In this document: positions 1 to 64,000 of the stretch, piece by piece
How positions within the stretch are numbered: the stretch's first letter is position 1
Layout of the letters: each line of letters opens with the position of its first letter
Assembly (NCBI RefSeq): GCF_022846255.1
Contig: NZ_AP025682.1
Length of the DNA stretch: 64,000 nt
Direction: 5' to 3' (one strand)
Source: Escherichia coli
Lineage (GTDB): Bacteria > Pseudomonadota > Gammaproteobacteria > Enterobacterales > Enterobacteriaceae
Notes under the pieces: generated by a model
What the model was told of the DNA's origin: nothing
The model's database searches: none
The model's input: the letters and a program-made list of their open reading frames with translations, nothing else
Position numbers and translations under genes: made by a program

Positions 1-134
1 GATGGTACTGGCAACGTTGCCGGGCTAAATATCTCTGTTGCAACCGGCGTTTTGCTTGGTGAATGGTGGCGTCAGAATAAAGCCTGATAAATCAGCCGGG
101 TGGCAACGCTGCCATCCGGCGTTTTCCTGCAAAT

Positions 135-824
135 TTACTCACTTTCTGCCGGTAATACTGGCATCCAGTCAATCGGTTTCTCGCCACGTTGTTCCAGCCA
201 CTGATTTGCCAGCACAAAATGGTTGCAGCCAAAGAACCCACGATGCGCAGAAAGCGGTGATGGATGCGGCGCTTTCAGTATGTGATGGCGTTGCTTATCA
301 ATAATCGCCCCTTTCTTTTGCGCATGTGAGCCCCACAACAAAAACACCACGCCTTCGCGGTGCTGGTTAATCAGGCTGATTACTTTATCGGTGAAGGTCT
401 CCCAGCCGAGGCTGGCGTGGGAATGCGCCTGACCTGCGCGTACCGTCAACACAGTATTGAGTAGCAGAACGCCCTGACGCGCCCAGCTTTCAAGATAACC
501 ATGATTAGGGCGGGTGAAACCGGGAATAGTATTTTCCAGCTCTTTATACATATTCAGCAGTGACGGCGGTGTCGCAATGCCGGGGCGAACGGAAAATGCC
601 AGACCATGCGCCTGTCCCGGTCCGTGATAAGGATCCTGGCCGAGAATCACCACTTTAACGTCACCCAACTCTGTAAAGCGGAACGCGTTAAAGACATCTT
701 TTTGTGGCGGATAGATAGTGACGCCGGACTGCCGCTCGCTGGCGACGGTCTGTAGGGTATTAAGAAAATAGGGTTGCTGCTTCTCTTCAGCCAGCACATC
801 ATGCCAGGTTAATTCGTTAGCCAT
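135..824 (-). CDS. ung: uracil-DNA glycosylase
   Basis: 229-aa ORF starting [20 protein letters not shown], recognised as E. coli Ung; conserved K-12 neighbourhood. Confidence 0.95.
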
Positions 825-954
825 CTCGCTCTCCTGCGAATCTTCAATCCGCCTAGCTTAACTGCTTCTTTCTACAGAACAAAATCATGCTCATTTTATA
901 GACAAAAAGACATGCAAAAAAATGTAAATTGGTAAAATTTCACACCTGCATAAG

Positions 955-968
955 TTGATGTAAAACAA
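955..968. promoter_or_regulatory. distal FNR-like site TTGAT-N4-AACAA upstream of grcA
   Basis: One mismatch to the FNR consensus; centre exactly 53 bp upstream of the proximal site, matching the known two-site grcA (yfiD) promoter layout. Confidence 0.5.
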
Positions 969-1007
969 TAAAATCCATTTGTGACCACATTCGATATGTG
1001 GTATTTA

Positions 1008-1021
1008 TTGATTTAAATCAA
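1008..1021. promoter_or_regulatory. proximal FNR site TTGAT-TTAA-ATCAA upstream of grcA
   Basis: Perfect FNR consensus palindrome about 115 bp upstream of the grcA ATG. Confidence 0.65.
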
Positions 1022-1128
1022 AGAATCAAGGGTGTTTGAGGAGTATATATACACTCAAGCAACAATGGTTTTACCAATTGGCCGCGACAGGCTGAACAAA
1101 TCAAATAATTTTGCCGGGGAGGCATCAC

Positions 1129-1512
1129 ATGATTACAGGTATCCAGATTACTAAAGCCGCTAATGACGATCTGCTGAACTCTTTCTGGCTGCTGGACAGC
1201 GAAAAAGGCGAAGCGCGTTGCATCGTTGCGAAAGCAGGTTTTGCAGAAGACGAAGTGGTTGCAGTAAGCAAACTGGGTGACATTGAGTACCGTGAAGTTC
1301 CAGTAGAAGTGAAACCAGAAGTTCGCGTTGAAGGTGGTCAACACCTGAACGTAAACGTTCTGCGTCGTGAAACTCTGGAGGATGCAGTTAAGCATCCGGA
1401 AAAATATCCGCAGCTGACCATCCGTGTATCCGGTTATGCAGTTCGCTTTAACTCTCTGACTCCGGAACAGCAGCGCGACGTTATCGCTCGTACCTTTACT
1501 GAAAGCCTGTAA
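1129..1512 (+). CDS. grcA: autonomous glycyl radical cofactor GrcA (YfiD)
   Basis: 127 aa from the internal ATG ([16 protein letters not shown]...[29 protein letters not shown]); GGGAGG Shine-Dalgarno 7 nt upstream; the ORF track start at 1111 is TTG. Confidence 0.95.
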
Positions 1513-1533
1513 GGCTTAAGTAGCAAGTTACTA

Positions 1534-1564
1534 AGCGGAAGAGGGCGACCTCTTCCGCTTTTTT
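1534..1564 (+). terminator. rho-independent terminator after grcA
   Basis: Stem AGCGGAAGAGG / CCTCTTCCGCT, loop GCGA, followed by T5. Confidence 0.65.
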
Positions 1565-1566
1565 CA

Positions 1567-2154
1567 TTAATAGAAAATGCGTACCGCGCAATAGACCAGC
1601 AGCAGCGCGAGCACGATATTTAACTGGCGACCATACTGGCGAAACAATCGCTGAAACAGGTGCCCCGCCAGCGCCCAGCACACATTGCCAAACGTCCCAA
1701 TCATCGCCAGCAAAACGCTGACGCCAATTATCCAGCTTAGCGCCTGCGTTTGCGGCAGGACAAACGTCGACAGTGCTGTAATGCCATACAAAATGATTTT
1801 GACGTTCACAAACTGCAAAGCAAAGCTGGCCCAAAAACTGATTGGTTTTGTCTGAAGCCCATCTTCCTTTGTTGGACTGGTAGCGATTTTCCACGCCAGC
1901 CAGACAATATATGCCGCCCCCGCCCAACTCAACAGATGCACTGCTGCCGGGTCGATAACAGCCAGTGAAAACGAAATTCCCGCGCATAGCAACATGACGA
2001 TTAAAAATCCCAGACTCATCCCTGCCAGCACGCGAGTACTCTGACGAAATCCGTGCGTTGTAGCTGAGCTAAGGGCGAGAATATTGTTCGGTCCTGGCGT
2101 CATGGCGGTAATCAGGGTGTAAGTCCAAAAAGCACTTAAAAGGGTCGGTGTCAC
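1567..2154 (-). CDS. eamB: cysteine/O-acetylserine exporter (LysE/RhtB family)
   Basis: 195-aa hydrophobic ORF at the conserved position between grcA and yfiE. Confidence 0.9.
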   Translation of the reverse strand: MTPTLLSAFWTYTLITAMTPGPNNILALSSATTHGFRQSTRVLAGMSLGFLIVMLLCAGISFSLAVIDPAAVHLLSWAGAAYIVWLAWKIATSPTKEDGLQTKPISFWASFALQFVNVKIILYGITALSTFVLPQTQALSWIIGVSVLLAMIGTFGNVCWALAGHLFQRLFRQYGRQLNIVLALLLVYCAVRIFY

Positions 2155-2256
2155 TTGTTATCTCCTCTGTTTTGGTAGACAGTACCCGACACGGAACATT
2201 TAAAAAAATGAATGTTTTTACATTCTAAATTCGATATTTTCGATAGGTTTGGGGTT

Positions 2257-3138
2257 ATGGATCTGCGCCGTTTTATTACACTTAAAACCGTGGTGGAAGA
2301 GGGTTCCTTTTTGCGAGCTTCGCAAAAATTGTGCTGTACACAATCGACGGTGACTTTTCATATTCAGCAGCTTGAGCAGGAGTTCTCGGTACAATTGTTT
2401 GAGAAAATTGGTCGACGAATGTGCCTTACCCGCGAAGGAAAAAAGTTGCTGCCGCACATCTATGAACTTACCCGAGTGATGGATACGCTTCGTGAGGCTG
2501 CGAAAAAAGAGTCGGATCCGGACGGGGAACTACGCGTTGTTTCAGGCGAAACGTTGCTCTCTTACCGAATGCCGCAGGTGTTGCAGCGTTTTCGGCAACG
2601 CGCTCCAAAAGTGCGTTTATCGTTGCAGTCGCTGAACTGTTACGTGATCCGTGATGCGCTACTGAATGATGAGGCCGATGTCGGGGTTTTTTATCGCGTA
2701 GGGAATGATAATGCTCTGAACCGGCGAGAGTTGGGTGAACAATCGCTGGTGCTGGTGGCTTCACCGCAAATTGCAGATGTCGATTTTACTGAGCCGGGAA
2801 GACATAACGCCTGTAGTTTTATTATCAATGAACCGCAATGTGTCTTCCGCCAGATATTTGAGAGCACGCTGCGCCAGCGACGGATCACGGTGGAAAACAC
2901 CATTGAGCTTATAAGTATCGAAAGCATCAAGCGTTGTGTCGCGGCAAATATCGGGGTCAGTTACCTGCCGCGCTTTACAGTGGTAAATGAACTTGCGAGT
3001 GGCGAATTAATCGAATTGCCTTTTGGCGAACAGTCGCAGACGATTACGGCAATGTGCGCTCACCATGCCGGAAAAGCGGTTAGCCCGGCGATGCACATTT
3101 TTATTCAGTGTGTTGAAGAGTGTTTTTTGCCGGGATAA
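2257..3138 (+). CDS. yfiE: LysR-family transcriptional regulator
   Basis: 293 aa from the internal ATG (MDLRRFITLKTVVEEGSF...), N-terminal helix-turn-helix; conserved synteny. Confidence 0.85.
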   Translation: MDLRRFITLKTVVEEGSFLRASQKLCCTQSTVTFHIQQLEQEFSVQLFEKIGRRMCLTREGKKLLPHIYELTRVMDTLREAAKKESDPDGELRVVSGETLLSYRMPQVLQRFRQRAPKVRLSLQSLNCYVIRDALLNDEADVGVFYRVGNDNALNRRELGEQSLVLVASPQIADVDFTEPGRHNACSFIINEPQCVFRQIFESTLRQRRITVENTIELISIESIKRCVAANIGVSYLPRFTVVNELASGELIELPFGEQSQTITAMCAHHAGKAVSPAMHIFIQCVEECFLPG

Positions 3139-3170
3139 AAATAATGCCGGGCTTAAACCCGGCATTGAGA

Positions 3171-4505
3171 TTACTCTTCTGTCGTTTGCGGTGGCACGCC
3201 CGTTCCGCTCGGTTTACGGCGCTTACCAATATTTTTGGTGTCGCGATGGCGTTTTTTCACCCGCGGCTTATCTTTCTCTTTAGCTTTTTTCTTCTCGGCG
3301 CGTTTAGCCAGTACTTTCTTCGATGGCTTGCCGGTCTGCTTCTCGCTTGGCGCACGCGTTTTCGGGCGTAACTCATCAATTACACGAGCTTTAATTGGCT
3401 CTTCAATATAGCGACCAACTTTGCCCAGCAGCAGATGGTCATGGGCTTCTACCAGCGAAATTGCGGTGCCTTTACGACCGGCGCGCGCGGTACGTCCGAT
3501 ACGGTGCAAATAAGTATCGCCACTGCGCGGCATATCGAAGTTAAAGACGTGGCTGACGTCAGGAATGTCGATACCGCGCGCGGCAACATCGGTTGCAACC
3601 AGTACGTTTACGCGACCTTCGGTCAAACGCTTGATCGCTTCGTTACGCTTGCCCTGTACCATCTCACCTTCGAGATAGCAGTTGTTGATGCCCGCTTCGC
3701 GCAGCCAGTTTGCCAGCTCATGCACACGCTCACGCTTACGCACAAACACAATTGAGCGGGTCGCTTCCGGCTGTTTTAACAGGTGCACCAGCAATGCGGT
3801 TTTATGTTCCAGGTCATCGGCGCGGTAATACCACTGATGAATTTTTTTGCGCTCACGGGTGGACGGATTGGCAGAAACCTCCACCGGATCTTCCAGCAGA
3901 CGCTCGGCAAAGTCCTGAATCGCATCGCCTTCCAGCGTTGCCGAAAAGAGCAGGGTCTGTTTACGCCAGCGCGTTTCGCCAGCAATATGTTCGATATCCT
4001 GAGCGAAGCCCATATCCAGCATACGGTCTGCTTCGTCGAGGATCAGCGTTTCAACCGCGCGGCAATCGAAGTTCTCTTCTTTTATGTATTGCAGCAGACG
4101 TCCGGTCGTGGCGACCACAATGTCCTGGTTTTCGCTGAACACTTCTGCGTGGTTCATATAGGCCACGCCGCCGGTGATGGTGGCGATATCCAGATGCGTA
4201 TGTTTCGCCAGTTCGCGGGCATGATCGGCCACCTGCATCGCCAGCTCGCGAGTTGGGGTGAGGATCAAAATACGCGGCGGACCGGATTTCTTACGTGGGA
4301 AATCGAGCAGGTGCTGCAACGCTGGCAGCAGATACGCCGCCGTTTTACCGGTGCCTGTCGGCGCAGAACCGAGTACATCACGGCCATCGAGCGCAGGCGG
4401 AATGGCGGCAGCCTGAATGGCGGTCGGGCGAGTGAAACCTTTATCCTGGAGGGCTTCCAGCAGGCTTTCGTCGAGTTCAAGTTCGGAAAAAGTCGTTACA
4501 GTCAT
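3171..4505 (-). CDS. srmB: ATP-dependent DEAD-box RNA helicase SrmB
   Basis: 444 aa; APTGTGKT Walker A, DEAD box ([14 protein letters not shown]), basic C-terminal tail. Confidence 0.95.
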
Positions 4506-4636
4506 GTTCTACCTCTGTGTGGGGCGCTGATTATAGACGTTACGGCTGCAATCTTCATCTGTTTGTATGGATATCGCTTCTCGGGTATTGTTCTCACCCG
4601 GTGCTATCGCCGTTTTTCCTGCAAGGTTTTATTTTC

Positions 4637-7005
<2,369 letters not shown>

Positions 7006-7278
7006 TGGTTTGGTCAGCATAGCATCATGTTGTGCGAATAAACACCTGCTATTTTAATATTTGTTACAGTTGCTAAACACGCTGACGCAGGGCGGCGAGA
7101 AAAAGAGAAGTTACTGGCTGGTGGAGGATTAGGTGGTGAAATAAAAAGGCCGTTGGGTTACTCTTCAGGCAGTTAAATGGGCATTTCTACACAGATAATG
7201 CGATGTTCAGATTCTGTAGACTTATAATGATAGATAATGATCCGTCTACAGCATGACAAACAAAAACAGATGCGTTAC

Positions 7279-7306
7279 GGAACTTTACAAAAACGAGACA
7301 CTCTAA
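7279..7306 (+). promoter_or_regulatory. sigma-E-type promoter upstream of rpoE (rpoE P2-like)
   Basis: GGAACTT, 16-nt spacer, TCTAA; about 83 bp upstream of the rpoE ATG. Confidence 0.7.
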
Positions 7307-7388
7307 CCCTTTGCTTGCTCAAATTGCAGCTAATGGAGTGGCGTTTCGATAGCGCGTGGAAATTTGGTTTGGGGAGACTTTACCTCGG

Positions 7389-7964
7389 ATGAGCGAGCAG
7401 TTAACGGACCAGGTCCTGGTTGAACGGGTCCAGAAGGGAGATCAGAAAGCCTTTAACTTACTGGTAGTGCGCTATCAGCATAAAGTGGCGAGTCTGGTTT
7501 CCCGCTATGTGCCGTCGGGTGATGTTCCCGATGTGGTACAAGAAGCTTTTATTAAAGCCTATCGTGCGCTGGATTCGTTCCGGGGAGATAGCGCTTTTTA
7601 TACATGGCTGTATCGGATTGCTGTAAATACAGCGAAAAATTACCTGGTTGCTCAGGGGCGTCGTCCACCTTCCAGTGATGTGGATGCCATTGAAGCTGAA
7701 AACTTCGAAAGTGGCGGCGCGTTGAAAGAAATTTCGAACCCTGAGAACTTAATGTTGTCAGAAGAACTGAGACAGATAGTTTTCCGAACTATTGAGTCCC
7801 TCCCGGAAGATTTACGCATGGCAATAACCTTGCGGGAGCTGGATGGCCTGAGCTATGAAGAGATAGCCGCTATCATGGATTGTCCGGTAGGTACGGTGCG
7901 TTCACGTATCTTCCGAGCGAGGGAAGCTATTGATAACAAAGTTCAACCGCTTATCAGGCGTTGA
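7389..7964 (+). CDS. rpoE: RNA polymerase sigma-E factor
   Basis: 191 aa from the internal ATG (MSEQLTDQVLVERVQKGDQKAF...). Confidence 0.95.
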   Translation: MSEQLTDQVLVERVQKGDQKAFNLLVVRYQHKVASLVSRYVPSGDVPDVVQEAFIKAYRALDSFRGDSAFYTWLYRIAVNTAKNYLVAQGRRPPSSDVDAIEAENFESGGALKEISNPENLMLSEELRQIVFRTIESLPEDLRMAITLRELDGLSYEEIAAIMDCPVGTVRSRIFRAREAIDNKVQPLIRR

Positions 7965-7996
7965 CGATAGCGGGATACTGGATAAGGGTATTAGGC

Positions 7997-8647
7997 ATGC
8001 AGAAAGAACAACTTTCCGCTTTAATGGATGGCGAAACGCTGGATAGTGAGCTGCTTAACGAACTGGCTCATAACCCAGAAATGCAGAAAACCTGGGAAAA
8101 CTATCACTTAATCCGTGACTCAATGCGGGGTGATACTCCCGAGGTGCTCCATTTCGATATCTCTTCACGCGTGATGGCCGCCATTGAAGAAGAGCCAGTA
8201 CGTCAACCGGCGACATTGATCCCGGAAGCCCAGCCTGCGCCGCATCAATGGCAGAAAATGCCATTCTGGCAGAAAGTACGTCCGTGGGCGGCACAGCTTA
8301 CCCAAATGGGCGTAGCCGCATGCGTATCGCTTGCAGTTATCGTTGGTGTCCAGCACTATAATGGACAATCTGAAACGTCCCAGCAGCCCGAAACGCCGGT
8401 ATTTAATACACTGCCGATGATGGGTAAAGCCAGCCCGGTAAGCCTGGGAGTACCTTCTGAAGCGACCGCAAACAATGGTCAACAGCAGCAGGTACAGGAG
8501 CAGCGTCGTCGCATTAATGCAATGTTGCAGGATTACGAACTGCAACGCCGACTCCACTCTGAACAGCTTCAGTTTGAGCAGGCGCAAACCCAGCAAGCCG
8601 CTGTACAGGTGCCAGGAATTCAAACTTTAGGAACGCAATCGCAGTAA
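7997..8647 (+). CDS. rseA: anti-sigma-E factor RseA
   Basis: 216 aa from the internal ATG (MQKEQLSALMDGETLDSELLNELAHNPEMQKTWENYHLIRD...). Confidence 0.9.
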   Translation: MQKEQLSALMDGETLDSELLNELAHNPEMQKTWENYHLIRDSMRGDTPEVLHFDISSRVMAAIEEEPVRQPATLIPEAQPAPHQWQKMPFWQKVRPWAAQLTQMGVAACVSLAVIVGVQHYNGQSETSQQPETPVFNTLPMMGKASPVSLGVPSEATANNGQQQQVQEQRRRINAMLQDYELQRRLHSEQLQFEQAQTQQAAVQVPGIQTLGTQSQ

Positions 8648-9603
8648 TGAAGCAACTTTGGTTTGCCATGTCATTAGTGACAGGTAGCCTGTTATTCTCT
8701 GCTAACGCCTCGGCCACTCCCGCGTCCGGGGCGTTATTACAGCAGATGAACCTGGCCAGTCAGTCACTGAATTACGAGCTGTCATTCATCAGCATCAATA
8801 AACAGGGTGTTGAGTCTCTGCGTTATCGACATGCACGCCTCGATAACCGTCCTCTTGCACAATTGTTGCAAATGGATGGCCCGCGCCGGGAAGTGGTACA
8901 GCGCGGCAATGAGATCAGCTATTTTGAACCGGGACTTGAACCGTTCACGCTTAATGGCGATTACATTGTTGATTCTCTGCCATCGCTCATCTATACCGAT
9001 TTCAAACGCCTTTCTCCTTACTACGACTTTATCTCCGTCGGGCGCACGCGTATTGCTGATCGTCTTTGCGAAGTTATTCGCGTGGTTGCCCGAGATGGTA
9101 CACGCTACAGCTACATCGTGTGGATGGACACCGAATCGAAATTACCGATGAGGGTTGATCTCCTTGATCGCGATGGTGAAACGCTGGAACAATTTCGCGT
9201 GATTGCTTTTAATGTCAATCAGGATATCAGCAGCAGTATGCAGACGCTGGCGAAGGCAAATTTGCCGCCGTTGCTTTCTGTTCCTGTAGGTGAAAAAGCC
9301 AAATTCAACTGGACTCCAACCTGGTTGCCACAGGGTTTTAGCGAAGTTTCCAGTAGTCGACGTCCGCTACCGACGATGGACAACATGCCTATTGAATCAC
9401 GTCTCTATTCCGACGGATTATTCAGCTTCTCGGTAAACGTTAACCGCGCTACGCCATCGAGCACCGATCAGATGTTGCGCACCGGACGCAGAACCGTCAG
9501 TACAAGCGTACGTGATAACGCCGAAATCACCATTGTCGGTGAACTGCCGCCGCAAACGGCGAAACGCATTGCCGAGAATATTAAGTTCGGGGCAGCGCAA
9601 TGA
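8647..9603 (+). CDS. rseB: sigma-E regulatory protein RseB
   Basis: 318 aa with signal peptide; start overlaps the rseA stop. Confidence 0.95.
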   Translation: MKQLWFAMSLVTGSLLFSANASATPASGALLQQMNLASQSLNYELSFISINKQGVESLRYRHARLDNRPLAQLLQMDGPRREVVQRGNEISYFEPGLEPFTLNGDYIVDSLPSLIYTDFKRLSPYYDFISVGRTRIADRLCEVIRVVARDGTRYSYIVWMDTESKLPMRVDLLDRDGETLEQFRVIAFNVNQDISSSMQTLAKANLPPLLSVPVGEKAKFNWTPTWLPQGFSEVSSSRRPLPTMDNMPIESRLYSDGLFSFSVNVNRATPSSTDQMLRTGRRTVSTSVRDNAEITIVGELPPQTAKRIAENIKFGAAQ

Positions 9604-10079
9604 TCAAAGAGTGGGCTACCGTCGTCTCCTGGGAAAACGGGCAGGCGCTGGTTAGTTGTGATGTTAAAGCCTCATGCAGCAGCTGCGCTTCACGCGCCGG
9701 TTGCGGTAGCCGCGTGTTGAATAAACTTGGCCCGCAAACCACGCATACCATTGTCGTACCCTGTGATGAACAGTTAGTGCCGGGGCAAAAAGTAGAATTA
9801 GGAATCGCCGAAGGCAGCCTGCTTAGCTCCGCATTACTGGTTTATATGTCGCCGTTGGTGGGACTATTCCTCATCGCTTCACTATTTCAGCTACTCTTTG
9901 CTTCAGATATTGCAGCATTATGCGGTGCGATTCTCGGTGGCGTTGGTGGATTCCTGATTGCACGTGGCTGCTCTCGAAAGTTTGCTGCCCGGTCTGAATG
10001 GCAACCGATCATCTTAAGCGTGGCCTTGCCGCCTGGCCTTGTGCGATTTGAAACATCTTCGGAAGACGCGAGCCAGTGA
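9600..10079 (+). CDS. rseC: sigma-E regulatory protein RseC
   Basis: 159 aa with cysteine-rich N-terminus and C-terminal membrane segments; overlaps the rseB stop. Confidence 0.93.
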   Translation: MIKEWATVVSWENGQALVSCDVKASCSSCASRAGCGSRVLNKLGPQTTHTIVVPCDEQLVPGQKVELGIAEGSLLSSALLVYMSPLVGLFLIASLFQLLFASDIAALCGAILGGVGGFLIARGCSRKFAARSEWQPIILSVALPPGLVRFETSSEDASQ

Positions 10080-10276
10080 TTTCACTGGCTTTGTTGCATT
10101 TTGCATAACAAATGCGAGGACGTTTCCAGATACCACAATCCATACGGTATGAACATTTCCTCGCCTCAATGTTGTAGTGTAGAATGCGGCGTTTCTATTA
10201 ATACAGACGTTAAGCTCAGAACAGCGACTTCTAAAAGCCTGGTTAACCGGGCATTAAGGCACAATAATCATACTTT

Positions 10277-12076
<1,800 letters not shown>

Positions 12077-12091
12077 CCCTTAGGAGTTGGC

Positions 12092-13066
12092 ATGGCGAAT
12101 ATGTTTGCCCTGATTCTGGTGATTGCCACACTGGTGACGGGCATTTTATGGTGCGTGGATAAATTCTTTTTCGCACCTAAACGGCGGGAACGTCAGGCAG
12201 CGGCGCAGGCGGCTGCCGGTGACTCACTGGATAAAGCAACACTGAAAAAGGTTGCGCCGAAGCCTGGCTGGCTGGAAACCGGTGCTTCTGTTTTTCCGGT
12301 GCTGGCTATCGTATTGATTGTGCGTTCGTTTATTTATGAACCGTTCCAGATCCCGTCAGGTTCGATGATGCCGACTCTGTTAATCGGTGATTTTATTCTG
12401 GTAGAGAAGTTTGCTTATGGCATTAAAGATCCTATCTACCAGAAAACGCTGATCGAAACCGGTCATCCGAAACGCGGCGATATCGTGGTCTTTAAATATC
12501 CGGAAGATCCAAAGCTTGATTACATCAAGCGCGCGGTGGGTTTACCGGGCGATAAAGTCACTTATGATCCGGTCTCGAAAGAGCTGACGATTCAACCGGG
12601 ATGCAGTTCCGGCCAGGTATGTGAAAACGCGCTGCCGGTCACCTACTCCAACGTGGAACCGAGCGATTTCGTTCAGACCTTCTCACGCCGTAATGGTGGG
12701 GAAGCGACCAGCGGATTCTTTGAAGTGCCGAAAAACGAAACCAAAGAAAATGGAATTCGTCTTTCCGAGCGTAAAGAGACACTGGGTGATGTGACGCATC
12801 GTATTCTGACAGTGCCGATTGCGCAGGACCAGGTGGGGATGTATTACCAGCAGCCAGGGCAACAACTGGCAACCTGGATTGTTCCGCCGGGACAATACTT
12901 CATGATGGGTGACAACCGCGACAACAGCGCGGACAGCCGTTACTGGGGCTTTGTGCCGGAAGCGAATCTGGTCGGTCGGGCAACGGCTATCTGGATGAGC
13001 TTCGATAAGCAAGAAGGCGAATGGCCGACAGGTGTGCGCTTAAGCCGCATTGGCGGCATCCATTAA
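12092..13066 (+). CDS. lepB: signal peptidase I
   Basis: 324 aa; catalytic SGSMMPTL motif. Confidence 0.97.
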   Translation: MANMFALILVIATLVTGILWCVDKFFFAPKRRERQAAAQAAAGDSLDKATLKKVAPKPGWLETGASVFPVLAIVLIVRSFIYEPFQIPSGSMMPTLLIGDFILVEKFAYGIKDPIYQKTLIETGHPKRGDIVVFKYPEDPKLDYIKRAVGLPGDKVTYDPVSKELTIQPGCSSGQVCENALPVTYSNVEPSDFVQTFSRRNGGEATSGFFEVPKNETKENGIRLSERKETLGDVTHRILTVPIAQDQVGMYYQQPGQQLATWIVPPGQYFMMGDNRDNSADSRYWGFVPEANLVGRATAIWMSFDKQEGEWPTGVRLSRIGGIH

Positions 13067-13081
13067 TAGCCCATCTTCGTT

Positions 13082-13110
13082 CACGTTGTCGCCGTTATGG
13101 CGACAACGTG
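13082..13110 (+). terminator. hairpin after lepB (probable terminator)
   Basis: 12-bp perfect stem CACGTTGTCGCC / GGCGACAACGTG with loop GTTAT; the downstream T-run is weak. Confidence 0.45.
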
Positions 13111-13211
13111 AATTATTTATGAGATAAATCTCCCGTGGCTAACGACATCCCCCGTCGTTGTGTATAGAATATTCCCCCGAAGTTTAAGGTTGGCACCTCC
13201 AGGTTGCCACG

Positions 13212-13305
13212 GCACACGAAACAGCGTTGGTCCCCATATACCGGTAAACTGAAACTGCAGCGAAGCAGTTAGCAGAGCCATGTATATCAGGTCTGTTTCG
13301 TGTGC
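13212..13305 (+). promoter_or_regulatory. rnc leader long-range stem (candidate RNase III autoregulatory site)
   Basis: 13-bp inverted repeat GCACACGAAACAG (13212..13224) / CTGTTTCGTGTGC (13293..13305) in the 5' UTR of rnc. Confidence 0.45.
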
Positions 13306-13308
13306 TGA

Positions 13309-14921
<1,613 letters not shown>

Positions 14922-14932
14922 GAGTAACTCCG

Positions 14933-15661
14933 ATGGAAGGCTGGCAGCGCGCATTTGTCCTGCATAGTCGCCCGTGGAGCGAAACCAGCTTGATGCTGGA
15001 CGTCTTCACGGAGGAATCGGGTCGCGTGCGTCTGGTTGCCAAAGGCGCACGCTCTAAACGCTCTACTCTGAAAGGTGCATTACAGCCTTTCACCCCTCTC
15101 TTGCTACGTTTCGGCGGGCGTGGCGAAGTAAAAACGCTGCGCAGTGCTGAAGCCGTCTCGCTGGCGCTGCCATTAAGCGGTATCACGCTTTACAGCGGTC
15201 TGTACATCAACGAACTTCTCTCCCGCGTACTGGAATACGAGACGCGCTTCTCTGAACTCTTTTTCGATTACTTGCACTGCATTCAGTCACTTGCAGGTGC
15301 CACTGGTACGCCAGAACCCGCGCTGCGCCGCTTTGAACTGGCACTGCTCGGGCATCTGGGCTATGGCGTCAATTTTACCCATTGTGCGGGTAGCGGCGAG
15401 CCGGTAGATGACACCATGACGTATCGTTATCGCGAAGAAAAAGGGTTTATCGCAAGCGTCGTTATCGACAATAAAACGTTCACCGGAAGGCAGTTAAAAG
15501 CGTTAAACGCGCGGGAATTTCCTGACGCAGACACACTGCGCGCCGCGAAACGCTTTACCCGCATGGCGCTTAAGCCGTATCTTGGCGGTAAACCATTAAA
15601 GAGCAGGGAACTGTTCCGGCAGTTTATGCCTAAGCGAACGGTGAAAACACATTATGAATGA
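14933..15661 (+). CDS. recO: DNA repair protein RecO
   Basis: 242 aa; conserved operon position. Confidence 0.95.
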
Positions 15662-15672
15662 TGAGGATTGTC

Positions 15673-16404
15673 ATGGCTGAATTACTGTTAGGCGTCAACA
15701 TTGACCATATTGCAACGCTGCGTAACGCACGCGGTACTGCTTACCCGGATCCGGTGCAGGCGGCGTTTATTGCCGAGCAGGCGGGAGCAGACGGCATTAC
15801 CGTGCATTTACGTGAAGATCGCCGCCACATTACCGACCGCGATGTGCGCATCCTGCGTCAGACGCTGGATACCCGCATGAATCTGGAGATGGCGGTGACC
15901 GAAGAGATGCTGGCGATCGCCGTTGAGACGAAGCCACATTTTTGCTGTCTGGTACCGGAAAAGCGTCAGGAAGTAACAACCGAAGGCGGCCTGGACGTCG
16001 CTGGACAGCGTGAAAAAATGCGCGATGCCTGCAAACGTCTGGCGGAGGCCGGGATCCAGGTTTCTCTGTTTATCGACGCCGATGAAGAGCAGATCAAAGC
16101 TGCGGCAGAGGTTGGCGCACCGTTTATCGAGATCCACACAGGTTGCTATGCTGATGCCAAAACTGACGCCGAACAGGCGCAAGAGCTGGCGCGTATCGCC
16201 AAAGCCGCGACCTTTGCCGCCAGTCTCGGTCTGAAAGTTAACGCTGGTCACGGTCTGACCTATCACAACGTGAAAGCCATTGCCGCCATTCCTGAGATGC
16301 ACGAACTGAATATCGGTCATGCCATTATTGGTCGTGCAGTGATGACCGGACTGAAAGATGCGGTGGCAGAAATGAAGCGTCTGATGCTGGAAGTGCGTGG
16401 CTAA
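15673..16404 (+). CDS. pdxJ: pyridoxine 5'-phosphate synthase
   Basis: 243 aa from the internal ATG ([21 protein letters not shown]...). Confidence 0.93.
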
Positions 16405-16784
16405 TGGCAATATTAGGTTTAGGTACGGATATTGTGGAGATCGCTCGCATAGAAGCGGTGATCGCCCGATCCGGTGAACGCCTGGCACGCCGCGTATTAA
16501 GCGATAACGAATGGGCAATCTGGAAAACGCACCACCAGCCGGTGCGTTTTCTGGCGAAGCGTTTTGCTGTGAAAGAAGCGGCGGCAAAAGCGTTTGGCAC
16601 CGGGATCCGCAATGGTCTGGCGTTTAATCAATTTGAAGTATTCAATGATGAGCTCGGCAAACCACGGCTACGGCTATGGGGTGAGGCATTAAAACTGGCG
16701 GAAAAGCTCGGCGTTGTAAATATGCATGTAACGCTGGCAGATGAACGCCACTATGCTTGTGCCACGGTAATTATTGAAAGTTAA
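16404..16784 (+). CDS. acpS: holo-ACP synthase
   Basis: 126 aa ([20 protein letters not shown]...); start overlaps the pdxJ stop. Confidence 0.95.
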
Positions 16785-16805
16785 AAAATACCGTTCTCTT
16801 TATAA

Positions 16806-16890
16806 AGTAAAACCCCCGAACTGGTAAGGAACGGGGGTTTTCAGTTTACAACTTTAATTTTGTGCAGCACACGATTCCAACGGAAATAAT
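16806..16890 (-). ncRNA. ohsC: candidate OhsC-like antisense sRNA; approximate bounds
   Basis: Inferred from the K-12 locus. A minus-strand transcript over 16862..16880 would be complementary (18 of 19) to 17111..17129 in the shoB 5' UTR and could end at the hairpin at 16813..16841. Confidence 0.3.
16813..16841. terminator. rho-independent terminator after acpS, possibly bidirectional
   Basis: Stem CCCCCG / CGGGGG with a 13-nt loop and T4 on the + strand; U-rich on the opposite strand as well. Confidence 0.6.
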
Positions 16891-17204
16891 TATGGATCAA
16901 TTTCGTTGACCTGTACAAGCAACTTGCAATCTCTGACATAAAAAACGCGAGCCTTTACGAAGAAATCGACATTGATGAAAAGATTAACGTGACCGCTTTT
17001 TGATAAGTACATTAAAATCGGTTTCATTATTGGCAATTTTGCTGTGCTTTACACCATGCCACTGAATTCCCCCATTGAAACGAGTGGTGTCGTCAAAGCT
17101 CTGGTGTGGAGTGCAGCACTCGATTCCAATAACTCGCACGTTCAGTTTTGGGGAGATGTAAGGGCTAATCTGAACGGCTGCATTCCTTGTTTAAGGAAAA
17201 ACGA

Positions 17205-17285
17205 ATGACTGATTGCCGATACCTGATTAAACGGGTTATCAAAATCATCATTGCTGTTTTACAGCTGATCCTTCTGTTCTTATAA
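17205..17285 (+). CDS. shoB: small toxic membrane peptide ShoB (type I toxin)
   Basis: 26-codon ORF MTDCRYLIKRVIKIIIAVLQLILLFL, below the ORF-track size cutoff and found by eye. Confidence 0.8.
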   Translation: MTDCRYLIKRVIKIIIAVLQLILLFL

Positions 17286-17307
17286 CACAAGGAAACGTAC
17301 TTAAGGT

Positions 17308-17337
17308 GCGTCCGGTGAACCAGTCGGACGCGCCTTT
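17308..17337 (+). terminator. hairpin after shoB
   Basis: Stem GCGTCCG / CGGACGC with a 10-nt loop, short T-run. Confidence 0.4.
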
Positions 17338-17478
17338 AATAACTATAAATAAGTGTCTGGGCAGATACTATATAAATTAACTTAGTGAATGATTATGCTA
17401 ATGTCATCATTTAAATAAATATAATAGCGTTAAGATTTTTCTATAAAATAATTAACACTCTACTTCCAGAGCAGAATA

Positions 17479-17748
<270 letters not shown>

Positions 17749-17954
17749 TTACCGTTAAATCATTTTAAAAATCAGTAAGTTGTATCGAGTTTGTATGCTT
17801 TACTGTCATTAACTTACTGTATGTTGATCCAGTGTATTTAACCTTGATAAACTCAGTCCAGTAACACAAAGCCGCAACACATTGCATTTTGTCCCGTAGA
17901 AAAGACTTGTATGTGTGTGCTTGTTTTCTGCGCCTACGCAGATAAGGATTGAGA

Positions 17955-19352
17955 ATGCCGCGCACTGTAACACATAATCCGGATAGCCCCAATAATGACG
18001 ATGTTTTAGCCGCATCTGAAAAATGGGACGCCTGTAAACCCCCCTATACCAGCGCACACATGAAAATCTGTGTTGCTGCCGCCAAAATCATCCTCGCTGC
18101 TTCCGGCGTGGCTCGCCGTTCCAAATACGAAAAAGAGAACTATCTCCGTATCGATTTCAGCAAAGCCGGTAAGGTTACATTTTACGCCGAGTTTCCAAAA
18201 AAGATGGGCCTCAAAGGTAAAAAGCTCGGCGAGTGGCCGGAGCTCGCTATCCAGCTGGCGCGCGAAAAAGCGCTAGGTATGGCTGACGGTGGCCTGCGGG
18301 CAGAGTCCGTACATGCAGCGCTGGAAATGTACCGGGATGACCTCAAAGCCAAAGTCGCCCGGCAGAAGCTGAGCCCGGACAGTTTCACAACCTACGGGGT
18401 GCGTATCGACCGGATTAAAGCAACGTTCGGCGAGCGCGAGGTGTTCAGCGACGTAACATACAATCGGCTGGTGGAAGTGCTGGACGAGTGGATCGCTACT
18501 CGCTCGAACAATAACGCCCTGGAGTTGTTTGCCGAGCTCCGTCGGTTCTGGAAGTTCTGCGCACCTACTCTTTGCAACGGCCGCAATGTTGCCGCCAGTC
18601 TGCCAGATGATTATGTTTCCTCCCGCGTACAGAAACCTACCCCCACACGGCTTTTTACCGATATTGAATCAATCGCCCGACTCTGGCTCAATGTTGCTGC
18701 CTGCACCTCTGTACACCAGAAGAATGCTGTTCGCTTCATGATCATCACTGGTGTTCGTCCGATTAATGTCCATAACCTGCGCTGGGACTACGTTCACGAG
18801 GAGGCTGGTGAAATTGTTTATCCGGAAGGGGTTATCGGCATGCGAGGGGCTATGAAAACACAAAAGGCTTTCCGCCTGCCGATAACCCCTGAGATCCGGC
18901 GGATTATCGACGAGCAGAAAGCCTGGCGTGATTCAGTTCCTGAGTGCAACAGGGATTATGTATTTTTGCAGCCACGTGATCCAATGCAGCCATTTTCAAA
19001 ACGATCACTGGATAAGCTGGTGAAAACATACAGCCCGGACGGGGCTGTAAAAGGAATAAAACATGATGGGACTGTTAAAGGGAAAGACGGTGCATTTAAT
19101 ACGATGTGCCGTAAATTCCTTAAGAGCAATGTTATTGCCTTGATGAAGGAAAGAGGCTATTCCCGCTCAGACCGAAGGGAAATCAGCCTCCTTTGCCTTC
19201 ACCACTCCAGCAAGTCAGATGACCCGATGGCAGAACATTACGACTTTTCTGATGAGATTTTACAGGAAGAGATTGCGTTGAAGCGCGAAGCTTTCGAGGC
19301 TCACGAGCGGAGCATACTTGCGCAGGTGGCATTGCTACGGCGGCGAGGTTAA
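17955..19352 (+). CDS. phage integrase (divergent tyrosine-recombinase-like)
   Basis: 465 aa from the internal ATG with AAGGA Shine-Dalgarno (ORF-track start 17949 is TTG); position beside attL; candidate catalytic R/H/Y residues in the C-terminal half. Confidence 0.65.
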   Translation: MPRTVTHNPDSPNNDDVLAASEKWDACKPPYTSAHMKICVAAAKIILAASGVARRSKYEKENYLRIDFSKAGKVTFYAEFPKKMGLKGKKLGEWPELAIQLAREKALGMADGGLRAESVHAALEMYRDDLKAKVARQKLSPDSFTTYGVRIDRIKATFGEREVFSDVTYNRLVEVLDEWIATRSNNNALELFAELRRFWKFCAPTLCNGRNVAASLPDDYVSSRVQKPTPTRLFTDIESIARLWLNVAACTSVHQKNAVRFMIITGVRPINVHNLRWDYVHEEAGEIVYPEGVIGMRGAMKTQKAFRLPITPEIRRIIDEQKAWRDSVPECNRDYVFLQPRDPMQPFSKRSLDKLVKTYSPDGAVKGIKHDGTVKGKDGAFNTMCRKFLKSNVIALMKERGYSRSDRREISLLCLHHSSKSDDPMAEHYDFSDEILQEEIALKREAFEAHERSILAQVALLRRRG

Positions 19353-19549
19353 TACTGGCTGCGACATTTTTGAATAAAAGCGTCGATATTTCGGCGCTCA
19401 TAACGAACTACTTTTGCACTGAAACGAATTGGTGCCAGGATAGCCCGATGACGATGCTTAATATTCCACTCACATAGCGTTTTCTGTGTAATACCTAACT
19501 TTTGGCATACTTCATCCGGGGTGAGTAAATCGTCGGGTTTCTCGCTCAT
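19349..19549 (-). CDS. AlpA-like excisionase / DNA-binding protein
   Basis: 66 aa (LLTPDEVCQKLGITQKTLCEWNIKH...); convergent with and 4 bp overlapping the integrase 3' end. Confidence 0.6.
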   Translation of the reverse strand: MSEKPDDLLTPDEVCQKLGITQKTLCEWNIKHRHRAILAPIRFSAKVVRYERRNIDAFIQKCRSQY

Positions 19550-20940
19550 GCTATACCTCTCTTTTTCATGGCATCGAGCAGGATGTCCTGCACTGTTCGT
19601 TTTGAGTTGCGCCGCTCCATCACCATTTCATCCATAGTGTCGGCAGCAATAATGTGGTGAATAAATACCGGACGATTGTGTCCGGCCTGTATCTGCCTGG
19701 TGGGGCCGATACGTTCAATAATTTGCTGATATTGCTCCAGGTCCCACCAGTGTGAGAAAAATACCAGTATATTTCCGCCGTCCTGCATGTTCAGGCCGTG
19801 GCCCGCGCTGGCTGGGTGTGCAAAGAGAACAGGAATCTTTCCGGAATTCCAGTCGCGCAGTGTCTGTGGATCCTGGTCGAGGTGACGACCGCGAGGGAAT
19901 GCTTTAAGCAAGCGTTCAAGATCGTGTTTCCAGTGATAAGCAACCAGCACAGGTGCGCCAGCTGCTTCGGTCAGTATGCTGTCCAGCGCCTGTAGTTTGG
20001 TGTCATGCAGTTCTGACCAACTTCCGGTGTCATCTGTGTATACTGCGCCGCTGGCGATTTGCAGACACTTCAGTGTCTTTGCCGCGGCGTTCGGTGCTTC
20101 GATGCCTTCGCCATTCAGCTCGAGGAACATTTCCTTTTCCATTTCACGATACTGCTGACGGGCCTTCGGTGGCATATCCACGCGGATTACGTTATGGATG
20201 GGGTCTTTGATATCGAACCAGTCGGCCGCATCCAGCGAGAGGGTTACATCGGCTAACGCTCGCTGTATTTCACCCTGTGAGTGAGCAAAAGGCTCCAGTT
20301 TGGTCCAGCTCTGCCCCGGAAACTGTATCGAGTTGAACCAGCGTGAGGTAAACGCGCCGTAAGTGCGCCCGAGACGTTGCCCCTGGTCCACAAACCACGA
20401 TTGTCCCCACAAATCTACCAGGCCGTTCGGTGCTGGCGTACCGGTGAGATTTATCCAGCGCCGGACATACTTATGCGCCACTTTGCCCAGCGCCGCCGCG
20501 CGCTTACCACCACCGCGCAGCCGGAAGGATTTTAGCCGGGTGCTTTCATCTGGAATGACAGTACCGAACGGCCATCGTTCTCCCAATTCTTCAATCAGCC
20601 AGACAAGGTTATCGTAGTTGATGGTGAACACGCTTGCGTTGCTGTTCGTCAGCGCCATAGAGCGCGCTTTGGCATTACCAATAATTGGCTGCACCTCGAT
20701 ATTGCGCAAATGTCCCCACTTCAGTGCTTCATCCGGCCATGTGCTGGCAGCCACGCGCAGCGGCGCGAGGACCAGTGCGGGGCATGTTTCTGCCCCTGCC
20801 ATAAAGAGATCTTCCAGCGCAGTGAGCGTTGCCACGGTTTTACCCATTCCCATCCCCGCCCAGATGTTGCCGCGCAGGGTTTCGGTTTCGTGGTTGATAA
20901 TGAGATCTTGGTAGGGGCGAGGTATATATTTTGGGGGCAT
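19546..20940 (-). CDS. SNF2-family helicase-like protein
   Basis: 464 aa; GMGMGKT Walker A, DEAD-like VIPDESTRL, helicase C-terminal region. Confidence 0.7.
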   Translation of the reverse strand: MPPKYIPRPYQDLIINHETETLRGNIWAGMGMGKTVATLTALEDLFMAGAETCPALVLAPLRVAASTWPDEALKWGHLRNIEVQPIIGNAKARSMALTNSNASVFTINYDNLVWLIEELGERWPFGTVIPDESTRLKSFRLRGGGKRAAALGKVAHKYVRRWINLTGTPAPNGLVDLWGQSWFVDQGQRLGRTYGAFTSRWFNSIQFPGQSWTKLEPFAHSQGEIQRALADVTLSLDAADWFDIKDPIHNVIRVDMPPKARQQYREMEKEMFLELNGEGIEAPNAAAKTLKCLQIASGAVYTDDTGSWSELHDTKLQALDSILTEAAGAPVLVAYHWKHDLERLLKAFPRGRHLDQDPQTLRDWNSGKIPVLFAHPASAGHGLNMQDGGNILVFFSHWWDLEQYQQIIERIGPTRQIQAGHNRPVFIHHIIAADTMDEMVMERRNSKRTVQDILLDAMKKRGIA

Positions 20941-20955
20941 ATAATATGGCTCCTA

Positions 20956-20989
20956 AACAACAAAAGGCCAATTTAGGCCTTTTGTTGTT
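20956..20989 (-). terminator. 14-bp perfect hairpin between the 305-aa cargo gene and the helicase gene
   Basis: AACAACAAAAGGCC / GGCCTTTTGTTGTT with loop AATTTA; 3' arm is U-rich on the minus-strand transcript. Confidence 0.45.
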
Positions 20990-21002
20990 TTAAAAATGTT
21001 AT

Positions 21003-21920
21003 TTATAATAGTGCTGTTACTATTGCATCTTTAAAAATATTTTCTTCTTCATTTATTAAAGGTGATGACAGATGAATAATTACTTCTTTTCCTGTCAATA
21101 CTATTTGCTCGACTTGAAATCCTGCGTTGTGTAGTCTTTGGCGTAACTTTTCTAGTGCTGATTTTGATATACTAAATCCTTCACTCCTTATAGTATAACT
21201 GGCAACTCCATTTTTAATAATATCTACAGAGTTGTCAATTTCCTGCTGCGAGTAATTTTTCGGTGAGTCGAAAAATCTGGATTTTGTCGTTGCTGTTGCC
21301 CTAAGAGATATCAATAATGATTTGATATCTTTAATCTCAGATGCCAGATACTCAGTTTCTGATACTTCTTTCTGGTCTAGTTGTGCAACTTTGAAAGTGC
21401 CAAAATGTTTGAGGAATGTTGTGTATTCAGGATCAGTTACTGACTTTAAATATGTTTCTTTTATCTTGCTCGCAAGTCTTTCTTTGAATAAATTGATTGA
21501 TTGGTATCTTAAATCCGAAGGGTACTCTAAATGTTCAATTGATGAAATGTCAAAGCTATAAGGAGTGCGCTCGTCCTTAATAATTACGGTCGGTTTGTCA
21601 AATGCGAGACGCATTCCTAATTCAAACATTACATTAGCGTTTCGAGCACTTATATCGCAAACAACTATGGGGTTTTCATAAAGATTTTGAACAATTCGTT
21701 TTTGTATTACTGCAACATCATCATCTGAACTTACCAAATTTGCCTTGAATCCGGCATCATTTGATGCTTCACAAATAATGTCATGAACATTTCTCCAATG
21801 TCCAGTGGGATAACCTTCTATGTCCGCAATTGGCATAATAATGCCGCATATATGAGGTGGCATATTTTTGTTGTCTTTTACATCATCTTGGTTTATTTCT
21901 TTCGTTTGTTGCTTAGCCAT
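21003..21920 (-). CDS. hypothetical cargo protein with N-terminal TIR-like/NDT-like domain
   Basis: 305 aa; motifs ICGIIMPI, PIVVCDIS and RNANVMFELGMRLAFDKPTVII resemble the beta-strand and NV-x-FELG core of the 253-aa protein; AT-rich by eye. Confidence 0.35.
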   Translation of the reverse strand: MAKQQTKEINQDDVKDNKNMPPHICGIIMPIADIEGYPTGHWRNVHDIICEASNDAGFKANLVSSDDDVAVIQKRIVQNLYENPIVVCDISARNANVMFELGMRLAFDKPTVIIKDERTPYSFDISSIEHLEYPSDLRYQSINLFKERLASKIKETYLKSVTDPEYTTFLKHFGTFKVAQLDQKEVSETEYLASEIKDIKSLLISLRATATTKSRFFDSPKNYSQQEIDNSVDIIKNGVASYTIRSEGFSISKSALEKLRQRLHNAGFQVEQIVLTGKEVIIHLSSPLINEEENIFKDAIVTALL

Positions 21921-21935
21921 AGCTTACACAGACTC

Positions 21936-22220
21936 CTATTGTAATTTTTTGCCTAATATACATGAAAGCTCCTTACTATCCAGTACTACCACGGTAAAGC
22001 CCAGTTTTCGCAGACGTTCATGCTCGCGCAACTGATCAGGTCGTGGTGGTTTGCCTGGTGCTTTGCATTCGACAAAGACGATGCGACCGCCGGGTAGCAG
22101 AACAATGCGATCTGGTACCGAGCGGAGACCGGGAGATACGAACTTAAAGGCAACCCCGCCAGCCTTTTTTACTTCAGCGACGAGGTGCTTTTCGATTAGG
22201 TTTTCACGTTCATAGGCCAT
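21936..22220 (-). CDS. VRR-NUC domain nuclease
   Basis: 94 aa (GFKFVSPGLRSVPDRIVLLPGGRIVFVECKAPGKPPRPDQ). Confidence 0.65.
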   Translation of the reverse strand: MAYERENLIEKHLVAEVKKAGGVAFKFVSPGLRSVPDRIVLLPGGRIVFVECKAPGKPPRPDQLREHERLRKLGFTVVVLDSKELSCILGKKLQ

Positions 22221-22414
22221 TAGCTTTCGCCTTCCTGCTTTTTGCGTTTCTTCATGCAGATAGCGCAGTTCTCAGGATGGTCATGCCATTCGTCAATCCT
22301 GATACCTGTGAACATCCATTTTCCGCATAGTGATATGGCTTCCCCCGAATTAAAGAAATGTGCTTTTTTCGACAGGGCGGGGAACCCCCAACCTTTATTA
22401 TCGATATTAGACAT
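22220..22414 (-). CDS. small cysteine-containing phage protein
   Basis: 64 aa with C..C and CxxC spacing (SLCGKW...ENCAICM). Confidence 0.4.
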   Translation of the reverse strand: MSNIDNKGWGFPALSKKAHFFNSGEAISLCGKWMFTGIRIDEWHDHPENCAICMKKRKKQEGES

Positions 22415-22604
22415 CGTCCACCTCCTTACGCTTTTCGCGCATGTTCTGCATCAGACAAAAATCAAACCGACGTTCGCTTTGGCCCAGACCTGCATCGCCC
22501 GGTCGTACCCGCTGGACTGTTCAAGGCGCAAAGCCTCCCGCGCAGTCCGGTAATAAAGCGGACTGTCCCGGTATTTAAATGACATAGGGTTTTTATTCCC
22601 AAAT

Positions 22605-22625
22605 AAAAAACCCCGCAATGCAGGG
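22605..22625 (-). terminator. hairpin with U6 after the 253-aa cargo gene
   Basis: Minus-strand CCCTGC / GCGGGG stem with one G-U pair and a 3-nt loop, followed by U6. Confidence 0.4.
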
Positions 22626-22649
22626 TTGTAATCAACAATAAGGGGGTAA

Positions 22650-23411
22650 TTACGAGGAAGCGTTAGCTATTTGAGCTTGTGTAAATTCGAAACCAGAATT
22701 TTGTAACCGTTGCACTAGACGAGGAACTGTTTCACGTACATGGTCGTTGAAATTCAGATACAAAATCCCGTTAGCATCAGAAGGCTGTTCTAGGTGCTGT
22801 TTCTGAAGGATTGCTACATTGCTGCGCCCTAAGGACGAAAGAAGCATACCCATCTCGAGTACAACGTTCTGTCTTGCGCGGGGTTGGATTTCTGCTTCAC
22901 CGGCGCGCTTTGAGTATCCCATATCATCAGGTGTCAAAAGAACAATCCCGAAACGGGTAGCAGTTTGTCCTTGCCCAATTTCACGTTCAAGCTCTTCAAT
23001 AATGGTGAGTCCAGTCCCTCCCGTATTCTGCAAAATGAAATGGTCTGGTAATCCAAGTTTATGAAGGATTAGCTCAAGTTGTTCCTTTGCAGTATGGTCA
23101 TGGCCGTGAACAATGAATATCTTTTTGGGAAGCTCAGATGGCTGTTCTACGGCTAGTGGTGTTGCCGTGGGGGGCGTTCCTAAATGGGACATTATTGCAG
23201 TTTCAACATTGGGACGTTCTTGAGGGTTACCTTGAAACTGAATGGTCCGGGTGGTGTAAAGGTTAACAATTACGCCATTCGTTAAACGATAGCAGTCATA
23301 AGTCTCACGCTGTTCGTGGGAAAAATTGGTGAACCCACACTCCCTCAAAAAGTCAGGAAAAGATTCTCTCGGGTATGGATAGGTGATCGGCATTTCAGTT
23401 AGTTCCTGCAT
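22650..23411 (-). CDS. hypothetical cargo protein with C-terminal TIR-like domain
   Basis: 253 aa; KKIFIVHGHDHTAKEQLELILHKLGL and RARQNVVLEMGMLLSSLGRSNVAILQK resemble the COG4271-type TIR-like nucleotide-binding fold (from memory of motifs); unrecognised ~100-aa N-terminal domain. Confidence 0.45.
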   Translation of the reverse strand: MQELTEMPITYPYPRESFPDFLRECGFTNFSHEQRETYDCYRLTNGVIVNLYTTRTIQFQGNPQERPNVETAIMSHLGTPPTATPLAVEQPSELPKKIFIVHGHDHTAKEQLELILHKLGLPDHFILQNTGGTGLTIIEELEREIGQGQTATRFGIVLLTPDDMGYSKRAGEAEIQPRARQNVVLEMGMLLSSLGRSNVAILQKQHLEQPSDANGILYLNFNDHVRETVPRLVQRLQNSGFEFTQAQIANASS

Positions 23412-23475
23412 AAGTATTGTTCCTTTAATTTACTCGAATTCAGCATGTCGCCATAGCTCGATAAGGTGAGTTATA

Positions 23476-25551
23476 TCAATCTTTTTTGTAGTGGTACGCC
23501 TCAAAGCCGCCAGCGTTCAGCGGAATATCGGGTGCCCATTCGGGGTTAGTGGAGAGAAGCGCGGAAAGCGCTTTATCGTTGAAATCTTCTGTGTCTGGTG
23601 CTTCGGTGATCACCTCGTCGTGTACCGTTAGCACAATGCTGTAACCGGCACCCTCGATCAGCGGCATGTTTCTGGCCAGAACGTCGCGGGCGGCCGCCTG
23701 GGTGACGTTCTCCACCAGCTTTCCGCCGTAGGTTTTGAGTCGTTGCCATTTACGCGAATAAGAGTTAACACCCATGTAGGTGATATTCCCTTGTTCGATA
23801 ACCGGAGACGGGTAGCATACAGCGCGTCCGGATGGTAGCTGTATGCGCAGCCACGCGCCATCACGTCGGATTTTAAGATAGCCGCAATACAATGTTTTTT
23901 GCGGTGTGGCGATTGCTGTGCGGACAGTGCGCTCCAGCTCGTACCAGAAATCGCAGGTCGCCGGGTGCGCCCTGCGCCACAGGCGCTTGAGCGAGTCACA
24001 TGCGATGAATACACGCTCGGACAGGCCAAAGGTCGACTTACGCTTAACCGATTCGTCGTACCAGCTTTTTGCCTCGCGGATAACATCGCGGGGAATGTTT
24101 GGCAGTGCGGCGTTCGCCAGCTCGTCGAGATCGAGACCGTAAACCAGAGCAAAAGTGATGAAAGCCGATACACCACCTCCATAACCCAGACCGAGTTCCA
24201 TGACTTTACCGATCTGACGCATGTGTTTATCAACATCATCTGGTGCAATATCGAAAGCTTTTGCATACGCCAGTTTATATAAGTCCGGACCCGTTCCAGC
24301 GTCATACTCTCTGAATGCATTCAGTTTCCATTCTTCTCCCGCCAGCCATGCCAGCATACGGCCTTCAATGTTTGACAAGTCACTTACCACTAGTTTTTTG
24401 CCTGTTGGCGCGATAATGCAGCCACGTAACGCTGAACTGGTTAGTTCCATGATATTGTCAAACAGCAGGTCTGCACATCCGGCTTTCAGTGCTTCGATGC
24501 CTTCGTCTATTTGTTCCTGTTTTAGTGAAGGGCGGGGAAGGTTCTGGGGCTGGAATAGCCGTCCGGCCCAACGACCGGTACGTGACGCCCCGCAGAACTG
24601 TAGCGTACCGCGTAAGCGCCCGTCGTGGCTTACGCCTTTCATCAGTGCCTTGTATTTACTGGTGCTGGTAGTACTGGCTTGCAGGCGGATAGCCAGCAGT
24701 TCTTTCACGGCAGATGATAAATCGGGGTCGGCCATACGACGTTCCAGGGTACTGCGTTGCATGTCTGGTAGCTCCACACCGTAGGATTCAACGATGTGCT
24801 TAATCAACGCGTCCCGTTGTGTGGCTGCCTGCACTTCGCCATCAGTCATTTCCTGTGTACGCTTTGCTAGGCGCTTTTGCTCCTGGTCTACCGCTTCGAT
24901 CGCAGCGCGCGCGAGTTGCATGTCCATGCAGACGCCCCGGTCGTTGATCTGCTGATCACGATGCCAGAGCGCCAGCTCTGTCCCCTGATAATTCCACTTC
25001 GGCAGACGTTTATAGACTTCGCGCATTGCCTCGATATCCAGTCCGGCGTAAGCAACAAAGCGCCGCCATTCTTCCGGGTGGGTTTTGCTGGTGGCACGGC
25101 GCAGTTTGCTGTTTTTCGGGCGGGGCTTACAGAACAGCTGGATCAGCGCTTTACCTTCTTTGTCCTTCGCTTTGTCTTGCGGGACGCCGAGTATTTCGCA
25201 GAGTTCCCCCAGAGACCCCGGGAGACCGTGCGCCAGCGCCTGCACCATTGTGTCTCGCCAGCGTTTGGCGCTACCTGCAACAACGCATTGGGGAGTGTGC
25301 AGCAATGCATGGCGCAACATGGTGCGATCGAAATGGCTGTTGTGTGCATATATTAGTACGCTCTCATCGCTGAGAGCTGTCAGTAGTCGTGTCGGCAAGT
25401 TATAGTCTGTGGTTAAATCGTGTACGCTGACGGGGTCTTCGTCGATTGCCCATGCGAATAACATGATTTCGACTCCTTCTGCATAGACATGGGTGCCGTT
25501 TTTTATTGGGATTTCGCTGAAAGTTTCGAGGTCTAACCAAAGTTTTTGCAT
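23476..25551 (-). CDS. family A DNA polymerase (PolA-like, exonuclease + polymerase)
   Basis: 691 aa from the first ATG ([13 protein letters not shown]... exonuclease-like); the ORF-track start at 25593 is TTG and lies inside the upstream hairpin. Confidence 0.8.
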
Positions 25552-25580
25552 CAAGTAAGGACCCGTTGGATTTAATAAAT

Positions 25581-25607
25581 AAAAAGCCGCCAAAATGGCG
25601 GCTTTTT
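25581..25607 (-). terminator. rho-independent terminator directly after the SIR2-like gene
   Basis: GCCGCC / GGCGGC stem with a 5-nt loop, flanked by A5 and T5 (bidirectional shape). Confidence 0.6.
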
Positions 25608-25627
25608 ATAACCGAAGTTAAGAATGC

Positions 25628-27130
25628 TTAATATGATAAATAATCATACAAGCATAAAAGTCGCCTGTATTGGGTATCAATTTTATGCCCTGGTTTTGTT
25701 AAATAATCTCGTAGTTGTTTCAATGAAATAGTATCGTTTAGTACGCAATACATAATCGTGTTAGCAACTTTATACTCTTTCGTTTCTTTTAGTATTTCAT
25801 CAATAGACACAGCCTCACTCTTACATGTTTTAATTCGAGAAAGGTTACCAATGATTTTATCTAGCTGCCGTTTTCTGTATGTCTCGGTATTTTCTAGTTC
25901 AGGGCAGATAGAACTAAAAGCGTATATTGGAAAGTGTTCGCTATTAGCTATGGTTTGCTTATTCAGTAATGCGATAAGCTGAGAGTTTGCTTCGTCAACT
26001 ATTTTAAAATAGTTCTGTATCATTTCAGATTTTGTTTGATAAACATATTGTACGGTTCTTTCTGAACCAACAGCAATGACCATTTCATCATTGCGAAGTT
26101 CATCTAAATTTTCTGTAATTTTAACCTTTATCTCACCACCACTTTTGATGGTACTCCAAACTTTTTGAACCTTTCTTATGTCCATTGCGGATACTGGCAA
26201 AACTAGTCCCGAGATGGCATCATATACAGCTTTGTAATTGTTTGTTTTTATTTTGTTTATTCTTATGATAGACATGCCTTCTATATCTATGTCATGCTCC
26301 GTAATTTCAGTTGACATGCTGTCTTTTTCGTATTCAACCAAAAGAAAATTATCTTTTATCCTTTTTGCAAGTTCGGTATTTAAGTCAACGTATGAGAATA
26401 TGGTTTTTAATAAGTACTTAATGTTTTTATCGCTAATACTATACCCTATAAATATGATAGGGTTGTGTATGAATATTGAGAGTAATTGAGCGCGAATTAA
26501 CTCATATTTATTGTCGAAGTTTGCGTAGTCTTCACCTGTGATAATTATGTTGTTAGGATCACTAACACAGCCATGTATTTTGTAAACTGAACCGTATGGG
26601 TTACTTAAAAGAATGTTATTACCAATCAGTGGGTTAAATTCGAAGATGTTCTCTACGAGTTGGTCGTAGTTTGTTGTAATGATGGAGCCTATGTTTTTTC
26701 TTGTTTTTATTAAGCTGTTTATTTCCTCCATCATTGACTCTTTTATCTTTAGGTCTTTAAGTATTGAAGTTAAATAAATTTTGAATCGACTTAGTTTTTT
26801 TCCTTTTTTCATGTGCTCATAGAAAACATCATTGATGTCTTTGAACTTACCGTTACGATCTTCTGCCAGCTTTTTATTAAAAATATCTTCAAGTTTTGTA
26901 GCTAAGATATCATATCGATAGTCGTCACCTTCTAGGCTTTCAGCTTTCAAATCGTAGTAAAACTCAGCATTACCGGTTAGTTCCATTGCGACACTCAAAA
27001 GAAGACCATCCCAGCTAAATGAGTTTTCTAGATACCGTAGGCTAAATCCTGTTCCAATGAATAGAACAGGGTGGTTTTTATAGTGACTTACAAACTCTTG
27101 GATTTCCATACCGATTCTCAAAGTTGACAC
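25628..27130 (-). CDS. SIR2-like domain protein (SIR2_2 / ThsA-type N-terminus, unknown C-terminal domain)
   Basis: 500 aa; LFIGTGFS, ITTNYDQLVE, KIHGCVSDPNNIIITGEDY and PIIFIGYSISDKN align by eye with the ThsA SIR2 motifs; GTG start with AGAGG Shine-Dalgarno (alternative ATG at 27109); AT-rich. Confidence 0.7.
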   Translation of the reverse strand: MSTLRIGMEIQEFVSHYKNHPVLFIGTGFSLRYLENSFSWDGLLLSVAMELTGNAEFYYDLKAESLEGDDYRYDILATKLEDIFNKKLAEDRNGKFKDINDVFYEHMKKGKKLSRFKIYLTSILKDLKIKESMMEEINSLIKTRKNIGSIITTNYDQLVENIFEFNPLIGNNILLSNPYGSVYKIHGCVSDPNNIIITGEDYANFDNKYELIRAQLLSIFIHNPIIFIGYSISDKNIKYLLKTIFSYVDLNTELAKRIKDNFLLVEYEKDSMSTEITEHDIDIEGMSIIRINKIKTNNYKAVYDAISGLVLPVSAMDIRKVQKVWSTIKSGGEIKVKITENLDELRNDEMVIAVGSERTVQYVYQTKSEMIQNYFKIVDEANSQLIALLNKQTIANSEHFPIYAFSSICPELENTETYRKRQLDKIIGNLSRIKTCKSEAVSIDEILKETKEYKVANTIMYCVLNDTISLKQLRDYLTKPGHKIDTQYRRLLCLYDYLSY

Positions 27131-27220
27131 GTAATACCTCTATAAAAACAAATAGCCGTAAAAATTCCAATAGCTTTTTGGATCTCGCCCGGTGTGTAAC
27201 CGGGCGTCTATGAAGAAGGG

Positions 27221-27769
27221 TTAAATCAGTGCTTCAGCATCAGCACCTTCGCTGATATCGTCGAAATCGTCAGCGCTTGCCACTCCGCCGCCAGCGAATG
27301 CATCGCCGTCTCGCAGGAACTGGACTCCGCCGAGTGAGGCATTAATGCGTTTACCGAAATTATTGTCCTGTGCCCAGATATCGATAACGGCGTTTACATA
27401 GCACCCTGCATAGGGACGTCCATCAGCCTGAATTAGTGGCGAACGATCGCGATCAAGAACAGCTGGGCGCGCTTTGTTAGCAGCGTTCAGGAAGAAATTG
27501 CCGGGAAAACCTTCATACTCTGCTTTTTCATCACCATCATGCAGGCACAGATTGAGTTTTTTCTCCAGCTGGTTATAAATGGACTCCCACTTCTCCCCCC
27601 ATTTTTCCTTCGCTACCTGCTTCATAGCTTTACGGATTTCTTCCAGTTGTGGGTGTTTGGGAGACATTAAAAATACTGCGGAGAAACGCGGATCGCCTTC
27701 GCCGTTTACAGTTTTAGCTTCAAACAGAGACGGGAAGGCCAGACGAACATTGTTCAACTTCAGTTTCAT
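27221..27769 (-). CDS. DUF2815-like phage protein (putative ssDNA-binding)
   Basis: 182 aa; MKLKLNNVRLAFPSLFEAK N-terminus typical of this family. Confidence 0.55.
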   Translation of the reverse strand: MKLKLNNVRLAFPSLFEAKTVNGEGDPRFSAVFLMSPKHPQLEEIRKAMKQVAKEKWGEKWESIYNQLEKKLNLCLHDGDEKAEYEGFPGNFFLNAANKARPAVLDRDRSPLIQADGRPYAGCYVNAVIDIWAQDNNFGKRINASLGGVQFLRDGDAFAGGGVASADDFDDISEGADAEALI

Positions 27770-27784
27770 GGGTATTTCCTTAAA

Positions 27785-29086
27785 TCAGATGAGGTCTGCG
27801 GTTAGCGTATCGTCGGATACGTCGTCGAAATCATTTACAGGGTTGATATTGAGTGCGGGGCGTGGGTCTGACTCGGGAACGACGGTGGGTTTACCATCAG
27901 CTCGTGTTATCAGTGCCTCGACTTTTGACCAACGGCGCGGACTGGCCTTTTTGATAAGTTTTTCGGCTTTTGTGGGACTAATAAGTTTAAAGTCGAATAC
28001 TTCTTCAGTTTTGTACCTGAACTGGTCCTTCAGAAGTGCGCGAGCTGCCTCTTCATCACTCCAGGCCCGGTTACCTTGTTTTCCTGTTACCAGTTTAAAC
28101 CCCGGTACCGAATGTCCGGCATTGAGTTCATTGTGAACCCGGTCCCGTACTTCCTTTAGCCAGGATTCAATAAAGTCGGCCTGGCTATAGATCTCCGCAA
28201 GCTGCTCAATGGTTAACAGAGGTACACGTGCGCTGGCATTGGTGATTATTTCGCTGACAGGCTTTGTCAGATCTTCAAAGTCGCTGGCCGCTGTTTGTAA
28301 ATGCTGCATTTTCTGGGCAGTGCAAATAGCTTTTGCTTTACAGAAGCGGCACTGTTTTTCTCCAGGTATGAATTTTTCCAGCGGTAGTGTCTCAATGCCT
28401 TCGCATTCAGCAATATTGAGAACAAGCATCGCACTGGTTGCGGCCTCCTGTGCCCGTTCACCGAAAGACTGAAGTTCCTGCACGGTTAACGACCATTCTG
28501 AAACGTGGTTGAGCCTTGGCTGGTGAATAAATAATCTTACAGTCTCAAAGTCATACAGCATGCTGAATTGTTCGAGCGCACCCAGAGCATACAGTTGTAG
28601 TTGCTCATTTTGTTCTGCATCAATGCGGACGCCTTTGCCATATTTCAGGTCGTGGATTTGTAATTCGTTACCAGCGATGATTATGCCGTCGGCAGTTCCG
28701 AAAGATTCTTCCACACCCGTTATATGTGAGAAATCAACACGTTGTTCAACCAATAGTTCATTATTCTTTGCAAGAGTCCAGACCGTATCAACATACCGGC
28801 CGACGGCTTCGACCATTTCATCATCCACCTGTGGGCCAGATGTATCATCAGGATTTTCGCGAAGGGGGTATGAGCCGAGAAACATAGAAACATTGCATCC
28901 GGCGTAGTGTTCCGGGTGGCTTTGCCTGTTTCGTAGAACTTTTTCAGCAAGCGCGTGCGCTGCAGTGCCCTCGATTGCAAAAGTTGTTTCTTTATCCGGT
29001 TGTGTGGCCTCCAGCGCCAGACTTCCTGGGCAGCGCATCCATCGATGCGCTGATGATGGAGAAAGTTGTGCATGAACGTCTGGCAT
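27785..29086 (-). CDS. DUF2800-like PD-(D/E)XK nuclease with C-terminal cysteine cluster
   Basis: 433 aa; [15 protein letters not shown]-terminus and C-terminal [10 protein letters not shown] cluster. Confidence 0.55.
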
Positions 29087-29088
29087 GA

Positions 29089-29991
29089 TTAACCCTCCAG
29101 TGCTTTTTCAGCCAGGGTGATTACTTCAGCGAGATTTTCATCCGTTACTTCACCAAGTTTCCTGGCTCCCTGTTTTTCCAGAATTGCAATAGCTTCTGCC
29201 CGGTAACCCCCTTTTGCTAACTGGAGGATCAACCCTTCAGCTTGTTTGCGTAGTGCCGCGAAATCAATTGTATGGTCATCTTTGGCGTCATTATTCTGGC
29301 TGGAATTTGCTGCGTCTCTGCGTGCAAATTCTTCCTGCAGCTGAAGGTACTCAACACGGTTGATCTCGATATGGCCTTTTTTCAGCATCTCGTTCAACTT
29401 GCGTAAGGTGTGGAGTTCACTGGCTGCTGTGCCGGATACATTTTTGACGTAAAACGGCCCCGTGCGTTCTCCATCTTTGTTACTGGCCTTTTTCGGCTTA
29501 ACTTCATCACGCCCATCCGCAGGTGCATCAAGTAGCTGCTCGGCAAAAGCACGTCGCTCGCCGATGGTTGGCAGGTCGTCCCAGAACTTAAGGATGTTAC
29601 GGGACAGGTCCAGGAGAGCAGGTTTAAGCAGCGCCCTGGCTCGTTTGACGCCCTGCAATGCGCTGTCGAGAGCATCAATCTGAACTACTCGTTTATCGCC
29701 TTCAGCATCACGGTAGGCAACAGCACGTTGCAGCATGTCTTCTGTGATAGGGGTGGCTACCGGGTAGAAACCCGCCAGTGCGATAACGTCGCTGAACTCC
29801 AGATCATCCAGTGTCATTGCCGCTGACATATTTTCAGTTTCAGTTGCTGTATCCCGACATTCCTGCACTCGTGAAATCGTGTCAGGATGCATAACAATGC
29901 CTGATGCCATTGTGCGGATAAGACGTTCAAGCAGCGCATTATGTTGTGCCAGAAGTTGATTATTAAGTTCTAGACTGGTTTCTAAACTCAT
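29089..29991 (-). CDS. hypothetical phage early protein
   Basis: 300-aa ORF translationally coupled to its neighbours. Confidence 0.5.
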
Positions 29992-30158
29992 ACTGTGGTC
30001 CTCGCTACAAGGAGAATGAAAGTGATGATCAGACCGAGCGCAGTGGCAACGGCCAGACCGGTCATCAAATCGAAGTTTTTACGGCGATAACGGAGAACAT
30101 CGCGCCCCGTCAGTCGATGGATGTGTTCAGGTTTCATCGGTTGTATTCCTTTTTTCAT
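29988..30158 (-). CDS. small membrane protein (hypothetical)
   Basis: About 56 aa from the internal ATG, C-terminal hydrophobic helix; start uncertain. Confidence 0.3.
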   Translation of the reverse strand: MKKGIQPMKPEHIHRLTGRDVLRYRRKNFDLMTGLAVATALGLIITFILLVARTTV

Positions 30159-30253
30159 ATCGGGGAGCACGCTGTTGCGAGTGCGCTTTCAGACATAAAA
30201 AAGCCCGTCACTTGAGGCGGGCAAAGACTACACACAGCAATTACATGGATGAT

Positions 30254-30448
30254 TCAGTTGGTATTGTGCGTACGTGGTACCACAAGGTTGAAGCGGACAC
30301 GCCAGTGCGTTGCAATGGTATGCAGGAAAGCACCACATCCAGGGCAGTGCTCATAACATTCGTTGATTTGGTATCGTTTTGGCTTTGGTGTCAGAAGCTG
30401 TGTTTGGCAAGCAGGGCATTCACCTTTGAGCGGTTTATACGTTTTCAC
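30254..30448 (-). CDS. zinc-ribbon protein (hypothetical)
   Basis: 64 aa with CPAC...CPGC; GTG start with GAGGA Shine-Dalgarno. Confidence 0.4.
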   Translation of the reverse strand: MKTYKPLKGECPACQTQLLTPKPKRYQINECYEHCPGCGAFLHTIATHWRVRFNLVVPRTHNTN

Positions 30449-30720
30449 GCCGTTTCCTCATTCAGTTCACTTTGGTGGTTCGGCGGCTTCGACTTGTATC
30501 AGTAGACAGTGCTTCGCCGCACCCCAAAGGGAACTTACTGACCCGTATTGCCGACATCCTGTCCCGCCACGGTCCCGACGCATGGTTTAGAGTCGCGCCG
30601 TTCGACTTGTGGTTTAAATATCTGTGTATAGATATCTTAACTTTACGCGTATAGTTAAGACTTCTAAACTCACAAAGTCAAGTGTTGAGGTTAAGAAAAG
30701 TGAACTTTTTCGGATAGGTA

Positions 30721-30746
30721 AAGAAAAGCCCGCTTAGGAAGCGGGC
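30721..30746 (-). terminator. rho-independent terminator after the repressor gene
   Basis: GCCCGCTT / AAGCGGGC stem with loop AGG, followed on the minus strand by UUUUCUU. Confidence 0.55.
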
Positions 30747-30770
30747 ATGTGGTATAGAGTGAATTTACGC

Positions 30771-31463
30771 TCAGAGCAGAACGGAGTACCAAAATACTTG
30801 GCCTATAATCCTGATTTTATTAGCCTCTTGATTAAAATACTCTTCGTCTGCGTATTCATCCCTATTGAAAGAGCGTATCCGGAGTCCGCTTGGGAGACGG
30901 TACAATAGTTTGACACGAAGTAATCCGTCTTGGTCTATGGCGTACATTTGACCATCTTTTACACCTGTTTTTGATGTATCTATGCCGACGACAGCGCCAT
31001 CCGGTAATACCGGTTCCATGCTGTTGCCGTGGATGCTGACACAAGCCGCACAATTTACGTCAACACCTGCTTTGCGCAACGTTGAACGGGCGAATCTTAA
31101 CTTACATCCCATTCGATCTATATCAACATAAGTACCATTACCGGCAGATAGCTCAATTTCCTGATAGAACGGTATTTCCACTTCATCATCCTCTAATGGC
31201 GTTGATGAGTCCCATACAGAAAACCCTCCCTCAACTTGTGCATTAGAATGTATTTCTTTGGTATCGCTTGTTTTGCCTGAAAGTAGCCACTCTGGAGAAA
31301 CGTTCAATGCTTCGGCCAGATTTATAAGATTTTTCCCGTTAGGTGTGGTGTTTCCGGATTCCCATTGTGAAATCGTGGCTTTAGTTAGACCAATACGTTT
31401 AGCAAGCGCATCCTGCGTTAGGTGGACATTGCGACGAGCCTCGCGAATACGATCATTAATCAT
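30771..31463 (-). CDS. CI-like repressor (HTH plus S24 LexA-like peptidase)
   Basis: 230 aa; N-terminal helix-turn-helix (LTQDALAKRIGLTKATISQWESG) and C-terminal S24 fold; divergent from a cro-like gene. Confidence 0.85.
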   Translation of the reverse strand: MINDRIREARRNVHLTQDALAKRIGLTKATISQWESGNTTPNGKNLINLAEALNVSPEWLLSGKTSDTKEIHSNAQVEGGFSVWDSSTPLEDDEVEIPFYQEIELSAGNGTYVDIDRMGCKLRFARSTLRKAGVDVNCAACVSIHGNSMEPVLPDGAVVGIDTSKTGVKDGQMYAIDQDGLLRVKLLYRLPSGLRIRSFNRDEYADEEYFNQEANKIRIIGQVFWYSVLL

Positions 31464-31471
31464 GGTTTTAC

Positions 31472-31553
31472 CCTCATATAGTTTAGTTAGCTTAACTTAA
31501 TCAGGGTATCGCTTTCTTGACTTGTTGGTTTAGTTTTCTTAACCTCATATAAC
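31472..31553. promoter_or_regulatory. immunity-region operator/promoter segment
   Basis: Repeated CCTCATATA, GTTTAGTT and CTTAAC motifs in two mirrored arrays; candidate rightward promoter TTGGTT (31525..31530), 17 bp, TATAAC (31548..31553). Confidence 0.4.
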
Positions 31554-31576
31554 CATATATTTCCTGGGTAACGGTT

Positions 31577-31762
31577 ATGAAAAAAGCAGAAGCAATTGAG
31601 CTTGCAGGAAGTAAAGCGAAACTAGCGAGACTATTGAAGGTTTCCAAAGGAGCCGTATCTCAATGGGGGGAGGAAATCCCAGAGTTAAGAGCTCTTCAAC
31701 TTGAAAAGATTTTGGAGCAAAAAAATGTAGTCAAACAAAAAGGCTTAACCCATGTCCGATAG
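31577..31762 (+). CDS. Cro-like helix-turn-helix regulator
   Basis: 61 aa; LAGSKAKLARLLKVSKGAVSQW helix-turn-helix. Confidence 0.65.
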   Translation: MKKAEAIELAGSKAKLARLLKVSKGAVSQWGEEIPELRALQLEKILEQKNVVKQKGLTHVR

Positions 31763-33938
31763 CAAACCATGGGGAGCTACGCCTGATGAGTGGTTTCATT
31801 TTGACCTGGTATTGGGGAGAACTGATCATCTTCTGCCAGTTGTATGTAACCCCGGTGCGACCATATCCCCTGATAGTAAACTGAAAGCGTTGGGTAAGAC
31901 GCCGAGTCGCTATAACCGGGACCGCCAGGTCACCGGTATTGCTCAATGGACCGGGCATGTTGTTACTGAGCATGATTTTGCCCGCTGGTCGAATGAACCG
32001 GATTATGGCATCTGCGTGCGTACAGGCCATGGCTGGCTGGCGCTGGACTGTGATAGCGAAGATGAAGACATTCAGGCAGATATTCGTAAAACGCTTGTGC
32101 AACTTCTGGGTGAGTTGCCGCCGCGACGCTGGCGAGCAAACAGTAATAAGTGTCTGTATCTGCTGGCCGTTGATGGTGATTTCCGTAAGCGTATCCATCG
32201 CCTGGCGGGGGATATGGGCATTATCGAGTTGCTGGCGAACGGGCAGCAGTTCGTTGCCTGCGGTACGCACAGCAGCGGCGCGCGTATTGAATGGGACGGC
32301 GGTTTGCCGGATGAACCTCCGGCTATTACTGGTGAGCAGCTTGAAACGCTGTGGCAGCGCCTGGCTGAACAACTCCCTGTGTCGGTAACCACCGAAGCGG
32401 GCAACACGAAGATGCGCGACCGATCAGCATTCACGCCCGGCGCGACGGATGATACAGCTGAATATCTTGATGCCAATGGCTGGACGCTGCTGGATGGCGC
32501 AAATGGTGAACGATATATCCGCTGTCCGTTTGAAGACGGCCACAGTAGCGGGGGCGATCCAACAAGCACAGTTTATTTTCCTGCGGGAACCGCGGGCTTT
32601 GAGCAGGGGCATTTTAAATGCCTGCATGCCAGTTGTGCGCATCGTGATGACGGAGATTTCCTTAATGCCATCGGGATCCGCAACGACGATTTCGAAGATC
32701 TGACCAGCACCGAAGTGGCGGAACCTTTACCGCTGCCTGCTTTCGAGCGTGATAAATGGGGGCGTATCGAGGCAACCATCAGCAACGCAGCAAAAGCAGT
32801 AGTACGCCCTGATTTTGTGGACATCGATATTCGCTTTGACCAGTTCCGCGACGAAATCATGTTTGCCCCTGCAGGATCCGGACAATGGCGGGCATTCACC
32901 GATGCGGATTATGCGCGCCTGCGCATCACGATGGAAAAGCGGGGATTTAAACCTGTTGGTCGTGAACTTATTCGCGATGTGGTGTTACTTGCAGCCGATG
33001 AACAACCATTCGATTCAGCGATCACCTGGCTGAACGGACTGGAGTGGGATGGCGTGCCGCGCATCGAATGTTTCTACCATACGCACTTCGGTACAGCCGA
33101 CACGCCTTATACCCGTGCGGTGTCTATGTACATGTGGACCGCGTTGGCGGGGCGAGTACTGGAGCCAGGCATCAAAGCGGATATGGTGCCGATCCTCGTT
33201 GGTCCGCAGGGCTGCGGTAAGTCTTCCGGAGTAGAGGCACTGAGCCCTGATCCTGCGTTTTTTACTGAAATCTCTTTTGCCGAAAAAGACGATGATCTCG
33301 CTCGAAAAATGCGTGGTCGGCTGGTGGCAGAGATTGGTGAACTGCGCGGACTTAATACCAAAGAGCTGGAGTCAATCAAAGCGTTTGTGACGCGTACTCA
33401 CGAAAACTGGATCCCGAAATACCGGGAGTTCGCCACCCAGTTTCCTCGTCGCCTGGTGTTCGTTGGTACCACCAATGAGGACGAATTCCTTGCGGACAAG
33501 ACTGGTAACCGTCGCTGGCTCCCCGTGGAAGTGTCGAAAGTCGACGTGAAAGCGATAAAAAGAGATCTCCTTTTACTTTGGGCTGAGGCTCGTGAGGTGT
33601 TTCAGCGTCTGGGGGGTATCCAGTTCCGTGAGGCTGAACAACTGGCAGCGAGTGTCCATGAACAGTACACCATCAAGGATGCTTGGCTTGAAACGGTAGA
33701 GAAATGGCTCGACACGCCAGACCTGATGACTAATGAACTTCCGCGAAATTGCGAATTTTTACGCGCAAGTGATGTTTTGCGTGATGCGATTGGGCTAAAT
33801 CCTGACCGCATCGGAAAACGCGAAGAAATGCGAATTAGTAATGTTTTGCAAAATTGCGGGTATAAGCGTGCCCAAAGGCGAATTGGGGGGAAAAAATGCA
33901 AGGTTTGGGAACCGCTGGAACCACGCGGAACCACCTAA
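31752..33938 (+). CDS. primase / replicative NTPase (bifunctional primase-polymerase N-terminus, P4/VirE-type C-terminus)
   Basis: 728 aa; Walker A GPQGCGKSSG in the C-terminal half. Confidence 0.75.
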   Translation: MSDSKPWGATPDEWFHFDLVLGRTDHLLPVVCNPGATISPDSKLKALGKTPSRYNRDRQVTGIAQWTGHVVTEHDFARWSNEPDYGICVRTGHGWLALDCDSEDEDIQADIRKTLVQLLGELPPRRWRANSNKCLYLLAVDGDFRKRIHRLAGDMGIIELLANGQQFVACGTHSSGARIEWDGGLPDEPPAITGEQLETLWQRLAEQLPVSVTTEAGNTKMRDRSAFTPGATDDTAEYLDANGWTLLDGANGERYIRCPFEDGHSSGGDPTSTVYFPAGTAGFEQGHFKCLHASCAHRDDGDFLNAIGIRNDDFEDLTSTEVAEPLPLPAFERDKWGRIEATISNAAKAVVRPDFVDIDIRFDQFRDEIMFAPAGSGQWRAFTDADYARLRITMEKRGFKPVGRELIRDVVLLAADEQPFDSAITWLNGLEWDGVPRIECFYHTHFGTADTPYTRAVSMYMWTALAGRVLEPGIKADMVPILVGPQGCGKSSGVEALSPDPAFFTEISFAEKDDDLARKMRGRLVAEIGELRGLNTKELESIKAFVTRTHENWIPKYREFATQFPRRLVFVGTTNEDEFLADKTGNRRWLPVEVSKVDVKAIKRDLLLLWAEAREVFQRLGGIQFREAEQLAASVHEQYTIKDAWLETVEKWLDTPDLMTNELPRNCEFLRASDVLRDAIGLNPDRIGKREEMRISNVLQNCGYKRAQRRIGGKKCKVWEPLEPRGTT

Positions 33939-34086
33939 AAGAGAAGGTGGTTCCACCTTGCAGACCTTGTGGCAAGCGGGGCGGAACCACTGGAACCACC
34001 TTTCTACTAGAAACCCCATATATATATATAAGTCGATTGAGGGAAAGGTTAGGAAAAGGTGGTTCCAGGTGGGGGCAGGTGGTTCC
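33908..34086. repeat. iteron cluster with central (AT)6 tract; candidate replication origin
   Basis: GGAACC(A/G)C direct copies at 33908, 33917, 33927, 33983, 33992; inverted GGTGGTTCC at 33946, 34058, 34078; ATATATATATATA at 34018..34030. Confidence 0.55.
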
Positions 34087-34217
34087 ACTCCGCATTAGCA
34101 ACTTTTTGCATGTTGATACATGCAATATGCGAATCGGAACTGCGTTATCCACACCCACGGATAAACAGACGTGGTTCTCAGAAAATTTTTTCGTAGCAAA
34201 ACGTAGAGGTCAGAGCT

Positions 34218-34640
34218 ATGCGTAATATTCAACAGGTTTTAGAGCGCTGGGGTGGCTGGGCAGCGAGTGAAGGTGGTAGCGTCTACTTTCCTCCTGTTGC
34301 AGCCGGGTTTAAGAATCTGCTACCCGCGACGCAGTCTGGAAGGCTGAAATGCAGTGACAATGACGGTCTTATCATCAACTCCGCTATGAGCTGCCTGAAG
34401 AAAAAAGATCCGTATCTGTGCACGCTCCTTGAGTGGCATTACGTCCAGGCCATGCCCGTGCGGGCGATGGGTGAGAAGCTCGGCGTATCTCACACCCACG
34501 TTCTGAAGAGGCTTCAGGCGGCAGAGGGATTTATTGACGGTTGCTTAGCCATGCTGGATGTGGTGCTCGAAATGGATCAGTCGGTTCAGTCAAAGCCTCA
34601 GGCGATCAGGACTTTGCGTAGGAGCTGCTCGGCGGCATAA
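34218..34640 (+). CDS. late-gene antiterminator Q (QuuQ-like)
   Basis: 140 aa; MRNIQQVLERWGGWAA... resembles lambdoid Q as recalled; lies upstream of the lysis cassette. Confidence 0.75.
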   Translation: MRNIQQVLERWGGWAASEGGSVYFPPVAAGFKNLLPATQSGRLKCSDNDGLIINSAMSCLKKKDPYLCTLLEWHYVQAMPVRAMGEKLGVSHTHVLKRLQAAEGFIDGCLAMLDVVLEMDQSVQSKPQAIRTLRRSCSAA

Positions 34641-34671
34641 TATCCAGCAATCAATCACGTAAGGGAACCAG

Positions 34672-35013
34672 ATGGCTCTGATCAGCGTTCGCAACAGATT
34701 TGAAAGCTTCATGGAACAGAGGTACCCAGACCTGTCGTTGCAGGTCAAAGGTAATATTAGCGCATCAATGAAGGCTCAACTTGGCATCAGGATTGAACGA
34801 GAATTGTACAGTGAAGATGTTACTTACTGTGATTCAGCAGTTCAGTTGATGTGGACACTCTTTCAGGCAGGTGTTCTGGCCGAACGAAGAGCTACCAGCG
34901 TTACGCTTCCTGCGCTGAAGGCAAAGCCGGATAGCTTATACGATGCGGGTTATAACGAAGGTATTCAGGACTGTCGTAAACATCTGACGGCATCAGGCAT
35001 CAAGGTAAGATAA
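34672..35013 (+). CDS. hypothetical protein between Q and the lysis cassette
   Basis: 113-aa ORF followed by a terminator at 35080..35104. Confidence 0.45.
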   Translation: MALISVRNRFESFMEQRYPDLSLQVKGNISASMKAQLGIRIERELYSEDVTYCDSAVQLMWTLFQAGVLAERRATSVTLPALKAKPDSLYDAGYNEGIQDCRKHLTASGIKVR

Positions 35014-35079
35014 AAAATAGTTGTGGAATTCCAAAAAGCCGATTAGCCTGATATCCGTTGAAAACAGTTCATCACGAAG

Positions 35080-35104
35080 AGGCTTCCGCAAGGGGGCCTT
35101 TTTT
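35080..35104 (+). terminator. rho-independent terminator
   Basis: AGGCTTCC / GGGGGCCT stem with two G-U pairs and a GCAA tetraloop, then T5. Confidence 0.55.
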
Positions 35105-35334
35105 ATTGCCCCATTCTGGGGAAAAGTTAATAAAACAGGGCTTTCGCTGCGAAAAAACGCTATGCAGTTTTTGCCCTTTTTTATGCACCTTTTATTCACT
35201 CGAATTTCGTCATTCTGGACCACTTAAGTTGATTAAATAGGCCTTTCATCGCAAATCTATTGCGAGCGGGGATCGTGTGGTTCCTATAACGTACATTATG
35301 TTAAATCACCTTCTTTTTTAACAAATTTAACAAG

Positions 35335-35357
35335 GTTCGCTATGGCGAACTTTTTTT
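35335..35357 (+). terminator. rho-independent terminator upstream of the holin (candidate tR')
   Basis: Perfect GTTCGC / GCGAAC stem with loop TATG followed by T7; position analogous to the lambda 6S RNA terminator. Confidence 0.6.
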
Positions 35358-35458
35358 GTATTCAGGGCCCACCGAAGGACGGCTCATAACCCAATCCTAC
35401 GGGCGTATACGCAGGGCCCGCCTTTCAACAACACCCCGTAATGGCGGAGGTGGGAAGT

Positions 35459-35800
35459 ATGAAAATGCACAATGCTCCTCATTCCTGGCCTGACTTACTG
35501 GAACTCTTACAAAGTTGGTGGCGTGGAGATACGCCGTTGGGCGCAGTGGTTATGTCAATTGTTATGGCTGGTTTGCGCATTGCCTATTTTGGCGGTGGCG
35601 GCGGCTGGAAACGAAAAACGCTTGAGATTTTGCTCTGTGGTGCTCTGACGCTGACCTTTGCATCCGCTCTTGAGTATGTTGGATGGCCTAAATCGCTTTC
35701 TGTTGCCATTGGTGGCGGCGTTGGGCTGATCGGTGTCGATGCTATTCGTGGGGCTGCAATGCGAGTAATCGGTAACAAATTTGGTAGCTCGAAGGAGTAA
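35459..35800 (+). CDS. holin
   Basis: 113 aa from MKMHN... with dual-start M-K-M motif, GGAGG Shine-Dalgarno and hydrophobic segments; precedes the endolysin. Confidence 0.7.
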   Translation: MKMHNAPHSWPDLLELLQSWWRGDTPLGAVVMSIVMAGLRIAYFGGGGGWKRKTLEILLCGALTLTFASALEYVGWPKSLSVAIGGGVGLIGVDAIRGAAMRVIGNKFGSSKE

Positions 35801-35803
35801 TTT

Positions 35804-36280
35804 ATGCAGGAACTAAATCCCCAGCGTAAAGCTTTCCTGGATATGTTGGCCTGGTCAGAAGGAACGGATAACGGGCGACAACCGACACGTAATCACGGTT
35901 ATGACGTTATCGTCGGAGGTGAGTTGTTCACTGATTACTCCGATCACCCTCGCAAACTTGTCACGCTAAACCCGAAGCTTAAATCAACAGCTGCAGGCCG
36001 GTATCAACTTCTTTCACGCTGGTGGGATGCCTACCGCAAGCAGCTTGGCCTGAAAGATTTTTCGCCAGAAAGTCAGGACGCTGTGGCGCTGCAGCAGATT
36101 AAAGAGCGTGGCGCTTTACCGATGATTGACCGTGGCGATATTCGTCAGGCAATCGACCGTTGCAGCAATATCTGGGCGTCGTTACCTGGTGCAGGTTACG
36201 GTCAGTATGAACATAAAATCGGTGACCTGATTTCCAGGTTTAAAGATGCTGGTGGGGTGGTAAATGAAGCTGACTTATAA
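35804..36280 (+). CDS. endolysin (lambda R-like lytic transglycosylase)
   Basis: 158 aa; near-identical by eye to lambda R over NQRKAFLDMLAWSEGTDNGRQ...HGYDVIVGGELFTDYSDHPRKLVT. Confidence 0.9.
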   Translation: MQELNPQRKAFLDMLAWSEGTDNGRQPTRNHGYDVIVGGELFTDYSDHPRKLVTLNPKLKSTAAGRYQLLSRWWDAYRKQLGLKDFSPESQDAVALQQIKERGALPMIDRGDIRQAIDRCSNIWASLPGAGYGQYEHKIGDLISRFKDAGGVVNEADL

Positions 36281-36788
36281 GATTGTCATCGCGGCATTTT
36301 TCTTCTCTGTCTTTGGGGCGCTCGTCTGGTCTGCAAACCATTACCACAGCAAGTATCAGGCAGAAAAGTTGCGGGCTGATAAAGCGGAAGGTGAAGCTGA
36401 ATATCAAGGGAAAGTGATAGCTAATCAGGCATTAAACTTCAATCGTTTTAACCAGATAGCAGAAAACGCAAGCCGATTAAATTCTCTGGTCGACATCGGT
36501 CACGAGAAGACAGTCATCAAATACCGTGAGGTTCTGCTCCGTGAAAAGAACTGTGATTTCCCTGTTCCTGTTGATATTGCTGTCGGGTTGCTCAACTACG
36601 CGAACCGTTTACGTGCCAGCGCATTGCACGCCGATTCCGGGGACATTGACTCAGCCGGTGATCGTGCCACTACCACCAGAACGTTGACATATTGCCAGGC
36701 TGTTCTGTGGATTAACCCACTGTTGGCAGCCATCGAGAAGGCGAATAACCAGTTGGCTGGTGTCCGACAAATAGAACAGTCCCGGTAA
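36264..36788 (+). CDS. i-spanin (Rz-like)
   Basis: 174 aa; N-terminal membrane helix and coiled-coil; directly follows the endolysin. Confidence 0.75.
   Translation: MKLTYKIVIAAFFFSVFGALVWSANHYHSKYQAEKLRADKAEGEAEYQGKVIANQALNFNRFNQIAENASRLNSLVDIGHEKTVIKYREVLLREKNCDFPVPVDIAVGLLNYANRLRASALHADSGDIDSAGDRATTTRTLTYCQAVLWINPLLAAIEKANNQLAGVRQIEQSR
36541..36687 (+). CDS. o-spanin (Rz1-like lipoprotein) embedded in Rz in the +1 frame
   Basis: 48 codons, GTG start with GAGG Shine-Dalgarno; MKRTVISLFLLILLSGC lipobox followed by a proline-rich mature region; below the ORF-track cutoff. Confidence 0.6.
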   Translation: MKRTVISLFLLILLSGCSTTRTVYVPAHCTPIPGTLTQPVIVPLPPER

Positions 36789-36849
36789 TAGCATTACAGA
36801 AGCTCTTCCAGGAGGGGCTTCGATAATGACCTGATAACTGGAAAATAAA

Positions 36850-37422
36850 ATGACTAAGAAGCTGAAAGCAAAACACGAGGTGTTTTGTCGCGAGTTTCTT
36901 GTCGATCTGAATGCTACACAAGCAGCTATTCGCGCAGGCTACGTCTCCAGGCGAGCACATGTTACGGGGGCTGAACTATACGGTAAACCTGAGATACGCG
37001 CCCGTATTAACGAGCTAAAGCAGGAGCGTATTGATCAACTGGGCATTGATGCGAATTATGTGCTGATACGACTGGTTGAGATCGACAGGCTCGATGTGGC
37101 TGACATCCTGGAGGACGATTTAAGTATTAAGCCTCTGTCTGCGTGGCCGGAATCGTGGCGTCGGTACCTGAGTGGATTTAACCTCGCTGAAATGTTTGAG
37201 GGGCGAGGAGATGACAGAGAAATGGTCGGGATCCTTAAAAAGATTAAGTGGCCTGATAAGGTTAAAAACCTTGAGTTGCTTGGGCGTCATGTTTCTGTTC
37301 AGGCGTTTAAAGACAACGTCAAAAATGAAGTGACTGGCGCTGATGGAGGACCCGTCAGAACAGAAATTACCAACTTAACGCCGGAGCAGGCTGCAGAGGC
37401 GTATAGAAAAATGATGGGCTAA
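36850..37422 (+). CDS. terminase small subunit
   Basis: 190 aa; [12 protein letters not shown] helix-turn-helix-like N-terminus; immediately precedes the large subunit. Confidence 0.65.
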
Positions 37423-37424
37423 GT

Positions 37425-39047
37425 ATGCCGTTACCATTCCCCTTCGATTTTAAACATCCTGATTACCAGATGGTTTTTGAATGGCGGATGGAACGCCTGC
37501 AGCGCATTCGCCAGAATCCTGAAATATTGCCTGCACTAAAACAGTTTTACCGAACTAATCCGGCTCAGTTCATCATCGACTGGGGCATGACAACGGACCC
37601 GCGTAATATTGATTATGGCCTGCCGGTGACCATTCCGTTTTTACTCTTCCCTAAGCAGGAGGAGTGGATCCACTGGATTATGGAACGCTGGGGCAATCGG
37701 GAGAATGGTATTACCGAAAAATCCCGTGAAATGGGGCTCAGTTGGACCGCGATCGGACTGGCATGTTCGCTTTGTCTCTTCAACAAAGAAATGGTTATCG
37801 GTTTCGGCTCCCGTAAAGAGGAATACGTCGACAGCACCGGTGACCCGAAAGCATTGTTCTGGAAGGCGCGCAAGTTCGTGGAAACACTGCCTGTAGAGTT
37901 TCGCGGTTCGTGGAGCGAGAAGAAGCACGCGCCATATATGCGTGTTGAGTTTCCTGAAACTGGTGCCGTTATCAAAGGCGAGGCTGGCGATAATATTGGT
38001 CGTGGTGACCGTACCACGCTTTATCTGGTTGATGAGGCTGCATTCCTTCAGCGTCCTCTGCTGATTGATGCGGCGTTGTCACAAACGACGCGTTGCCGTA
38101 TCGACCTGAGTTCAGTTAACGGCATGGCGAACCCGTTCGCTCAGAAGCGTCATGGCGGGAAGATACCAGTATTCACATTCCACTGGCGGGATGATCCTCG
38201 CAAGGATGAAGAGTGGTATCGCAGGGAATGCGAGAAAATCGATAATCCGGTGGTGGTGGCACAGGAACTTGATCTGAACTACAGCGCATCAGCGGAAGGC
38301 GTCCTGATTCCATCCGAATGGGTACAGGCTGCCGTTGATGCGCATATCAAACTGGGTATCCAGCCAACAGGCAAACGACTTGGCGCGATGGATGTCGCCG
38401 ACGAAGGCAGGGACAAAAATGCCTTTTCCACCCGTCATGGCTTCCTCCTGGAAAATGTGCGGGAATGGTCCGGTGTGGGCAGCGACATTTATCAGTCCGT
38501 CGAGAAGGTTTTCGGCTTTTGCGAACAGGATAACCTCGAAGAGTTTCGCTTTGACGAGGACGGGCTGGGCGCTGGCGTTCGCGGCGATGCACGCGCTATC
38601 AACGAACTGCGTAACGCTGCGCGTCGACCGTCAATACTCGCCACACCGTTTCGAGGTAGTGGCGCGGTATTTGATCCGGATGATGAAGCTGTTCGCGGGG
38701 ACAACGGGCAAGCCGCACGTCTGAACAAGGACTTCTTCGCTAACGCCAAAGCCCAAAGCTGGTGGCGGTTACGTAAACTTTTTCAGAATACCTGGCGCGC
38801 CGTGGTTGAAGGTATGGCTTACAACCCGGACGAAATCATCTCAATCAGCAGTAGCATGGCACTCAAAGATAAACTCATCATCGAGCTTTCGCAGCCGACC
38901 TATTCCATTAATGGTGTGGGAAAAATCGTTATTGATAAACAGCCTGATGGGACCCGGTCGCCAAATCTTGCCGACTCGGTGATGATCAACTATGCCCCAA
39001 TGAATTCAGCCCTGAACATCTGGGAGTTGCTAGGGAGACAGGCCTGA
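37425..39047 (+). CDS. terminase large subunit
   Basis: 540 aa; position and size; acidic [10 protein letters not shown] Walker-B-like motif. Confidence 0.65.
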
Positions 39048-40513
39048 TGGCACGAAACAAACAAGCCCTGCGGCGAACTGCGCAGGCCACAGCTGATGGT
39101 TATGAGAATTTTATCGCCCGCGTAGGGATGCAGACACCTAACCAGCACTCAGCATCCACCTACCGGGCTAATTTCACCAGTCGTAACCGCATGCTGGTGG
39201 AATGGTCCTATCGTTCTTCCTGGATCATCGGCGAAGCAGTCGATGCTATCCCGGATGATATGACCCGCAAAGGCATTCGCATCACTTCGGAAATTGATGC
39301 AAAAGATCGTGGCATTCTCGAATCACAACTGGATGAGTTGCAAATCTGGGATGCGCTGAATGACGTGCTGAAATGGTCGCGCCTCTACGGCGGCGCGGTG
39401 GGTTTCATCATGATTGAGGGGCAGGCACCAATGACCCCGCTGCGACCCGAAACCATCGGTAAGGGCAAGTTTAAGGGGATTCTCCCGCTCGACCGCTGGA
39501 TGATTGACCCGGTACTGACCCGCCGCATTAAAGATATGGGGCCGGACCTGGGTAAACCTGAGTTTTATGATGTGGTGACCACAGCAACGGGAATTCCTGC
39601 CTGGCGCATTCATCACAGTCGCCTGATTCGCTTTGATGGCGTCACGCTGCCATTTCAGCAGAAGATGACCGAGAACGAATGGGGAATGTCGGTTGTAGAG
39701 CGTATCTGGGATCGTCTTACCGCGTTCGACAGCGCTACTGTCGGTGCGGCGCAGCTGGTCTACAAGGCGCATTTGCGTACCTACAGCGTGGAGAAGCTAC
39801 GCGAGCTTATCGCACTTGGTGGTCCTGCGTATGAAGCGTTGCTGAAGAATATTGACCTGATTCGACAGTTCCAGAGCAATGAAGGCATGACTCTCATGGA
39901 CTCGCGGGATAAGTTTGAAACCCATCAGTACAGCTTCAGTGGTCTGGATGACATCCTTTCACAGTTTGCAGAACAGATTAGTGGCGCTGTTGGTATCCCA
40001 CTGGTGCGGTTGTTCGGACAGTCCCCGAAGGGATTTTCTACCGGCGATGCAGACCTTGCCAACTATTACGACCGGGTAAGTTCGTTGCAGGAGAGGCGTT
40101 TACGTCTTCCGGTGCGGCGGATACTGGACATCATGCATCGTTCGGAACTTGGCAAGCCGCTCCCGGATGATTTTACATTTGAGTTTAACCCGCTCTGGCA
40201 AATGTCTGATGTCGATCGTTCAACGGTGGCATTAAATACCACCAACGCAATCAGTACAGCGCTGGGTGATGGTCTGATGACACTGAAAGCTGCTATGACT
40301 GATTTGCGCGAAAATTCTGACGTAACCGGCATCGGGGCATCCATTACCGACGAGGACATCGAGAATGCCGAAGACGAAGCGCCGCCCGGCATCGGCGAAC
40401 CTGATGACGAACCGCAGGAACCGTCAGGCGGAAATCCGCTATCGAACCAGCCTACGCAGGATAGCGCGGGCGGTCGGGGACATCGTAAATGGTCGCTACG
40501 ATGGTTCAAATGA
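39047..40513 (+). CDS. portal protein
   Basis: 488 aa; start overlaps the terminase stop (ATGA); acidic C-terminus. Confidence 0.6.
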   Translation: MARNKQALRRTAQATADGYENFIARVGMQTPNQHSASTYRANFTSRNRMLVEWSYRSSWIIGEAVDAIPDDMTRKGIRITSEIDAKDRGILESQLDELQIWDALNDVLKWSRLYGGAVGFIMIEGQAPMTPLRPETIGKGKFKGILPLDRWMIDPVLTRRIKDMGPDLGKPEFYDVVTTATGIPAWRIHHSRLIRFDGVTLPFQQKMTENEWGMSVVERIWDRLTAFDSATVGAAQLVYKAHLRTYSVEKLRELIALGGPAYEALLKNIDLIRQFQSNEGMTLMDSRDKFETHQYSFSGLDDILSQFAEQISGAVGIPLVRLFGQSPKGFSTGDADLANYYDRVSSLQERRLRLPVRRILDIMHRSELGKPLPDDFTFEFNPLWQMSDVDRSTVALNTTNAISTALGDGLMTLKAAMTDLRENSDVTGIGASITDEDIENAEDEAPPGIGEPDDEPQEPSGGNPLSNQPTQDSAGGRGHRKWSLRWFK

Positions 40514-41138
40514 CAGTATCACGGAAATTATTGAGGCGCTGGAACGCTACAGTGAAATCATAACCCCCTGGGCGACAAAGGTCGCGGAAAACTTTACCGC
40601 CGACATTGTGCGCAAGAATGATGAGCAGTGGCGTAAACACAGCAAAACCATCAGCCGTGAGCTACGCAATCTGGTAAACAGTGCCCCTCCAGGGCAGGTG
40701 ATGAAATCCATCGTTGCTGAACAGGTTAAGTACATCAAATCGCTACCCCTCGAGGCGGCTGACAGGGTGTACGACATCCAGAATCGGGCGATAGAAGCTG
40801 TTGTTACCGGTGGGAGAGCGGAACATTTTGCTAAAGAAATAGCAGCATCGGGTGATATAGCAAAGTCCAGAGCTGACCTGATTGCCTGTACTGAACTTGG
40901 ACGTGCAACCGGCGCGCTGGATCAGGCGCGTGCGCTGTCAATTGGTTCGAATGGTTATATCTGGCGTACAGCCGAAGATGGTGATGTCAGGCATTCTCAT
41001 CGGGAAATGGAAGGTAAATTTGTCGAATGGGGCAAACCTCCAACGCTTGACGGCATGACAGGTCACGCTGGCGAGCTCCCGAATTGTCGCTGTAATAAAG
41101 AAATTGTTTTTCCCACCTCCCATTCTTACCCCGCCTGA
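40365..41138 (+). CDS. head morphogenesis protein (Mu F / SPP1 gp7-like)
   Basis: C-terminal HSHREMEGKF...GELPNCRCN motif typical of this family; 5' end overlaps the portal gene by about 110-150 nt, start uncertain. Confidence 0.55.
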   Translation: MPKTKRRPASANLMTNRRNRQAEIRYRTSLRRIARAVGDIVNGRYDGSNDSITEIIEALERYSEIITPWATKVAENFTADIVRKNDEQWRKHSKTISRELRNLVNSAPPGQVMKSIVAEQVKYIKSLPLEAADRVYDIQNRAIEAVVTGGRAEHFAKEIAASGDIAKSRADLIACTELGRATGALDQARALSIGSNGYIWRTAEDGDVRHSHREMEGKFVEWGKPPTLDGMTGHAGELPNCRCNKEIVFPTSHSYPA

Positions 41139-41152
41139 ATCGCAGGTAACAC

Positions 41153-42373
41153 ATGAAATATTTTTTCAATACCCGGCTGGGGGAAACCCGCTATCAGCTG
41201 GCTGACGGCTCGTTGCTGTGCAGAGACGTGCCGATAGGACGAACAGGTAAGCAGCTCTATGGTGCTGATGACCTGCCAAAACTGAAACCCGATAAGTTCG
41301 GTGAAATAGTCGTCACGCGTTCTCCTGAGCAGGTATTCCATCCCGCCACGCTTGCCTCATTCGAAGGAATGAGTATCACGGTGTTGCATCCCGAGGATGA
41401 AAACGGGGATGTGCGGCTGGTGAATCCAGAGAACTGGAAAGAGCTCGCGGTCGGGCATCTTCAGAATGTCCGGCGCGGGGCGGGTGTGCAGTCTGATTTG
41501 ATGCTGGCTGACCTTATCGTCAAAGACGAAAACGCCATTCAGCTGATCGAAGATGGCCTGCGCGAAGTGTCGTGTGGCTATGACGCGGAATATAAACAGG
41601 CTGAGCCGGGTAAGGCTCAGCAGGTCGATATTACCGGAAACCATGTGGCTCTTGTCCCTAAAGGCAGAGCCGGAAATCGTTGTGCAATTGGAGACAGAGA
41701 CACAATGGCAAATCAAAAGAAAAGCTGGTGGACCCGCATGCGCACGGCCATCAAAACGGGTGACGCTGACACCATGAACGAACTGGTGGAGTCGGCTCCC
41801 GCATCGGTTACAGGAGATGAGGGGGATTTGCCGCAGGGCGTTAATCTCAACATCAACCTGTCCCCGCAGCAACCGCTACCGGACAAAGCACCAGAGATGG
41901 GCGGAGGTCCAACCGGCGACAGTGATGATGACCTCAAAACATTACTGAAAGCCCTGCTGGCTAAGCTGGAAGGAAATGCGACGGGCGATAACGACAATAA
42001 GCCTGACGATAATCCGACCGGTGACGGCGAGGACGATGAAGAGGAAACCACGATTACTGGTGACTCAGCCTGGCGTGCCGAAGTTATCGTTCCGGGTATC
42101 GATCTGAGCCGTAAGATGAAACCGACCGCGTTCAAACGTGAGGTTCTGGCTTCTGCTGACAAAACGCTGGTTCGCCAGATAGTCGGTGATGCGGATATCC
42201 GCAAATTACCGAAACAATCGGTCGACATGGCGTTTAATGCCGTGTCTGAGATTGCCAAAGGGCGAAACACCCGCGCCACCACCGGCGATGCACAGCGCCC
42301 AAACATGGGCATGACCAGTATCGCTTCCCTGAACAAACAAAACGCTGAATTCTGGGCAAACCGTAAAGGGTAA
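41153..42373 (+). CDS. putative head protease/scaffold protein
   Basis: 406 aa with a long acidic low-complexity segment; position between morphogenesis and capsid genes. Confidence 0.4.
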   Translation: MKYFFNTRLGETRYQLADGSLLCRDVPIGRTGKQLYGADDLPKLKPDKFGEIVVTRSPEQVFHPATLASFEGMSITVLHPEDENGDVRLVNPENWKELAVGHLQNVRRGAGVQSDLMLADLIVKDENAIQLIEDGLREVSCGYDAEYKQAEPGKAQQVDITGNHVALVPKGRAGNRCAIGDRDTMANQKKSWWTRMRTAIKTGDADTMNELVESAPASVTGDEGDLPQGVNLNINLSPQQPLPDKAPEMGGGPTGDSDDDLKTLLKALLAKLEGNATGDNDNKPDDNPTGDGEDDEEETTITGDSAWRAEVIVPGIDLSRKMKPTAFKREVLASADKTLVRQIVGDADIRKLPKQSVDMAFNAVSEIAKGRNTRATTGDAQRPNMGMTSIASLNKQNAEFWANRKG

Positions 42374-42376
42374 AAA

Positions 42377-42883
42377 ATGAATAATGTATTTCTGTACCGG
42401 ATGCCTGTTGGCATTGCCGGGGCCGTCTCTCGCCCGCAGGACTTAACCGTCGAACCGGTGGTCCTTAAATCCGATAACGCCTTCGCTGCCTATGGCCTGG
42501 CTGGTAAATACGATGATGACGGTTTTTTCGTGCCGCTGGCAGATGGTGATACCGCAGACAAGGTGAAGGGGATCTACGTGCGCCCTTATCCGACCACTTC
42601 GCAGCCGGACATGGTTCGCCAGGTGGGGACTGGCAAGAACTTCCCGGGCGACGCCATGAAGCGTGGCTACGTGACCGTTAATCTCGGTTCTGATTTTGAT
42701 GCCAGCACCATCAAAAAAGGCGACCCGGTATACGTTGTCGTCTCCACTGATGAATCCATCAAAGTGCCGCTGGGTGGATTCATGGCCACGTCAGTCAGTG
42801 GCAAAAACGTGGTGCTGACCAACGCTGAATTCACAGGTGCCGGTGATGCTGACGGCAATGCAGAAATTTCCTGGAAGATTTAA
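42377..42883 (+). CDS. putative head decoration/structural protein
   Basis: 168 aa; position just before the major capsid gene. Confidence 0.35.
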   Translation: MNNVFLYRMPVGIAGAVSRPQDLTVEPVVLKSDNAFAAYGLAGKYDDDGFFVPLADGDTADKVKGIYVRPYPTTSQPDMVRQVGTGKNFPGDAMKRGYVTVNLGSDFDASTIKKGDPVYVVVSTDESIKVPLGGFMATSVSGKNVVLTNAEFTGAGDADGNAEISWKI

Positions 42884-42894
42884 GGAACAGACGA

Positions 42895-43836
42895 ATGATT
42901 ACTTTTGATCAGGCAACCGTTGACAGCTCTGGTGCCTTTCTCATCGGGGAGCTGGAGCGACTCGACCAGACGCTGAACCTGCCACTGGTGGGGTACACCT
43001 GGACCCGCGATATTCAGTTGCGTGAAGATGTCTCCATCGCAGATGACATTTCCAGCTGGACGAATACCAGCTTCGCCGCTGCGGGTACTGGTGCAAATCC
43101 GAATGGCAAAAACTGGGTAGGCAAAGACTCAACCGCTATTGCTGGCGTGAACGTGGATATCGGCAAATCCGGTAACCCGCTGAACTTGTGGGGGATGGAA
43201 CTTGGCTGGACGGTCATAGAATTGCAGGCTGCTCAGCAGATCGGACGCCCGATTGATACGCAGAAGTATGACGGGATGCAACTGAAATGGCAGATGGATA
43301 ACGATGAACAGGTATATGTTGGCGATTCCGCATTAAACCTGAAAGGTCTTGTTACCCTGGACGGCGTGCCTGTCAACAACGCTGCCAAAACGTGGGCAAC
43401 CTCAACACCGGACGAAATCCGCGCAAGCATTAACCAGGTGCTGTCTGATGCGTGGGCCGCTTCCGGTTACTCTGTGGTTCCGCGTGATTTGCTGATCCCG
43501 CCTGAGCAGTTTGCTCTGTTGTCCAGCATCATCGTTTCATCTGCGGGTAACCAGTCCCTGTTGACGTACCTTCAGACCAACACCATCAGCTATCACCAGA
43601 ACGGTGTTCCGCTGAATATCCGCGCGGTTAAATGGCTGAAAGGCCGTGGTGTGGGGAATAAGGATCGCATGGTTGCGTACACCAACGATAAAAAATACGT
43701 CCGCTACCCGCTGGTTCCGCTTCAGAGCGTGCCGGTGCAGTATCGCGGTCTGTATCAGATCGTCACTTACTACGGCAAGCTGGGTGCAGTCGAGCCAGTG
43801 TACAAAGAAACCATTTCGTACGTTGATGGCATTTAA
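42895..43836 (+). CDS. major capsid protein (putative)
   Basis: 313 aa; size and position in the head module. Confidence 0.55.
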   Translation: MITFDQATVDSSGAFLIGELERLDQTLNLPLVGYTWTRDIQLREDVSIADDISSWTNTSFAAAGTGANPNGKNWVGKDSTAIAGVNVDIGKSGNPLNLWGMELGWTVIELQAAQQIGRPIDTQKYDGMQLKWQMDNDEQVYVGDSALNLKGLVTLDGVPVNNAAKTWATSTPDEIRASINQVLSDAWAASGYSVVPRDLLIPPEQFALLSSIIVSSAGNQSLLTYLQTNTISYHQNGVPLNIRAVKWLKGRGVGNKDRMVAYTNDKKYVRYPLVPLQSVPVQYRGLYQIVTYYGKLGAVEPVYKETISYVDGI

Positions 43837-43877
43837 CAGCCACATGGCCCCCTGGCGGGGCCATTAAGGATGACCCG

Positions 43878-44099
43878 ATGGCAAAAAATAATGCAGTAAT
43901 ACACGTACATACCCCGTTTGTGCTCACGCTTCCCGACGGTTCACGGCGCGAGTTTGTTAAAGGCCGTCATGCTGTGGAGGAAGACGTTGCCACGCACTGG
44001 TTCACTCGTGCGCACGCGGAAGTATCCGTTGGCAAAGCCACAGACGCGCGTAACGAGGTAAAAAATGCCAAAGAATCAAAGTCTGCCAGCGGTAAGTGA
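43878..44099 (+). CDS. hypothetical head-module protein
   Basis: 73-aa ORF in the co-oriented late block. Confidence 0.3.
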
Positions 44100-44472
44100 T
44101 TTTCGCCGCGACTTCCCGCAGTTTGCTGACCCTGCCAAATATCCCGAAGCGCAAATCCAGTTTCGTCTGAATCTGGCCGATGAACTGCTGAGCGAAAACG
44201 TCACCGGCAAAAAGTTGTTTCCGTACTTTGCCGGGTTGTTCGTTGCGCACTACATGACGCTCTGGGCGGCAGACAGCCGGGCGATGCTGGCTGGCGGGCC
44301 GGGCGGTTCAACCAATGGTGTTCAGTCCTCAAAGTCCGTGGATAAGGTAAGCGTCAGTTATGACACCAGCGCGACGCTGAATCCTGATGCAGGTTTCTGG
44401 AATAACACCCGATATGGCGCTGAATTTTATCAGTTGATCACGATGTTCGGTGCAGGTGGTCGCCAGCTATGA
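44065..44472 (+). CDS. head-tail connector/completion protein (putative)
   Basis: 135-aa ORF, translationally coupled. Confidence 0.35.
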
Positions 44473-45023
44473 GTTTCAAAAGCGGTGTAACAACGAGGGT
44501 GGATAACGCTAAGGCTATTCTGGATGCGCTCAGGTCGTTAACCAAAAAAGATGTGCTGGTCGGCATCCCTTCGGAAGACAGCGAGCGGGATGATGTTCCG
44601 TTTGGTAATGCGGGCATCGGTTACCTCAACGAATACGGCTCACCAGAGCAGAACATCCCGCCACGACCTCACCTGGTCCCCGGCGTTAAATCGGCAGAAG
44701 AGCAGACGGTGCCGCAGCTCAAAGCCGCGGCGCAGGCTGCACTTGATGGTAATGCTGCGGGAGCAGAAAGCGTACTCAACCGTGCCGGAACACTGGCCGC
44801 TAATGGCGTCAGGCGTTACATGACCATTACCGGCTTTACGCCGCTTGCTGACAGTACTGTTGAAGCCCGGGCTCGTCGGGGGCGCAAGGGGGCAACACTG
44901 GAACTTGCCCGGCGTGCTGCTGGCGAATCCCCGGGAACCGAACTGGCGAAACCATTAATTGACACCGGGCAATATCGCAGAGCGATTACCCATGTTGTGA
45001 GGGATAAAAATGCCGACTCTTGA
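44469..45023 (+). CDS. head-tail joining protein (putative)
   Basis: 184-aa ORF, overlapping start/stop with neighbours. Confidence 0.35.
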
Positions 45024-45399
45024 TGTAACAGATGTGCTTTTTGACCCCGATTTTTGCGATTTCAATTTGTGGGTAACACGCCGTGTGCAAACGGTGGATG
45101 AGGACGGGATCGGCAGCGACAGCGAAGTTAAAAAGCAGTTTGCCGGAGTCGTAACTGTTGATCGCTCTCTGGAAAACCGTCGTATGCAGGCCGGGCAGGT
45201 AGTCAGTGGTGCAATTCTGATTGTGACGACTGAGCGACTGACGCAGGGACAGACTGGCCGTGATGCCGATATCGTGACGTATCAGGGCCGTGATTATCGT
45301 GTGACTTTCGTCGACCCGTATACAGCGTATGGTGCCGGATTCGTTCAGGCGCATTGTGAGTTGCTGCCGTTTGATGGGGGAATTCCGGTTGAGCAATAA
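45010..45399 (+). CDS. hypothetical virion protein
   Basis: 129-aa ORF in the late block. Confidence 0.35.
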   Translation: MPTLDVTDVLFDPDFCDFNLWVTRRVQTVDEDGIGSDSEVKKQFAGVVTVDRSLENRRMQAGQVVSGAILIVTTERLTQGQTGRDADIVTYQGRDYRVTFVDPYTAYGAGFVQAHCELLPFDGGIPVEQ

Positions 45400-45937
45400 C
45401 ACCAGCACAGAGCGCGGATGGCTGATACCAACCAGTGGCGATCCGGATTATGACGAAGCGCTCGACAGGCTGTTAAGCCAGTGGATGCGTAACGTTTCCG
45501 GTCTGTCTGCCGGGATGGTTCGCCCGCGCTGGCAGAAAGAGCAGCCGCCACTGCTACCGGCTGAAACGAACTGGTGTGCGTTTGGGGTTATCGGATGGTC
45601 AGGTGATGACAGTCCGGCATTCACCAGACAGACTGATGATGGCTCTCAGCTCTGGCGGCATGAAACGATTGAGTGTATGGCTTCGTTTTATGGTCCGGCG
45701 GGGATGGTGTATGCGTCCCGGTTTCGTGACGGTATATCTGTACCGCAGAACAACGCAGCACTGAATGTGCTGGGGCTGTCTCTTGGCGATTACACAGGTC
45801 TGACTCCCTTCCCTGAACTTATTAATCAGCAATGGGTCCGCCGCTACGATATGACGGTGCGTCTGCGCCGGAAGGTTGTGCGCGAGTACGGTATTAAATC
45901 GCTGGTGGAAGCACCAGTCATCTTTTTCGGAGATTAA
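45329..45937 (+). CDS. hypothetical virion protein
   Basis: 202-aa ORF in the late block; start uncertain. Confidence 0.3.
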   Translation: MVPDSFRRIVSCCRLMGEFRLSNNTSTERGWLIPTSGDPDYDEALDRLLSQWMRNVSGLSAGMVRPRWQKEQPPLLPAETNWCAFGVIGWSGDDSPAFTRQTDDGSQLWRHETIECMASFYGPAGMVYASRFRDGISVPQNNAALNVLGLSLGDYTGLTPFPELINQQWVRRYDMTVRLRRKVVREYGIKSLVEAPVIFFGD

Positions 45938-45940
45938 GCT

Positions 45941-47086
45941 ATGGCACAGGGCTTGCCTGTATCAAACGTTGTTAATGTTGATGTGATCATGTCGCCACGT
46001 GCAGCATCAGGGCGAAATTTTGGTGCATTACTCATTCTCGGCCCGTCCACAATCATTCCGGTAAGTGAGCGCATTCGCCGTTATTCTGCCGCGGAAGATA
46101 TTGGAAAAGATTTTGGCGTGGAATCACCAGAATATAAGGCTGCGCAGGTGTTTTTCTCTCAATCACCGAAACCTCAGGAGGTTTTTGTTGGTCGTTGGGT
46201 GAAAACGAAGGGAGACAGCGAACAGGCCACGCCTGAGACGCTGGAGCAGGCTGTGAATGCCATGCTCGATTATACTTCATGGTATGGGCTGGGGATTGCA
46301 GACGATGCAGATATTCCGGATGCAGACTGGCTGAAAGTGGCTGCGGCGATCGAATCCTCTTCTGTAAGCCGTATTCTGGCGATTACGACAAGCGATGAGA
46401 AATGCCTGCAGACTGCATCCAGCGATGATTTGGCATCAAAACTGAAAACCGCCGGATATTCACGCAGTTTTATTCAGTATTCATCGGGTAATAAATACGC
46501 TGCGTTATCTGCATTTGGCCGGGCATTCACGGTTAATTTCAATGGCAGTAATACCGCGATTACGCTCAAGTTTAAGCAGGAGCCGGGCGTCGGGTATGAA
46601 ACACTGACAGTCAGCCAGGCATCGGCACTTGATGCAAAAAACTGCAATGTATTCGTGTACTACCAGAATGATACGGCTATCCTCCAGCAGGGAGTGATGG
46701 CTAACGGCGATTTCTTTGATGAACGCCACGGCCTGGACTGGTTACAGAATTATGTGCAGACCAACCTCTATAACCTGCTTTATACCAGCGCCACGAAAGT
46801 ACCCCAGACTGAAGCCGGTATTACCAGACTGTTATCAAGTGTTGAAAAATCACTGGATCAGGCCGTTCAGAATGGACTGATTGCTCCGGGCGTATGGAAC
46901 GGTGGCGACCTGGGTCAGTTGTCATCAGGTGACACGCTGCCCAAAGGTTATTACGTATACGCCCAGCCACTGGATGAACAGGCACAATCAGAACGTGAAG
47001 CCCGTAAGGCTCCGGTGATTCAGGCTGCAATAAAACTTGCAGGCGCGGTTCATTACGCTGACGTACAGATTAACGTTGTTCGCTAA
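45941..47086 (+). CDS. tail sheath-like protein (putative)
   Basis: 381 aa; position before the tube and tape-measure genes. Confidence 0.4.
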
Positions 47087-47096
47087 GGGGAAGTGA

Positions 47097-47537
47097 ATGT
47101 CTACCTATTCTTTTATGGATGTCACTGCGACGCTGACCGGGCCGACCGGTTCGATTGACCTCGGGTACGGTTCGGCAAGTTCTGAAGAGGGGATTGTGGT
47201 TGCGATGGGCGGTCCTAAAAACACCATGACCATCGGTGCTGATGGCGAAGTGATGCACAGTCTCCATGCAGATAAAAGCGGGACGATTACCGTTAACCTT
47301 CTGAAGACATCACCGACAAATAAAAAATTGTCGCTGGCGTATAACGCACAGAGCCAGTCTTCTGCCACATGGGGGAATAACGTTATCGTGATCCGCAACA
47401 AGGTCAGCGGCGACATCATCACGGCACGCAGTGTTGCGTTCCAGAAACAACCGGATAACGCCAACGCTAAAACCGGTAATACGATGCCGTGGGTGTTTGA
47501 CTGCGGCAAGATTGACCAGGTTCTCGGGGAGTTTTAA
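47097..47537 (+). CDS. tail tube protein (putative)
   Basis: 146 aa; position. Confidence 0.4.
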   Translation: MSTYSFMDVTATLTGPTGSIDLGYGSASSEEGIVVAMGGPKNTMTIGADGEVMHSLHADKSGTITVNLLKTSPTNKKLSLAYNAQSQSSATWGNNVIVIRNKVSGDIITARSVAFQKQPDNANAKTGNTMPWVFDCGKIDQVLGEF

Positions 47538-47540
47538 TAC

Positions 47541-47993
47541 ATGGAATTCGAAATCAAAGGCGTGAAATATCGCGTGGTAAAACTCAGCGTTTTTGACCAA
47601 CTGAAAGTGACCCGCAAACTTCTGCCGGTGCTGGCAGGAATGATGTCAGATTTCGGGAGCATTCGCTCCCGTTTGCCTGCTGATGGCAAAATCGACACCG
47701 TGAAATTCGAGCAGTTAAAACCGGTGTTTGAAACCATGCTCCCGCGTATCGCTGAGGAACTGTCTTCCCTGACCGAAGATGACACCAGTGCGATTATTCA
47801 TCCCTGTCTTGCGGTGGTATCGCGGCGTCATATGGACGGATGGGTTCCGGTATTTACCCAGGGCGAACTGATGTTTGATGATATTGACTTGCTGGTCATG
47901 CTGCAGCTGGTGGCGCGGGTGGTCGCCGATTCGCTGGGAAATTTTTTGCCTACACCCCTTACCAGCACGACGCAGAGCCTGCAACAGGGCTGA
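47541..47993 (+). CDS. tail assembly chaperone (putative)
   Basis: 150 aa; position before the tape-measure gene. Confidence 0.35.
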   Translation: MEFEIKGVKYRVVKLSVFDQLKVTRKLLPVLAGMMSDFGSIRSRLPADGKIDTVKFEQLKPVFETMLPRIAEELSSLTEDDTSAIIHPCLAVVSRRHMDGWVPVFTQGELMFDDIDLLVMLQLVARVVADSLGNFLPTPLTSTTQSLQQG

Positions 47994-48149
47994 CGTTTAA
48001 CAGCCTGCCGGACGGGCTGTCCTACCTTCTCAATCCGGTTGACGCCGGGTTAATTCCTTATACAGCACTTAAAGATGGCTCTGTCGATTTGTACGATATT
48101 GCTCTTTTGAATGACCATCTGGCGGTAAAAGCGGATAACCAGCGGCGCA

Positions 48150-50159
48150 TTGAGAAATGGAGAGAGGATAATGAACGCTGAAACTATTAAAGATTTCCTC
48201 GTCTCGCTTGGCTTCAGTGTGGATGATGCAGGAGCGAAAAAGTTCGGTTCTGTCCTCGCCGGTACAACTGCAAATGTCATCAAAATGGGGCTGGCCGTTG
48301 AAGGAGCCGCGCTGTCCGTGGTGGCCTTCACGGCTAAGATCGCCTCCGGTCTGGATAATCTTTACTGGGCGTCACAGCGCACTGGAGCGACAGTCCAGGG
48401 AATTCAGTCTATTGGCTATGCGGTTTCGCAGGTTGGCGGCAGCGTGGACGCTGCGCGATCTTCTCTGGAAAGCCTCTCCCGGTTTATTCGTAATAATCCC
48501 GGTGCAGAGGGATTTCTGAATCGCCTGGGGGTACAGACACGGGATGCCAGCGGTAACATGCGTGACATGGCCGCTATTTTTACAGGTGTAGGCCAGAAGC
48601 TCAGCGGCATGCCGTATTACCGGGCTAACCAGTATGCGCAGATGCTGGGCATTGACGAAAATACCCTTATGGCGATGCGTCGGGGTGTGGGTGGTTTCTC
48701 CGGGCAGTACAGCGCAATGGCGAAAGCTATCGGCTTCAATGCTGACGAGGCGGCCAGAAGCTCCAACAAATTTATGACCTCCCTGCGTGAGTTTAGCGCG
48801 ATGGCAGGCATGGCCCGTGACAAAATCGGCTCTAATCTTGCGGGTGGACTTGCGGGGTCGCTGGACACCCTGCGCCGCCATATCCTGGACAACTTCCCGC
48901 GCATCGAGCAGACTCTGACGAAAGCCATAAAAGGCATTCTGGCGCTCGGGGATATTATCGGGCGGCTGTTCTTCAGACTGATTGAGGGGACATCAGGCCT
49001 TATCACCTGGTGGCAATCGCTGGATAAGCAAACGCGGGAGTTGATCTCGCTGTTTGGCGCACTGACGATTGCGCTGCGCATTCTGAACAGTACGTTCTGG
49101 ATGTCGCCGATTGGCCTCATTACCGCGCTGGCGGCGGGGATTGCCCTCCTGTGGGAGGACTATCAGACCTGGAAGGAAGGCGGCGACAGCCTGATTGACT
49201 GGGGCAAGTGGAAACCGGAGGTCGATGCCGCGCTGAAGATGGTTCGTGACCTTAAAACGACCGTTAACGACCTGGCGAAAGCGCTGGCGAAACTACTCAA
49301 TATTGACCCCAAATCATGGTCCCTGAAGTGGGATTTCAGCAACTTCATCGACCAGATGGGCGAATTCAGCAAAATGCTGAACATGATCGCCGACCTGCTC
49401 AACGCTATCAAAGATGGCCGCTGGGCTGATGCCGTCAGCATCGGCAAACAGATACTTAATCAGGGCAGCGAAAATCCGTCAGCGATGCCGATGGTTACAG
49501 ACAGCGCTAACAGTACTGCCGACTGGATTAAAGAGCACTGGGGATTCGATCCCCGCAGTGTGGGCCGAACGGTACGCGGCTGGTTTGGTGATGATGAGCC
49601 GGAACAACATGCACAGGCTACGAAACGAGGAGAACGGAATAACAATCCGGGAAACCTTAATTTTGCTGGTCAGGCGGGGGCTTCTCTTGAACGCCCGGGC
49701 GGGCGATTTGCCAGATTCGAAACTGCCTTTGATGGATTACGGGCTCTTGCTCGTCAGTTAATGTTGTACGCCGGACGTGGAATAAACAGCGTGGAGAAAA
49801 TTATCTCTACCTGGGCGCCTGCGTCTGATAATAACAACACAACTGCGTATATCAGGGCTGTATCGCAACGACTGGGAGTGGATCCCCGGGCTGCCCTGAA
49901 TATGAGCGATCCGCAAACCATGTCAGCATTGATGAGCAGCATTATCCAGCATGAAAATGGAAGAAATATCTATTCTCAAGAGCTGATTAATAAGGCTGCC
50001 GTGGCGGGAATTAGTGGCAAAGTGACAGAGGTTAACCAGCAAAATACCTACCACATTTACGGTGGCGGAGATCCGCACGTTGTCGGTAATGAGGTTGCAC
50101 GTCGGCAACAGTCTGCAAATGCTCAGGTCATGCGAAGTAATCAGGTGAGGGTGAGTTAG
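48150..50159 (+). CDS. tail tape-measure protein
   Basis: 669 aa, helical with hydrophobic segments; largest tail-module gene. Confidence 0.6.
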   Translation: MRNGERIMNAETIKDFLVSLGFSVDDAGAKKFGSVLAGTTANVIKMGLAVEGAALSVVAFTAKIASGLDNLYWASQRTGATVQGIQSIGYAVSQVGGSVDAARSSLESLSRFIRNNPGAEGFLNRLGVQTRDASGNMRDMAAIFTGVGQKLSGMPYYRANQYAQMLGIDENTLMAMRRGVGGFSGQYSAMAKAIGFNADEAARSSNKFMTSLREFSAMAGMARDKIGSNLAGGLAGSLDTLRRHILDNFPRIEQTLTKAIKGILALGDIIGRLFFRLIEGTSGLITWWQSLDKQTRELISLFGALTIALRILNSTFWMSPIGLITALAAGIALLWEDYQTWKEGGDSLIDWGKWKPEVDAALKMVRDLKTTVNDLAKALAKLLNIDPKSWSLKWDFSNFIDQMGEFSKMLNMIADLLNAIKDGRWADAVSIGKQILNQGSENPSAMPMVTDSANSTADWIKEHWGFDPRSVGRTVRGWFGDDEPEQHAQATKRGERNNNPGNLNFAGQAGASLERPGGRFARFETAFDGLRALARQLMLYAGRGINSVEKIISTWAPASDNNNTTAYIRAVSQRLGVDPRAALNMSDPQTMSALMSSIIQHENGRNIYSQELINKAAVAGISGKVTEVNQQNTYHIYGGGDPHVVGNEVARRQQSANAQVMRSNQVRVS

Positions 50160-50746
50160 TGGATATTCTCTCTACACTTTTTCATCAGCAGAGCAGAAAA
50201 ATAGGAATGATTGTTCCCAGTGTTGTTATTTCAGAGAAGCATACAGATATGCTTGAAATAACCGAGCATCCGGTAGAAGTCGGGGCCGCTGTCGCTGATC
50301 ATGCCTATAAAAAACCGTCAGAAGTGGTGATGGAGGTTGGTTTCGCCGGTGGCGGCGCATTGCTGGATTTTGCCAGTAATCTGACGGCTACCAGCCTGCT
50401 CGGCCTGAGTCCTCAGCAGACGTATCAGGAGCTACTGGATCTGCAGGAAAGCCGTATCCCCTTCGATGTGGTAACCGGTAAACGACTGTACAGCAACATG
50501 TTGATCCGGGCGCTGGAAGTGACGACGGACAAGACAACCGAAAACGTCCTGTCCGCCGTTCTTACCCTGAGGGAGGTCCTTATCTCCCGGACACAGCAGA
50601 TTACCGTCGCGGATAAAACCAATATGAAGGAAGGGGCCAGCACCTCGGCGGTACAGAACAGCGGCAACAAAACCACAAAACCTCCAGATACTTCACTGCT
50701 GAAAAGCATCACGGGTAACGTGGCGTCATTACTGGGGGGCGGCTAA
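50159..50746 (+). CDS. tail/baseplate assembly protein (putative)
   Basis: 195 aa; start overlaps the tape-measure stop. Confidence 0.4.
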   Translation: MDILSTLFHQQSRKIGMIVPSVVISEKHTDMLEITEHPVEVGAAVADHAYKKPSEVVMEVGFAGGGALLDFASNLTATSLLGLSPQQTYQELLDLQESRIPFDVVTGKRLYSNMLIRALEVTTDKTTENVLSAVLTLREVLISRTQQITVADKTNMKEGASTSAVQNSGNKTTKPPDTSLLKSITGNVASLLGGG

Positions 50747-51048
50747 TGACAATTCAGGAAATTCCGCTGACAGCGGACAACCAGCAGTTCAGCATCGTCC
50801 TGGGTGGTGTCACCTGGCGGATTAGCATCATATGGCGCGATCTTTACTGGATTATGGACCTGCTGAATGACAGAGGGGAGCCGGTAATCTCCGGTATTCC
50901 TCTCGTCACTGGCGCTGATCTGCTGGCGCAGTACGCCTGTATGGGACTTGGTTTTAAGCTGTTGGTGGTCTGCGATGACAACACACAGGATTATCCCACG
51001 AAAACTGACTTGGGCGGGCGCAGTCATTTACTGGTATTAACGGAGTAA
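50746..51048 (+). CDS. tail protein (putative)
   Basis: 100 aa; coupled. Confidence 0.35.
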   Translation: MTIQEIPLTADNQQFSIVLGGVTWRISIIWRDLYWIMDLLNDRGEPVISGIPLVTGADLLAQYACMGLGFKLLVVCDDNTQDYPTKTDLGGRSHLLVLTE

Positions 51049-51050
51049 GC

Positions 51051-52112
51051 ATGTCACAGAACTGGATGAGACATTTCGAGCTGCAGCTTGTGGACGGGAA
51101 CGGTCAGGGAATTGAGCTAAGTGATTTCAAAGTCACCTTTACGATCGACTGGTTCAACATCAGCAGCGCGTCCCGGGTAGGGACTATCAAAATTTATAAC
51201 CTTTCGGCAGATACTGTGAACCGAATTACCGGGCAGGAGTTTTCGAAAGTGCGTCTGATTGCGGGTTACGACGGTATCGCGCCGGAGGTGTCGGCAAGCG
51301 ACGTCGGGACAGTGCGGGAAGTTGACGCGGCGGACGTGGGCCAGAGTGATGGTCGCAACTACGGACTGATTTTCAGCGGTGAAATTCGCTACTCGGTCAC
51401 AGGAAAAGACAGTCCGGTTGATTCCTACGTCCTGATTCAGGCAGCAGATACTGATCTGGCTTTTGCCACCAGTATAACCTCACAGACGCTGGCTGCCGGT
51501 TACACGGTCGCTGATGTGAACCGTGCGCTGATGAAAGACTTCGAAGCCAAAGGTGTGACCGAAGGCCTGACGCCTGAAATGCCTGCTACTGTATTCCCCC
51601 GGGGGCGGGTGCTCTTTGGCATGACGCGGCATCTAATGGATAACGTAGCCGGGCAATGTGGCGCAACATGGCAATTCGTGGACGGTCAGCGCCAGATGGT
51701 GGCGACTAATGAATATGTTCACGAAGCGATTGTGCTCAACAGTGCTACCGGGCTTATTGGCATGCCGCAGCAGACCATCGGCAACGGCGTAAACGTCCGC
51801 GCTCTTATTAATCCGAACATCCGGGTTAACGGGCTCATTCAGCTGGATCAGGCTTCCGTCTATCGTACCGCGTTGTCGAACAACGATATTGCGATGGCTG
51901 GTGGTCAGATCACCGACCAGAACACGGACGGAAATATCACGCTCAGCGGCACCACATCGCAGCCTGCCAGCATCGCAACGGATGGAGTTTATATTGTGCG
52001 CGGGATTATGTACAGTGGCGATACAAGGGGCCAGGCGTGGTACATGGATATGATGTGCGAAGCGCGTGGCGCGGCGGATCTGTATACGCAATCGGCTTTG
52101 CAAAGGGGATGA
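51051..52112 (+). CDS. baseplate/tail protein (putative)
   Basis: 353 aa; position. Confidence 0.4.
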   Translation: MSQNWMRHFELQLVDGNGQGIELSDFKVTFTIDWFNISSASRVGTIKIYNLSADTVNRITGQEFSKVRLIAGYDGIAPEVSASDVGTVREVDAADVGQSDGRNYGLIFSGEIRYSVTGKDSPVDSYVLIQAADTDLAFATSITSQTLAAGYTVADVNRALMKDFEAKGVTEGLTPEMPATVFPRGRVLFGMTRHLMDNVAGQCGATWQFVDGQRQMVATNEYVHEAIVLNSATGLIGMPQQTIGNGVNVRALINPNIRVNGLIQLDQASVYRTALSNNDIAMAGGQITDQNTDGNITLSGTTSQPASIATDGVYIVRGIMYSGDTRGQAWYMDMMCEARGAADLYTQSALQRG

Positions 52113-52115
52113 GCA

Positions 52116-52457
52116 ATGAGGGGTATTATTTTTCTGTTAGCTGTCTTTTCTGCGTGCAGCGCGTGGGCGGATGGCTTCACGGTTAAATGCGGTGGCTACA
52201 CTATGGTTGCAAACCAGGGCGAGTTATCGACAATCAACGGTGAAAGAGTTACCTCTCAAAAAATCACCGAACTGGGTACCAATGGTTTGAAAGTAGACAT
52301 GGGGCTTATGCCTGCCAAAGACGGTAACAACTACGGCTTTGAATACATTCGTCGCCCTGGTACCGAAACGCGATTCCTGAATGTCCAACTGCTGCAGAAC
52401 AGCATGGATGCGCCGAAAATCATCGGTTCCTTTCCATGCAAAAAGATTGTTGATTAA
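52116..52457 (+). CDS. secreted small protein / possible lipoprotein (cargo)
   Basis: 113 aa; N-terminal signal sequence MRGIIFLLAVFSACSAWA; inserted between baseplate genes. Confidence 0.45.
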   Translation: MRGIIFLLAVFSACSAWADGFTVKCGGYTMVANQGELSTINGERVTSQKITELGTNGLKVDMGLMPAKDGNNYGFEYIRRPGTETRFLNVQLLQNSMDAPKIIGSFPCKKIVD

Positions 52458-52474
52458 TCACTCGTAATTATAAT
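52447..52474 (+). promoter_or_regulatory. candidate sigma-70 promoter for the 79-aa membrane-protein gene
   Basis: TTGTTG, 16 bp, perfect TATAAT; about 37 bp upstream of the ATG at 52511. Confidence 0.45.
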
Positions 52475-52510
52475 GTGGTACTTCTACTTTCACGATAAGG
52501 AATTTGTCGC

Positions 52511-52750
52511 ATGTTCGGATTTGATAAATTAATAACTCCAAAAATCATCAACGTTCTGTATGGCATCACAATGTTACTTCTGGTTGTTGCCGCCATTATA
52601 ACGTTTGTTAATGGGAAGGCTGCTGGCGCTTTAGTGCTTTTGTTATGTGCTGTATTTTGCCGAATATTCTTTGAGTGCATCATGGTTTCATTTAAAAACA
52701 ATGAGTATCTTCGCCGAATAGCTGAAGCGTTAGAAGCAAACAAGCAGTAA
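52511..52750 (+). CDS. small two-helix membrane protein (cargo cassette)
   Basis: 79 aa with two hydrophobic helices; own promoter and terminator; AT-rich. Confidence 0.5.
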   Translation: MFGFDKLITPKIINVLYGITMLLLVVAAIITFVNGKAAGALVLLLCAVFCRIFFECIMVSFKNNEYLRRIAEALEANKQ

Positions 52751-52766
52751 TGAAACTTCAATAATG

Positions 52767-52790
52767 AACCCGCCACCCGGCGGGTTTTTT
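52767..52790 (+). terminator. rho-independent terminator after the membrane-protein gene
   Basis: CCCGCC / GGCGGG stem with loop ACCC followed by T6. Confidence 0.65.
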
Positions 52791-52809
52791 GCTTTCTGGA
52801 GCCTACTAA

Positions 52810-53562
52810 ATGGCAGTATCTGACCAGACCCGCAGCGGCGACCTTGCCGAAACATTCAAATCTGAACGGGAAACAACAAAGAACCAGATCCGTGTCGCCT
52901 TGCCTGGCATTGTTCAGTCATTCGATCCCGACGCGGTGACGGCGGTTGTGCAGCCAGCTATCCGTTCGGTTGAAAAGGATAACGACGGTAACCGCATTAC
53001 CAAAAATTACCCGTTGCTGGTGGATGTGCCAGTGGTATTTCCGCGCGGCGGAGGCTGTACGTTGACTTTTCCGGTTAAAGCCGGGGATGAGTGTCTTGTC
53101 GTTTTTGCCGATCGTTGTATTGATTTCTGGTGGCAGAGCGGTGGGATACAGGAGCCGGTCGATGACAGAATGCATGATTTATCGGATGCGTTTTGTATTG
53201 CCGGTCCCCAGTCGCAGGCGAGGAAGATTAGCGGTATTAATACCAGTGCCACACAGTTGCGTAGTGACGACGGCAGCACCTATTTTGAGCTTAATCCTGA
53301 TACCCGGAAAATTAAAATTGTCGCCCCGGGTGGTCTTGATGTGGTTGCCCCTCTGGCTGATTTTTCTGAGAAAGTAACCATTCATGGCCTATTAACCTGG
53401 ATGGGGGGCATGGTGGGGTCTGTTGTTTCTGGTGTGGCTTCAAAAATCACTGGTGCTGTTGAGTTCTTGGGGAGCGTTAAGGCTAACGGCAAGCCAATCG
53501 ATGATACGCACACTCATGGCGGTGTTCAGCGCGGTGGAAGCAATACCGATGGGGTAAACTGA
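52810..53562 (+). CDS. baseplate central spike protein (gpV-like)
   Basis: 250 aa; C-terminal HTHGGVQRGG motif typical of V-type spikes. Confidence 0.55.
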   Translation: MAVSDQTRSGDLAETFKSERETTKNQIRVALPGIVQSFDPDAVTAVVQPAIRSVEKDNDGNRITKNYPLLVDVPVVFPRGGGCTLTFPVKAGDECLVVFADRCIDFWWQSGGIQEPVDDRMHDLSDAFCIAGPQSQARKISGINTSATQLRSDDGSTYFELNPDTRKIKIVAPGGLDVVAPLADFSEKVTIHGLLTWMGGMVGSVVSGVASKITGAVEFLGSVKANGKPIDDTHTHGGVQRGGSNTDGVN

Positions 53563-53915
53563 TGCGATACAGACGTGAAGACGCCGATGGCGATTACACC
53601 TTTGGCAGCGGTGATGACACCTGGCTGATTAACTCACCGGAGGCCGTGGCGCAGGCGGTAAAAACGCGATTCGAATTGTGGTATGGGCAATGGTTTCTCG
53701 ACACCACCGAGGGGACTCCGTGGATCCAGTCCGTGCTGGGCAGGCAAAAACCGGAAACTTACAACCTGGCGATCAGAAAACGCATTCTGGAAACGCGGGG
53801 CGTTAAATCAATCCTCTCTTTCAATACGACGGTGGATACCACGACCCGACGTGTCATGTTTTCCGCTGAAATCGACACTCTCTATGGAATAACGACTGTT
53901 ACATCGGAGGCGTAA
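53562..53915 (+). CDS. baseplate protein (gpW / Mu gp46-like)
   Basis: 117 aa; coupled between spike and J-like genes. Confidence 0.45.
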   Translation: MRYRREDADGDYTFGSGDDTWLINSPEAVAQAVKTRFELWYGQWFLDTTEGTPWIQSVLGRQKPETYNLAIRKRILETRGVKSILSFNTTVDTTTRRVMFSAEIDTLYGITTVTSEA

Positions 53916-55114
53916 TGGCTCTGAACCTTGATTCTCTCGGTTTATCTGCAAAGGTAACCGCGGAGGGGATCAGTGCGCCTGATTATCAGACGATACTCAG
54001 CACCCTGATTAGCTATTTTCAGCAGATTTATGGCAGTGATGCCTACCTCGAACCGGACAGCAAAGACGGCCAGATGGTGGCTCTGACGGCGCTGGCGATT
54101 CATGATGCCAATAATATGGCGATAACTGTCTACAACTGTTTTTCACCGGCAACCGGCTATGGGGCTGCACTGACCAGTAACGTGAAAATAAATGGTATTT
54201 CACGTAAAGGCGCGACGAACTCTACGGTTGATTTGCTTCTTACAGGAACTGCCGGAACAACCATCATTAATGGCAGCGTGAAAGACAGTAATAATGTGAT
54301 ATGGCGTTTGCCTGCTTCAGTGGTGGTCGGCGTGGATGGTACAGTGATGGCGACCGCAACATGTTCCGTCAGTGGTGCAGTGGCGGCGCTGGCTGGAACT
54401 ATCACTGAAATTAATACGCCAACCCGTGGCTGGGTTTCGGTAACTAATCCTGCTGCGGCTACTGTTGGCTCTCCGGCAGAAACTGATGCTGAGTTACGTA
54501 TCCGCCAGTCGCAAAGTGTTGCGTTGCCATCAATAACCCCATTTGAAGCACTGGATGGTGCTGTTTCTAATGTTACCGGTGTAACCCGCCACAAACTCTA
54601 TGAAAACGATACTGGTTCGGAGGACGGTAACGGGTTACCGCCACACTCTGTTGCTGTAATTGTGGATGGCGGTGATGTGACGGATATTGCTCAGGCTATC
54701 AGAGGGAATAAAGGCCAGGGGACAGCCACTCACGGTACAACATCCGTTACGGTTCCGGATAAATACGGCAATCCCCATGTAATCAAATTCTCGCGTTCCA
54801 GTGATGTGCCTGTTTATGCCCGGATTAAATTAAAAGTTTTTACGGGTTATACCTCACAGATAGGGCAGCAGATCCAGCAGGCTATTTCCGACTATATCAA
54901 TAGTTTGACGATTGGTGATTCGGTCCTTTTAAGTCGCATTTACTCACCGGCGAATCTTGGCGTGGTGAGTGGCGGGAATGCACGCTATTACGATATTCAG
55001 GAACTGACGATTGGGAAATCCCCGGGGGCTTTGTCGTCATCAAACATTGATATCAGATACAACGAATCTGCGTCCTGTACCCCGGAAAATATCGTTATAA
55101 CGGTGGAGTCATGA
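53915..55114 (+). CDS. baseplate J-like protein
   Basis: 399 aa; position and size. Confidence 0.55.
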   Translation: MALNLDSLGLSAKVTAEGISAPDYQTILSTLISYFQQIYGSDAYLEPDSKDGQMVALTALAIHDANNMAITVYNCFSPATGYGAALTSNVKINGISRKGATNSTVDLLLTGTAGTTIINGSVKDSNNVIWRLPASVVVGVDGTVMATATCSVSGAVAALAGTITEINTPTRGWVSVTNPAAATVGSPAETDAELRIRQSQSVALPSITPFEALDGAVSNVTGVTRHKLYENDTGSEDGNGLPPHSVAVIVDGGDVTDIAQAIRGNKGQGTATHGTTSVTVPDKYGNPHVIKFSRSSDVPVYARIKLKVFTGYTSQIGQQIQQAISDYINSLTIGDSVLLSRIYSPANLGVVSGGNARYYDIQELTIGKSPGALSSSNIDIRYNESASCTPENIVITVES

Positions 55115-55791
55115 GCAAATACACCGAACTAATCACGAACTACCACGCCACCAAACCTAAATTTCTTGCGCATGTTGATCTGATGACCCGGCCGCTTATT
55201 GATGCTGCGGCGGCCACCAGAGGGCTGATTACTGCATTTGATATTGACTCTGCGGTTGGTGTGCAACTTGACATTCTGGGATTGTGGATCGGACGTAGCC
55301 GTGTTGTCAGCCAGCCTATCTCAGGTGTCTATTTCAGCTGGGATACCGACGGGCTTGGATATGATCAGGGGGTATGGCAGGGACCATACGATCCTGATTC
55401 CGGATACATGTACCTCAGCGATGAAACTTATCGTGTCATTCTTAAAGCGAAGATTGCGATTAATAACTGGGATGGACGGAATGATTCGCTTCCGGCAATT
55501 CTTGACGCTGCAACAGCAGGATCCGGGCTGCGAATGCAGATAGTCGATAACCAGGACATGACGATATCGGTCTGGGTCTTTCCTGATACTGATATTTCAG
55601 ATGTATCGCGTGAGTTAATTGCGGCAATTAAACAGGGGTATCTCACAGTAAAAGCCGCCGGGGTATGGGCGGGTGGCATTGAAACACCTTCGGTGGAAAC
55701 CCCATCGGAAGGCTCAAAATTTTTTGGTTTTGATATGGATAACGAATTCATCAGTGGTTTTGATGTAGGAGCATGGGGAGTATTACTCTGA
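55111..55791 (+). CDS. baseplate/tail-fibre-associated protein (Mu gp48-like)
   Basis: 226 aa; between the J-like and fibre genes. Confidence 0.45.
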
Positions 55792-56609
55792 TGGCGAAAA
55801 ATGACTTTAAAGCGTTTGCAACGGATCGAAATGCCAATGTTATATCGCAGGAGGAATGGGAAGCGTTGCCCGCGCTTGTATCCGGATTTACAGCAGGGAA
55901 AGCCTCCAGTGCGCAAGTCAATAAGGTTATTCGGCAGGCCAGCTTTATTGCTGCAGCTCTGGCCCAGTTTGTAAGTGATAAAACGCAACGGGATGTGCTT
56001 GATAATGGTGATCTGCCCGGTTTTGTTGAATTGCTGGGATCGGGGTTTGCTGTTGAATACCTGAGCCGCAAGAATCCGTTTGGTGATATCAAATCGGATG
56101 GCACGGTGAAAACGGCTCTCGAAAACCTTGGTTTGGGAGAAGGCTCTGCATTACCTGTTGGTGTGCCTGTTCCGTGGCCCTCCGCAACCCCGCCAACGGG
56201 CTGGCTGAAATGCAACGGCGCTGCCTTTGATAAGGTGAAATATTCCCATCTTGCTACAGCATATCCATCAGGGAAACTACCTGATCTCCGTGGTGAGTTT
56301 ATTCGTGGATGGGATGACGGGCGTGGTATTGATGCAGGACGTGCTTTATTGAGCATTCAGACTGGGATGCTGGAAAAACACCGCCATATTGTTGTTGCCA
56401 ACGATGGGTATGATTCAAAAGAGGAATGGGAACTGGCGACAATCTTCAGAAGAGCATATACGCAAGGCCGGGGGCTTGATGCTGCCGATGCCGGAGGAAC
56501 TCTGATTCCATCACCAACGCTACATACACGAGGGAGTATTGGTAACACAGGTGGGAGCGAAACCCGTCCACGAAATATTGCATTTAACTATATCGTGAGA
56601 GCTGCATAA
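55773..56609 (+). CDS. tail fibre protein (constant N-terminus plus invertible variable C-terminus)
   Basis: 278 aa; crossover site lies within codons 117-124 (ENLGLGEG). Confidence 0.7.
56128..56142. repeat. left crossover site of the invertible segment (gix/hix-like)
   Basis: TTGGTTTGGGAGAAG, inverted repeat of 58069..58083; contains the AAACC-TT-GGTTT core typical of Gin/Hin sites. Confidence 0.6.
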
Positions 56610-57211
56610 TGGATAAAGCCGTATTAAATAGCGAACTTATTGCCACGAAGGCGGGGAATATTACCGTCTATAACTATGATGGTGAAACACGGGAATATAT
56701 TTCCACTTCAAATGAATATCTTGCCGTTGGTGTCGGTATCCCGGCATATTCCTGTTTAGATGCTCCTGGCACATATAAGGCTGGTTATGCAATCTGCCGT
56801 TCAGTAGATTTAAACTCATGGGAATATATGCCAGACCATCGCGGTGAAATTATCTATAGCACCGAAACAGGAGAAGCAAAAGAAATCACAGCTCCGGGTG
56901 ATTACCCTGAAAATACAACCACTATCGTCCCGTTAACGCCATATGATAAATGGGATGGTGAGAAATGGGTGACAGATTCTGAGGCACAACACGGTGCCGC
57001 AGTAGAAGCGGCAGAAGCACAGCGCCAGTCACTGATTGATGCAGCAATGGCTTCCATCGGTCTGATTCAGCTGAAATTACAGGCCGGACGGAAGCTGATG
57101 CAGGCAGAAACAACCCGGCTTAACGCTGTGCTGGATTACATTGACGCGGTGACGGCAACAAATACCAGCACAGCGCCGGATGTCATCTGGCCTGAACTGC
57201 CGGAGGCGTAG
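56609..57211 (+). CDS. tail fibre assembly protein (U-like)
   Basis: 200 aa; C-terminal TSTAPDVIWPELPEA-type motif. Confidence 0.65.
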   Translation: MDKAVLNSELIATKAGNITVYNYDGETREYISTSNEYLAVGVGIPAYSCLDAPGTYKAGYAICRSVDLNSWEYMPDHRGEIIYSTETGEAKEITAPGDYPENTTTIVPLTPYDKWDGEKWVTDSEAQHGAAVEAAEAQRQSLIDAAMASIGLIQLKLQAGRKLMQAETTRLNAVLDYIDAVTATNTSTAPDVIWPELPEA

Positions 57212-57626
57212 GCCATTCAATATCTGGCGCACAGGAAGTATCGACCAGTTCCAGTGCGTCCAGATAATCCAGCCATAAATTATATTGCTCCAGCTCGTTA
57301 CCTTTCAGACGACCAATAGCAGCTTTGCCAGGCCACTGATGGGTATTGATGTAAGTATTGGCTTCTGAAACCAAAGATATTTTTTTCATTTCAGCCATCA
57401 ACACCTCATCCTCTTTTGAAGGCGGTGGGGAATTAATCCATATTGGCCGTCCTGAACTGTCAGCGCCAATTTCTTTCCCTTCTGGATGCAGCCCAAGAAA
57501 TTGCTCATATGTTTCTCGGGTAATTTCAATAACATCATCTGGAAGCGTTCCCGCATCCTCATATTCTGGAAACAATTCTTGTAGATAAAAACTTTTACTT
57601 CCGGGTGAAAAGAATACTGAGTTCAT
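57183..57626 (-). CDS. alternative tail fibre assembly protein (U'-like)
   Basis: 147 aa on the opposite strand; C-terminus TSCAPDIEWPTPPAVQAR paralogous to the plus-strand gene. Confidence 0.6.
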   Translation of the reverse strand: MNSVFFSPGSKSFYLQELFPEYEDAGTLPDDVIEITRETYEQFLGLHPEGKEIGADSSGRPIWINSPPPSKEDEVLMAEMKKISLVSEANTYINTHQWPGKAAIGRLKGNELEQYNLWLDYLDALELVDTSCAPDIEWPTPPAVQAR

Positions 57627-57628
57627 TA

Positions 57629-58123
57629 TTACCGTCCAATGATTAACGCTGAGACGCTGGTATCTGAAGGAAAGGCTGCATTCAGTGGTTTGTCGACTTT
57701 GAACACAATCGTATTATTCCCCCTGACAGCGGCAAAAGAACAAACCGCAGTCGCGTATGAACCTGTAATATTACTGGATACACCACCATAAGCTGTTGTT
57801 GATACCAGAGGGATAACGCCCAGCACCTTATTAGGAAATACAAAGGGCAATGTGGCTGTGGCAATATAAGACTTATTAGAGCCTGTGATGGCATAAGCAT
57901 TATCAGTCATTCCATTCATCGCCACCGGGCCGCTTATACTTACAGTAACCATCTGAATGATTAGCCCGTCAGGTTGACGAATCACAAAATTTCCATTGCC
58001 ACCAGTAACCGTCCAGAAAGACATATCAGGGATTTGGTTTTCCCCGTTGCCCACATTCCGTTTTGCCGCTTCTCCCAAACCAACGTTTATGAAAATGCAG
58101 AAATAACGAGCAAATGGCATCAT
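57629..58123 (-). CDS. alternative tail fibre variable C-terminal segment (Sv'-like)
   Basis: Minus-strand ORF whose 5' end (..INVGLGEAAK) spans the right crossover site; expressed only after inversion fuses it to the constant fibre N-terminus. Confidence 0.55.
   Translation of the reverse strand: MMPFARYFCIFINVGLGEAAKRNVGNGENQIPDMSFWTVTGGNGNFVIRQPDGLIIQMVTVSISGPVAMNGMTDNAYAITGSNKSYIATATLPFVFPNKVLGVIPLVSTTAYGGVSSNITGSYATAVCSFAAVRGNNTIVFKVDKPLNAAFPSDTSVSALIIGR
58069..58083. repeat. right crossover site of the invertible segment
   Basis: CTTCTCCCAAACCAA, reverse complement of 56128..56142; about 67 bp upstream of the invertase start. Confidence 0.6.
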
Positions 58124-58149
58124 TCCTGCTTTTGTCAGGGAGATCTACC

Positions 58150-58704
58150 ATGCTTATTGGCTATGTACGCGTATCAACAAATGACCAGAATACCGATCTA
58201 CAACGTAATGCGTTGAACTGTGCAGGATGCGAGCTGATTTTTGAAGACAAGATAAGCGGTACAAAGTCCGAAAGGCCGGGACTGAAAAAACTGCTCAGGA
58301 CATTATCGGCAGGTGACACTCTGGTTGTCTGGAAGCTGGATCGGCTGGGGCGTAGTATGCGGCATCTGGTCATTCTGGTTGAGGAGTTGCGCGAACGTGG
58401 CGTTAATTTTCGCAGCCTGACGGATGCTATTGATACCAGCACACCGATGGGGCGTTTTTTCTTTCATGTGATGGGGGCCCTGGCTGAAATGGAACGAGAA
58501 CTGATTGTTGAACGAACAAAAGCTGGACTGGAAGCTGCTCGCGCACAGGGACGAATTGGTGGACGTCGTCCCAAACTTACACCAGAACAATGGGCGCAGG
58601 CCGGGCGACTAATTGCATCAGGAGTTCCTCGCCAGAAGGTGGCGATCATTTATGATGTTGGCGTATCGACTTTGTATAAGAAGTTTCCGGTCGGAGATAA
58701 ATGA
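58150..58704 (+). CDS. serine DNA invertase (Gin/Pin/Hin family)
   Basis: 184 aa from MLIGYVRVSTNDQNTDLQRNAL...; closely resembles Mu Gin as recalled; the ORF-track start at 58114 is an upstream in-frame ATG. Confidence 0.85.
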   Translation: MLIGYVRVSTNDQNTDLQRNALNCAGCELIFEDKISGTKSERPGLKKLLRTLSAGDTLVVWKLDRLGRSMRHLVILVEELRERGVNFRSLTDAIDTSTPMGRFFFHVMGALAEMERELIVERTKAGLEAARAQGRIGGRRPKLTPEQWAQAGRLIASGVPRQKVAIIYDVGVSTLYKKFPVGDK

Positions 58705-58784
58705 AACCGTAGCACGTCGTATGCAAGAACGTGCCACGGCTGGCTGATAAGCTTGTAAAAATATTGAACAGGGAGTGGAGCATT

Positions 58785-59432
58785 CTATGAAGCTAATTTG
58801 TTTAATTTCATTTGTAGTGACTTTACTTCTTGGTCGATAATGTCGAATCCCTTATTGACAGCATCTCTTAGCTCTGCATCAATATTTTTTATCCCTTGAG
58901 CATAATCTACCATTACATTTATTTTTGCATCATGTAATCTCTTATACATGGTTTTATCTTTGTTATTGTCTGCCATGCCAATAAGGATTTTTTCATAATC
59001 CTCAATGAGTTTGTTGTTTCCTTTAAATGATTGTATTAATGAGCGTGAATATGTGTATATGTTAATTATTGAGTCTCTAGCAGAATCATTTAGTTTTGCA
59101 ATGACATTCGCATTTTGCTCATAGAATGTGAAATTATCATCCCCTACAGGGAATGTGAGAATCAACATTTGTCCCGGTTTTATATTATCAATGTGTGTTT
59201 TCATCCTTTTATTATATAAATTGATTAGGGTGAAAACTTCTCCCTTAACTCCTTTTAATACTGAAAGTTGTAATTCAAGGGATTCTCTTTCTGTCTCTAC
59301 TTTAGACAGCTTAGCTTGTTGGGTAACTCCTTTTAGGGTAAACCATCCGCCAATAAGAGTACCAACTAGAGCTGTGAGGGAGGAGGATAACCATCCAGGT
59401 ATGCTATTTAAAAGATTACTAAATTCACTCAT
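58785..59432 (-). CDS. membrane-anchored coiled-coil protein (cargo, unknown function)
   Basis: 215 aa; N-terminal membrane helix (SSLTALVGTLIGGWFTL), coiled-coil, C-terminal domain; very AT-rich. Confidence 0.45.
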   Translation of the reverse strand: MSEFSNLLNSIPGWLSSSLTALVGTLIGGWFTLKGVTQQAKLSKVETERESLELQLSVLKGVKGEVFTLINLYNKRMKTHIDNIKPGQMLILTFPVGDDNFTFYEQNANVIAKLNDSARDSIINIYTYSRSLIQSFKGNNKLIEDYEKILIGMADNNKDKTMYKRLHDAKINVMVDYAQGIKNIDAELRDAVNKGFDIIDQEVKSLQMKLNKLAS

Positions 59433-59490
59433 TATAAGTACTCGCTAATATTGAACGATATATATATCAAATTATTATAAAACTCGTCAG

Positions 59491-59769
59491 CTACTGGAGC
59501 AGGCTACCTGAACTTCGATCTATTCCTGCATCCATATAGTTGATGGTCTTCTGGAGCTCTTCGATTAGGGCAACAGCTTTTGCTCGAGAAATGCATATTA
59601 GTTGATCCGGAAATTCTTGTAAGGGCCAGTTTGGTATACAGGCCATGTTATCAGTGAAGGATGCAGACAAGTAAACTTCATTGGTAACCAGAGAATAGCT
59701 TACCTCAAAATTGGTGAGTTCCGGCAAACTGCTAACGTTTGACTCTTTTCTGCGCATAATATTATCCAT
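59491..59769 (-). CDS. small hypothetical protein (cargo, upstream partner of the membrane protein)
   Basis: 92 aa from the internal ATG (MDNIMRRKES...); the ORF track extends to 59919 through the G10/C10 tract; AT-rich. Confidence 0.4.
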   Translation of the reverse strand: MDNIMRRKESNVSSLPELTNFEVSYSLVTNEVYLSASFTDNMACIPNWPLQEFPDQLICISRAKAVALIEELQKTINYMDAGIDRSSGSLLQ

Positions 59770-59851
59770 GACTGTAATTATGTACAGGTGATGGTCTTCA
59801 ATTTCGAAGAGGGAGTCAAGGGGGAGTCTCAAATGAACCGTTATAGAAAAA

Positions 59852-59861
59852 GGGGGGGGGG
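59852..59861. repeat. G10 homopolymeric tract
   Basis: Ten consecutive G upstream of, or within an N-terminal extension of, the 59491..59769 gene. Confidence 0.5.
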
Positions 59862-59970
59862 ATCTTTGTGTTGCTGAACTTATGCAAAATTTTTTTGCAC
59901 CATAAATCCAACAACACATTCAATAACACATTGCTGTATCACTATGAAAATAAATGTGTTTTTATTTGAT

Positions 59971-59988
59971 TTCACACATATCACAATT
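59971..59988. repeat. attR core, 18-bp direct repeat TTCACACATATCACAATT
   Basis: Identical to 17692..17709. Confidence 0.7.
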
Positions 59989-60018
59989 GATGCATTTTTT
60001 AGTGATTAACAGCGCCAT
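59971..60018 (-). pseudogene. yfhL: displaced original 5' fragment of yfhL (16 codons)
   Basis: Minus strand reads ATG GCG CTG TTA ATC ACT AAA AAA TGC ATC AAT TGT GAT ATG TGT GAA ([16 protein letters not shown]); 19 of 30 bp identical to the phage-borne yfhL 5' end outside the core. Confidence 0.6.
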
Positions 60019-60073
60019 AAGGAAACTCTCAAAACAACACAAACCGGGCGGGCATTATACGCGCATTCTTTAC

Positions 60074-60922
60074 TCAGACCAGTTTTTTCACCAGCGCTTC
60101 GCTATGACGAATACGTTCTGGTGCCAGTTCCAGATCCTGCTGAATCAGCGCAATGAACAGCAAATCCGTTAACATTCCCTGCGCGTGACAAGCAGAGATT
60201 GAAGCACTGTTTGTCGCTTGTTCTTCGGCAATGGTATACAGGCAATGAGAAGCACGCTGTTGCAGGGCATTGGGAGTAAAGCCGGTAATAGCCAGCACTT
60301 TTCCGCCCACTCGCAGCATCTCATCTGCCGCCAGGTTTAACTCGCGTCGTACACCGGTGTAGGAAATGGCTAATAACAGATCGTCAGGGGACGACGCCTG
60401 TACTGTAGCGAGTAGCGCATGCATATCGCGCACTGCGGCAGCATTGAAGCCAATCTTCATCAGCTTCCAGGCAAAGTTTTGCGCCACCAGACCCGAAGCG
60501 CCAATACCGGTCAGAATTATCCGCCGCGCAGAGCGCAACATTGCCACGCATTCATGCAGTTTCTCTTCACTATTAACGTTTAACGTTGCGTACATAGCGG
60601 CAGTATTTTCTTTAATCAGTTTTTCGCCGACCAGCCGTAACGGATCATCACCGCGGATTTGGTTATGAATGGGCACGGAGGGAGATTCCGGCTGGCTTGC
60701 CAGCGCTTCACTCAACGCCAACTTTAGTGCCGGAAAACCTTTATAGCCGAGTTTTTGCGCGAACTTCACGACGCTGGATTGACTGACTCCGGCTTCGTTG
60801 GCCAGTTGCTGAGAGCTTAAATGGCGCGCCGTATCAGGTTGTAGCAGCAGATAATCCGCCAGTTTTTTATCACTCTGGGCAAGCCCCTGGTAACGCTGAC
60901 GGATACGAAGTAAGCCGTTCAT
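60074..60922 (-). CDS. yfhH: RpiR-family transcriptional regulator (HTH plus SIS domain)
   Basis: 282 aa from the internal ATG (MNGLLRIRQRYQGLAQSDKKLADYLL...). Confidence 0.8.
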   Translation of the reverse strand: MNGLLRIRQRYQGLAQSDKKLADYLLLQPDTARHLSSQQLANEAGVSQSSVVKFAQKLGYKGFPALKLALSEALASQPESPSVPIHNQIRGDDPLRLVGEKLIKENTAAMYATLNVNSEEKLHECVAMLRSARRIILTGIGASGLVAQNFAWKLMKIGFNAAAVRDMHALLATVQASSPDDLLLAISYTGVRRELNLAADEMLRVGGKVLAITGFTPNALQQRASHCLYTIAEEQATNSASISACHAQGMLTDLLFIALIQQDLELAPERIRHSEALVKKLV

Positions 60923-61130
60923 ATCTTTCCTCGCGATGAAATAATGGCGACAACAGGCAATATGAGACAAACGCGAGTGAATTTTATATTCCATTGCCGC
61001 TAATTGCCATGAATTAAAAATTCCAGTTAGCCATGATGCGGTCGATTGTTGCCGGAAAAGTGATGATCTATCTGTTAGGCTATGTAGTAGCGAAAATTAA
61101 TCAGGATGTTTCAGTCCAGAGGAGTATGGT

Positions 61131-61766
61131 TTGGCAACTCACGAGCGTCGTGTGGTGTTTTTTGACTTAGATGGAACATTGCATCAGCAGGATATGTTCG
61201 GCAGTTTTTTGCGTTATTTACTGCGTCGCCAACCGCTGAATGCGTTACTTGTTCTGCCGTTGTTGCCGATCATAGCCATTGCGTTATTGATAAAAGGTCG
61301 TGCGGCACGCTGGCCGATGAGTCTGCTTCTGTGGGGATGCACTTTTGGTCACAATGAAGCGCGTTTGCAGGCGTTGCAGGCCGATTTCGTACGCTGGTTT
61401 CGTGACAATGTTACCGCCTTTCCGCTGGTTCAGGAGCGATTAACCACCTACCTGTTAAGTTCCGATGCTGATATCTGGTTGATTACCGGCTCTCCGCAGC
61501 CGCTGGTTGAAGCGGTTTATTTCGATACGCCCTGGCTGCCGCGGGTTAATCTTATCGCCAGTCAGATTCAGCGTGGCTATGGTGGTTGGGTATTGACGAT
61601 GCGTTGTCTGGGACATGAAAAGGTCGCGCAACTGGAGCGCAAAATCGGCACGCCGCTGCGGCTGTACAGTGGCTATAGCGACAGTAATCAGGACAACCCG
61701 CTGCTTTATTTCTGTCAGCATCGTTGGCGAGTAACTCCGCGCGGTGAACTCCAGCAACTGGAATAG
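61131..61766 (+). CDS. pgpC: phosphatidylglycerophosphatase C (HAD family)
   Basis: 211 aa; HAD motif VVFFDLDGTL. Confidence 0.9.
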   Translation: MATHERRVVFFDLDGTLHQQDMFGSFLRYLLRRQPLNALLVLPLLPIIAIALLIKGRAARWPMSLLLWGCTFGHNEARLQALQADFVRWFRDNVTAFPLVQERLTTYLLSSDADIWLITGSPQPLVEAVYFDTPWLPRVNLIASQIQRGYGGWVLTMRCLGHEKVAQLERKIGTPLRLYSGYSDSNQDNPLLYFCQHRWRVTPRGELQQLE

Positions 61767-61778
61767 AGTAAAGCATAG

Positions 61779-63880
<2,102 letters not shown>

Positions 63881-64000
63881 TTAGTTAATTCTCTGTGTCG
63901 TGCGCGTCCCAGCTTGAAAAAACGTAATAATAGTGAAAGGTTTACTCATAAATGAGCGGCATTTTGCGTAAACCTGCGCCAGTTGGCAACTTATTACAGC

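Follow-up and report, generated by a model that had tools for sequence, protein, structure and literature searches.

The region described here is very probably the E. coli grcA (yfiD) promoter, with its published two-site FNR architecture and, in the spacer between the two sites, an inverted repeat that has no regulator of its own. It lies within the window, i.e. the whole stretch of 64,000 nucleotides (64 kb) of E. coli DNA that was analyzed. The architecture as such is already known, not new, and may be taken as functional on the strength of the literature: what has been re-identified is a textbook complex promoter, whose activation and damping by a single oxygen sensor let expression peak at low oxygen. 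This is helpful for the annotation of the window, though not a novelty. The comparative data lend modest added support to the published model, as spacing and imperfection are held in 61 species, while the DNA in between is free to vary. What is gained for the repeat is a negative result, useful in itself: the labels ArcA, PdhR and terminator should all be avoided when it is annotated.

The grcA locus and its promoter elements

Gene content of positions 1-3500 of the window (ung, grcA, eamB, yfiE and srmB) follows the E. coli order. The divergent upstream gene, ung, recognized both as an open reading frame and in the RefSeq annotation, occupies 135-824 on the minus strand; the grcA coding sequence, at 1129-1512 on the plus strand, encodes a protein of 127 aa, 100% identical to the GrcA of both E. 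coli and E. albertii. A 306-bp query, corresponding to the ung-grcA intergenic region, found one match each in 5,425 of the 5,426 complete E. coli genomes, and all these matches adjoin a RefSeq-annotated grcA; the window and these genomes have orthologous ung-grcA intergenic regions.

Two FNR-type sites are found in this region. FNR I, TTGATTTAAATCAA, at 1008-1021, is a perfect instance of the TTGAT-N4-ATCAA consensus, centered on 1014.5; FNR II, TTGATGTAAAACAA, at 955-968, has one mismatch and is centered on 961.5, so that 53 bp separate the two centers. The tandem pair reported in the preliminary description, one site perfect and the other with a single mismatch, is therefore found exactly where it had been placed. 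FNR I is the sole perfect consensus in the 64-kb window, where 0.17 would be expected by chance, and five sites with at most one mismatch are present, as compared to 2.55 expected. Such counts alone are unremarkable: what is non-random is that a single promoter holds two of these sites with a 53-bp separation.

Positions relative to the transcription start were derived from published data. Park et al. 2013 report a yfiD ArcA site at -10/+22, corresponding to MG1655 2714555..2714524 (PMC3798270, Tables S4 and S7). The sequence of this site is the reverse complement of window 1045-1076, MG1655 positions being converted as 2,715,600 minus the window position; it follows that +1 is window 1055, on the plus strand, and that the FNR centers fall at -40.5 and -93.5. 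In agreement with this start, a yfiD FNR site at -40.5 is listed by Myers et al. 2013 as an activator site, with a ChIP-seq peak at MG1655 2,714,605 (PMC3688515). The latter position is window 995, between the two FNR sites. The title of the 1998 paper by Green, Baldwin and Richardson reportedly places a yfiD FNR site at -93.5. Although +1 was carried over from K-12 by way of two secondary sources, probably of one shared origin, the mapped start puts both sites at their published functional positions, and the earlier proposal that they represent the known yfiD/grcA pair, for which non-functional positions would have been fatal, is borne out.

Other elements of the promoter lie downstream of the pair. 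GTATATA, at 1043-1049 on the plus strand, would be the -10 region, judging from its position relative to +1 at 1055, and its TATATA is strongly conserved across 55 species. ArcA direct-repeat elements (-10/+22) span 1045-1076 on the minus strand, on the evidence of both published tables (PMC3798270, Tables S3, S4 and S7) and a matrix scan: a position weight matrix trained on 114 of the boxes in Park 2013, the grcA box itself not being included, gives its best two scores within 825-1130 at 1059-1076 (10.3 bits) and 1048-1065 (10.2 bits). An ArcA box consists of two direct repeats of TGTTA at an 11-bp distance. A PdhR box, AATTGGTaaaACCAtTg on the minus strand, occupies 1064-1080, i.e. +10..+26; in genomic SELEX, the grcA/ung spacer is among the strongest PdhR peaks, with the box at MG1655 2714529 (PMC7660256), which is window 1071. 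The GGTTTTACC contained in this box is conserved across 55 species. This PdhR box and the spacer repeat upstream of it belong to one promoter region and are 62 bp apart.

The 306 bp between ung and grcA are 95.4% identical in the window and in K-12. Shared without change are the locus, both 14-bp FNR sites, the 53-bp spacing, the -10 region, the boxes for ArcA and PdhR and the 5' UTR in its entirety; the differences amount to 14 substitutions, which form two clusters, at 898-912 and 981-1003. They affect the spacer repeat, which is perfect in this strain (ACCACAT/ATGTGGT, 7/7) and reads ACCATAC/GTGTGGT (6/7) in K-12, as well as the T-tract adjoining FNR I, ATTTA in this strain and TTTTA in K-12.

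Operation and conservation of the FNR pair

According to the published model, when oxygen falls an FNR dimer would occupy the consensus site at -40.5 (1008-1021) and activate RNA polymerase in the class II mode; under full anaerobiosis, with active FNR abundant, a second dimer would fill the weaker, down-regulating site at -93.5 (955-968) and activation would be damped. Since filling of the -93.5 site damps activation anaerobically, expression would peak under microaerobic conditions. PdhR (+10..+26) and ArcA (-10..+22) would act downstream of the FNR sites, and not between them.

Suppression of activation by the upstream FNR at yfiD is stated in the relevant passages of two papers (PMC3445967; PMC11264516), and the down-regulating role of FNR II is credited to Green 1998 and Marshall 2001, as these are recounted in PMC3445967, PMC10208419 and PMC11264516. 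This behavior was reproduced in a 2023 engineering study: the wild-type yfiD promoter was weak in full anaerobiosis and is described as more active microaerobically, and mutation of FNR II resulted in the strongest anaerobic output among the 15 promoters tested (PMC10208419). The FNR sites are identical in K-12 and in this strain, the K-12 ChIP-seq and FNR II mutation results being taken from the literature.

The arrangement is similar to that of tandem CRP/FNR promoters, where a far-upstream dimer of the CRP family also lowers activity (Lee & Busby 2012, PMC3445967; Barnard, Green & Busby 2003); there, lowering by the upstream dimer is exerted via the AR1 face, with the proximal dimer located downstream (PMC3445967). 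The likeness is not complete: repression at CC(-122.5)CC(-61.5) proceeds via contact with the alpha C-terminal domain, whereas at yfiD, according to the same authors, this domain is not involved (PMC3445967), a statement for which the passage concerned cites Marshall 2001.

To look at conservation, a GrcA scan was carried out on one genome per species, and yielded 80 loci. Two FNR-like sites are kept in 61 Enterobacterales species, 53 bp apart in 55 of them and 52 bp apart in the other 6, and in all 61 the pair is found at the same distance from grcA. FNR I matches the consensus perfectly in 35 of the 61 species; FNR II never does, having one mismatch in 48 and two in 13, with AACAA or AACAT in place of ATCAA as the usual defect. 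Such a constantly imperfect sequence fits a deliberately weak site.

At closer range, an alignment was made of this window, nine other E. coli alleles and E. albertii: both FNR sites are identical in all 11 sequences, and none of their 28 columns varies among the 10 E. coli alleles. Across 55 species, information per column is high at both FNR sites, at the -10 region and at the PdhR box; in most of the spacer it is close to zero. In Enterobacter/Lelliottia, an apparent loss of some 6 bp on the upstream side of the repeat is offset by an apparent gain of some 6 bp on its downstream side, with the 53 bp preserved. As the 53-bp spacing and the imperfection of FNR II are kept while the spacer diverges, what selection maintains is both the distance between the sites and the weakness of FNR II, as the published microaerobic model requires.

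The inverted repeat within the spacer

The 7-bp inverted repeat which the preliminary description had noticed between the FNR sites, ACCACAT-TCGAT-ATGTGGT, is indeed present at 984-1002 (-71..-53, centered on -62), with arms complementary at 7 out of 7 positions. By itself it does not stand out statistically: a match with at most two mismatches turns up in 23 of 100 shuffled versions of the window, and for the looser 6-N7-6 form 2.06 occurrences are expected by chance in the window. No second copy of the motif was found in the 64 kb. The 9-mer ATTCGATAT, shared by the repeat loop and a region upstream of yfiE, is also within chance, as 8 of 100 shuffles give at least two copies.

The scans for ArcA and PdhR that had been suggested for 984-1002 were both negative, and the repeat accordingly keeps its status of an element of unassigned function. 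The best ArcA score overlapping the repeat is -3.8 bits, as compared to a minimum of 9.5 for real boxes with the 114-box matrix. For PdhR, a member of the GntR family with operator AATTGGT-N3-ACCAATT, the likeness consists in the ACCA/TGGT of the repeat arms, the core of GntR/FadR-type half-sites; in the operator, however, TGGT-N3-ACCA faces inward, whereas the half-sites of the repeat point outward, at a separation of 11 bp (ACCA-N11-TGGT), and the SELEX-supported box is instead the one at 1064-1080. Other candidates fared no better. Judged by eye, a CRP site (TGTGA-N6-TCACA) would have 7 of its 10 core bases here and 5 of 10 in K-12; no FNR site with at most one mismatch overlaps the repeat; and the G-N13-C core of Fis sites, with its A/T-rich center, does not occur over 984-1002.

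Within E. coli, the repeat is variable. Among the 10 E. coli alleles, 5 of its 19 columns vary; when flanks are included (979-1007), the figure is 10 of 29, as compared to 0 of 28 in the FNR sites and to about 10% of the columns elsewhere in the alignment (Fisher p = 0.0013). Invariant positions are ACCA (984-987), A989, T991, GAT (993-995) and GTGGT (998-1002), while the innermost pair may be T-A, C-G, C-A or A-G.

Haplotypes were counted as exact 41-nt matches in the 5,425 E. coli genomes; the seven counted cover 4,678 genomes (86%), and the other 747 carry different ones. The sequence of this window, GTG followed by ACCACAT-TCGAT-ATGTGGT, occurs in 82 genomes, and a second perfect form, GCG followed by ACCACAC-TTGAT-GTGTGGT, in 46: a 7/7 repeat is thus a rare allele, with 128 of the 5,425 genomes counted (2.4%). 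Mismatches at the innermost pair are C-A in GTG followed by ACCACAC-TTGAT-ATGTGGT (753 genomes), and A-G in ACCACAA-TCGAT-GTGTGGT, preceded by ACG in 1,243 genomes and by GCG in 500. In the remaining two haplotypes an arm is interrupted: ACCATAC-TTGAT-GTGTGGT follows GCG, as in K-12, in 1,543 genomes and GCA in 511, together 38% of E. coli genomes. As a feature of the promoter, the repeat is therefore upheld for this strain, its perfect form being a minority allele of the lineage rather than a fixed one.

Beyond E. coli, the left arm is lost in E. albertii (GATAATG). Citrobacter has ACCAC-N9-GTGGT, in register with E. coli, and Enterobacter/Lelliottia has ACCACA-N7-TGTGGT, 6 bp farther upstream. 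Of 41 Enterobacteriaceae spacers, which come from related species, 20 have arms of 5 bp or longer, 9 of 6 bp or longer and 4 of 7 bp or longer, where shuffles give 6.0, 1.5 and 0.3; CCAY...RTGG occurs in 24, as compared to 0.2 in shuffles, again in related and not independent species. Outside Enterobacteriaceae (Yersinia, Serratia, Dickeya, Pectobacterium, Erwinia and Hafnia) the repeat is absent and the FNR pair is kept. By these comparisons, the repeat is a polymorphic, lineage-restricted feature.

Possible roles of the repeat

The repeat (-71..-53) sits in a 39-bp spacer, in which selection would keep length and not sequence, and it most likely has no regulator of its own, being spacer DNA with a conserved flank proximal to polymerase or FNR. 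The flank concerned is the inner one of FNR I, TGGTATTTA (TGGTTTTTA in most strains), at 999-1007: it overlaps the right arm of the repeat, whose TGG is part of it, and across 41 Enterobacteriaceae its information content is the highest in the spacer. Between genera, spacer conservation is strongest at GTGTGGTTTTTA, directly adjoining FNR I. The right arm would thus belong to the conserved TGGTTTTTA block that abuts FNR I, at the place where the alpha C-terminal domain of RNA polymerase is expected to dock. For CRP, Fe-BABE cleavage locates this domain 18-24 bp from the center of the site (PMC3445967); by analogy, beside FNR I it would sit at about -59 to -64.5, inside the repeat. As the domain is cited as uninvolved in down-regulation, docking would explain the position only, and not the repression.

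The inner flanks also take part in a larger symmetry. The inner flank of FNR II, TAAAATCCA at 969-977, mirrors that of FNR I, so that 955-977 (FNR II and TAAAATCCA) and 999-1021 (TGGTATTTA and FNR I) form an inverted pair, 83% complementary over 23 nt, with its dyad at 988, i.e. -67, the exact midpoint of the FNR sites. The nine flank bases are complementary at 7 positions here, 8 in K-12 and 6-8 in Citrobacter. In 62 sequences, mean complementarity is 4.32 out of 9 for the inner flanks, 2.29 for the outer flanks and 3.05-3.82 for controls; the symmetry fades outside Enterobacteriaceae. These mirrored 23-bp elements could reflect a symmetric FNR-DNA-FNR complex, in which the inner flanks are contacted by protein. 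The conserved ACCA/TGGT is compatible with protein contact, and equally with each of the two blocks serving a neighbor.

A further dimeric transcription factor of Enterobacteriaceae is a less probable, indeed doubtful, explanation. The repeat, with core ACCA-N11-TGGT or ACCACA-N7-TGTGGT, would be the operator of this putative factor, bound at about -62 between the FNR dimers, where it might add an input to grcA (e.g. an acid or metabolite response) or modulate the contact of the FNR dimers. A center at -62 is the classical position of class I activators in promoters of the CRP family. Conserved half-sites around a variable center are the trace expected of a dimeric DNA-binding protein, and this is what is seen, both in the invariance of the outer ACCA and GTGGT in the 10 E. 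coli alleles and in the recurrence of the half-sites in other genera: Enterobacter/Lelliottia has them at the same spacing, Citrobacter as ACCAC-N9-GTGGT, and the bases in the center are unrelated. The enrichment of inverted-repeat arms in the 41 spacers of related species points in the same direction, as does a pairing potential that derives from conserved column composition, and not from covariation, a pattern typical of a protein site rather than of a hairpin.

On the other hand, the repeat matches no ArcA, PdhR, CRP, FNR or Fis motif (CRP and FNR by eye), and its half-sites, although like the TGGT/ACCA of the GntR family, are everted. The motif has no second copy in the window, the left arm is lost in E. 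albertii, an arm is interrupted in more than a third of E. coli genomes, K-12 included, and the repeat disappears outside Enterobacteriaceae, where the FNR pair persists. The 6-bp displacement seen in Enterobacter, which amounts to half a helical turn, would also be hard to reconcile with a factor obliged to face FNR or polymerase. Finally, in the papers covered by the analysis, the only regulators named for the grcA promoter are FNR, ArcA, PdhR, Fis and CRP, the last one via RegulonDB-derived lists; a Fis site and a second PdhR site are reported for it. Were such a regulator to exist, at about -62 it would tune the microaerobic peak of grcA, and the E. coli allelic series (perfect, mismatched at the innermost pair, interrupted arm) would represent natural variation in its input.

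Formation of a hairpin, either as RNA, terminating a short plus-strand transcript begun upstream of FNR II, or as a DNA cruciform or quasi-palindrome, is very improbable. As in a Rho-independent terminator, a short stem-loop is followed by a T-rich stretch on the plus strand, and a terminator scan flags 984-1002 followed by ATTTATTGAT; the K-12 allele folds with -10.0 kcal/mol on the plus strand (z = -3.97), followed by UUUUUAUU, and with -3.9 on the minus strand. Inspection of the sequence reveals a possible extended -10, TGGTAAAAT, upstream at 930-938 on the plus strand. Repeat and flanks (979-1007) are a substitution hot spot, a cluster which template-switch mutations would explain in the cruciform or quasi-palindrome version, and the states of the innermost pair in E. 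coli (C-G, C-A, T-A and A-G) might trace a compensatory path or a templated correction.

Against a terminator, the repeat lies upstream of the sole mapped start, and is devoid of covariation and strand asymmetry. The covariation score is 0.185, as compared to 0.190 in shuffles, 304 of 500 of which score at least as high. In an ungapped alignment of 35 sequences, 78.8% of the cells pair, as compared to 78.0% in shuffles that preserve the columns; column conservation keeps the outer four pairs intact, and the inner three fail to hold. Across 42 Enterobacteriaceae-like spacers, z-scores of folding are equal on the two strands (-1.43 and -1.45), and the plus-strand bias of the K-12 allele is thus not general. 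Mismatched intermediates (C-A in 753 genomes, A-G in 1,743) are far more common than the 128 perfect forms, which indicates that pairing is not under selection. The stem is short, 7 pairs with 3 G-C; no sigma-70 promoter was found by a scan of 780-1600, and no upstream plus-strand promoter is known; and an Rfam search of 780-1600 gave no family match.

The hairpin owed its initial appeal to the T-A to C-G change between the window and K-12, which seemed compensatory, to a G-U pair possible on the plus strand only, and to the U-tract. Once more alleles were considered, lack of covariation and of strand asymmetry, and mismatched intermediates as the common states, led to the rejection of a selected hairpin or terminator, which we regard as most unlikely. 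Terminator-like hits in the region are two, close to the mean of 0.9 in shuffles, and the hit at 1533-1560 is the genuine terminator of grcA.

Symmetry of the FNR pair and of the core promoter

The two FNR sites of the grcA promoter, the weaker FNR II (955-968, at -93.5) and the perfect FNR I (1008-1021, at -40.5), are part of a 23-nt imperfect inverted repeat, whose arms lie at 955-977 and 999-1021 and in which FNR II followed by TAAAATCCA mirrors TGGTATTTA followed by FNR I. The dyad falls at 988, corresponding to -67 and to the midpoint between the two sites, and the inner flanks match at 7 of 9 positions in the window, versus 8 of 9 in K-12.

The exact 53-bp distance between the sites is preserved in the Enterobacter/Lelliottia group (L006, L017, L020, L029 and L031 in our set of grcA loci, one genome per species). 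Compared with E. coli, the spacer of this group looks as if it had lost about 6 bp on the upstream side of the ACCACA...TGTGGT repeat and acquired about 6 bp, TGGTGT-like, on the downstream side.

The 9-mer ATTCGATAT, found in the loop of the spacer repeat (989-997), recurs at 2229-2237, just 5' of the LysR-type gene yfiE. With 0.46 copies expected, 8 of 100 shuffles reached two, and the second copy is therefore probably due to chance.

Further symmetries are found closer to the start site (+1, 1055). ATCAA occurs twice within 1008-1029, at 1017-1021 and, within the -35 region, at 1025-1029, so that TTGATT (1008-1013) has an additional complement, AATCAA (1024-1029); AGAATC is moderately conserved across species. 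The -10 region and the start site are spanned by a near-palindrome, GAGTATATATACACTC (1041-1056), with arms of 11 nt, 91% complementary, which overlaps the ArcA repeats (1045-1076).

Conserved and variable segments upstream of FNR II

An A/T-rich element, AAAAAGTTGAAAATTTACAAAAATAATTT, is strongly conserved in most Enterobacterales, 30-60 bp 5' of FNR II (loci L004-L081, for example L078 and L056), a position corresponding to about 905-935 in the window. Its core, TTGAAAATTTACAA, is FNR-like (TTGA-N6-ACAA, with 2-3 mismatches) and begins 43-44 bp upstream of FNR II in the Enterobacterales loci; it would represent a third, putative site near -137. In Escherichia the A/T-rich element is missing, and the sequence found at the equivalent place, AATGTAAATTGGTAAAATTTCACA, includes a PdhR-like half-site, AATTGGT.

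Substitutions also cluster at 898-914 in the ung-grcA spacer, and this is the most polymorphic part of the intergenic region: across 10 E. coli alleles, 10 of its 17 columns are variable, the window carrying ATAGACAAAAAGACATG and K-12 TTAGACTTAAACGAGTG. The intergenic allele of the window strain is uncommon: among 5,425 complete genomes of E. coli, only 50 match it at 99% identity or more over 306 bp; the closest match is strain AR_0013 (99.7%), while K-12 is 95.4% identical over the same region.

Layout in Pasteurellaceae

The Pasteurellaceae loci (L043-L073) differ from the Enterobacterales in the layout of the region 90-150 bp 5' of grcA. A pair of FNR-like sites is present there at a spacing of 42-44 bp, the perfect one being usually the upstream one, and is followed downstream by a conserved palindrome, TTTGA-N5-TCAAA, and by a conserved, extended -10-like motif, TGATAAAAT.

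Follow-up and report, generated by a model that had tools for sequence, protein, structure and literature searches.

The open reading frame overlapping the rpoE start codon in an Escherichia coli chromosome is the known leader gene rseD

The rpoE locus and the identity of the leader ORF

The window, i.e. the whole stretch of 64,000 nucleotides that was analysed, comes from the chromosome of Escherichia coli, with nadB followed by the genes rseD-rpoE-rseA-rseB-rseC. The genes rseA, rseB, rseC and lepA lie 3' of rpoE on the plus strand. The features used in this study are listed below, with distances given relative to the rpoE start codon where they are negative.

5359-6981, minus strand: nadB, the upstream neighbour
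7223..7228, plus strand: TATAAT -10 hexamer, conserved in Enterobacteriaceae, which fits the published P5 start at -153
7237..7392, plus strand: rseD (b4725), rpoE leader peptide, from the ORF list, the RefSeq annotation and NF033697
7270..7272, plus strand: internal ATG, Met12 of RseD, at -119 from rpoE and upstream of the sigma-E promoter
7279..7306, plus strand: sigma-E-dependent promoter rpoE P6 (GGAACTT-N16-TCTAA), recognised from the sequence and conserved across Enterobacterales
7313..7320, plus strand: GCTTGCTC box at the start of the P6 transcript, with complementarity to rpoE codons 2-4 (7391-7398)
7333..7335, plus strand: internal ATG, Met33 of RseD, at -56 from rpoE, within an AUGGA motif (Shine-Dalgarno energy +1.4 kcal/mol)
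7367..7390, plus strand: rpoE ribosome-binding region, with the Shine-Dalgarno sequence GGGGAG at 7371-7376 and a predicted hairpin 7367-7374:7383-7390
7389..7392, plus strand: ATGA, overlap of the rpoE start and the rseD stop (the coupling junction), from the sequence
7389..7964, plus strand: rpoE (sigma-E), the downstream coupled gene, from TIGR02939 (328.7 bits) and the annotation

The frame that ends on the rpoE start codon opens at ATG 7237, is preceded by an in-frame stop (TAG 7231-7233) and encodes 51 codons followed by TGA (MIRLQHDKQKQMRYGTLQKRDTLTLCLLKLQLMEWRFDSAWKFGLGRLYLG). In a RefSeq genome with 100% identity to the window, the annotated rseD coding sequence falls on positions 7237-7392. 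The same identity is found with the DNA of K-12 MG1655 over the 221 nt compared (7180-7400), where rseD (b4725, annotated as "rpoE leader peptide") occupies positions 2710009-2710164 (156 nt) on the minus strand, and the copy in the window does not differ from that of K-12 in DNA, frame, number of codons or ATGA overlap. The product is recognised by the NCBIfam equivalog NF033697 (leader_RseD): it scores 104.2 bits, the cutoff being 35 (E 3.2e-30), and its residues 7-51 align to profile positions 1-45 of 45. A 551-nt query spanning the leader region had matches in 5,425 of 5,426 complete E. coli genomes, and the annotation under the match reads "rseD: rpoE leader peptide RseD", rpoE and nadB, with rseD present in every row listed; a 201-nt query covering rseD was at least 99% identical in 5,424 of 5,425 genomes. 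No Pfam domain was found in RseD (DUF7878, with an E value of 0.13, is below threshold). We are therefore highly confident that the ORF at 7237-7392 is the 51-codon leader rseD already known from the rseD-rpoE-rseA-rseB-rseC operon.

A sequence-only reading of the same DNA had proposed a leader ORF of 40 codons from ATG 7270, or 19 codons from ATG 7333, and had likened it to the described rpoE leader peptide. The two ATGs indeed share one frame, in which TGA 7390-7392 overlaps the rpoE ATG (7389-7391) as ATGA, and the likeness was well founded, as the ORF is rseD according to both NF033697 and the K-12 annotation. The annotated leader has the frame and the stop that were proposed, and it is the start codon that differs. 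Both lengths had been counted correctly (40 and 19 residues, the shorter peptide being MEWRFDSAWKFGLGRLYLG), but the annotated gene begins at ATG 7237, 33 nt upstream of position 7270, and has 51 codons, and the two proposed starts are the internal Met12 and Met33 of RseD. The K-12 positions that correspond to 7237, 7270 and 7333 are 2710164, 2710131 and 2710068.

The gene itself is not new: it was described in 2017 and belongs to the standard annotation. Yakhnin et al., in 2017, are said to have given the name rseD to the 51-codon ORF (ORF51), and reportedly found that the translation of rpoE drops by more than 50% when coupling is lost. The operon notation rseD-rpoE-rseA-rseB-rseC is used in PMC8595263, where every promoter is placed upstream of or within rseD. 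Translation of rseD is stated in PMC12350097 to have been validated earlier with a chromosomal lacZ translational reporter, and the same paper counts rseD among the additional genes picked up by the PIRT-Seq reporter-transposon screen; rseD is not mentioned in the supplementary text on PIRT-Seq.

The Rfam search gave no rpoE-leader family, and the matches between positions 6950 and 7500 were all at chance level. Elsewhere in the window, Rfam families were matched by AsrC, the antisense RNA of the rseC mRNA (9564-10395, minus strand, 510 bits), which lies opposite rseC and the start of lepA, by the autoregulatory element of the rnc leader, rncO (13179-13393, plus strand, 258 bits), and by the antitoxin sRNA ohsC (16804-16881, minus strand, 89 bits), the last two being known E. 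coli features.

Promoters and the transcripts that carry rseD

Six promoters are attributed to rpoE in PMC8103513 and PMC6358824 (with reference to Klein et al. 2016), with transcription starts at -381, -327 (common to P2 and P3), -218, -153 and -75, the start at -75 being that of P6, the promoter through which sigma-E regulates its own gene. The P6 elements had been identified from the letters of the window as GGAACTT (7279-7285) and TCTAA (7302-7306) separated by a 16-nt spacer, and they are present as described. The accompanying statement that the leader ORF lies downstream of this promoter does not hold for rseD, which spans it: the promoter sits inside the coding sequence, with the -35 element, the -10 element and the probable transcription start all within the gene. 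The published start at -75 would correspond to approximately position 7314, seven nucleotides past TCTAA. A P6 transcript starting there, inside rseD, cannot encode full RseD; it contains neither ATG 7237 nor ATG 7270, and its sole in-frame ATG is 7333, at about +20. The proposal that only the 19-codon version fits into the sigma-E transcript is geometrically right, since a start near 7314 is beyond both 7237 and 7270.

The situation is different for P5, whose published start at -153 would fall on position 7236, seven nucleotides after the TATAAT hexamer and one nucleotide before the AUG of rseD, which would make rseD nearly leaderless on this transcript. The hexamer itself is separated from the rseD ATG by 8 nt. 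A simple sigma-70 promoter scan of positions 6950-7450 found nothing, so the hexamer at 7223-7228 is not accompanied by a good -35 element under the rule used. A near-leaderless start from P5 offers a possible alternative route for the initiation of rseD translation.

Start codons and their conservation

No Shine-Dalgarno complementarity was found before any of the three in-frame ATGs (7237, 7270 and 7333), for which the energies range from +0.6 to +1.4 kcal/mol, compared with -8.0 kcal/mol for rpoE. The three codons also differ in their distribution. The annotated rseD start, at -152, is found in Escherichia only, where it is made by a 1-nt insertion (GATAATGATCC as opposed to GATAA-GACC, in comparison with one Salmonella locus, L084, and two Citrobacter loci, L086 and L007). 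Salmonella and Citrobacter have the corresponding 1-nt deletion, and their start is the ATG at -161 inside TATAATG, giving 54 aa, while Enterobacter and Klebsiella have no ATG equivalent to the annotated start. Escherichia, Salmonella and Citrobacter all have both internal ATGs (-119 and -56), and the one at -119 is absent from Enterobacter and Klebsiella; the RseD of Citrobacter amalonaticus (P0012) is annotated from the -119 ATG. The homologues of Salmonella and Citrobacter (54, 51 or 40 aa) have the same position and the same ATGA overlap as E. coli rseD and share with it the C-terminal half LMEWRF(D/E)(S/G)AWKFGLGR(L/H)YLG. They differ from it in their start, which is the ATG at -161 or -119, and in the N-terminal residues, which are changed by the 1-nt indel. 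The annotated rseD start codon is thus specific to the genus.

The overlap and the open frame

Of the 77 related loci with a match starting at the rpoE ATG, 72 have ATGA at this place. The ATGA is forced by the protein, because RpoE begins with Met-Ser, the serine codon being AGC, and taxa such as Vibrio, Aeromonas and Shewanella carry it too, with just 0-10 open codons in the upstream frame. The overlap was therefore rejected as evidence in itself, given that it persists in taxa that do not have the ORF; an overlapping stop and start is necessary, and not sufficient, for a translationally coupled pair. The length of the frame is more informative. Under a first-order Markov model of the nadB-rpoE intergenic region, the chance that an ATG-initiated ORF of at least 51 codons ends at this TGA is P ~0.009, and for at least 19 codons it is P ~0.07. 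Among 33 Enterobacterales, the overlap frame is open over a median of 38 codons, the medians of the two remaining frames being 18 and 14; openings of at least 25 codons occur in the overlap frame of 23 of the 33 genomes, compared with 11 and 8 for those two frames. The longer opening of the overlap frame is suggestive, as the kinship of these 33 genomes makes the comparison no formal test.

The pattern of substitutions points to conservation of nucleotides rather than of a peptide. Over the last 45 codons of rseD, E. coli and Citrobacter differ at 5, 6 and 6 sites by codon position (pN/pS 0.66), while for rpoE the same pair of genera gives 3, 1 and 31 (pN/pS 0.03). Both of the two differences between the rseD genes of E. 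coli and E. albertii are non-synonymous. The conserved blocks comprise the promoter elements, GCTTGCTC, GAGTGGCGTTTCGA, GCGTGGA and the Shine-Dalgarno region, and indels of 1-2 nt shift the frame in which Enterobacter and related genera read these blocks, the overlap frame still being open. Judging from these comparisons, the RseD peptide itself is not conserved and carries no sign of selection, which agrees with a leader that works by being translated and not through its peptide.

A protein search returned the RseD cluster P0006, with 7 member sequences on 20 contigs, in which the protein stops after residue 40. We take this to reflect a probable early stop codon, some 30 nt short of rpoE, in which case rseD could do without an exact overlap with rpoE. 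Three further E. coli RseD variants (P0013, P0007 and P0014) are frameshifted or fused forms, which are either sequencing errors or real alleles.

Structure of the rpoE leader RNA

The RNA expected at the 5' end of the P6 transcript begins with a box, GCUUGCUC (7313-7320), that is nearly invariant in 32 Enterobacterales sequences. Its complementary partner, GAGCGAGC (7391-7398), runs from the last base of the rpoE AUG through codons 2 and 3 to the first base of codon 4. In the minimum-energy fold of 7313-7410 the helix formed by the 5' box is stacked on the hairpin 7367-7374:7383-7390, which contains the Shine-Dalgarno region, and RNAalifold also picks the long-range helix. The variants GCUUGUUC and GCUUGCUU still pair, through G-U, and the box of Siccibacter (UGCUCGC) pairs with GCGAGCA in a shifted register. 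Over the 32 sequences, 98% of the cells are paired in the 5'-box helix and 93% in the Shine-Dalgarno hairpin; taken together the two helices reach 95.5%, compared with 43-50% in slid controls. Covariation was sought in both helices in the same 32 sequences, and no pair was changed on both sides, because the 3' strands are the invariant start-codon and coding sequence. When the P4, P5 and P6 transcripts were folded as single sequences, the structure varied with the transcript ends that were chosen and the z-scores were only about -1.1, and no structure is claimed from these folds. The predicted 5'-box helix is best regarded as no more than a lead. A genuine helix would hide the rpoE start on the sigma-E transcript or else shield the 5' end of this transcript.

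The same region is a reported target of CsrA: according to PMC7652899 the protein has three binding sites in the leader of rpoE, of which two overlap the Shine-Dalgarno sequence and the start codon, and it represses translation. In the window, GGA motifs that are candidate CsrA sites cover these two elements (GGGGAGA, 7371-7377, and CGGAUGA, 7385-7391) and are nearly invariant in Enterobacterales. The P6 leader contains four GGA motifs in all (7335-7337, 7356-7358, 7373-7375 and 7386-7388). GCGTGGA, GGGGAGA at the Shine-Dalgarno sequence and CGGATGA at the start codon are conserved across Enterobacterales, and AUGGAG at the internal ATG is found in Escherichia, Salmonella and Citrobacter only.

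Coupling of rseD and rpoE, and alternative explanations

The coupling of rseD to rpoE could work as follows. Any mRNA begun at one of the upstream promoters (-381, -327, -218 and -153 according to the published starts) would carry AUG 7237, and ribosomes traversing the leader would terminate at UGA 7390-7392, on top of the rpoE AUG. Termination at this place, together with a presumed unwinding of the structure holding the Shine-Dalgarno sequence and start codon of rpoE, would lead to more initiation on rpoE, that is, to translational coupling. CsrA bound to the GGA motifs over the same two elements would oppose it. The P6 transcript could take part in this coupling only through the internal AUG 7333. 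Three observations count against an explanation by rseD coupling, namely that no in-frame ATG has a Shine-Dalgarno sequence, that the annotated start is not conserved outside Escherichia, and that the 40-residue form P0006, if it does stop early, would make the exact overlap dispensable.

Among known systems, the nearest mechanistic parallel is found, by analogy, at iraD (Park et al. 2017, from the summary in PMC7652899), where, as with rseD, a short upstream ORF is coupled to the gene of a stress regulator and CsrA acts on the leader. There is no sequence relationship between the two ORFs, and the mode of repression differs: according to the same summary, CsrA represses the upstream ORF of iraD and the iraD ribosome-binding site is not blocked, whereas for rpoE it is reported to bind directly over the Shine-Dalgarno sequence and start. 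The attenuation-type leaders trpL, hisL and pheL resemble rseD in being short ORFs in a 5' leader whose translation, and not their product, is what regulates. Unlike them, rseD has no run of regulatory codons and is not followed by a terminator or antiterminator. No terminator-like site was found in 6950-7450, and the overlap of the rseD stop with the rpoE start leaves no room for one, so any effect would be on the initiation of translation and not on the termination of transcription. An attenuation-type leader was rejected on these grounds.

Three other explanations of the ORF were weighed against the coupling of the 51-codon rseD. According to one of them, the 19-codon ORF from AUG 7333 is the relevant unit under envelope stress, where it would couple rpoE on the P6 mRNA, the 51-codon form serving the upstream promoters only. 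Its AUG is the only one in frame left on a P6 transcript starting at -75 (~7314) and lies within AUGGA, a sequence of the type bound by CsrA, and this ATG at -56, unlike the annotated start, is shared by Escherichia, Salmonella and Citrobacter. In addition, Serratia (L025), Rahnella (L022) and Photorhabdus (L029) carry ATG-initiated ORFs of 19-21 codons in the overlap frame, starting at -56 to -62 and preceded by AGGA (-4.3 to -4.4 kcal/mol). These ORFs are inside the predicted sigma-E transcript and end at the rpoE ATGA, and their peptides are unlike RseD except for the last few residues. The AUG of E. coli, however, has no Shine-Dalgarno sequence (+1.4 kcal/mol), an ORF of this length has the higher chance probability given above (P ~0.07), about half of the sampled Enterobacterales, including Klebsiella and several Enterobacter, have neither ATG nor GTG at this place, and we found no experimental evidence for translation from AUG 7333, all of which makes the short ORF an unlikely unit of control. 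A related proposal, which we hold to be just as doubtful, is that the sigma-E P6 mRNA is under a translational control of its own, in which GCUUGCUC would pair with rpoE codons 2-4 and bury the start together with the Shine-Dalgarno hairpin, and translation of the 19-codon ORF from AUG 7333 would open the structure.

The remaining two explanations concern the product and the existence of translation. That RseD might be a functional small protein in the envelope stress response is a possibility reportedly raised by its discoverers (Yakhnin et al., in 2017), and an action in trans would agree with the near invariance of the gene within E. coli; the promoter and RNA elements embedded in the gene explain this invariance equally well. 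Translation of the gene, as described in PMC12350097, is a further point in its favour. The pN/pS of ~0.66 with no bias towards third positions, the non-synonymous nature of both differences from E. albertii, the frameshifts between genera together with the variable start codon, the lack of a Pfam domain and the 40-residue form P0006 returned by the protein search all argue the other way, so a trans-acting RseD appears very improbable. Conversely, the ORF could be an untranslated by-product of a region conserved for its promoter and mRNA structure, with an ATGA that the Met-Ser start of RpoE forces. This would account for the ATGA being kept in taxa that lack the ORF, for conservation at the level of nucleotides and for in-frame ATGs that are all devoid of a Shine-Dalgarno sequence. 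It is difficult to reconcile with the lacZ reporter and the PIRT-Seq screen, which support translation (PMC12350097), with the low probability of an ORF of at least 51 codons arising by chance (P ~0.009) and with an overlap frame that is open for longer than the control frames in the 33 genomes, and we consider it extremely unlikely.

Implications

E. coli cannot live without sigma-E and is harmed by too much of it, and each layer that sets its level therefore matters. Confirming the rseD layer adds nothing new to this picture. The genus-specific start codon, the lack of any sign of selection on the peptide and a main stress-induced transcript that would be unable to encode RseD all bear on how the coupling of rseD and rpoE works during the stress response. 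Should the P6 mRNA indeed be under its own translational control, which we consider doubtful, the autoregulated and the housekeeping transcripts of rpoE would be translated under different rules.

Follow-up and report, generated by a model that had tools for sequence, protein, structure and literature searches.

The leader of rnc, the gene for RNase III, carries two complementary stretches of 13 nucleotides set well apart from each other, raising the question of whether they pair in the mRNA and whether the resulting hairpin is the site at which RNase III controls its own synthesis. An initial annotation of the 64,000-nt stretch of Escherichia coli DNA analysed here (the window) had proposed as much, placing a 13-bp stem just upstream of the rnc start codon as a candidate RNase III autoregulatory site, and a separate hairpin further upstream as the probable terminator of lepB. 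According to the list of open reading frames, the gene order in the window is lepA-lepB-rnc-era-recO, followed by pdxJ and acpS, and an identical E. coli locus is annotated in RefSeq with the same genes. The start of era, at 14016, is overlapped by the stop codon of rnc. The DNA between lepB and rnc is 100% identical to that of many E. coli strains and is present as a single copy in 5425 of 5426 complete E. coli genomes. The features discussed below are collected in Table 1.

Table 1. Features of the lepB-rnc region, in coordinates of the window; numbers with a plus sign refer to the rnc transcript.
Feature	Position	Strand	Basis
lepB	12092-13066		
lepB-rnc intergenic region, 272 nt			
Intrinsic-terminator-like hairpin after the lepB stop: stem 13079-13113, loop GTTAT/TTA, U-rich tail TATTTAT	13079..13120	+	Inverted repeat, terminator-pattern match, fold
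rnc promoter-like site: -35-like ACGACA 13142-13147, 17-nt spacer, -10 TAGAAT 13165-13170	13142..13170	+	Consensus scan
rncO, whole RF00552 match (160-nt 5′ UTR and first 55 nt of rnc)	13179..13393	+	Covariance model, published UTR length
Hairpin I, 7 pairs	13191..13209	+	Rfam consensus structure
Stem-loop II basal helix, 5′ arm (+32 to +46)	13210..13224	+	Inverted repeat, Rfam structure, pair probabilities, conservation
Stem-loop II, enclosed part	13225..13292	+	Folds, alignment
Stem-loop II basal helix, 3′ arm (+115 to +129)	13293..13307	+	Inverted repeat, Rfam structure, pair probabilities, conservation
A/U-rich linker AAUUGUUGACGCAUUUAUUUAUUGGUAUCGC, holds the ribosome-binding region	13308..13338	+	Near-invariant alignment columns
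rnc coding sequence (RNase III, 226 aa)	13339..14019	+	Open reading frame list, RefSeq annotation of identical locus
Hairpin III, 8 pairs, in the first rnc codons	13359..13378	+	Rfam consensus structure

The sequence GCACACGAAACAG occupies 13212-13224 and, after an interval of 68 nt, CTGTTTCGTGTGC at 13293-13305 is its exact reverse complement. The stem first annotated is thus exact, and it is extended by the pairs G13211.U13306 and C13210-G13307 to a helix of 15 pairs (13210-13224/13293-13307). Its occurrence is far beyond chance: in first-order Markov simulations of a 64-kb sequence, perfect inverted repeats 13 nt long with a loop of 3-100 nt had an expectation of 0.07 per 64 kb, and any such repeat arose in 5 of 100 simulations. 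At zero mismatches, the 13-mer is unique in the window. The rnc ATG, at 13339, follows the 3′ arm of the 13-bp stem after 33 nt, or after 31 nt if all 15 pairs are counted, which agrees with the position originally assigned to the stem.

The 98-nt hairpin closed by this helix, stem-loop II (13210-13307), has a folding energy of -41.2 kcal/mol when folded alone (z = -5.3), and none of 200 dinucleotide shuffles was as stable. Within the first 300 nt of the transcript, all 15 basal pairs had ensemble probabilities of 0.95-1.00, so that RNA folding bears out the proposed stem. Stem-loop II was fully reproduced in the MFE and centroid folds; hairpin I was complete in the MFE fold and partial in the centroid, and hairpin III had an ensemble probability of about 0.5. 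Above the basal helix, the enclosed part begins with a conserved 2x2 internal loop (CG 13225-13226/GU 13291-13292) followed by a short helix (UUGG 13227-13230/UCAG 13287-13290), and its tip is an irregular apical hairpin that varies between lineages. With 15 uninterrupted pairs and 17 more across small loops in the Rfam structure, stem-loop II contains the two turns of helix looked for in an RNase III target. The window holds four other perfect inverted repeats, 14-15 bp in length, where 0.07 13-mer repeats would be expected per window: 18827-18890, 20955-20990, 25579-25609 and 33990-34068. Their loops range from 3 to 51 nt, those at 20955-20990 and 25579-25609 (stem ATAAAAAGCCGCCA) being short, at 6 and 3 nt, and those of the other two long, at 36 and 51 nt.

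Positions 12000-14500 were scanned against all Rfam families, and the scan was repeated on the whole window. The one significant match in 12000-14500 was to RF00552 (rncO), with 258.4 bits and E = 2.9e-61 on the + strand, covering positions 1-214 of the 214-position model; the gathering score of this family is 43 bits. Starting at the inferred +1 (13179) and reaching codon 19 of rnc, the match occupies the leader of the first gene of rnc-era-recO, downstream of lepB. All three hairpins of the model were found, with II as the long one, and no non-standard pairs were flagged in the covariance-model alignment. A second match on the minus strand (13210-13307, 22.9 bits) lies below threshold and was rejected as the mirror image of a near-palindromic helix rather than a second element. 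Two minus-strand open reading frames, at 13117-13395 and 13184-13321, also cross the leader; they overlap the conserved RNA element and carry no RefSeq annotation.

The rncO element, the RNase III operator in the leader of E. coli rnc-era-recO, is said to go back to work by Bardwell et al. in 1989 and by Matsunaga, Simons and Simons in 1996. Having been described in 1989-1996 and curated in Rfam, it is already known. The element found here is the same one, as judged from the full-length model match, the same locus and the three-hairpin layout, in a sequence identical to that of sequenced strains; no difference from rncO of E. coli was seen, and the initial annotation had covered no more of the operator than 13 perfect pairs in the basal part of stem-loop II. 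These findings support the identification of the inverted repeat as the basal helix of rncO stem-loop II, the described RNase III autoregulatory operator.

The published coordinates of the transcript are consistent with this identification. According to an experimental paper from 2023, the rnc 5′ UTR comprises nucleotides 1-160, of which nucleotides 1-129 served there in vivo as a native substrate for RNase III, with primer extension as the assay (PMC10037077). Since the ATG is at 13339, a UTR of 160 nt puts +1 at 13179, a start site derived from the published UTR length that coincides exactly with the first position of the Rfam model. Nucleotide 129 is then 13307, the last base of the basal helix, from which the transcript numbering of its two arms in Table 1 follows. 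Stem-loop II therefore spans +32 to +129 in the mRNA, and the published 1-129 fragment ends exactly at the 3′ base of the stem. This agreement, the RF00552 match and the literature together support the RNase III autoregulatory site that had been suggested from the stem. The promoter-like site upstream has a poor -35 element, and its position agrees with a start at 13179; TATAGAAT (13163-13170), which includes its -10 hexamer, is invariant across the 78 species aligned. A conserved inverted repeat, AACGAC(N7)GTCGTT, lies over the -35-like hexamer at 13141-13159 and is retained in nearly all 78 species.

The separate hairpin downstream of lepB, originally given as 12 bp at 13082-13110, is also real. 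It begins 13 nt past the lepB stop and comprises 14 perfect base pairs (13080-13093/13099-13112), or 16 pairs at 13079-13113 when G.T is counted, with a folding energy of -26.6 kcal/mol (z = -6.6). A scan for terminator patterns accepted it with 16 pairs, 8 of them G-C, and 5 T in 8, the U-tract being interrupted. In other genera the alignment has a G+C-rich hairpin of quite different sequence in the same place, with compensatory changes and always followed by AATTATTT. The pattern match, the compensatory conservation and the invariant AATTATTT tail suggest that this hairpin probably terminates lepB, as was first thought; it bears the signature of a conserved intrinsic terminator, and with its interrupted U-tract it is best regarded as a putative one.

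To examine conservation of the leader, the RNase III protein was searched against species-representative genomes in a single scan; the comparison covers the top 80 rnc loci by similarity, all from Enterobacteriaceae, at 96-100% protein identity. All 40 loci scanned for rncO exceeded the gathering score (149-231 bits), and the basal arms were present in 79 of the 79 loci with upstream DNA, with a constant distance of 33-34 nt between the 3′ arm and the ATG. Pairs were counted in an alignment of 78 distinct leaders for four elements, namely hairpin I, the 15-bp basal helix, the four pairs above the internal loop and hairpin III. Overall, 95.3% of cells were paired, as against 32-47% when the partners were slid by 1-3 columns. 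For the basal helix the figure was 97.5% (the slid values of 32-47% refer to the whole tested structure), and 11 of its 15 pairs were invariant in the 78 leaders. A compensatory swap was seen at 13223/13294, which is C-G in 40 sequences and A-U in 29, including E. coli, and single mismatches occur in some lineages at three positions of the helix, such as A.C at 13219/13298 in 9 sequences. Hairpin I covaries freely, both sides having changed in 5 of its 7 pairs, and it accounts for most of the seven pairs with double-sided changes overall. Hairpin III has 96% of its cells paired and none with double-sided changes. So little variation occurs in the basal helix (12 of 19 pairs are constant throughout) that covariation gives it only thin support. 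The linker at 13308-13338 (TTGTTGACGCATTyATTTATTGGTATCGC) is almost invariant in the 78 species and is more strongly conserved than hairpin I. The linker also holds TTGACG...TATCGC, which is superficially promoter-like.

In every leader, stem-loop II folds as one unbranched hairpin, with a length that varies from 47 to 122 nt around a median of 49 nt, so that the 98-nt hairpin of E. coli is a long form. In the forms of 47-49 nt, the 15-bp basal helix carries only the 2x2 CG/GU internal loop, the 4-bp helix UUGG/UCAG and a small loop. Within the E. coli/Salmonella/Citrobacter clade there is a related apical extension of about 65-68 nt, and Raoultella and Kosakonia/Phytobacter have different long inserts above a basal helix and 2x2 loop that are nearly unchanged. 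This comparative picture, of a basal helix that appears to be almost invariant below an apex that can expand, is the only point of the analysis that is modestly fresh.

What the hairpin does is described in several previous studies. A long, irregular hairpin in the rnc 5′ UTR is cleaved by RNase III (PMC3867540, PMC10582724, PMC8708148, PMC5371410, PMC10037077), leaving an unstructured 5′-monophosphate end that is recognised by RNase E (PMC3867540), and cleavage results in faster decay of rnc-era mRNA and in less RNase III and Era (PMC5371410, PMC10037077, PMC3867540, PMC10582724). Abundant substrates such as rRNA precursors titrate RNase III and relieve this repression (PMC3867540, PMC10582724, PMC8708148, PMC5371410, PMC10037077). 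The supplements of Gordon 2017 contain no entry for the rnc leader.

Placed on the sequence, these observations suggest the following course of events. Transcription would begin at about 13179, downstream of the putative lepB terminator, and the nascent leader would fold into hairpin I and the 98-nt unbranched hairpin II, clamped by its 15-bp helix, the intact 5′ structure shielding the message. Free RNase III that exceeds the supply of its main substrates, the rRNA precursors, would bind the double-helical hairpin II and cut it. The cut would strip off the 5′ structures and leave the downstream mRNA with a 5′ monophosphate on a single-stranded, A/U-rich end. RNase E would then attack this exposed end, the linker serving as its presumed single-stranded entry region, and less of rnc and of the translationally coupled era would be made as a result. 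Structure, identity and conservation are provided by the present analysis, and cleavage and decay by literature on the same sequence; taken as a whole, the explanation of the hairpin as the rncO operator is very probably correct. The operator would thereby set the level of RNase III and, by translational coupling, that of the essential GTPase Era, tying both to the load of rRNA precursors.

Where in the hairpin RNase III cuts is a matter of greater doubt. The idealised E. coli RNase III site has 22 bp and is symmetric about the cuts, and internal loops are able to confine cutting to one strand (PMC3867540). Since the commonest hairpins, those of 47-49 nt, have only 21 stacked positions (15 + 2 + 4), the centre of such a site would fall in the basal helix. 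A cut in the upper half of that helix would give a new 5′ end made up of about 10 nt of the 3′ arm and the A/U-rich linker. We infer that the cut lies within the basal helix or right next to it rather than in the apical part, a placement for which the balance in E. coli is about even. Extending this to the family, one may tentatively regard the operator of most Enterobacteriaceae as a mini-hairpin of 47-49 nt that offers one RNase III footprint, and the 68-nt interior of the E. coli/Salmonella/Citrobacter hairpin as a lineage-specific apical extension. The invariance of 11 of the 15 basal pairs, set against the free covariation of hairpin I, would then mean that the basal helix is read by its sequence and not merely by its shape; if so, what the sequence fixes would be the cut site and the RNase E entry end so created. 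No demonstration of autoregulation in the genera with short hairpins was found in the literature consulted.

Alternatively, cleavage of the E. coli hairpin by RNase III might be confined to its irregular apical part; the basal stem would then merely clamp the hairpin and later stay paired with the 5′ fragment. The description of the substrate as an irregular hairpin (PMC3867540) would suit this, the approximately 17 pairs above the E. coli basal helix allow other placements of a 22-bp footprint, and the related pnp leader reportedly keeps a duplex after its RNase III cut (Jarrige 2001). However, the apical extension is missing in most genera, which have kept the basal helix nearly unchanged along with the 4-bp helix and the internal loop between them, and the unstructured 5′ end described in a review (PMC3867540) fits a cut low on the 3′ arm. 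An engineered fusion of nucleotides 1-129, moreover, releases a working guide RNA on cleavage (PMC10037077), which also speaks against a cut confined to the apex. Restriction of cleavage to the apical part therefore seems unlikely, but it is the one live alternative, and it concerns a detail only.

An intact rnc leader stabilises the mRNA, and the hairpin is a strong structure close to the 5′ end, both of which would be expected of a mere 5′ stabiliser that protects against 5′-end-dependent decay and is no RNase III target. Cleavage of the hairpin by RNase III is nevertheless stated by several independent papers (PMC5371410, PMC10037077, PMC3867540, PMC10582724, PMC8708148), making this very improbable, and a stabilising role would complement that of an operator without replacing it. 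A long inverted repeat between promoter and gene could also be a transcription attenuator or terminator, or a palindromic site for a regulator acting at the DNA level, downstream of the rnc promoter. The first of these is rejected because the stem is followed by UGAAUUGUUGACG, with no U-tract, and the terminator scan gave no match there; the second is excluded because pairing is retained, including by the compensatory swap, across species in which the arms lie anywhere between 23 and 98 nt apart, as fits an RNA and not a dimeric DNA site, so that scarcely any likelihood is left for either. A chance inverted repeat, or the remnant of a repeated or mobile element, has only the bare fact of the repeat in its favour and can be dismissed given an expectation of 0.07 per 64 kb, a 13-mer unique in the window, a single copy in each of 5425 E. 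coli genomes and the same place in 79 loci from other species.

As an operator cut by RNase III, rncO can be compared with other systems. The RNase III site of the rpsO-pnp leader is likewise a long leader hairpin whose cleavage by RNase III starts the decay of the downstream mRNA (PMC5371410, PMC8708148). It differs in being regulated by PNPase, which has to clear away the small RNA that is still paired once RNase III has cut, whereas in rnc the cutting nuclease is itself the regulated product. Signals of the phage T7 R1.1 type resemble rncO in structure, as they too are irregular hairpins about two helical turns long that contain an internal loop; these signals mature and often stabilise mRNAs, whereas the cut in rncO destabilises its message. 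In the rne 5′ UTR, as in that of rnc, a structured leader element allows a ribonuclease to gauge its own spare capacity, but there the enzyme is RNase E, the RNA element is unrelated and single-stranded RNA is recognised. Confirming rncO in this DNA adds nothing new to its biology; it does mean that a true regulatory RNA had been recognised from the letters alone.

Other RNAs were met in the course of the Rfam scans. RF02746 (AsrC, an antisense RNA of rseC mRNA) matched on the minus strand at 9564-10395 with 510 bits, opposite the rseC/lepA junction. RF02495 (ohsC, the sRNA antitoxin of the shoB type I toxin) matched at 16804-16881, also on the minus strand, with 89 bits, just downstream of acpS, and shoB is annotated near ohsC in a RefSeq genome. 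Among the 40 loci scanned from other genomes, one, from Klebsiella oxytoca, had a match to RF02902 ('Aggregatibacter sRNA 22') downstream of era/recO, at 3109-3200 of that locus on the + strand, with 48.5 bits against a threshold of 39.8.

Follow-up and report, generated by a model that had tools for sequence, protein, structure and literature searches.

An apparently intact contractile-tail prophage in the yfhL gene of Escherichia coli, built from recognisable phage modules

Positions 17692-59988 of the 64,000-nucleotide stretch of E. coli DNA analysed here (contig NZ_AP025682.1; the window) most probably hold a single, apparently intact temperate myovirus prophage belonging to a common yfhL-integrating E. 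coli lineage, a reading to which we assign a probability of about 0.85. The prophage is built from recognisable phage modules and is not unusual. The initial annotation had described a mosaic of lambdoid regulation and lysis genes, replication genes of a different phage lineage and a Mu-like tail bearing an invertible fibre. Of this description, the temperate, modular, contractile-tail gene set stands, whilst the Mu-like tail, the foreign replication insert and the rarity that the description implied do not. The features of the prophage are listed in Table 1.

The prophage is 42.3 kb long, lies between identical 18-bp att cores and is located inside the 5' end of yfhL, a published prophage integration site (PMC3603311, PMC12029490). 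Its boundaries were set by alignment with the empty site of K-12, which matches the left flank of attL and the right flank of attR, and the new N-terminus of YfhL is encoded by the prophage end. The same yfhL gene start is encoded at the att end of the lambdoid Serratia phage vB_SspS_OS31, with which the prophage shares its int/att module (the integrases are 76.5% identical at the amino acid level), and the position of the probable excisionase gene matches that of xis in OS31, Hamiltonella phage APSE-1 and Bordetella phage BPP-1. The extent first given (17955-58704) was too small when judged by the att cores, although individual genes lie at or near the coordinates given for them, and the two minus-strand genes beyond 58704 are intra-prophage.

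Prophages of this type, recognised by an early region at least 95% identical, are found in around 158 of 5,426 complete E. coli genomes (about 3%) and are always chromosomal. Over 76% of its length, the prophage is 96% identical to GenBank entries vB_EcoM-611R5 and 606R2. The closest 'phage' records (ON4705xx) include yfhH, pgpC and tadA, which are host genes, but no integrase; they have the look of prophage predictions more than of genomes sequenced from virions. That these records resemble computational prophage calls would fit a cryptic element, one complete in appearance that has lost excision, replication and particle formation and is retained for its cargo (for example the TIR and SIR2 genes). 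Relatives in which the invertase is truncated or IS21, IS1 or ISVsa5 has inserted, and one in which a small regulator gene is frameshifted by annotation, point in the same direction. We nevertheless consider a defective prophage unlikely: all essential genes in the window are full length by comparison with relatives, there is no IS insertion, the invertase is complete, the att cores are identical and the size of the prophage fits that of a SEN34-type genome (40.7 kb).

The early half of the prophage runs int/xis, SNF2, VRR-NUC, PolA, ssDNA-binding protein, DUF2800 nuclease, cI, cro, primase-helicase and Q, and thus contains every member of the replication set noted earlier (SNF2, VRR-NUC, PolA, DUF2815, DUF2800 and a primase, here a VapE primase-helicase). 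This backbone is colinear and homologous with that of APSE-1, including Q, and is common to Yersinia phage YeP4 and BPP-1 except for Q, with identities of 44-74% at the amino acid level. The SNF2 helicase is 74, 73 and 66% identical to its counterparts in APSE-1, YeP4 and BPP-1, respectively, the VRR-NUC nuclease 68, 71 and 52% and the polymerase 64, 73 and 67%, with ranges across the same three phages of 55-66% for the ssDNA-binding protein and 46-58% for the DUF2800 nuclease. The primase-helicase is 73% identical to that of YeP4 over 98% of the protein and 72% identical to APSE-1 P3 over 56%, and the C-terminus of the 300-aa early ORF matches YeP4 and APSE-1 P53. Given this shared order, regulation and replication travel as one backbone; the proposal that lambdoid regulation had been joined to replication genes of another lineage is not supported, as cI/cro-primase-Q and the PolA operon already form one unit in APSE-1. 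Downstream of the primase-helicase gene, a putative origin contains seven of the nine copies of the GGAACCAC iteron in the window, against 1.8 copies expected across the whole window. 611R5, YeP4 and APSE-1 have a like layout at the same position but with other iteron sequences.

The lambda-style programme (cI/cro, Q and S/R/Rz/Rz1) is present as proposed, on the evidence of Pfam matches and homology. All five copies in the window of an operator-like 16-mer flank cI, but because the pattern was defined after the sites had been inspected any estimate of chance occurrence is optimistic. A simple promoter scan found no promoters at the expected PR, PL and PR' positions and no homologues of N, CII or CIII were identified, leaving the parallel with the lambda decision circuit incomplete. 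Q is 42-46% identical to the Q proteins of Stx-phage 933W type and of APSE, and the slot between Q and the holin gene, occupied here by a 113-aa ORF, contains P7-P10 in APSE-1. Separately, the annotation of a close relative shows a frameshift in a small regulator gene of the ANR family, and the window is 98% identical to that relative at that point. In the lysis cassette, holin S (which probably starts at a Met-Lys-Met motif at 35459) is 90% identical to SfV S. Endolysin R, previously described as near-identical to lambda R, is indeed very similar but at 89% falls short of that description. Judged by sequence, only S and R among the lysis genes look freshly lambdoid, their alleles being drawn from the lambda/SfV pool.

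By sequence, the virion module belongs to the Salmonella phage SEN34 (Brunovirus) type, at 65-96% amino acid identity. The head proteins are 69-96% identical to those of SEN34, with terS a weak exception (32% over 44%), and 60-96% identical to those of Omnitron, terS again excepted (64% over 21%), whilst the capsid protein matches the capsid structure of cyanophage Pam3 (E 3e-19). Tail proteins are 65-93% identical to those of SEN34 and reach 98% identity to YP3; one small ORF (52511-52750) matches none of the phages compared. Head and tail also match Omnitron, yong1, YP3 and Mulock, with solved structural relatives in Pam3 and 7kh1. Electron microscopy of SEN34 shows a long contractile tail (PMC5261728). 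The sheath-, tube- and gpV/W/J-like genes reported initially are all present, Pfam and PHROGs identifying a DUF3383 sheath, KPP10_Orf10 tube, tail chaperone, Dit-like protein, Pam3_gp18 plug, spike with a GpV apex motif and Baseplate_J, in addition to a W-like wedge.

Calling this tail Mu-like is another matter, as in a tblastn comparison with Mu the sole matches are Gin and baseplate J, the latter at 26% over 43% of the protein. An origin of the prophage from three sources, in which regulation and lysis are of lambda type, the replication genes were acquired from a separate lineage and the tail, with its invertible fibre, is Mu-like, would account for the lysis genes and R, for an invertase close to Mu Gin with gix-like repeats and for a tail gene order that parallels Mu (sheath, tube, chaperone, tape measure, hub, spike, W, J, fibre, invertase). 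We regard it as improbable, since baseplate J is the only Mu head or tail protein with detectable similarity, the virion module has SEN34-type and solved Pam3-type relatives, the Mu transposase was not found in the prophage, and the regulatory and replication genes pre-exist together in APSE-1.

The structural half is around 80% identical to SEN34 at the nucleotide level and fully syntenic, as would be expected of a plain member of the genus Brunovirus. Such membership is very improbable: identity multiplied by coverage reaches only 34% for SEN34, far below the ICTV genus threshold of 70%, and SEN34 has exo/bet/gam, O/P and nin where the prophage has PolA, SSB, nuclease, SNF2 and primase. SEN34 is the best match among named genera, none of which corresponds to the prophage over its full length. 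The corresponding whole-element values are 77% for a prophage of strain 82.0312, 73% for 611R5, 12% for YeP4 and 1% each for lambda and Mu.

Accessory cargo was correctly predicted. Low-GC blocks at 20-23, 25-27 and 58-60 kb include candidate defence genes encoding TIR and SIR2 proteins. The TIR gene and the 305-aa ORF are missing from YeP4, APSE-1 and BPP-1, the latter ORF having no match in Pfam or NCBIfam, and in other E. coli relatives the SIR2 slot holds Nmad5 or a hypothetical gene. Beside attR, the 215-aa ORF has no match in Pfam, PADLOC, PHROGs or NCBIfam and, by eye, seems to have a hydrophobic stretch at its N-terminus; the corresponding slot of SEN34 is occupied by an O-acetyltransferase. 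The neighbouring ORF is 91% identical to 611R5 and 76% identical to SEN34 over 69% of its length, with probably only its C-terminal ~90 codons forming the real gene. That these low-GC blocks mark a separate defence island or satellite in tandem with the prophage at one end is highly implausible, as there is one integrase and one att pair, which flanks the whole region, and the low-GC genes lie inside conserved operons between genes common to YeP4 and APSE-1.

The Gin-controlled invertible fibre is real. The N-terminus of the fibre is 68% identical to the SEN34 fibre; the protein has a collar domain, and its C-terminal part matches lambda stf. Inverted repeats of 20 nt (56123-56142 and 58069-58088) enclose Sv and tfa on the plus strand and tfa' (57183-57626) and Sv' (57629-58123) on the minus strand, and two Caudo_TAP proteins are encoded within the segment. 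The repeat core is AAACCTTGGTTT, compared with AAACCTCGGTTT for Mu gix, and at 'GLGE' the reading frame continues across both junctions. Over 94% of its length, the invertase shares 78% identity with Mu Gin.

Table 1. Features of the yfhL prophage (positions in the window)
Feature	Position	Strand	Remarks
attL core TTCACACATATCACAATT	17692-17709		Direct repeat of 59971-59988; in yfhL 5' end
Phage-supplied yfhL start, first ~10 codons	17710-17739	-	Replaces host MALLITKKCI (alignment)
Tyrosine integrase, 465 aa	17955-19352	+	Pfam Phage_integrase
Small HTH protein, probable excisionase	19349-19549	-	Pfam HTH_17, E 1e-5, slightly under curated cut-off
SNF2-family helicase	19546-20940	-	Pfam SNF2-rel_dom
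305-aa cargo ORF	21003-21920	-	Weak PADLOC TIR-effector match, E 1e-6; GC 0.41-0.44
VRR-NUC nuclease	21936-22220	-	Weak Pfam VRR_NUC match
TIR-domain protein, candidate defence gene PDC-S35	22650-23411	-	Pfam CAP12-PCTIR_TIR, E 3e-31; PADLOC PDC-S35, E 1e-108
Family A DNA polymerase (PolA)	23476-25593	-	Pfam DNA_pol_A
SIR2-domain protein, candidate defence gene PDC-S25	25628-27130	-	Pfam SIR2_2; PADLOC PDC-S25, E 4e-158; GC 0.385
ssDNA-binding protein (DUF2815/Enc34 type)	27221-27769	-	Pfam Enc34_ssDNA-bd, E 2e-44
DUF2800 PD-(D/E)XK nuclease	27785-29086	-	Pfam DUF2800, E 2e-110, and PDDEXK_1
Two conserved early ORFs, 300 aa and 60 aa	29089-30170	-	97-99% aa identity to 611R5
Putative OL	30626-30705		Three operator-like 16-mers GTWYASNNNNCTTAAC, left of cI
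CI-type repressor, HTH and S24 self-cleaving peptidase	30771-31463	-	Pfam HTH_3, Peptidase_S24, Phage_CI_repr
Putative OR	31481-31543		Two operator-like 16-mers between cI and cro
Cro	31577-31762	+	Pfam P22_Cro, E 2e-16
Primase-helicase (VapE/D5-type)	31752-33938	+	Pfam VapE-like_dom, E 2e-60
Putative replication origin	33908-34087		Iterons in inverted sets around AT-rich tract
Q antiterminator	34218-34640	+	Pfam Phage_antitermQ, E 5e-42
113-aa ORF, cargo slot	34672-35013	+	No family matches; mostly missing from 611R5
Terminator-like hairpin and T-run, Q-S interval	35332-35353	+	Consensus scan only; candidate Q-overridden terminator
Holin S	35441-35800	+	Pfam Phage_holin_3_1 (lambda-S holin family PF05106)
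Endolysin R	35804-36280	+	Full-length matches to lambda R and, at 95% aa identity, to SfV R
Rz (i-spanin)	36264-36788	+	35% aa identity to SfV Rz
Rz1 (o-spanin lipoprotein)	36526-36687		Embedded in Rz; lipobox LLSGC, Pro-rich tail
Packaging and head module	36850-45937	+	terS, terL, DUF1073 portal, head-morphogenesis protein, DUF2213, cement-like protein, DUF2184 capsid protein, connectors, neck (names from PGAP)
Contractile tail and baseplate module	45941-55791	+	Sheath, tube, chaperone, tape measure, Dit-like, plug, hub, two variable small ORFs, spike, W-like wedge, baseplate J, DUF2612
Tail fibre	55773-56609	+	Constant N-terminal part (codons 1 to ~120) and currently expressed variable C-terminal part
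Invertible segment	56123-58088		gix-like inverted repeats at both ends
Serine DNA invertase (Gin/Din family), 196 aa, full length	58114-58704	+	Pfam Resolvase and HTH_7
215-aa low-GC cargo ORF	58785-59432	-	GC 0.41; slot beside attR
Small conserved phage ORF adjoining attR	59491-59919	-	phrog_17793, E 3e-44
attR core TTCACACATATCACAATT	59971-59988		Followed by displaced original yfhL 5' end

Taken together, these features suggest how the phage may live. The integrase recombines at the 18-bp core, the phage end restoring the YfhL N-terminus. During lysogeny, the LexA-like self-cleaving CI probably binds the 16-bp sites either side of cI, which would silence the leftward early operon and the rightward cro-primase operon. 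Following induction, of which the prophage is presumably capable, the leftward operon would make replication and recombination proteins that form a self-contained set (PolA, ssDNA-binding protein, PD-(D/E)XK nuclease, VRR-NUC and SNF2) and the rightward operon Cro and the primase-helicase, the latter probably firing the iteron origin located immediately downstream of the gene that encodes it. In the late phase, Q would carry transcription past the terminator to reach S/R/Rz/Rz1 and the virion genes, which are predicted to assemble a SEN34-type particle with a contractile tail. Alongside int/att, early, lysis and virion modules with relatives in OS31, APSE-1, lambda/SfV and SEN34, the prophage has defence-type cargo (TIR, SIR2) in its variable slots, and fibre tips and an invertase from the Mu/P2 pool; by flipping the 1.95-kb segment, this Gin-type invertase would swap fibre tips and chaperones and so alter host range.

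The prophage lies in E. coli chromosome, with recO, pdxJ, acpS, shoB and yfhL on its left and yfhH, pgpC and tadA on its right. The gap between yfhH and yfhL, which is 55 bp in K-12, is ~42 kb in the window. An exact 18-bp core (TTCACACATATCACAATT) is present at both ends of the element within a 45-nt direct repeat, and when the K-12 empty site was aligned to both repeats it matched attL leftward of the core and attR rightward of it. The element therefore extends from 17692 to 59988, a length of 42,297 bp. A prophage at 17955–58704 had been proposed in the initial annotation; a prophage is indeed found there, but judged by the att cores that span falls short by ~260 bp on the left and by 1.3 kb on the right. 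The core corresponds to codons ~10–16 of yfhL. Because the phage side of attL encodes a near-identical substitute for the YfhL N-terminus (A2S and K8R relative to the host), the 86-codon reading frame is intact and full length with a new upstream region. The insertion separates yfhL from its native promoter region. Use of yfhL as a prophage site has been listed before (PMC3603311, PMC12029490), one of these papers describing the gene as ‘disrupted’ by phage integration (PMC3603311). A tRNA target was considered and rejected: the window contains no tRNA or tmRNA and the target is the coding start of yfhL.

The 465 amino acid integrase has a single match among 50,697 phage records, namely the lambdoid Serratia phage vB_SspS_OS31 (76.5% identity), and the annotated att end of OS31 encodes the start of the same ferredoxin gene. 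Taken together, these two observations back the att assignment, OS31 rebuilding the N-terminus of the same gene in the same manner as the window prophage. The sequence comparison also shows that int and att together behave as a module open to exchange.

Features of the yfhL prophage, by position in the window
Feature	Position	Strand	Remarks
att core, left copy	17692-17709		18 bp
305-aa ORF	21003-21920	minus	weak PADLOC TIR-effector match (E 1e-6, residues 54-134)
TIR protein	22650-23411	minus	PADLOC PDC-S35 (E 1e-108); CAP12/Pycsar-type TIR
SIR2 protein	25628-27130	minus	PADLOC PDC-S25 (E 4e-158)
Operator-like 16-mers, three	30626-30705		left of cI; putative OL
Operator-like 16-mers, two	31481-31543		between cI and cro; putative OR
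Iteron cluster	33908-34087		3' of the primase-helicase gene
Hairpin and T-run	35332-35353		between Q and S; candidate terminator overridden by Q
Rz1	36526-36687		embedded +1-frame lipoprotein ORF, lipobox LLSGC
Tape-measure gene	48150-50159		
Two small ORFs	52116-52750		between baseplate hub and spike
Small hydrophobic ORF	52511-52750		probably a membrane protein (by eye)
Fibre inverted repeat, left	56123-56142		20 nt
Fibre inverted repeat, right	58069-58088		20 nt
215-aa ORF	58785-59432	minus	low GC; apparent hydrophobic N-terminal segment, rest helix-rich (by eye)
att core, right copy	59971-59988		18 bp

To compare the element with reference phages, the 56 ORFs of the window were translated and searched by tblastn. 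All of the gene classes named in the initial annotation are present. Profile searches placed cI (HTH_3 and Peptidase_S24), cro (P22_Cro family), the primase–helicase (VapE domain) and Q (Phage_antitermQ), and confirmed SNF2, VRR-NUC, DNA_pol_A, SIR2_2 and TIR domains, an Enc34-type ssDNA-binding protein (DUF2815) and a DUF2800/PD-(D/E)XK nuclease. The early region runs int, xis, SNF2, cargo, VRR-NUC, cargo, PolA, cargo, SSB, DUF2800 nuclease and two ORFs of no assigned function, followed by cI and then by cro, primase–helicase, iterons, Q, cargo and lysis genes. The same early order is found in the Hamiltonella phage APSE-1, including Q, a cargo slot and a lysis cassette at the same position, and, without Q, in the Yersinia phage YeP4 and the Bordetella phage BPP-1. 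Amino acid identities to APSE-1, YeP4 and BPP-1, respectively, are 74, 73 and 66% for SNF2, 68, 71 and 52% for VRR-NUC, 64, 73 and 67% for PolA, 55, 62 and 66% for SSB and 55, 58 and 46% for the nuclease. The primase is 72% identical to that of APSE-1 over its C-terminal 56% and 73% identical to that of YeP4, and Q is 44% identical to that of APSE-1, so that the shared early proteins span 44–74% overall.

These results bear directly on the suggestion that lambda regulation had been joined to an imported replication module. The resemblance to lambda and to the lambdoid Shigella phage SfV is real in part: like them, the window prophage has a divergent cI/cro switch with operator-like sites flanking cI, and Q-dependent late genes with an S/R/Rz/Rz1 cassette, Q lying upstream of the lysis genes. 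Its Q, however, is of the type seen in the Stx phage 933W and APSE, not that of lambda, and tblastn with the window proteins matched none of the lambda early genes (N, cII, cIII, exo/bet/gam, O/P, nin), in place of which it carries PolA, SSB, nuclease, SNF2 and primase. The lambda and SfV virions are likewise unrelated to that of the window prophage. Across the element, identity × coverage with these two phages is ~1–2%. Regulation and replication are instead parts of one APSE-like backbone, colinear in APSE-1, YeP4 and BPP-1, and the two-import account does not hold.

The likeness to this group stops at the borders of the backbone. Integrases and lysis alleles differ (the APSE-1 lysis proteins have no detectable similarity to those of the window), the TIR/SIR2 cargo is absent from all three phages, and none of them matches the window head or tail proteins, save for a weak match of terL to APSE-1 (35% over 48% of the protein). 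The annotation of APSE-1, with its tail needle and ejection proteins, suggests a short-tailed particle, and APSE-1, the Yersinia phages YeP4-6 and BPP-1 are all podoviruses. The genus is Sendosyvirus for APSE-1 and Rauchvirus for BPP-1. The window prophage has no short-tailed virion module and carries contractile-tail genes in its stead.

Several candidate control elements could be placed within this backbone. Five copies of the 16-mer GTWYASNNNNCTTAAC are present in the 64-kb window, every one of them flanking cI, against a chance expectation of 0.04 that is optimistic because the pattern was set after the sites had been seen. The five copies, although defined post hoc, are likely to be OL and OR operators arranged in the lambda style, and with them the divergent cI/cro immunity region conforms to the lambdoid pattern. 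A second repeat, GGAACCAC, is present seven times inside 170 bp just 3' of the primase–helicase gene (nine copies in the window versus 1.8 expected), the copies forming inverted sets around an AT-rich ATATATATATATAA tract. The same layout at the same position is seen in the related E. coli element 611R5 and in YeP4 and APSE-1, but with other iterons (AGGTGACGG, TAGACAACCT and GGTTGTTACG, respectively), and the cluster is probably a replication origin with phage-specific iterons. Three ORFs look non-coding by composition (33896–34225, 109 aa; 30212–30505, 97 aa; 22462–22638, 58 aa), and the first of these, which runs across the iteron region, is probably not a gene. A promoter scan gave no candidates at PR, PL or PR', and Rfam returned no RNA family at gathering score between 17000 and 60500.

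Of the lysis proteins, S belongs to the lambda-S holin family and is 90% identical to its SfV counterpart, whilst R is identical over its full length at 89% to lambda R and at 95% to SfV R. R has no Pfam match, and its identification is made because of the 89% identity to lambda R. At the nucleotide level S and R are 89% identical to SfV, and both are absent from APSE-1, a pattern suggesting that they were acquired by exchange with lambdoid phages of the local gene pool.

The virion genes have a different affiliation. From terL to DUF2612 (37.4–55.8 kb) the element is syntenic with the Salmonella phage SEN34, with 65–96% amino acid identity, and the module also matches Citrobacter phage Omnitron, Hafnia phage yong1, Yersinia phage YP3 and Klebsiella phage Mulock. 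Electron microscopy of SEN34 showed the head to be icosahedral and the tail long and contractile (PMC5261728). For the SEN myoviruses, reported sizes are 54–58 nm for heads and 107–149 nm for tails. Among the tail proteins of the window, Pfam and PHROGs recognized the sheath (DUF3383), tube (KPP10_Orf10), chaperone and tape measure, a Dit-like protein, the plug (Pam3_gp18) and hub, a spike carrying a GpV apex motif, a W-like wedge, Baseplate_J and DUF2612. Of the solved structures, those of cyanophage Pam3 (sheath, tube, wedge and capsid) and PDB 7kh1/7kjk come nearest; a chain labelled ‘Baseplate protein gp47’ was reached only at E 0.009. Pam3 and the phage of 7kh1/7kjk, which we take to be Vibrio phage XM1, have simple contractile tails, and their sheath, tube, baseplate J and capsid are sequence relatives of those in the window (for the sheath, E 8e-41 to 7kh1 and 4e-24 to Pam3), although both phages are distant kin only and have unrelated hosts.

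Kinship with Mu had been read from the tail, and the overall order of the Mu tail genes is indeed similar, but any simple contractile tail would have this order of genes and this presumed mechanism. When the 56 window proteins were compared with Mu by tblastn, baseplate J and Gin alone were matched, the former at 26% over 43% of the protein (E 3e-4). No window protein matched the Mu transposase A or B, and beyond weak baseplate J there was none of the Mu-type head and tail proteins sought (L sheath, M tube, N, P, gp45–48). Whereas Mu integrates by transposition, the window prophage is site-specific, with its 18-bp att core in yfhL. As a statement of kinship the ‘Mu-like tail’ is thus wrong, the tail being of SEN34/Pam3 type. 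Nor is it a Mu-like tail of the SfV kind: SfV matches S, R, Rz and short fibre segments only, and nothing in the tail core.

Two places in the tail operon vary between relatives. The tape-measure gene is 93% identical in amino acid sequence to that of SEN34 over 74% of its length and 74% identical to that of the otherwise near-identical 611R5, and looks recombinant. The interval from baseplate hub to spike contains two small ORFs, one of them (listed separately in the table) unmatched in every relative compared; because gene content here differs in each related phage, the hub–spike site is a variable slot.

The one feature in which Mu is closely echoed is the fibre, where the Gin-controlled inversion proposed initially is borne out by inverted repeats, a full-length invertase and two opposed tip/chaperone sets. 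The 20-nt repeats are ~1.95 kb apart, with a core AAACCTTGGTTT to be compared with AAACCTCGGTTT in Mu gix. The left repeat occupies codons 117–124 of the fibre gene, and both possible junctions are in frame at ‘...GLGE...’. The segment between the repeats encodes two fibre tips, each paired with a Caudo_TAP chaperone, in opposed orientation. The gene for the serine invertase (78% identity to Gin) begins 26 bp past the right repeat. Mu likewise has a Gin-type invertase, gix-like repeats in the fibre gene and two opposed tip/chaperone sets. Invertible fibres with Gin-type invertases are also found in P1, P2-like prophages and e14, however, and do not define Mu; Omnitron and YP3, too, carry an invertase with alternative fibre genes.

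How, then, should the whole element be classified? Similarity was expressed as blastn identity × coverage, a one-directional estimate that is not equivalent to VIRIDIC. On this measure the element scores 77% with the yfhL prophage of E. coli strain 82.0312 and 73% with 611R5, followed by SEN34 (34%), yong1 (27%), Mulock (21%), YeP4 (12%), BPP-1 (5.5%), SfV (2%), lambda (1%) and Mu (1%). The ICTV genus rule is 70% nucleotide similarity over the whole genome. Membership of Brunovirus, the genus of SEN34, was considered in view of the shared virion module and rejected at 34% by one-directional blastn. As the initial annotation had it, the element is modular. No named genus matches it along its whole length, SEN34 at 34% being the best; of the mosaic interpretation it is the Mu-like tail and the separate imports of regulation and replication that fail. 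SEN34, Omnitron, yong1, YP3 and Mulock have early regions of lambda type (exo/bet/gam, O/P, nin) or P4-primase type, lack the PolA set and differ from the window in integrase and lysis genes. In the other sequenced phages examined, the SEN34-type virion is always accompanied by one of these two early regions, and because of this the distinctive junction is that of APSE-type backbone and SEN34-type virion.

That combination is nonetheless common in E. coli. Prophages with this early region (≥95% identity) are present in ~158 of 5,426 complete E. coli genomes, all of them chromosomal, and at least 157 genomes match at least 80% of a query spanning the left chromosome–prophage junction. The backbone of the window prophage is shared by the GenBank ‘phage’ records vB_EcoM-611R5, 606R2, 689R2 and 683R1 and by yfhL prophages of many E. 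coli strains, among them 82.0312, O55:H7 CB9615 and O103:H2 12009. Within this lineage most proteins are 96–100% identical and nucleotide identity is 96% over 76–80% of the element; the 82.0312 prophage occupies the same yfhL site, and similarity to it is above ~70%. The 611R5-type relatives differ in having unrelated cI and cro genes, a primase 53% identical over 57% of its length, other origin iterons, a small hypothetical gene in place of SIR2, and differences in part of the tape measure, the hub–spike small ORFs, the fibre tips and the attR-side cargo. Among complete E. coli genomes in RefSeq none matches the whole prophage at ≥99%; the left half is matched best at ~98% identity over 83% of its length, and the right half at 98.5% over 96%. 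The element belongs, as an unremarkable member, to a prophage lineage that is widespread in E. coli.

One of the close database relatives has borders of its own to correct. ON470588.1 (vB_EcoM-611R5), deposited as a ‘complete phage genome’, starts inside the prophage at SNF2, without int and xis, and ends with host yfhH, pgpC and tadA, so that its borders are several kb out. The record has the look of a prophage prediction, not of a virion sequence. Because the ON4705xx records include these three host genes and are missing the integrase, we treat them as predicted prophage regions and not as proof of particles. A literature search found no paper on the ON4705xx phage names.

Several cargo genes lie within low-GC blocks, and two of them, encoding TIR and SIR2 proteins, are inside the early replication operon with the PolA gene between them. 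The TIR gene is kept in the E. coli relatives examined, including those without SIR2, while the SIR2 slot is variable: SIR2 is found in only four complete genomes, with Nmad5 or a small hypothetical gene elsewhere. Thoeris consists of adjacent, co-occurring thsA (SIR2 with a SLOG sensor) and thsB (TIR), but here the pair is split by PolA, there is no SLOG match and the two genes do not co-occur. A Thoeris pair was therefore rejected; the SIR2 protein resembles ThsA in its SIR2 domain only (E 4e-18), its best match being the single-gene candidate PDC-S25. A broader proposal would make the variable early-operon slots, with the 305-aa ORF, TIR and SIR2, a defence/counter-defence hotspot. TIR and SIR2 would then deplete NAD together in the manner of a split Thoeris, or serve as anti-NAD-immunity tools, expressed in the lytic phase and distinct from lysogeny morons. 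The analysis gave no positive support for joint or counter-defence action of the two proteins, and we regard the proposal as very improbable. PDC-S25 and PDC-S35 are hardly mentioned in the literature.

The 305-aa ORF, 100% conserved in relatives, is missing from YeP4, APSE-1 and BPP-1. Neither Pfam nor NCBIfam gave a match for it, and its sequence (…VVCDISARNANVMFELGMRLAFDKPTVII…) is reminiscent of a nucleoside 2-deoxyribosyltransferase/TIR-like fold. Further ORFs of no assigned function are found at the Q–S, hub–spike and attR-adjacent slots, and NCBIfam returned nothing for the ten proteins scanned (seven ORFs of no assigned function, the 300-aa early ORF, the integrase and R). The 215-aa ORF next to attR had no match in the libraries used or the phages compared; because it shares the slot that in SEN34 holds an O-acetyltransferase, a role in lysogenic conversion or exclusion is possible.

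As a discovery the element carries little weight, for it is a routine case of E. coli phages evolving by modules. It is mainly annotation that gains: the true prophage borders can be given, yfhL is seen to be rebuilt by the phage rather than destroyed, and the ‘Mu-like tail’ label is corrected to SEN34/Pam3 type. The variable slots with TIR and SIR2 offer one more prophage location in which to seek candidate defence genes. Finally, to judge from its genes, the element indicates that a myovirus virion module can be driven from an early backbone of APSE type.

Follow-up and report, generated by a model that had tools for sequence, protein, structure and literature searches.

A variable cargo gene of an Escherichia coli prophage encodes a candidate single-protein immune effector with a TIR-like/NDT-like domain

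We propose that a gene for a 305-aa protein in an Escherichia coli prophage is a 'moron' providing single-protein anti-phage defence of the abortive-infection type, in which NAD+ or nucleotides would be cleaved when the protein is triggered; we put the probability of this reading at about 0.5. The gene lies in a 64,000-nucleotide stretch of DNA (the window), which is E. coli chromosome with a prophage inserted beside yfhL/shoB, and occupies positions 21003..21920, stop codon included, on the minus strand. It has an ATG start, and its product is a 'hypothetical protein' in RefSeq (WP_001551510.1). The open reading frame is as described in a first-pass annotation of this DNA, down to the peptides quoted there (ICGIIMPI, PIVVCDIS and RNANVMFELGMRLAFDKPTVII).

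The gene is embedded in the leftward early operon of the prophage, which has the order DUF2800, DUF2815, DNA polymerase, VRR-NUC (21936..22220), 305-aa gene, SNF2 helicase (19546..20940) and a small HTH protein; the prophage integrase is encoded at 17949..19352. It starts 15 nt after the VRR-NUC gene and is co-oriented with this replication operon. An AGGAG sequence 12 nt upstream of the ATG (21933..21937, minus strand) is Shine-Dalgarno-like, as read from the sequence, and overlaps the TAG stop codon of the VRR-NUC gene. A scan for a promoter belonging to the 305-aa gene returned 6 promoter-like sites against 5.8 expected from shuffled sequences, none of them significant.

Together with a spacer and a 3' hairpin, the gene makes up a variable cargo cassette (20946..21935, minus strand) placed between the start of the SNF2 helicase gene (20940) and the stop of the VRR-NUC gene (21936). 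The 305-aa gene is AT-rich, as had been remarked before: its GC content is 0.33-0.36, whereas the SNF2 gene has 0.52-0.58 and the region of VRR-NUC ~0.50. The 1.1-kb region is present at an identity of at least 99.8% in 23 of 5,426 complete E. coli genomes, one of the 23 copies being interrupted by IS1, and the induced phages vB_EcoM-689R2 and vB_EcoM-611R5 encode the protein with 100% identity. Only 23 of the 156 E. coli genomes with the SNF2 gene of this prophage carry the cassette, which bears out the earlier description of the gene as cargo. In the prophages that lack it, homology ends at ~20945, ~5 nt past the start of the SNF2 gene, and picks up again at ~21936, the VRR-NUC stop.

Other genes fill the same VRR-NUC|SNF2 slot elsewhere (loci L007, L008 and L101-L104). 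The alternative cargo includes a 195-aa multi-pass membrane protein, a DUF6338 protein with an 86-aa ORF, a Dcm methyltransferase with a 106-aa ORF, and hypothetical proteins of 236 and 265 aa. In strain 93_0495, the slot holds a 310-aa protein that matches BstA from end to end (PADLOC, 1.4e-115). BstA is an experimentally validated prophage abortive-infection protein. It resembles the 305-aa gene in its presence in this slot in a sister prophage, in its occurrence in the same Vibrio cassette array (see below) and in being single-gene prophage cargo, but it is an HTH/KilA-N-type DNA-binding protein unrelated to the 305-aa protein in sequence and fold. The prophage in the window has two further variable slots, both with AT-rich genes. 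One encodes a 253-aa protein (22650..23411) with an end-to-end match to PADLOC PDC-S35 (1.3e-108), and the other a 500-aa SIR2-like protein (25628..27130) with an end-to-end match to PDC-S25 (4.1e-158); PDC-S35 and PDC-S25 are candidate defence systems in PADLOC. The prophage in the window therefore has three cargo cassettes, of which the 305-aa gene is one, and its slots behave as defence hotspots.

The 3' end of the cassette is marked by a perfect hairpin located 12 nt past the stop codon (20955..20990, minus strand), recognised from the sequence and by RNA folding. Its arms, AACAACAAAAGGCC at 20956-20969 and the reverse complement at 20976-20989, form the 14-bp stem previously reported as bounding the gene, to which one more A-T pair can be added, giving 15 bp with a 6-nt loop. 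Folded as coding-strand RNA, it has a free energy of -25.9 kcal/mol (z = -5.4), and 0 of 200 shuffled sequences were as stable. Directly after the stem comes AGGAGCCATATTAT-ATG, that is, the ribosome-binding site (an AGGAG Shine-Dalgarno sequence) and the start of the SNF2 helicase gene. The layout of A-tract, GGCC and T-tract is like that of a bidirectional terminator; a scan for consensus terminators passed over the hairpin, because the T-run sits inside the stem. Rfam returned no match over 19000-24000, so that the hairpin is not a known RNA family, and its arms do not recur elsewhere in the window as a repeated element. It is probably a weak, possibly bidirectional, terminator or an RNA-stabilising stem. 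Since a downstream stem of at least 8 bp is present in only 7 of 63 homologous loci, and is absent from the relatives in the same slot (L023 and L027), the hairpin is specific to this E. coli allele and is an accessory of the cassette, neither a trait of the family nor a part of the system.

The protein belongs to a large family. A phmmer search against 1.84 billion representatives clustered at 50% identity retrieved 4,823 clusters at E<=1e-3, of which 909 remained at E<=1e-30, with nearly all members 250-330 aa long. Members labelled in UniProt span Proteobacteria, Bacteroidota and Bacillus, mostly under the name 'RNA helicase' and in a few cases as 'nucleoside 2-deoxyribosyltransferase'. The helicase name was rejected: the protein has neither helicase motifs nor a helicase fold, and the name is merely repeated across the UniProt entries of the family. 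We found no paper covering the family, searching by accession, by the PDC names and by NDT-like/TIR-like together with prophage, nor a Pfam family (no precomputed Pfam domain is recorded), an NCBIfam model (305-aa protein and 10 diverse homologues) or a PADLOC system; PADLOC-DB v2.0.0 gave the 305-aa protein no full-length system-specific match, only a partial match to a TIR effector. PHROGs placed it in the unknown-function families 3634 and 10872 only, and PDB sequence searches with the protein and with the family profile yielded no relevant relative.

Conservation was assessed from an alignment of 59 diverse family members (alignment A1). The sequences are strongly conserved from residue 24 to ~205, followed by a C-terminal region that is barely alignable. 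There are 26 invariant positions, among them G26, P30, H41, W42, D89, S91, N94, N96, V97, M98, E100, G102, R104, D108, T119, F123, D124, Y133 and L137; at least 90% of the sequences share P134 and D136. The two-part architecture given in the first-pass annotation is therefore retained with different boundaries: the conserved N-terminal region comprises ~180-200 aa, not ~150, and what had been taken for an unknown domain of ~160 aa amounts to ~100 variable residues divided into a helix, a linker and a 75-aa alpha/beta domain.

The N-terminal domain (residues 23-180; 21381..21854, minus strand) adopts a TIR-like/NDT-like flavodoxin fold with a family-specific extension. In the AlphaFold2 model of the protein (mean pLDDT 80), it has a flavodoxin-like beta-alpha-beta organisation with strands at 23-28, 58-62, 85-89, 111-116 and 130-133 and a long helix at 139-162, and it can be superposed on NDT, Rcl or MilB. 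The highest structural similarity was to MilB, a CMP/hydroxymethyl-CMP hydrolase of the NDT superfamily (13.0), followed by Cap12 TIR-STING (12.6), the plant TIR domains of RPS4 and RRS1 (11.4 and 11.0), Rcl/DNPH1 (10.3), two NDTs (10.3 and 10.1) and the CRISPR-associated TIR protein Cat1 (10.1). Because generic flavodoxin folds such as receiver domains also score ~10 against the model, the fold assignment rests on the ranking of these matches combined with the sequence evidence.

Both of the resemblances previously suggested for this domain, to NDTs and to TIR domains, were recovered. On the NDT side, Pfam PF05014 (Nuc_deoxyrib_tr) matches residues 78-125 of the 305-aa protein insignificantly (E 0.2, 12.2 bits), and among the 59 homologues it matches 22 at E<=0.1 and 3 at E<=1e-3 (best 1.2e-4); as far as profile matches go, this shows remote relatedness to the NDT superfamily, not membership of it. 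A glutamate in the E-x-G helix-start motif of NDTs is present, E100 and G102 being invariant in the 59 sequences. The catalytic triad of NDTs consists of Tyr, Asp/Asn and Glu, with the Tyr at the end of strand 1 (PMC12884076). No conserved Tyr is found in residues 23-45 of the alignment (as opposed to a superposition), where the invariant residues are G26, P30, H41 and W42 and the consensus after strand 1 reads CGIIMPISxIDGxPxxHW. The family thus differs from the NDT-superfamily hydrolases (MilB, DNPH1/Rcl and DmtZ; PF05014), which have the triad Tyr after strand 1. The 305-aa protein is also larger, with a ~180-aa core and a ~100-aa tail, and its family is mobile and solitary whereas those enzymes are metabolic or biosynthetic. 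An hhalign comparison with the small NDT-like protein of the phage family itself (DUF4406, in locus L007) revealed no relationship, with a probability of 0.8%. Homology to a phage enzyme with a defined part in replication, which the first-pass annotation had named as evidence against its own interpretation, did not turn up.

On the TIR side, the PADLOC model of a CBASS 'Effector TIR' (PDLC00733) matched all 11 members tested, the 305-aa protein and 10 diverse homologues, with E-values from 1.6e-3 to 7.5e-8; the match is limited to the TIR part of the model (positions ~256-376 of 388). Pfam PF10137 gave no significant match (E 0.22). The motif NV-x-FE-x-G, said earlier to be common to this protein and its 253-aa neighbour, is real, and an hhalign comparison with the PF10137 family of the neighbour (alignment A2) gave a probability of 24% (E 8.3e-4, 32 columns). 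The only segments aligned are NVMFELGMRL/NVVLEMGMLL and HLEYPSDL/HLEQPSDA, separated by an 11-residue insertion in the 305-aa family, and BLASTP between the two proteins found nothing beyond the motif. The proposed kinship to the TIR-like domain of the neighbour consequently stands at the level of the superfamily, but the protein is not a second copy of it.

This alignment identifies candidate active-site residues. The predicted catalytic motif of the 305-aa protein is N94-A-N96-V-M-F-E100-L-G102 (21615..21641, minus strand; E100 codon at 21621-21623), and a 'PxD' motif follows, Y133-P-S-D136-L137 (21510..21524, minus strand). In the neighbour, N96..E100 corresponds to N182..E186 and P134-S-D136 to P210-S-D212, and its family aligns in turn to solved TIR-STING proteins and PycTIR (RDNVVFEFG ... 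LPTDLDG in SfSTING, 7un8). In SfSTING, R78 and N80 bind the substrate, E84 is catalytic and D110, in a P-T/S-D motif, completes the active site from the partner subunit (PMC9402430). Chaining these two short alignments, N94 would correspond to R78, N96 to N80, E100 to E84 and D136 to D110; at all four, the 305-aa family is invariant or almost invariant. We conclude that the domain is a distinct family in the TIR-like/NDT-like assemblage with a signature closest to the CAP12/PycTIR type, and that it probably needs subunit assembly for activity. By the HMM criterion, it is a member of neither PF10137 nor PF05014.

The C-terminal part begins with a long helix of the pattern KEVSxxEyl..E... (residues 185-208; 21297..21368, minus strand), the last segment conserved family-wide, which the model places at 188-208 and continues with a low-confidence linker (209-229). 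The remaining residues, 230-305 (21006..21233, minus strand), form a small, compact domain modelled with pLDDT above 90. We describe it as ACT-like or ferredoxin-like, its modelled order being beta-beta-alpha-beta-beta-alpha and the ACT criterion being a ferredoxin-like beta-alpha-beta-beta-alpha-beta with a ligand at the dimer interface. This domain evolves fast: three relatives with core identities to the query of 92, 90 and 85% have tail identities of only 49, 40 and 34%. The tails of distant members resemble one another in the arrangement of their hydrophobic strands and amphipathic helices, and in one homologue, P0127, an RNA polymerase alpha-CTD domain (Pfam, 7.2e-11) replaces the ACT-like domain. 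A profile of the C-terminal region (A3) retrieved nothing at E<=0.01 from 5.8 billion proteins, because the domain is too short and divergent. The rapid divergence would suit a recognition module engaged in an arms race; it could also reflect relaxed constraint.

Relatives of the gene are encoded on 159 viral contigs in IMG/VR and occupy a variety of positions. Some take up the same VRR-NUC|SNF2 slot in prophages of a diverged Morganellaceae type (L023 and L027), others lie inside another replication module in the opposite orientation (L089), in the nin region of lambdoid prophages or, in one phage clade, immediately ahead of the terminase genes. In the Streptococcus phage Javan306, the homologue lies on the lysogeny-oriented side of the immunity region and points with the lysogeny genes. 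Outside phages, homologues adjoin integrase, resolvase or transposase genes in islets; one belongs to an integron-like array of short co-oriented cassettes in Vibrio parahaemolyticus, which also contains a BstA_C protein, and one on a metagenomic contig lies in a defence island beside PLDc_2, TIR_2 and GmrSD_N genes. Several contexts are devoid of any known defence gene. Some of the prophages that carry a homologue encode Acb2/Tad1-like proteins elsewhere. Across 79 viral loci, no neighbouring family was conserved beyond one phage clade (14 loci at most), and the gene therefore acts alone or with non-adjacent partners. The upstream neighbour is on the same strand in 64 of 78 viral loci.

Comparison with known systems sets the family apart while indicating a common logic. 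The CAP12/PycTIR proteins (PF10137; SfSTING and PycTIR) have active-site residues, N80, E84 and D110, with apparent counterparts in the 305-aa family, and their NAD+ glycohydrolase activity depends on ligand-driven oligomerisation. The 305-aa family differs from them by the 11-residue insertion, DERTPYSFDIS, which contains the invariant T119, F123 and D124, by an insertion of ~10 residues before helix A, and by the ACT-like tail in place of a STING, SAVED or cNMP-binding sensor, the signal-binding domains of CBASS and Pycsar; there is no partner cyclase either. No CD-NTase or pyrimidine cyclase gene, nor any other neighbour, is conserved next to the homologues in the 79 viral loci and 13 other contexts inspected for membership of CBASS or Pycsar. 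The likeness to the retrons Ec86 and Sen2 lies in their NDT-like N-terminal domain, part of a toxic anti-phage effector that depends on its dimer or oligomer state; the NDT-like effector of Ec86 acts in anti-phage defence (10.1101/2023.08.16.553469). In contrast, the 305-aa gene has no reverse transcriptase or msDNA partner, and its C-terminal lobe differs. PADLOC, which should include models of retron effectors, gave no retron family for the 305-aa protein or the homologues tested. A parallel for the mechanism proposed here is Swarozyc (DUF4062), a single-protein TIR-like NADase with accessory domains that is activated by the phage portal and that was itself recognised recently by remote homology. 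Pfam DUF4062 was absent from the matches even at E<=10, and Swarozyc is a different family with different accessory domains.

We suggest the following mechanism for a defence function. The N-terminal domain would be a TIR-like/NDT-like N-glycosidase with E100 as the catalytic residue, and N94 and N96 would hold the ribose and phosphate of the substrate. D136 would reach the active site from the adjoining subunit of a dimer or filament, such that the enzyme would be active only when assembled. The helix at 185-208 and the fast-evolving ACT-like domain may hold the enzyme in check until they detect a sign of infection, be it a phage protein or a small molecule. The protein would then assemble and destroy NAD+ or a nucleotide pool, and phage replication would be arrested. 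Judging from the residues of the SfSTING type, NAD+ is the most likely substrate, and nucleotide monophosphates are possible because of the similarity to MilB and Rcl.

Three other functions have to be weighed against this reading. The protein could be a phage nucleotide-pool enzyme, an N-glycosidase or transferase of the NDT superfamily acting on NMP/dNMP like DNPH1/Rcl, MilB or the DmtZ of Z-phages, which would serve the replication of the phage itself or destroy a modified nucleotide such as hm-dCMP, with the ACT-like domain as an allosteric ligand-binding module. We consider this unlikely, given the consensus CGIIMPIS...HW after strand 1 in place of a conserved triad Tyr, the dispensability of the gene for the phage family (23 of 156), the homologues located away from replication genes in integron-like arrays and islets, and the occupation of the slot by BstA in a sister prophage; moreover, a housekeeping allosteric domain is not expected to diverge so fast. 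Still less probable is a counter-defence function, in which the protein would hydrolyse or sequester immune signals (cADPR isomers, cyclic oligonucleotides or cyclic mononucleotides) or pre-empt NADase systems of the host. Such a role would suit a gene that phages encode in early regions, mostly in early-gene orientation (the 64 of 78 same-strand neighbours), an N-glycosidase fold could cleave nucleotide signals, and some of the prophages concerned have the Acb2/Tad1-like genes mentioned above. Against it, the family is also found in cassette arrays, in transposase/integrase islets and in a defence island without phage genes, the 305-aa gene is accompanied by defence candidates in its own prophage, and a TIR-type site apparently completed in trans together with a variable, sensor-like tail resembles immune effectors rather than sponges or phosphodiesterases. 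Lastly, the protein might lack catalysis and use the TIR-like fold for protein assembly only, as a scaffold or regulator such as a superinfection-exclusion or transcription-linked factor; this would be in keeping with the many TIR domains that act as adaptors and with the RNA polymerase alpha-CTD domain of P0127. We regard it as very improbable, because strict invariance of the Glu motif and of D89, S91, N94, N96, E100, R104, D108, T119 and D124 among members this distant is what an active site typically shows, as opposed to an interface.

The context favours host or prophage defence over counter-defence. In support of a defence function we count the cargo status and low GC content of the gene, BstA in its slot and PDC-S35 and PDC-S25 in the neighbouring ones, the TIR-effector matches, the active-site counterparts, the solitary distribution on mobile elements and the fast-evolving tail, together with the precedents of TIR-like/NDT-like effectors in CBASS, Pycsar, retron Ec86 and the DUF4062 system Swarozyc. 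We count against it the location in an early replication operon with no significant promoter of its own, which puts expression in the lysogen in question, the homologue contexts with no known defence genes, the insignificant Pfam matches (E 0.2) and the 24% hhalign step.

More tentatively, the gene may be the founding example of a very large, so far unrecognised family of single-gene immune effectors, with at least 4,800 clusters at 50% identity in Proteobacteria, Bacteroidota and Firmicutes, in which a TIR-like/NDT-like N-glycosidase completed in trans is combined with a diversifying ACT-like sensor, is spread by prophages, integron cassettes and islets, and is re-targeted by C-terminal swaps. 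Neither the superfamily nor the probable design, in which a prophage encodes a TIR-like effector coupled to a sensor, is new; Swarozyc/DUF4062 and the NDT effectors of retrons are recent parallels, and the candidate, which is testable, would not surprise a specialist. If the nucleotide-metabolism reading were true, the family would represent a new class of regulated N-glycosidases in phage replication modules. If the defence reading is true, thousands of genes now annotated as 'RNA helicase' or 'hypothetical protein' would be reassigned to a defined immune family, the known TIR-like effectors would be joined by a compact one of a single gene, 0.9 kb long, with a new sensor module, and a common E. 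coli prophage family would have defence hotspots to mine for more systems, in its VRR-NUC|SNF2 slot and in two others. With its conserved enzyme and hypervariable tail, the protein would also lend itself to work on how recognition by one domain turns on a TIR-type active site that is completed in trans.

Most UniProt entries of the 305-aa family found among the AFDB50 matches carry the name 'RNA helicase', and one is called 'ATP-dependent RNA helicase HrpA'. We reject this identity: neither sequence nor fold supports it, and the name is thus apparently an erroneous annotation that recurs through the entries of the family. In one member, P0127 (locus L100), the C-terminal domain of the RNA polymerase alpha subunit (Pfam, 7.2e-11) stands in place of the ACT-like tail, an arrangement that suggests that the C-terminal module of the family is exchangeable. 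Another member, P0105, is encoded in Vibrio parahaemolyticus (loci L015/L016, positions 7001-7822) inside a long series of short ORFs that share one orientation and have ORFs of ~30 codons between them, with a BstA_C-domain protein encoded ~4 kb downstream; the layout resembles the cassette array of a chromosomal integron. Closer to the prophage under study, the gene for the 305-aa protein is interrupted by an IS1 element in E. coli JNEC-KY203 (NZ_AP045179.1; L105, 1105-2799), one of the 23 cassette-carrying genomes. The insertion leaves fragments of 272 and 47 aa and may hint at a fitness cost.

The neighbouring cargo gene (22650..23411, minus strand) encodes a 253-aa TIR-like protein of the PDC-S35/PF10137 type (PADLOC, 1.3e-108), and a canonical intrinsic terminator, AACCCTGCATTGCGGGGTT followed by TTTTATTT (22609..22627, minus strand), lies 23 nt past its stop codon. 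The N-terminal ~90 aa of the protein bear a faint likeness to the N-terminal repeat of the RnlA/LsoA toxin (PDB 5hy3, E 0.17), and one homologue, P0370, has PF15935 as a second precomputed Pfam match. Between the VRR-NUC gene and the 253-aa gene, RefSeq annotates a frameshifted ANR-family regulator gene (~22407..22585, minus strand), as it also does in strain WP3-W18-ESBL-08 (L001, 13508-13686); this frameshift annotation coincides exactly with the prophage alleles bearing TIR-like cargo. In allelic prophages without the 253-aa gene, a small gene for a DUF4406 (NDT-like) protein adjoins VRR-NUC (L007, 5153-5452; L103, 3431-3730), and hhalign detected no relation between this protein and the 305-aa family (probability 0.8%).

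The AT-rich cargo genes include a third one (25628..27130, minus strand; GC about 0.32), located between the genes for DNA polymerase and DUF2815. Its product, a SIR2-like protein of 500 aa, matches the PADLOC candidate defence model PDC-S25 end to end (4.1e-158) and ThsA more weakly. In strain WP3-W18-ESBL-08 this position is instead taken by an oppositely oriented gene (L001, 16687-17316) for a hypothetical protein of 209 aa.

The slot between VRR-NUC and SNF2 is a defence hotspot, since in E. coli 93_0495 (NZ_CP074800.1) the same slot is occupied by a full-length homologue of the prophage abortive-infection protein BstA (L103, 2245-3177; PADLOC, 1.4e-115). Four other occupants are unannotated, namely a multi-TM protein of 195 aa, a DUF6338 protein and two hypothetical proteins of 236 and 265 aa; none of them matches a PADLOC model, and they could be further defence candidates.

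Follow-up and report, generated by a model that had tools for sequence, protein, structure and literature searches.

Three exchangeable cargo genes in the replication region of an Escherichia coli prophage: most likely separate single-gene defences, not one split Thoeris-like system

Type I Thoeris pairs two neighbouring genes of one operon: a ThsB-type TIR protein generates the signal, gcADPR, and this activates the SIR2 NADase of the effector. The effector ThsA carries its SIR2 domain fused to a SLOG (STALD) ligand-binding domain (bioRxiv 10.64898/2025.12.03.692087). The 64,000-nt stretch of E. coli DNA analysed here (the window) contains a temperate phage of about 42 kb, integrated beside yfhL, in which a SIR2-like gene (gene A) and two TIR-like genes (genes B and C) are interleaved with conserved SNF2, VRR-NUC, PolA and DUF2815 genes. 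This raises the question if the three genes are parts of one Thoeris-like module acting in trans from separate polypeptides, as put forward in the initial annotation, or if each of them works on its own. The interleaving with core replication genes was confirmed by the open reading frames (slots A, B and C are the intervals holding the genes of the same letter):

19546-20940, minus strand: SNF2 helicase, core backbone, left border of slot C (RefSeq annotation)
21003-21920, minus strand: gene C, unclassified 305-aa protein
21936-22220, minus strand: VRR-NUC nuclease, core backbone, between slots B and C
22650-23411, minus strand: gene B, stand-alone CAP12/Pycsar-type TIR protein of the PDC-S35 family, 253 aa
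23476-25551, minus strand: family A DNA polymerase (PolA), core backbone, between slots A and B
25628-27130, minus strand: gene A, stand-alone SIR2 protein of the PDC-S25 family, 500 aa (Pfam, PADLOC)
27221-27769, minus strand: DUF2815/Enc34-type ssDNA-binding protein, core backbone, right border of slot A
27785-29086: DUF2800 gene

The region is best explained as the leftward early/replication operon of the temperate phage. Literature searches returned no functional studies of PDC-S25 or PDC-S35, of PF10137 prophage genes or of the DUF2800/DUF2815 module.

Gene A, whose true start is probably the ATG at 27109 (M8), encodes a SIR2 NADase-type domain (residues ~1-300) and an all-helical C-terminal domain (~365-500). 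Its SIR2-like nature, already recognized in the initial annotation, is supported by Pfam SIR2_2 (1.2e-20) and by a full-length match to the PADLOC model PDC-S25 (4.1e-158, residues 4-500); together with the SIR2 catalytic Asn and His, this match places the protein in the PDC-S25 family. The two catalytic residues, N154 and H186, are invariant among 91 homologues and align with the ThsA motifs TTNYD and YKMHG. TIR-like and SIR2 domains are the two enzyme superfamilies of type I Thoeris, and ThsA is the nearest relative in sequence of the gene A SIR2 domain; both points favour a scheme in which infection prompts B and/or C to produce an NAD-derived signal that activates the SIR2 protein A in trans. 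Against this scheme, the PADLOC ThsA models match gene A at residues 121-305 only, i.e. within the SIR2 part, and neither the AF2 model nor Foldseek revealed a SLOG or Macro ligand-binding domain on the protein, the C-terminus being helical. The AF2 model (pLDDT 76.6) is all-helical over 365-500 and of low confidence near H186 and over 313-363 (the latter stretch with no more than two short strands). Its best Foldseek matches are DSR2 (top), ThsA, KomC and SIR2/HerA. DSR1 and DSR2 are single-protein SIR2 NADases with a C-terminal sensor. Gene A follows the same plan in a single gene, SIR2 domain first and helical domain last, but is half the size (500 versus ~1000 aa), matches the PADLOC Dsr1 model in the SIR2 part alone (3.7e-5) and has a C-terminal domain for which no relatives were detected, PDB sequence and fold matches covering the SIR2 domain only.

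Gene B consists of an N-terminal domain of ~90 aa, possibly TBP-like and with only weak RnlA_toxin/DUF3378 matches, and a TIR domain (97-222). Its assignment as TIR-like holds as well, with hits to Pfam CAP12-PCTIR_TIR (PF10137, 4.5e-31) and PDC-S35 (1.3e-108, residues 10-253); the full-length match, the PF10137 TIR and the catalytic Glu identify it as a member of the PDC-S35 family. This residue, E186, shows no variation and falls on the NVVFEFG motif when aligned with Cap12 (7un8). In CBASS Cap12 (TIR-STING) and Pycsar PycTIR, the TIR domain is fused to a cyclic-nucleotide sensor, with a cyclase gene adjacent. Gene B shares with them the PF10137 TIR and the NVVxExG catalytic-Glu motif, but no STING, SAVED or cNMP-binding domain is present here. 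The neighbouring genes and those at the right end of the prophage include neither a cyclase nor another partner, and no cyclase is among the proteins scanned. The NCBIfam Cap12 model, whose cutoff is 450 bits, gives 34.8 and 30.5 bits, over the TIR region only. Gene B is of the PF10137 CAP12/Pycsar effector type and not ThsB-type, a further difference from type I Thoeris. The candidates PDC-S25 and PDC-S35, each a single gene, were described from BREX/DISARM/RM loci in which they are embedded (bioRxiv 10.1101/2024.01.29.577857, Payne et al. 2024), whereas A and B, which match these models full-length, are prophage cargo.

In the third protein, that of gene C, a TIR/deoxyribosyltransferase-like alpha/beta domain (23-162) is followed by a long helix (188-211) and by an alpha+beta C-terminal domain (231-304) that varies among homologues; E100 is invariant. 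The earlier description as TIR-like agrees with the alpha/beta domain, for which the closest structural match is the Cap12 TIR, in a fold that is the promiscuous flavodoxin-like one. Sequence matches behind this fold assignment are sub-threshold, and a PDB sequence search with gene C gave no match. Any kinship of the protein with the PF10137 effector type would be distant. The family occurs in several bacterial phyla, is mislabelled 'RNA helicase' and is absent from PADLOC. Gene C stands by itself in a lambdoid nin region, within an integrase island of Pseudomonas and among the cassettes of a Vibrio superintegron. A protein of this kind might instead be a DrHyd-class nucleoside/nucleotide N-glycosidase with a role in the nucleotide metabolism or DNA modification of the phage rather than in immunity. 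We consider this unlikely: the nearest structure is the Cap12 TIR, the NVxFELGM/HLExPSD motifs are common to the gene C and gene B families, the C-terminal domain is variable among homologues, and the solitary integron and island cassettes lack nucleotide-metabolism partners. Tentatively, and as one possibility among others, gene C may found a widespread, so far unrecognised family of single-gene TIR/DrHyd-like defences with a swappable C-terminal sensor.

The initial annotation had also considered that the three proteins might be phage-side sponges or mimics of host immunity. We disfavour sponges or dead mimics because the catalytic residues are invariant in all three families (N154/H186 in A, E186 in B, E100 in C).

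Low GC content had been ascribed to all three genes. This applies strongly to A (33.2%) and C (34.4%), with a backbone of 49-55%, but not to B, which is mildly AT-rich (45.3%). That each gene ends in its own hairpin was corroborated by reading the three structures directly and folding them:

20955-20990, minus strand: hairpin with a 15-bp stem following gene C, directly before the SNF2 start (RNAfold, -23.5 kcal/mol)
22603-22627, minus strand: intrinsic terminator after gene B with U-tract (-14.5 kcal/mol; read directly and found by scan)
25572-25609, minus strand: intrinsic-terminator-like hairpin and U-tract between gene A and PolA (RNAfold, -20.3 kcal/mol, 14-bp stem)

The hairpin after gene A, as read directly, is AAAAAGCCGCC-AUU-GGCGGCUUUUU, followed by the U-tract. 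A consensus terminator scan flagged the gene B hairpin only, and its total count was not above that of shuffles; the same holds for the total of a promoter scan, in which one weak sigma-70-like site was seen, upstream of gene C (21982-21955), so the case for promoters of the genes' own is unconvincing. Deviant base composition and an own hairpin, as known for morons, are thus found here, B's GC deviation being mild. In type I Thoeris the two genes adjoin in one operon, whereas A, B and C are separated by PolA, VRR-NUC and terminators. All three share the strand of the early operon and have short spacers, and by this position they could be simply early lytic genes.

Prophage defence genes are known from hotspots, e.g. 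BstA downstream of repressors or the hotspots of P2/P4. In the present phage family, comparison of 86 related loci, in which SNF2 is 92-100% identical wherever a full-length match is present, delineated three cargo-exchange hotspots within 6 kb, namely DUF2815|PolA (79-2571 bp), PolA|VRR-NUC (218-1825 bp) and VRR-NUC|SNF2 (11-2055 bp). The slots range from empty (11-95 bp) to ~2.5 kb among 80 related prophages, and the cargo nature assumed for the three genes was upheld by this presence or absence between conserved flanks. The open reading frames found in the slots with a length of 45 aa or more fall into ~100 sequence clusters. Part of them are spurious antisense frames, and among the real genes many are encoded on the opposite strand. 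Alternative cargo in relatives includes BstA (1e-115, in slot C), PDC-S42, Dcm and N6 methyltransferases, Ant, HNH and membrane proteins. Variable cargo between conserved phage genes, deviant GC, own terminators and the presence of BstA in slot C of relatives are all shared with prophage moron hotspots; having three hotspots within 6 kb, inside a replication gene cluster, is a difference.

How the three genes came together can be read from the mismatch profile of the prophage in 500-bp bins against two related loci, L001 and L004:

25000-27187, no strand: recombinant patch with the SIR2 cassette (slot A), ECONIH2-type within an otherwise ECSC054-type prophage

Compared with L001, each bin over 18000-24999 has 0-2 mismatches and that of 17500-17999 has 6, while 25265-27187 no longer aligns; compared with L004, bins over 25000-27499 show 0-5 mismatches. 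A prophage lineage with B and C gained the A cassette by one recombination. That the triple results from a single cassette swap speaks against the split Thoeris-like reading.

A linked module should be reflected in co-occurrence. The backbone is present in 158 of 5426 complete E. coli genomes, which hold near-identical copies of A (4 genomes), B (36) and C (23); near-identical A, B and C together occur in none of the 5426. From the near-identity DNA search it first appeared that A is never found with B in E. coli. This is wrong at the family level, because megablast missed a 72%-identical B allele carried by three of the four A genomes, an association that would favour the split Thoeris-like reading. 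Co-occurrence was hence scored by tblastn and family HMMs too, not by near-identity DNA alone. An obligate nesting of C within B, suggested by the near-identical copies (all 23 C genomes have B), was likewise discarded: the DNA is 99.9-100% identical for C and 99.2-99.6% for B and was read as one prophage lineage, and C lacks B in the other C-anchored viral loci and accompanies A alone in L112.

The viral contigs, surveyed with family-level HMMs within +/-10 kb of the anchor, gave 237 family-anchored loci, and 223 of these contain one family only (A alone in 74/77, C in 76/80, B in 73/80). AB, BC and AC pairs each occur, as do all single combinations; the ABC triple was found in none of the 237 and is present in this window only. 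On the backbone, A and B co-occur as often as expected (observed 1 versus expected 0.8, 80 loci). The best-conserved neighbour, a backbone or HTH gene, accompanies A in 7/33, C in 6/60 and B in 7/44 lineages, so that by lineage counts none of the families has a conserved neighbour. Outside these loci, Klebsiella carries gene A alone, in the same slot of a decayed prophage that is indexed in 668 assembly-collection blocks, with no TIR gene beside it at any of the places read; in Firmicutes it stands alone adjoining an RT gene, and a Vibrio cholerae island has gene B alone. The three families assort independently, and the TIR and SIR2 genes here are, unlike those of type I Thoeris, not co-inherited. 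In view of this assortment, of the missing SLOG and Macro domains on A, of B and C not being ThsB-like and of the lack of a conserved neighbour, we regard the split module of the initial annotation as highly improbable. Facultative cooperation, e.g. an NAD-derived product of B or C being sensed by the non-SLOG helical domain of A, has an equally small chance of being true; it would amount to a new type of Thoeris-like signalling built from separable cassettes.

The independent swapping of A, B and C into three slots suggests that they are most likely separate defences. We therefore consider it probable that the three genes are stand-alone sensor-NADase morons, each an anti-phage defence of its own and not a piece of one split system; this alternative, already listed in the initial annotation, is the reading best supported by independent assortment, hotspots and mosaic origin. 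What the data themselves show are the domain identities, the intact catalytic residues, the independent assortment, the variability of the hotspots and the mosaic origin; that the proteins act against phages, cleave NAD+, contain sensors and are expressed in the lysogen is our inference. According to our proposal, each hotspot here would hold a different self-contained accessory gene with its own terminator, and each gene would encode a one-protein defence of the abortive-infection type that joins a sensor domain to an NAD+-cleaving domain. In gene A, the SIR2 domain would be coupled to the helical C-terminal sensor, with a logic as in DSR1/DSR2; in gene B, a small N-terminal domain would serve the CAP12-type TIR, and in gene C a variable C-terminal domain the TIR/deoxyribosyltransferase-like domain. 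Superinfection by another phage would trigger the relevant protein, which would then destroy NAD+ (or, in the case of gene C, a related nucleotide), stop the infection and protect the lysogen population. The three proteins would act independently, their juxtaposition being a product of recombination.

A different role would be phage counter-defence, in which A, B and C are early lytic enzymes that break down immune signals of the host or alter its defence proteins, with no part in lysogen protection. The genes are on the same strand as, and in line with, the early replication genes, and viral TIR/DrHyd/SLOG-class domains have been proposed, along with ADPr-processing domains, to counter NAD-derived signals (PMC9503650). 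We nevertheless think this role quite unlikely, even somewhat more so than an N-glycosidase function of gene C. Outside phages the families are common (BREX/RM-embedded single-gene candidates, integron cassettes, genomic islands), genuine prophage defences, BstA for example, occupy these very slots, and no similarity to known anti-defence families was found in PHROGs or NCBIfam. Moreover, gene A is kept in the decayed, non-functional Klebsiella prophage in many assemblies, and this retention suggests a benefit to the host.

With separate defences as the preferred reading, the locus cautions that TIR and SIR2 genes in one locus do not make a Thoeris system. One phage backbone has sampled dozens of accessory genes in three hotspots of its replication operon, and such cargo can conveniently serve as a natural library in which to look for single-gene defences. 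The gene C family is flagged as a defence candidate outside PADLOC, and for the candidates PDC-S25 and PDC-S35 the related prophages offer a natural allelic series. IS1-disrupted copies, together with otherwise similar same-family prophages lacking one gene, are ready-made negative controls.

Genes A (SIR2 protein), B (TIR protein) and C (305-aa protein) are part of a run of minus-strand genes, delineated by ORF calling at 19.5-31.5 kb of the window. They are separated by PolA and VRR-NUC, so that the interleaving with core genes described in the initial annotation is confirmed:

30771-31463, minus strand: LexA/cI-like repressor, first in the run, followed by a 300-aa protein and then DUF2800
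27785-29086, minus strand: DUF2800
27221-27769, minus strand: DUF2815
25628-27130, minus strand: gene A
23476-25551, minus strand: PolA
22650-23411, minus strand: gene B, with a 64-aa ORF between it and VRR-NUC
21936-22220, minus strand: VRR-NUC
21003-21920, minus strand: gene C
19546-20940, minus strand: SNF2, followed by an excisionase-like gene
17949-19352, plus strand: integrase, abutting yfhL

The acpS-shoB-yfhL site of E. coli has an identical layout in RefSeq relatives, and three deposited phages (vB_EcoM-689R2, -611R5 and -606R2) have 73% of the region in common at 99.3% identity. The right end of the prophage appears to lie at ~59.9 kb, ahead of pgpC and a gene for a MurR/RpiR-family regulator. 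The mechanical PolA ORF starts with TTG at 25593, within the terminator hairpin of gene A. In RefSeq relatives PolA starts at an ATG slightly downstream, which in the window we equate with the one at 25551 (MQKLWLDLE...); this start agrees better with the terminator. Between the terminator of B and the 64-aa ORF (22415-22618, minus strand) lies a truncated or frameshifted copy of a gene annotated as 'ANR family transcriptional regulator'; related prophages have the gene intact (73 aa), and in ECSC054 RefSeq lists it as a pseudogene.

Each of the three genes is indeed followed by its own hairpin (-20.3, -14.5 and -23.5 kcal/mol for A, B and C), with classical U-tracts after A and B. The low GC content ascribed to all three holds for A (33.2%) and C (34.4%), whereas B, at 45.3%, deviates only mildly from the backbone genes (49-55%).

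The three positions between the conserved backbone genes are hotspots of cargo exchange. Among 80 viral contigs with a PolA 84-99% identical, in each of which we located the backbone genes, the interval varied from 79 to 2571 bp for DUF2815|PolA, from 218 to 1825 bp for PolA|VRR-NUC and from 11 to 2055 bp for VRR-NUC|SNF2. ORFs of >=45 aa in these slots form about 100 sequence clusters, some of which are spurious antisense ORFs; many real slot genes are on the opposite strand. Other occupants include BstA (PADLOC, 1e-115) and the PADLOC candidate defence family PDC-S42 and, according to RefSeq annotation and our reading of the sequences, Dcm and N6 methyltransferases, PAPS-reductase-like proteins, Ant/BRO, Rha, HNH endonucleases, DUF6338 and other membrane proteins. 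IS1 has inserted into the SIR2 gene of one E. coli genome and into gene C of another, and one viral contig carries a broken A (L006:9405-10102, E. coli 23CRST009; L002:5365-6062, JNEC-KY203; L007:9106-9921). Such repeated inactivation might be due to toxicity or a fitness cost of slot cargo.

The window is near-identical at ~17.5-25.0 kb to an ECSC054-type prophage carrying B and C (each 500 bp of 18000-24999 has 0-2 mismatches). This alignment is lost at 25265-27187, which matches an ECONIH2-type prophage carrying A (0-5 mismatches per 500 bp). From this switch in the mismatch profile we infer that one recombination swapped a 210-aa opposite-strand gene for the SIR2 cassette, its breakpoints falling within the 5' portion of PolA and close to the end of DUF2815.

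A, B and C assort independently. Among 5426 complete E. coli genomes, 158 have the backbone; near-identical copies of A, B and C occur in 4, 36 and 23, respectively, and together in none. A 72%-identical B allele is present in three of the four A-bearing genomes, the remaining one having methyltransferases in B's slot. At family level (family HMMs, viral contigs, +/-10 kb), A stood alone at 74 of 77 loci, C at 76 of 80 and B at 73 of 80; the pairs AB, BC and AC (the last at locus L112) all occur, but no ABC triple was found. In the PolA-anchored set, A and B co-occurred once (0.8 expected). The association of C with B is limited to DNA 99.9-100% (C) and 99.2-99.6% (B) identical, which we read as a single prophage lineage. 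Even the most widely shared neighbour recurs in only 7 of 33 lineages for A, 6 of 60 for C and 7 of 44 for B, and the recurring ones are backbone or HTH genes. An unrelated viral contig carries distant C-like (L286:460-1428, HMM score 127) and B-like (L286:4023-4790, score 276) genes 2.6 kb apart; apart from the E. coli prophage lineage, this was the sole case of B paired with C.

Thoeris pairs a TIR signal generator with an adjoining effector that can bind a ligand through a dedicated domain; in type I this domain is SLOG (bioRxiv 10.64898/2025.12.03.692087). The proposed split Thoeris-like module is not supported, because A lacks SLOG and the TIR-like proteins are (for C by weak evidence) of the effector type. 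The SIR2-like and TIR-like domains as such are well supported for A and B. Gene A carries Pfam SIR2_2 (1.2e-20) and matches the candidate defence family PDC-S25 over its full length (4e-158), but PADLOC ThsA models cover solely its SIR2 part, to which matches in fold and sequence to DSR2, ThsA, KomC, SIR2/HerA and FAM118B are also confined. In the predicted structure the C-terminal 135 residues are confidently all-helical, the model of residues 313-363 is poor and shows just two short strands, and a Rossmann-like SLOG domain is absent.

Gene B has a CAP12/Pycsar-type TIR domain (PF10137, 4.5e-31), matches PDC-S35 (1.3e-108) and is placed by its sequence in the clade of effector-type TIRs that CBASS and Pycsar employ. 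For gene C the TIR-like assignment is tentative: all sequence matches are sub-threshold (PADLOC TIR effector, 1e-6; Nuc_deoxyrib_tr and CAP12 TIR, E~0.2), and a profile-profile comparison weakly aligns its NVMFELGM...HLEYPSD with NVVLEMGM...HLEQPSD of B (E 4e-4, probability 36%), as weak evidence for the same clade. Weak Nuc_deoxyrib_tr matches are given by 46 of 110 family members. As a less likely alternative, gene C alone could have a role in nucleotide metabolism. Unlike CBASS/Pycsar effectors, B and C lack STING, SAVED or cNMP domains; with NCBIfam Cap12 they scored 31-35 bits, where the cutoff is 450, and no cyclase gene was found among the neighbouring and right-end prophage genes.

A, B and C are probably enzymes rather than the sponges or mimics also considered initially, since the presumed catalytic residues are invariant: N154 and H186 of A (91 homologues), aligned to the ThsA motifs TTNYD and YKMHG; E186 of B, aligned to the Glu of the Cap12 motif NVVFEFG; and E100 of C, within the motif equivalent to that of B. 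By analogy, the three most likely act singly, each as an abortive-infection module that joins a sensor to an NADase and protects the lysogen. A would combine a SIR2 NADase with a sensor, following DSR1/DSR2 logic, and B and C would resemble TIR effectors that contain their own sensor. Both PDC-S25 and PDC-S35 belong to a set of 145 candidates, predicted by guilt-by-embedding (bioRxiv 10.1101/2024.01.29.577857); our literature search found no functional study of the A, B or C families.

The genes could instead encode counter-defence enzymes expressed early, along the lines of PMC9503650, but the wide distribution of the families outside phages and the retention of A in a dead prophage make us disfavour this reading. 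In Klebsiella (L087-L090, protein P0021), a 71%-identical A homologue, with 668 indexed blocks in the assembly collection, occupies the DUF2815|PolA slot in a prophage that has decayed (DUF2800, DUF2815 and VapE are truncated); no TIR gene lies nearby. This suggests that the SIR2 gene is retained because it benefits the host. Homologues also occur alone: of A in Firmicutes, adjoining a reverse-transcriptase gene; of B in a Vibrio cholerae island; and of C in a lambdoid nin region, a Pseudomonas integrase island and a Vibrio superintegron cassette. The arrangement is real, but as independent cargo genes, one in each of three exchange hotspots, and not as a split signalling system. Known kinds (prophage defence morons and PDC candidates) gain members and context from it, and the gene C family is added as an unclassified candidate.

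In Vibrio parahaemolyticus, the C homologue is a single-gene cassette with a BstA_C-domain cassette a few cassettes off (L329:8001-8822 and 12681-13553), in what looks like a chromosomal superintegron with repeated ~30-aa ORFs between cassettes. Klebsiella lambdoid prophages whose nin region holds a C homologue also code for small proteins bearing the hairpin domain of Acb2/Tad1, an anti-CBASS/anti-Thoeris sponge family (L098:13894-14130, L100:13156-13440), thus bearing defence-like and anti-defence genes on one phage. In UniProt, most proteins of the gene C family (AFDB50; Proteobacteria, Bacteroidota, Bacillota) are labelled 'RNA helicase', which finds no support in sequence or model and looks like a propagated misannotation.

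At the right end, ORFs of 215 and 142 aa (58785-59919, minus strand), without a match in NCBIfam or PADLOC, lie just inside the junction with the MurR/RpiR-family regulator gene and may mark a further cargo position. At 57183-58704, a serine recombinase/invertase (58114-58704, plus strand) adjoins two short ORFs on the minus strand (57183-57626 and 57629-58123), a layout suggestive of a Mu/P1/P2-type invertible tail-fibre segment.
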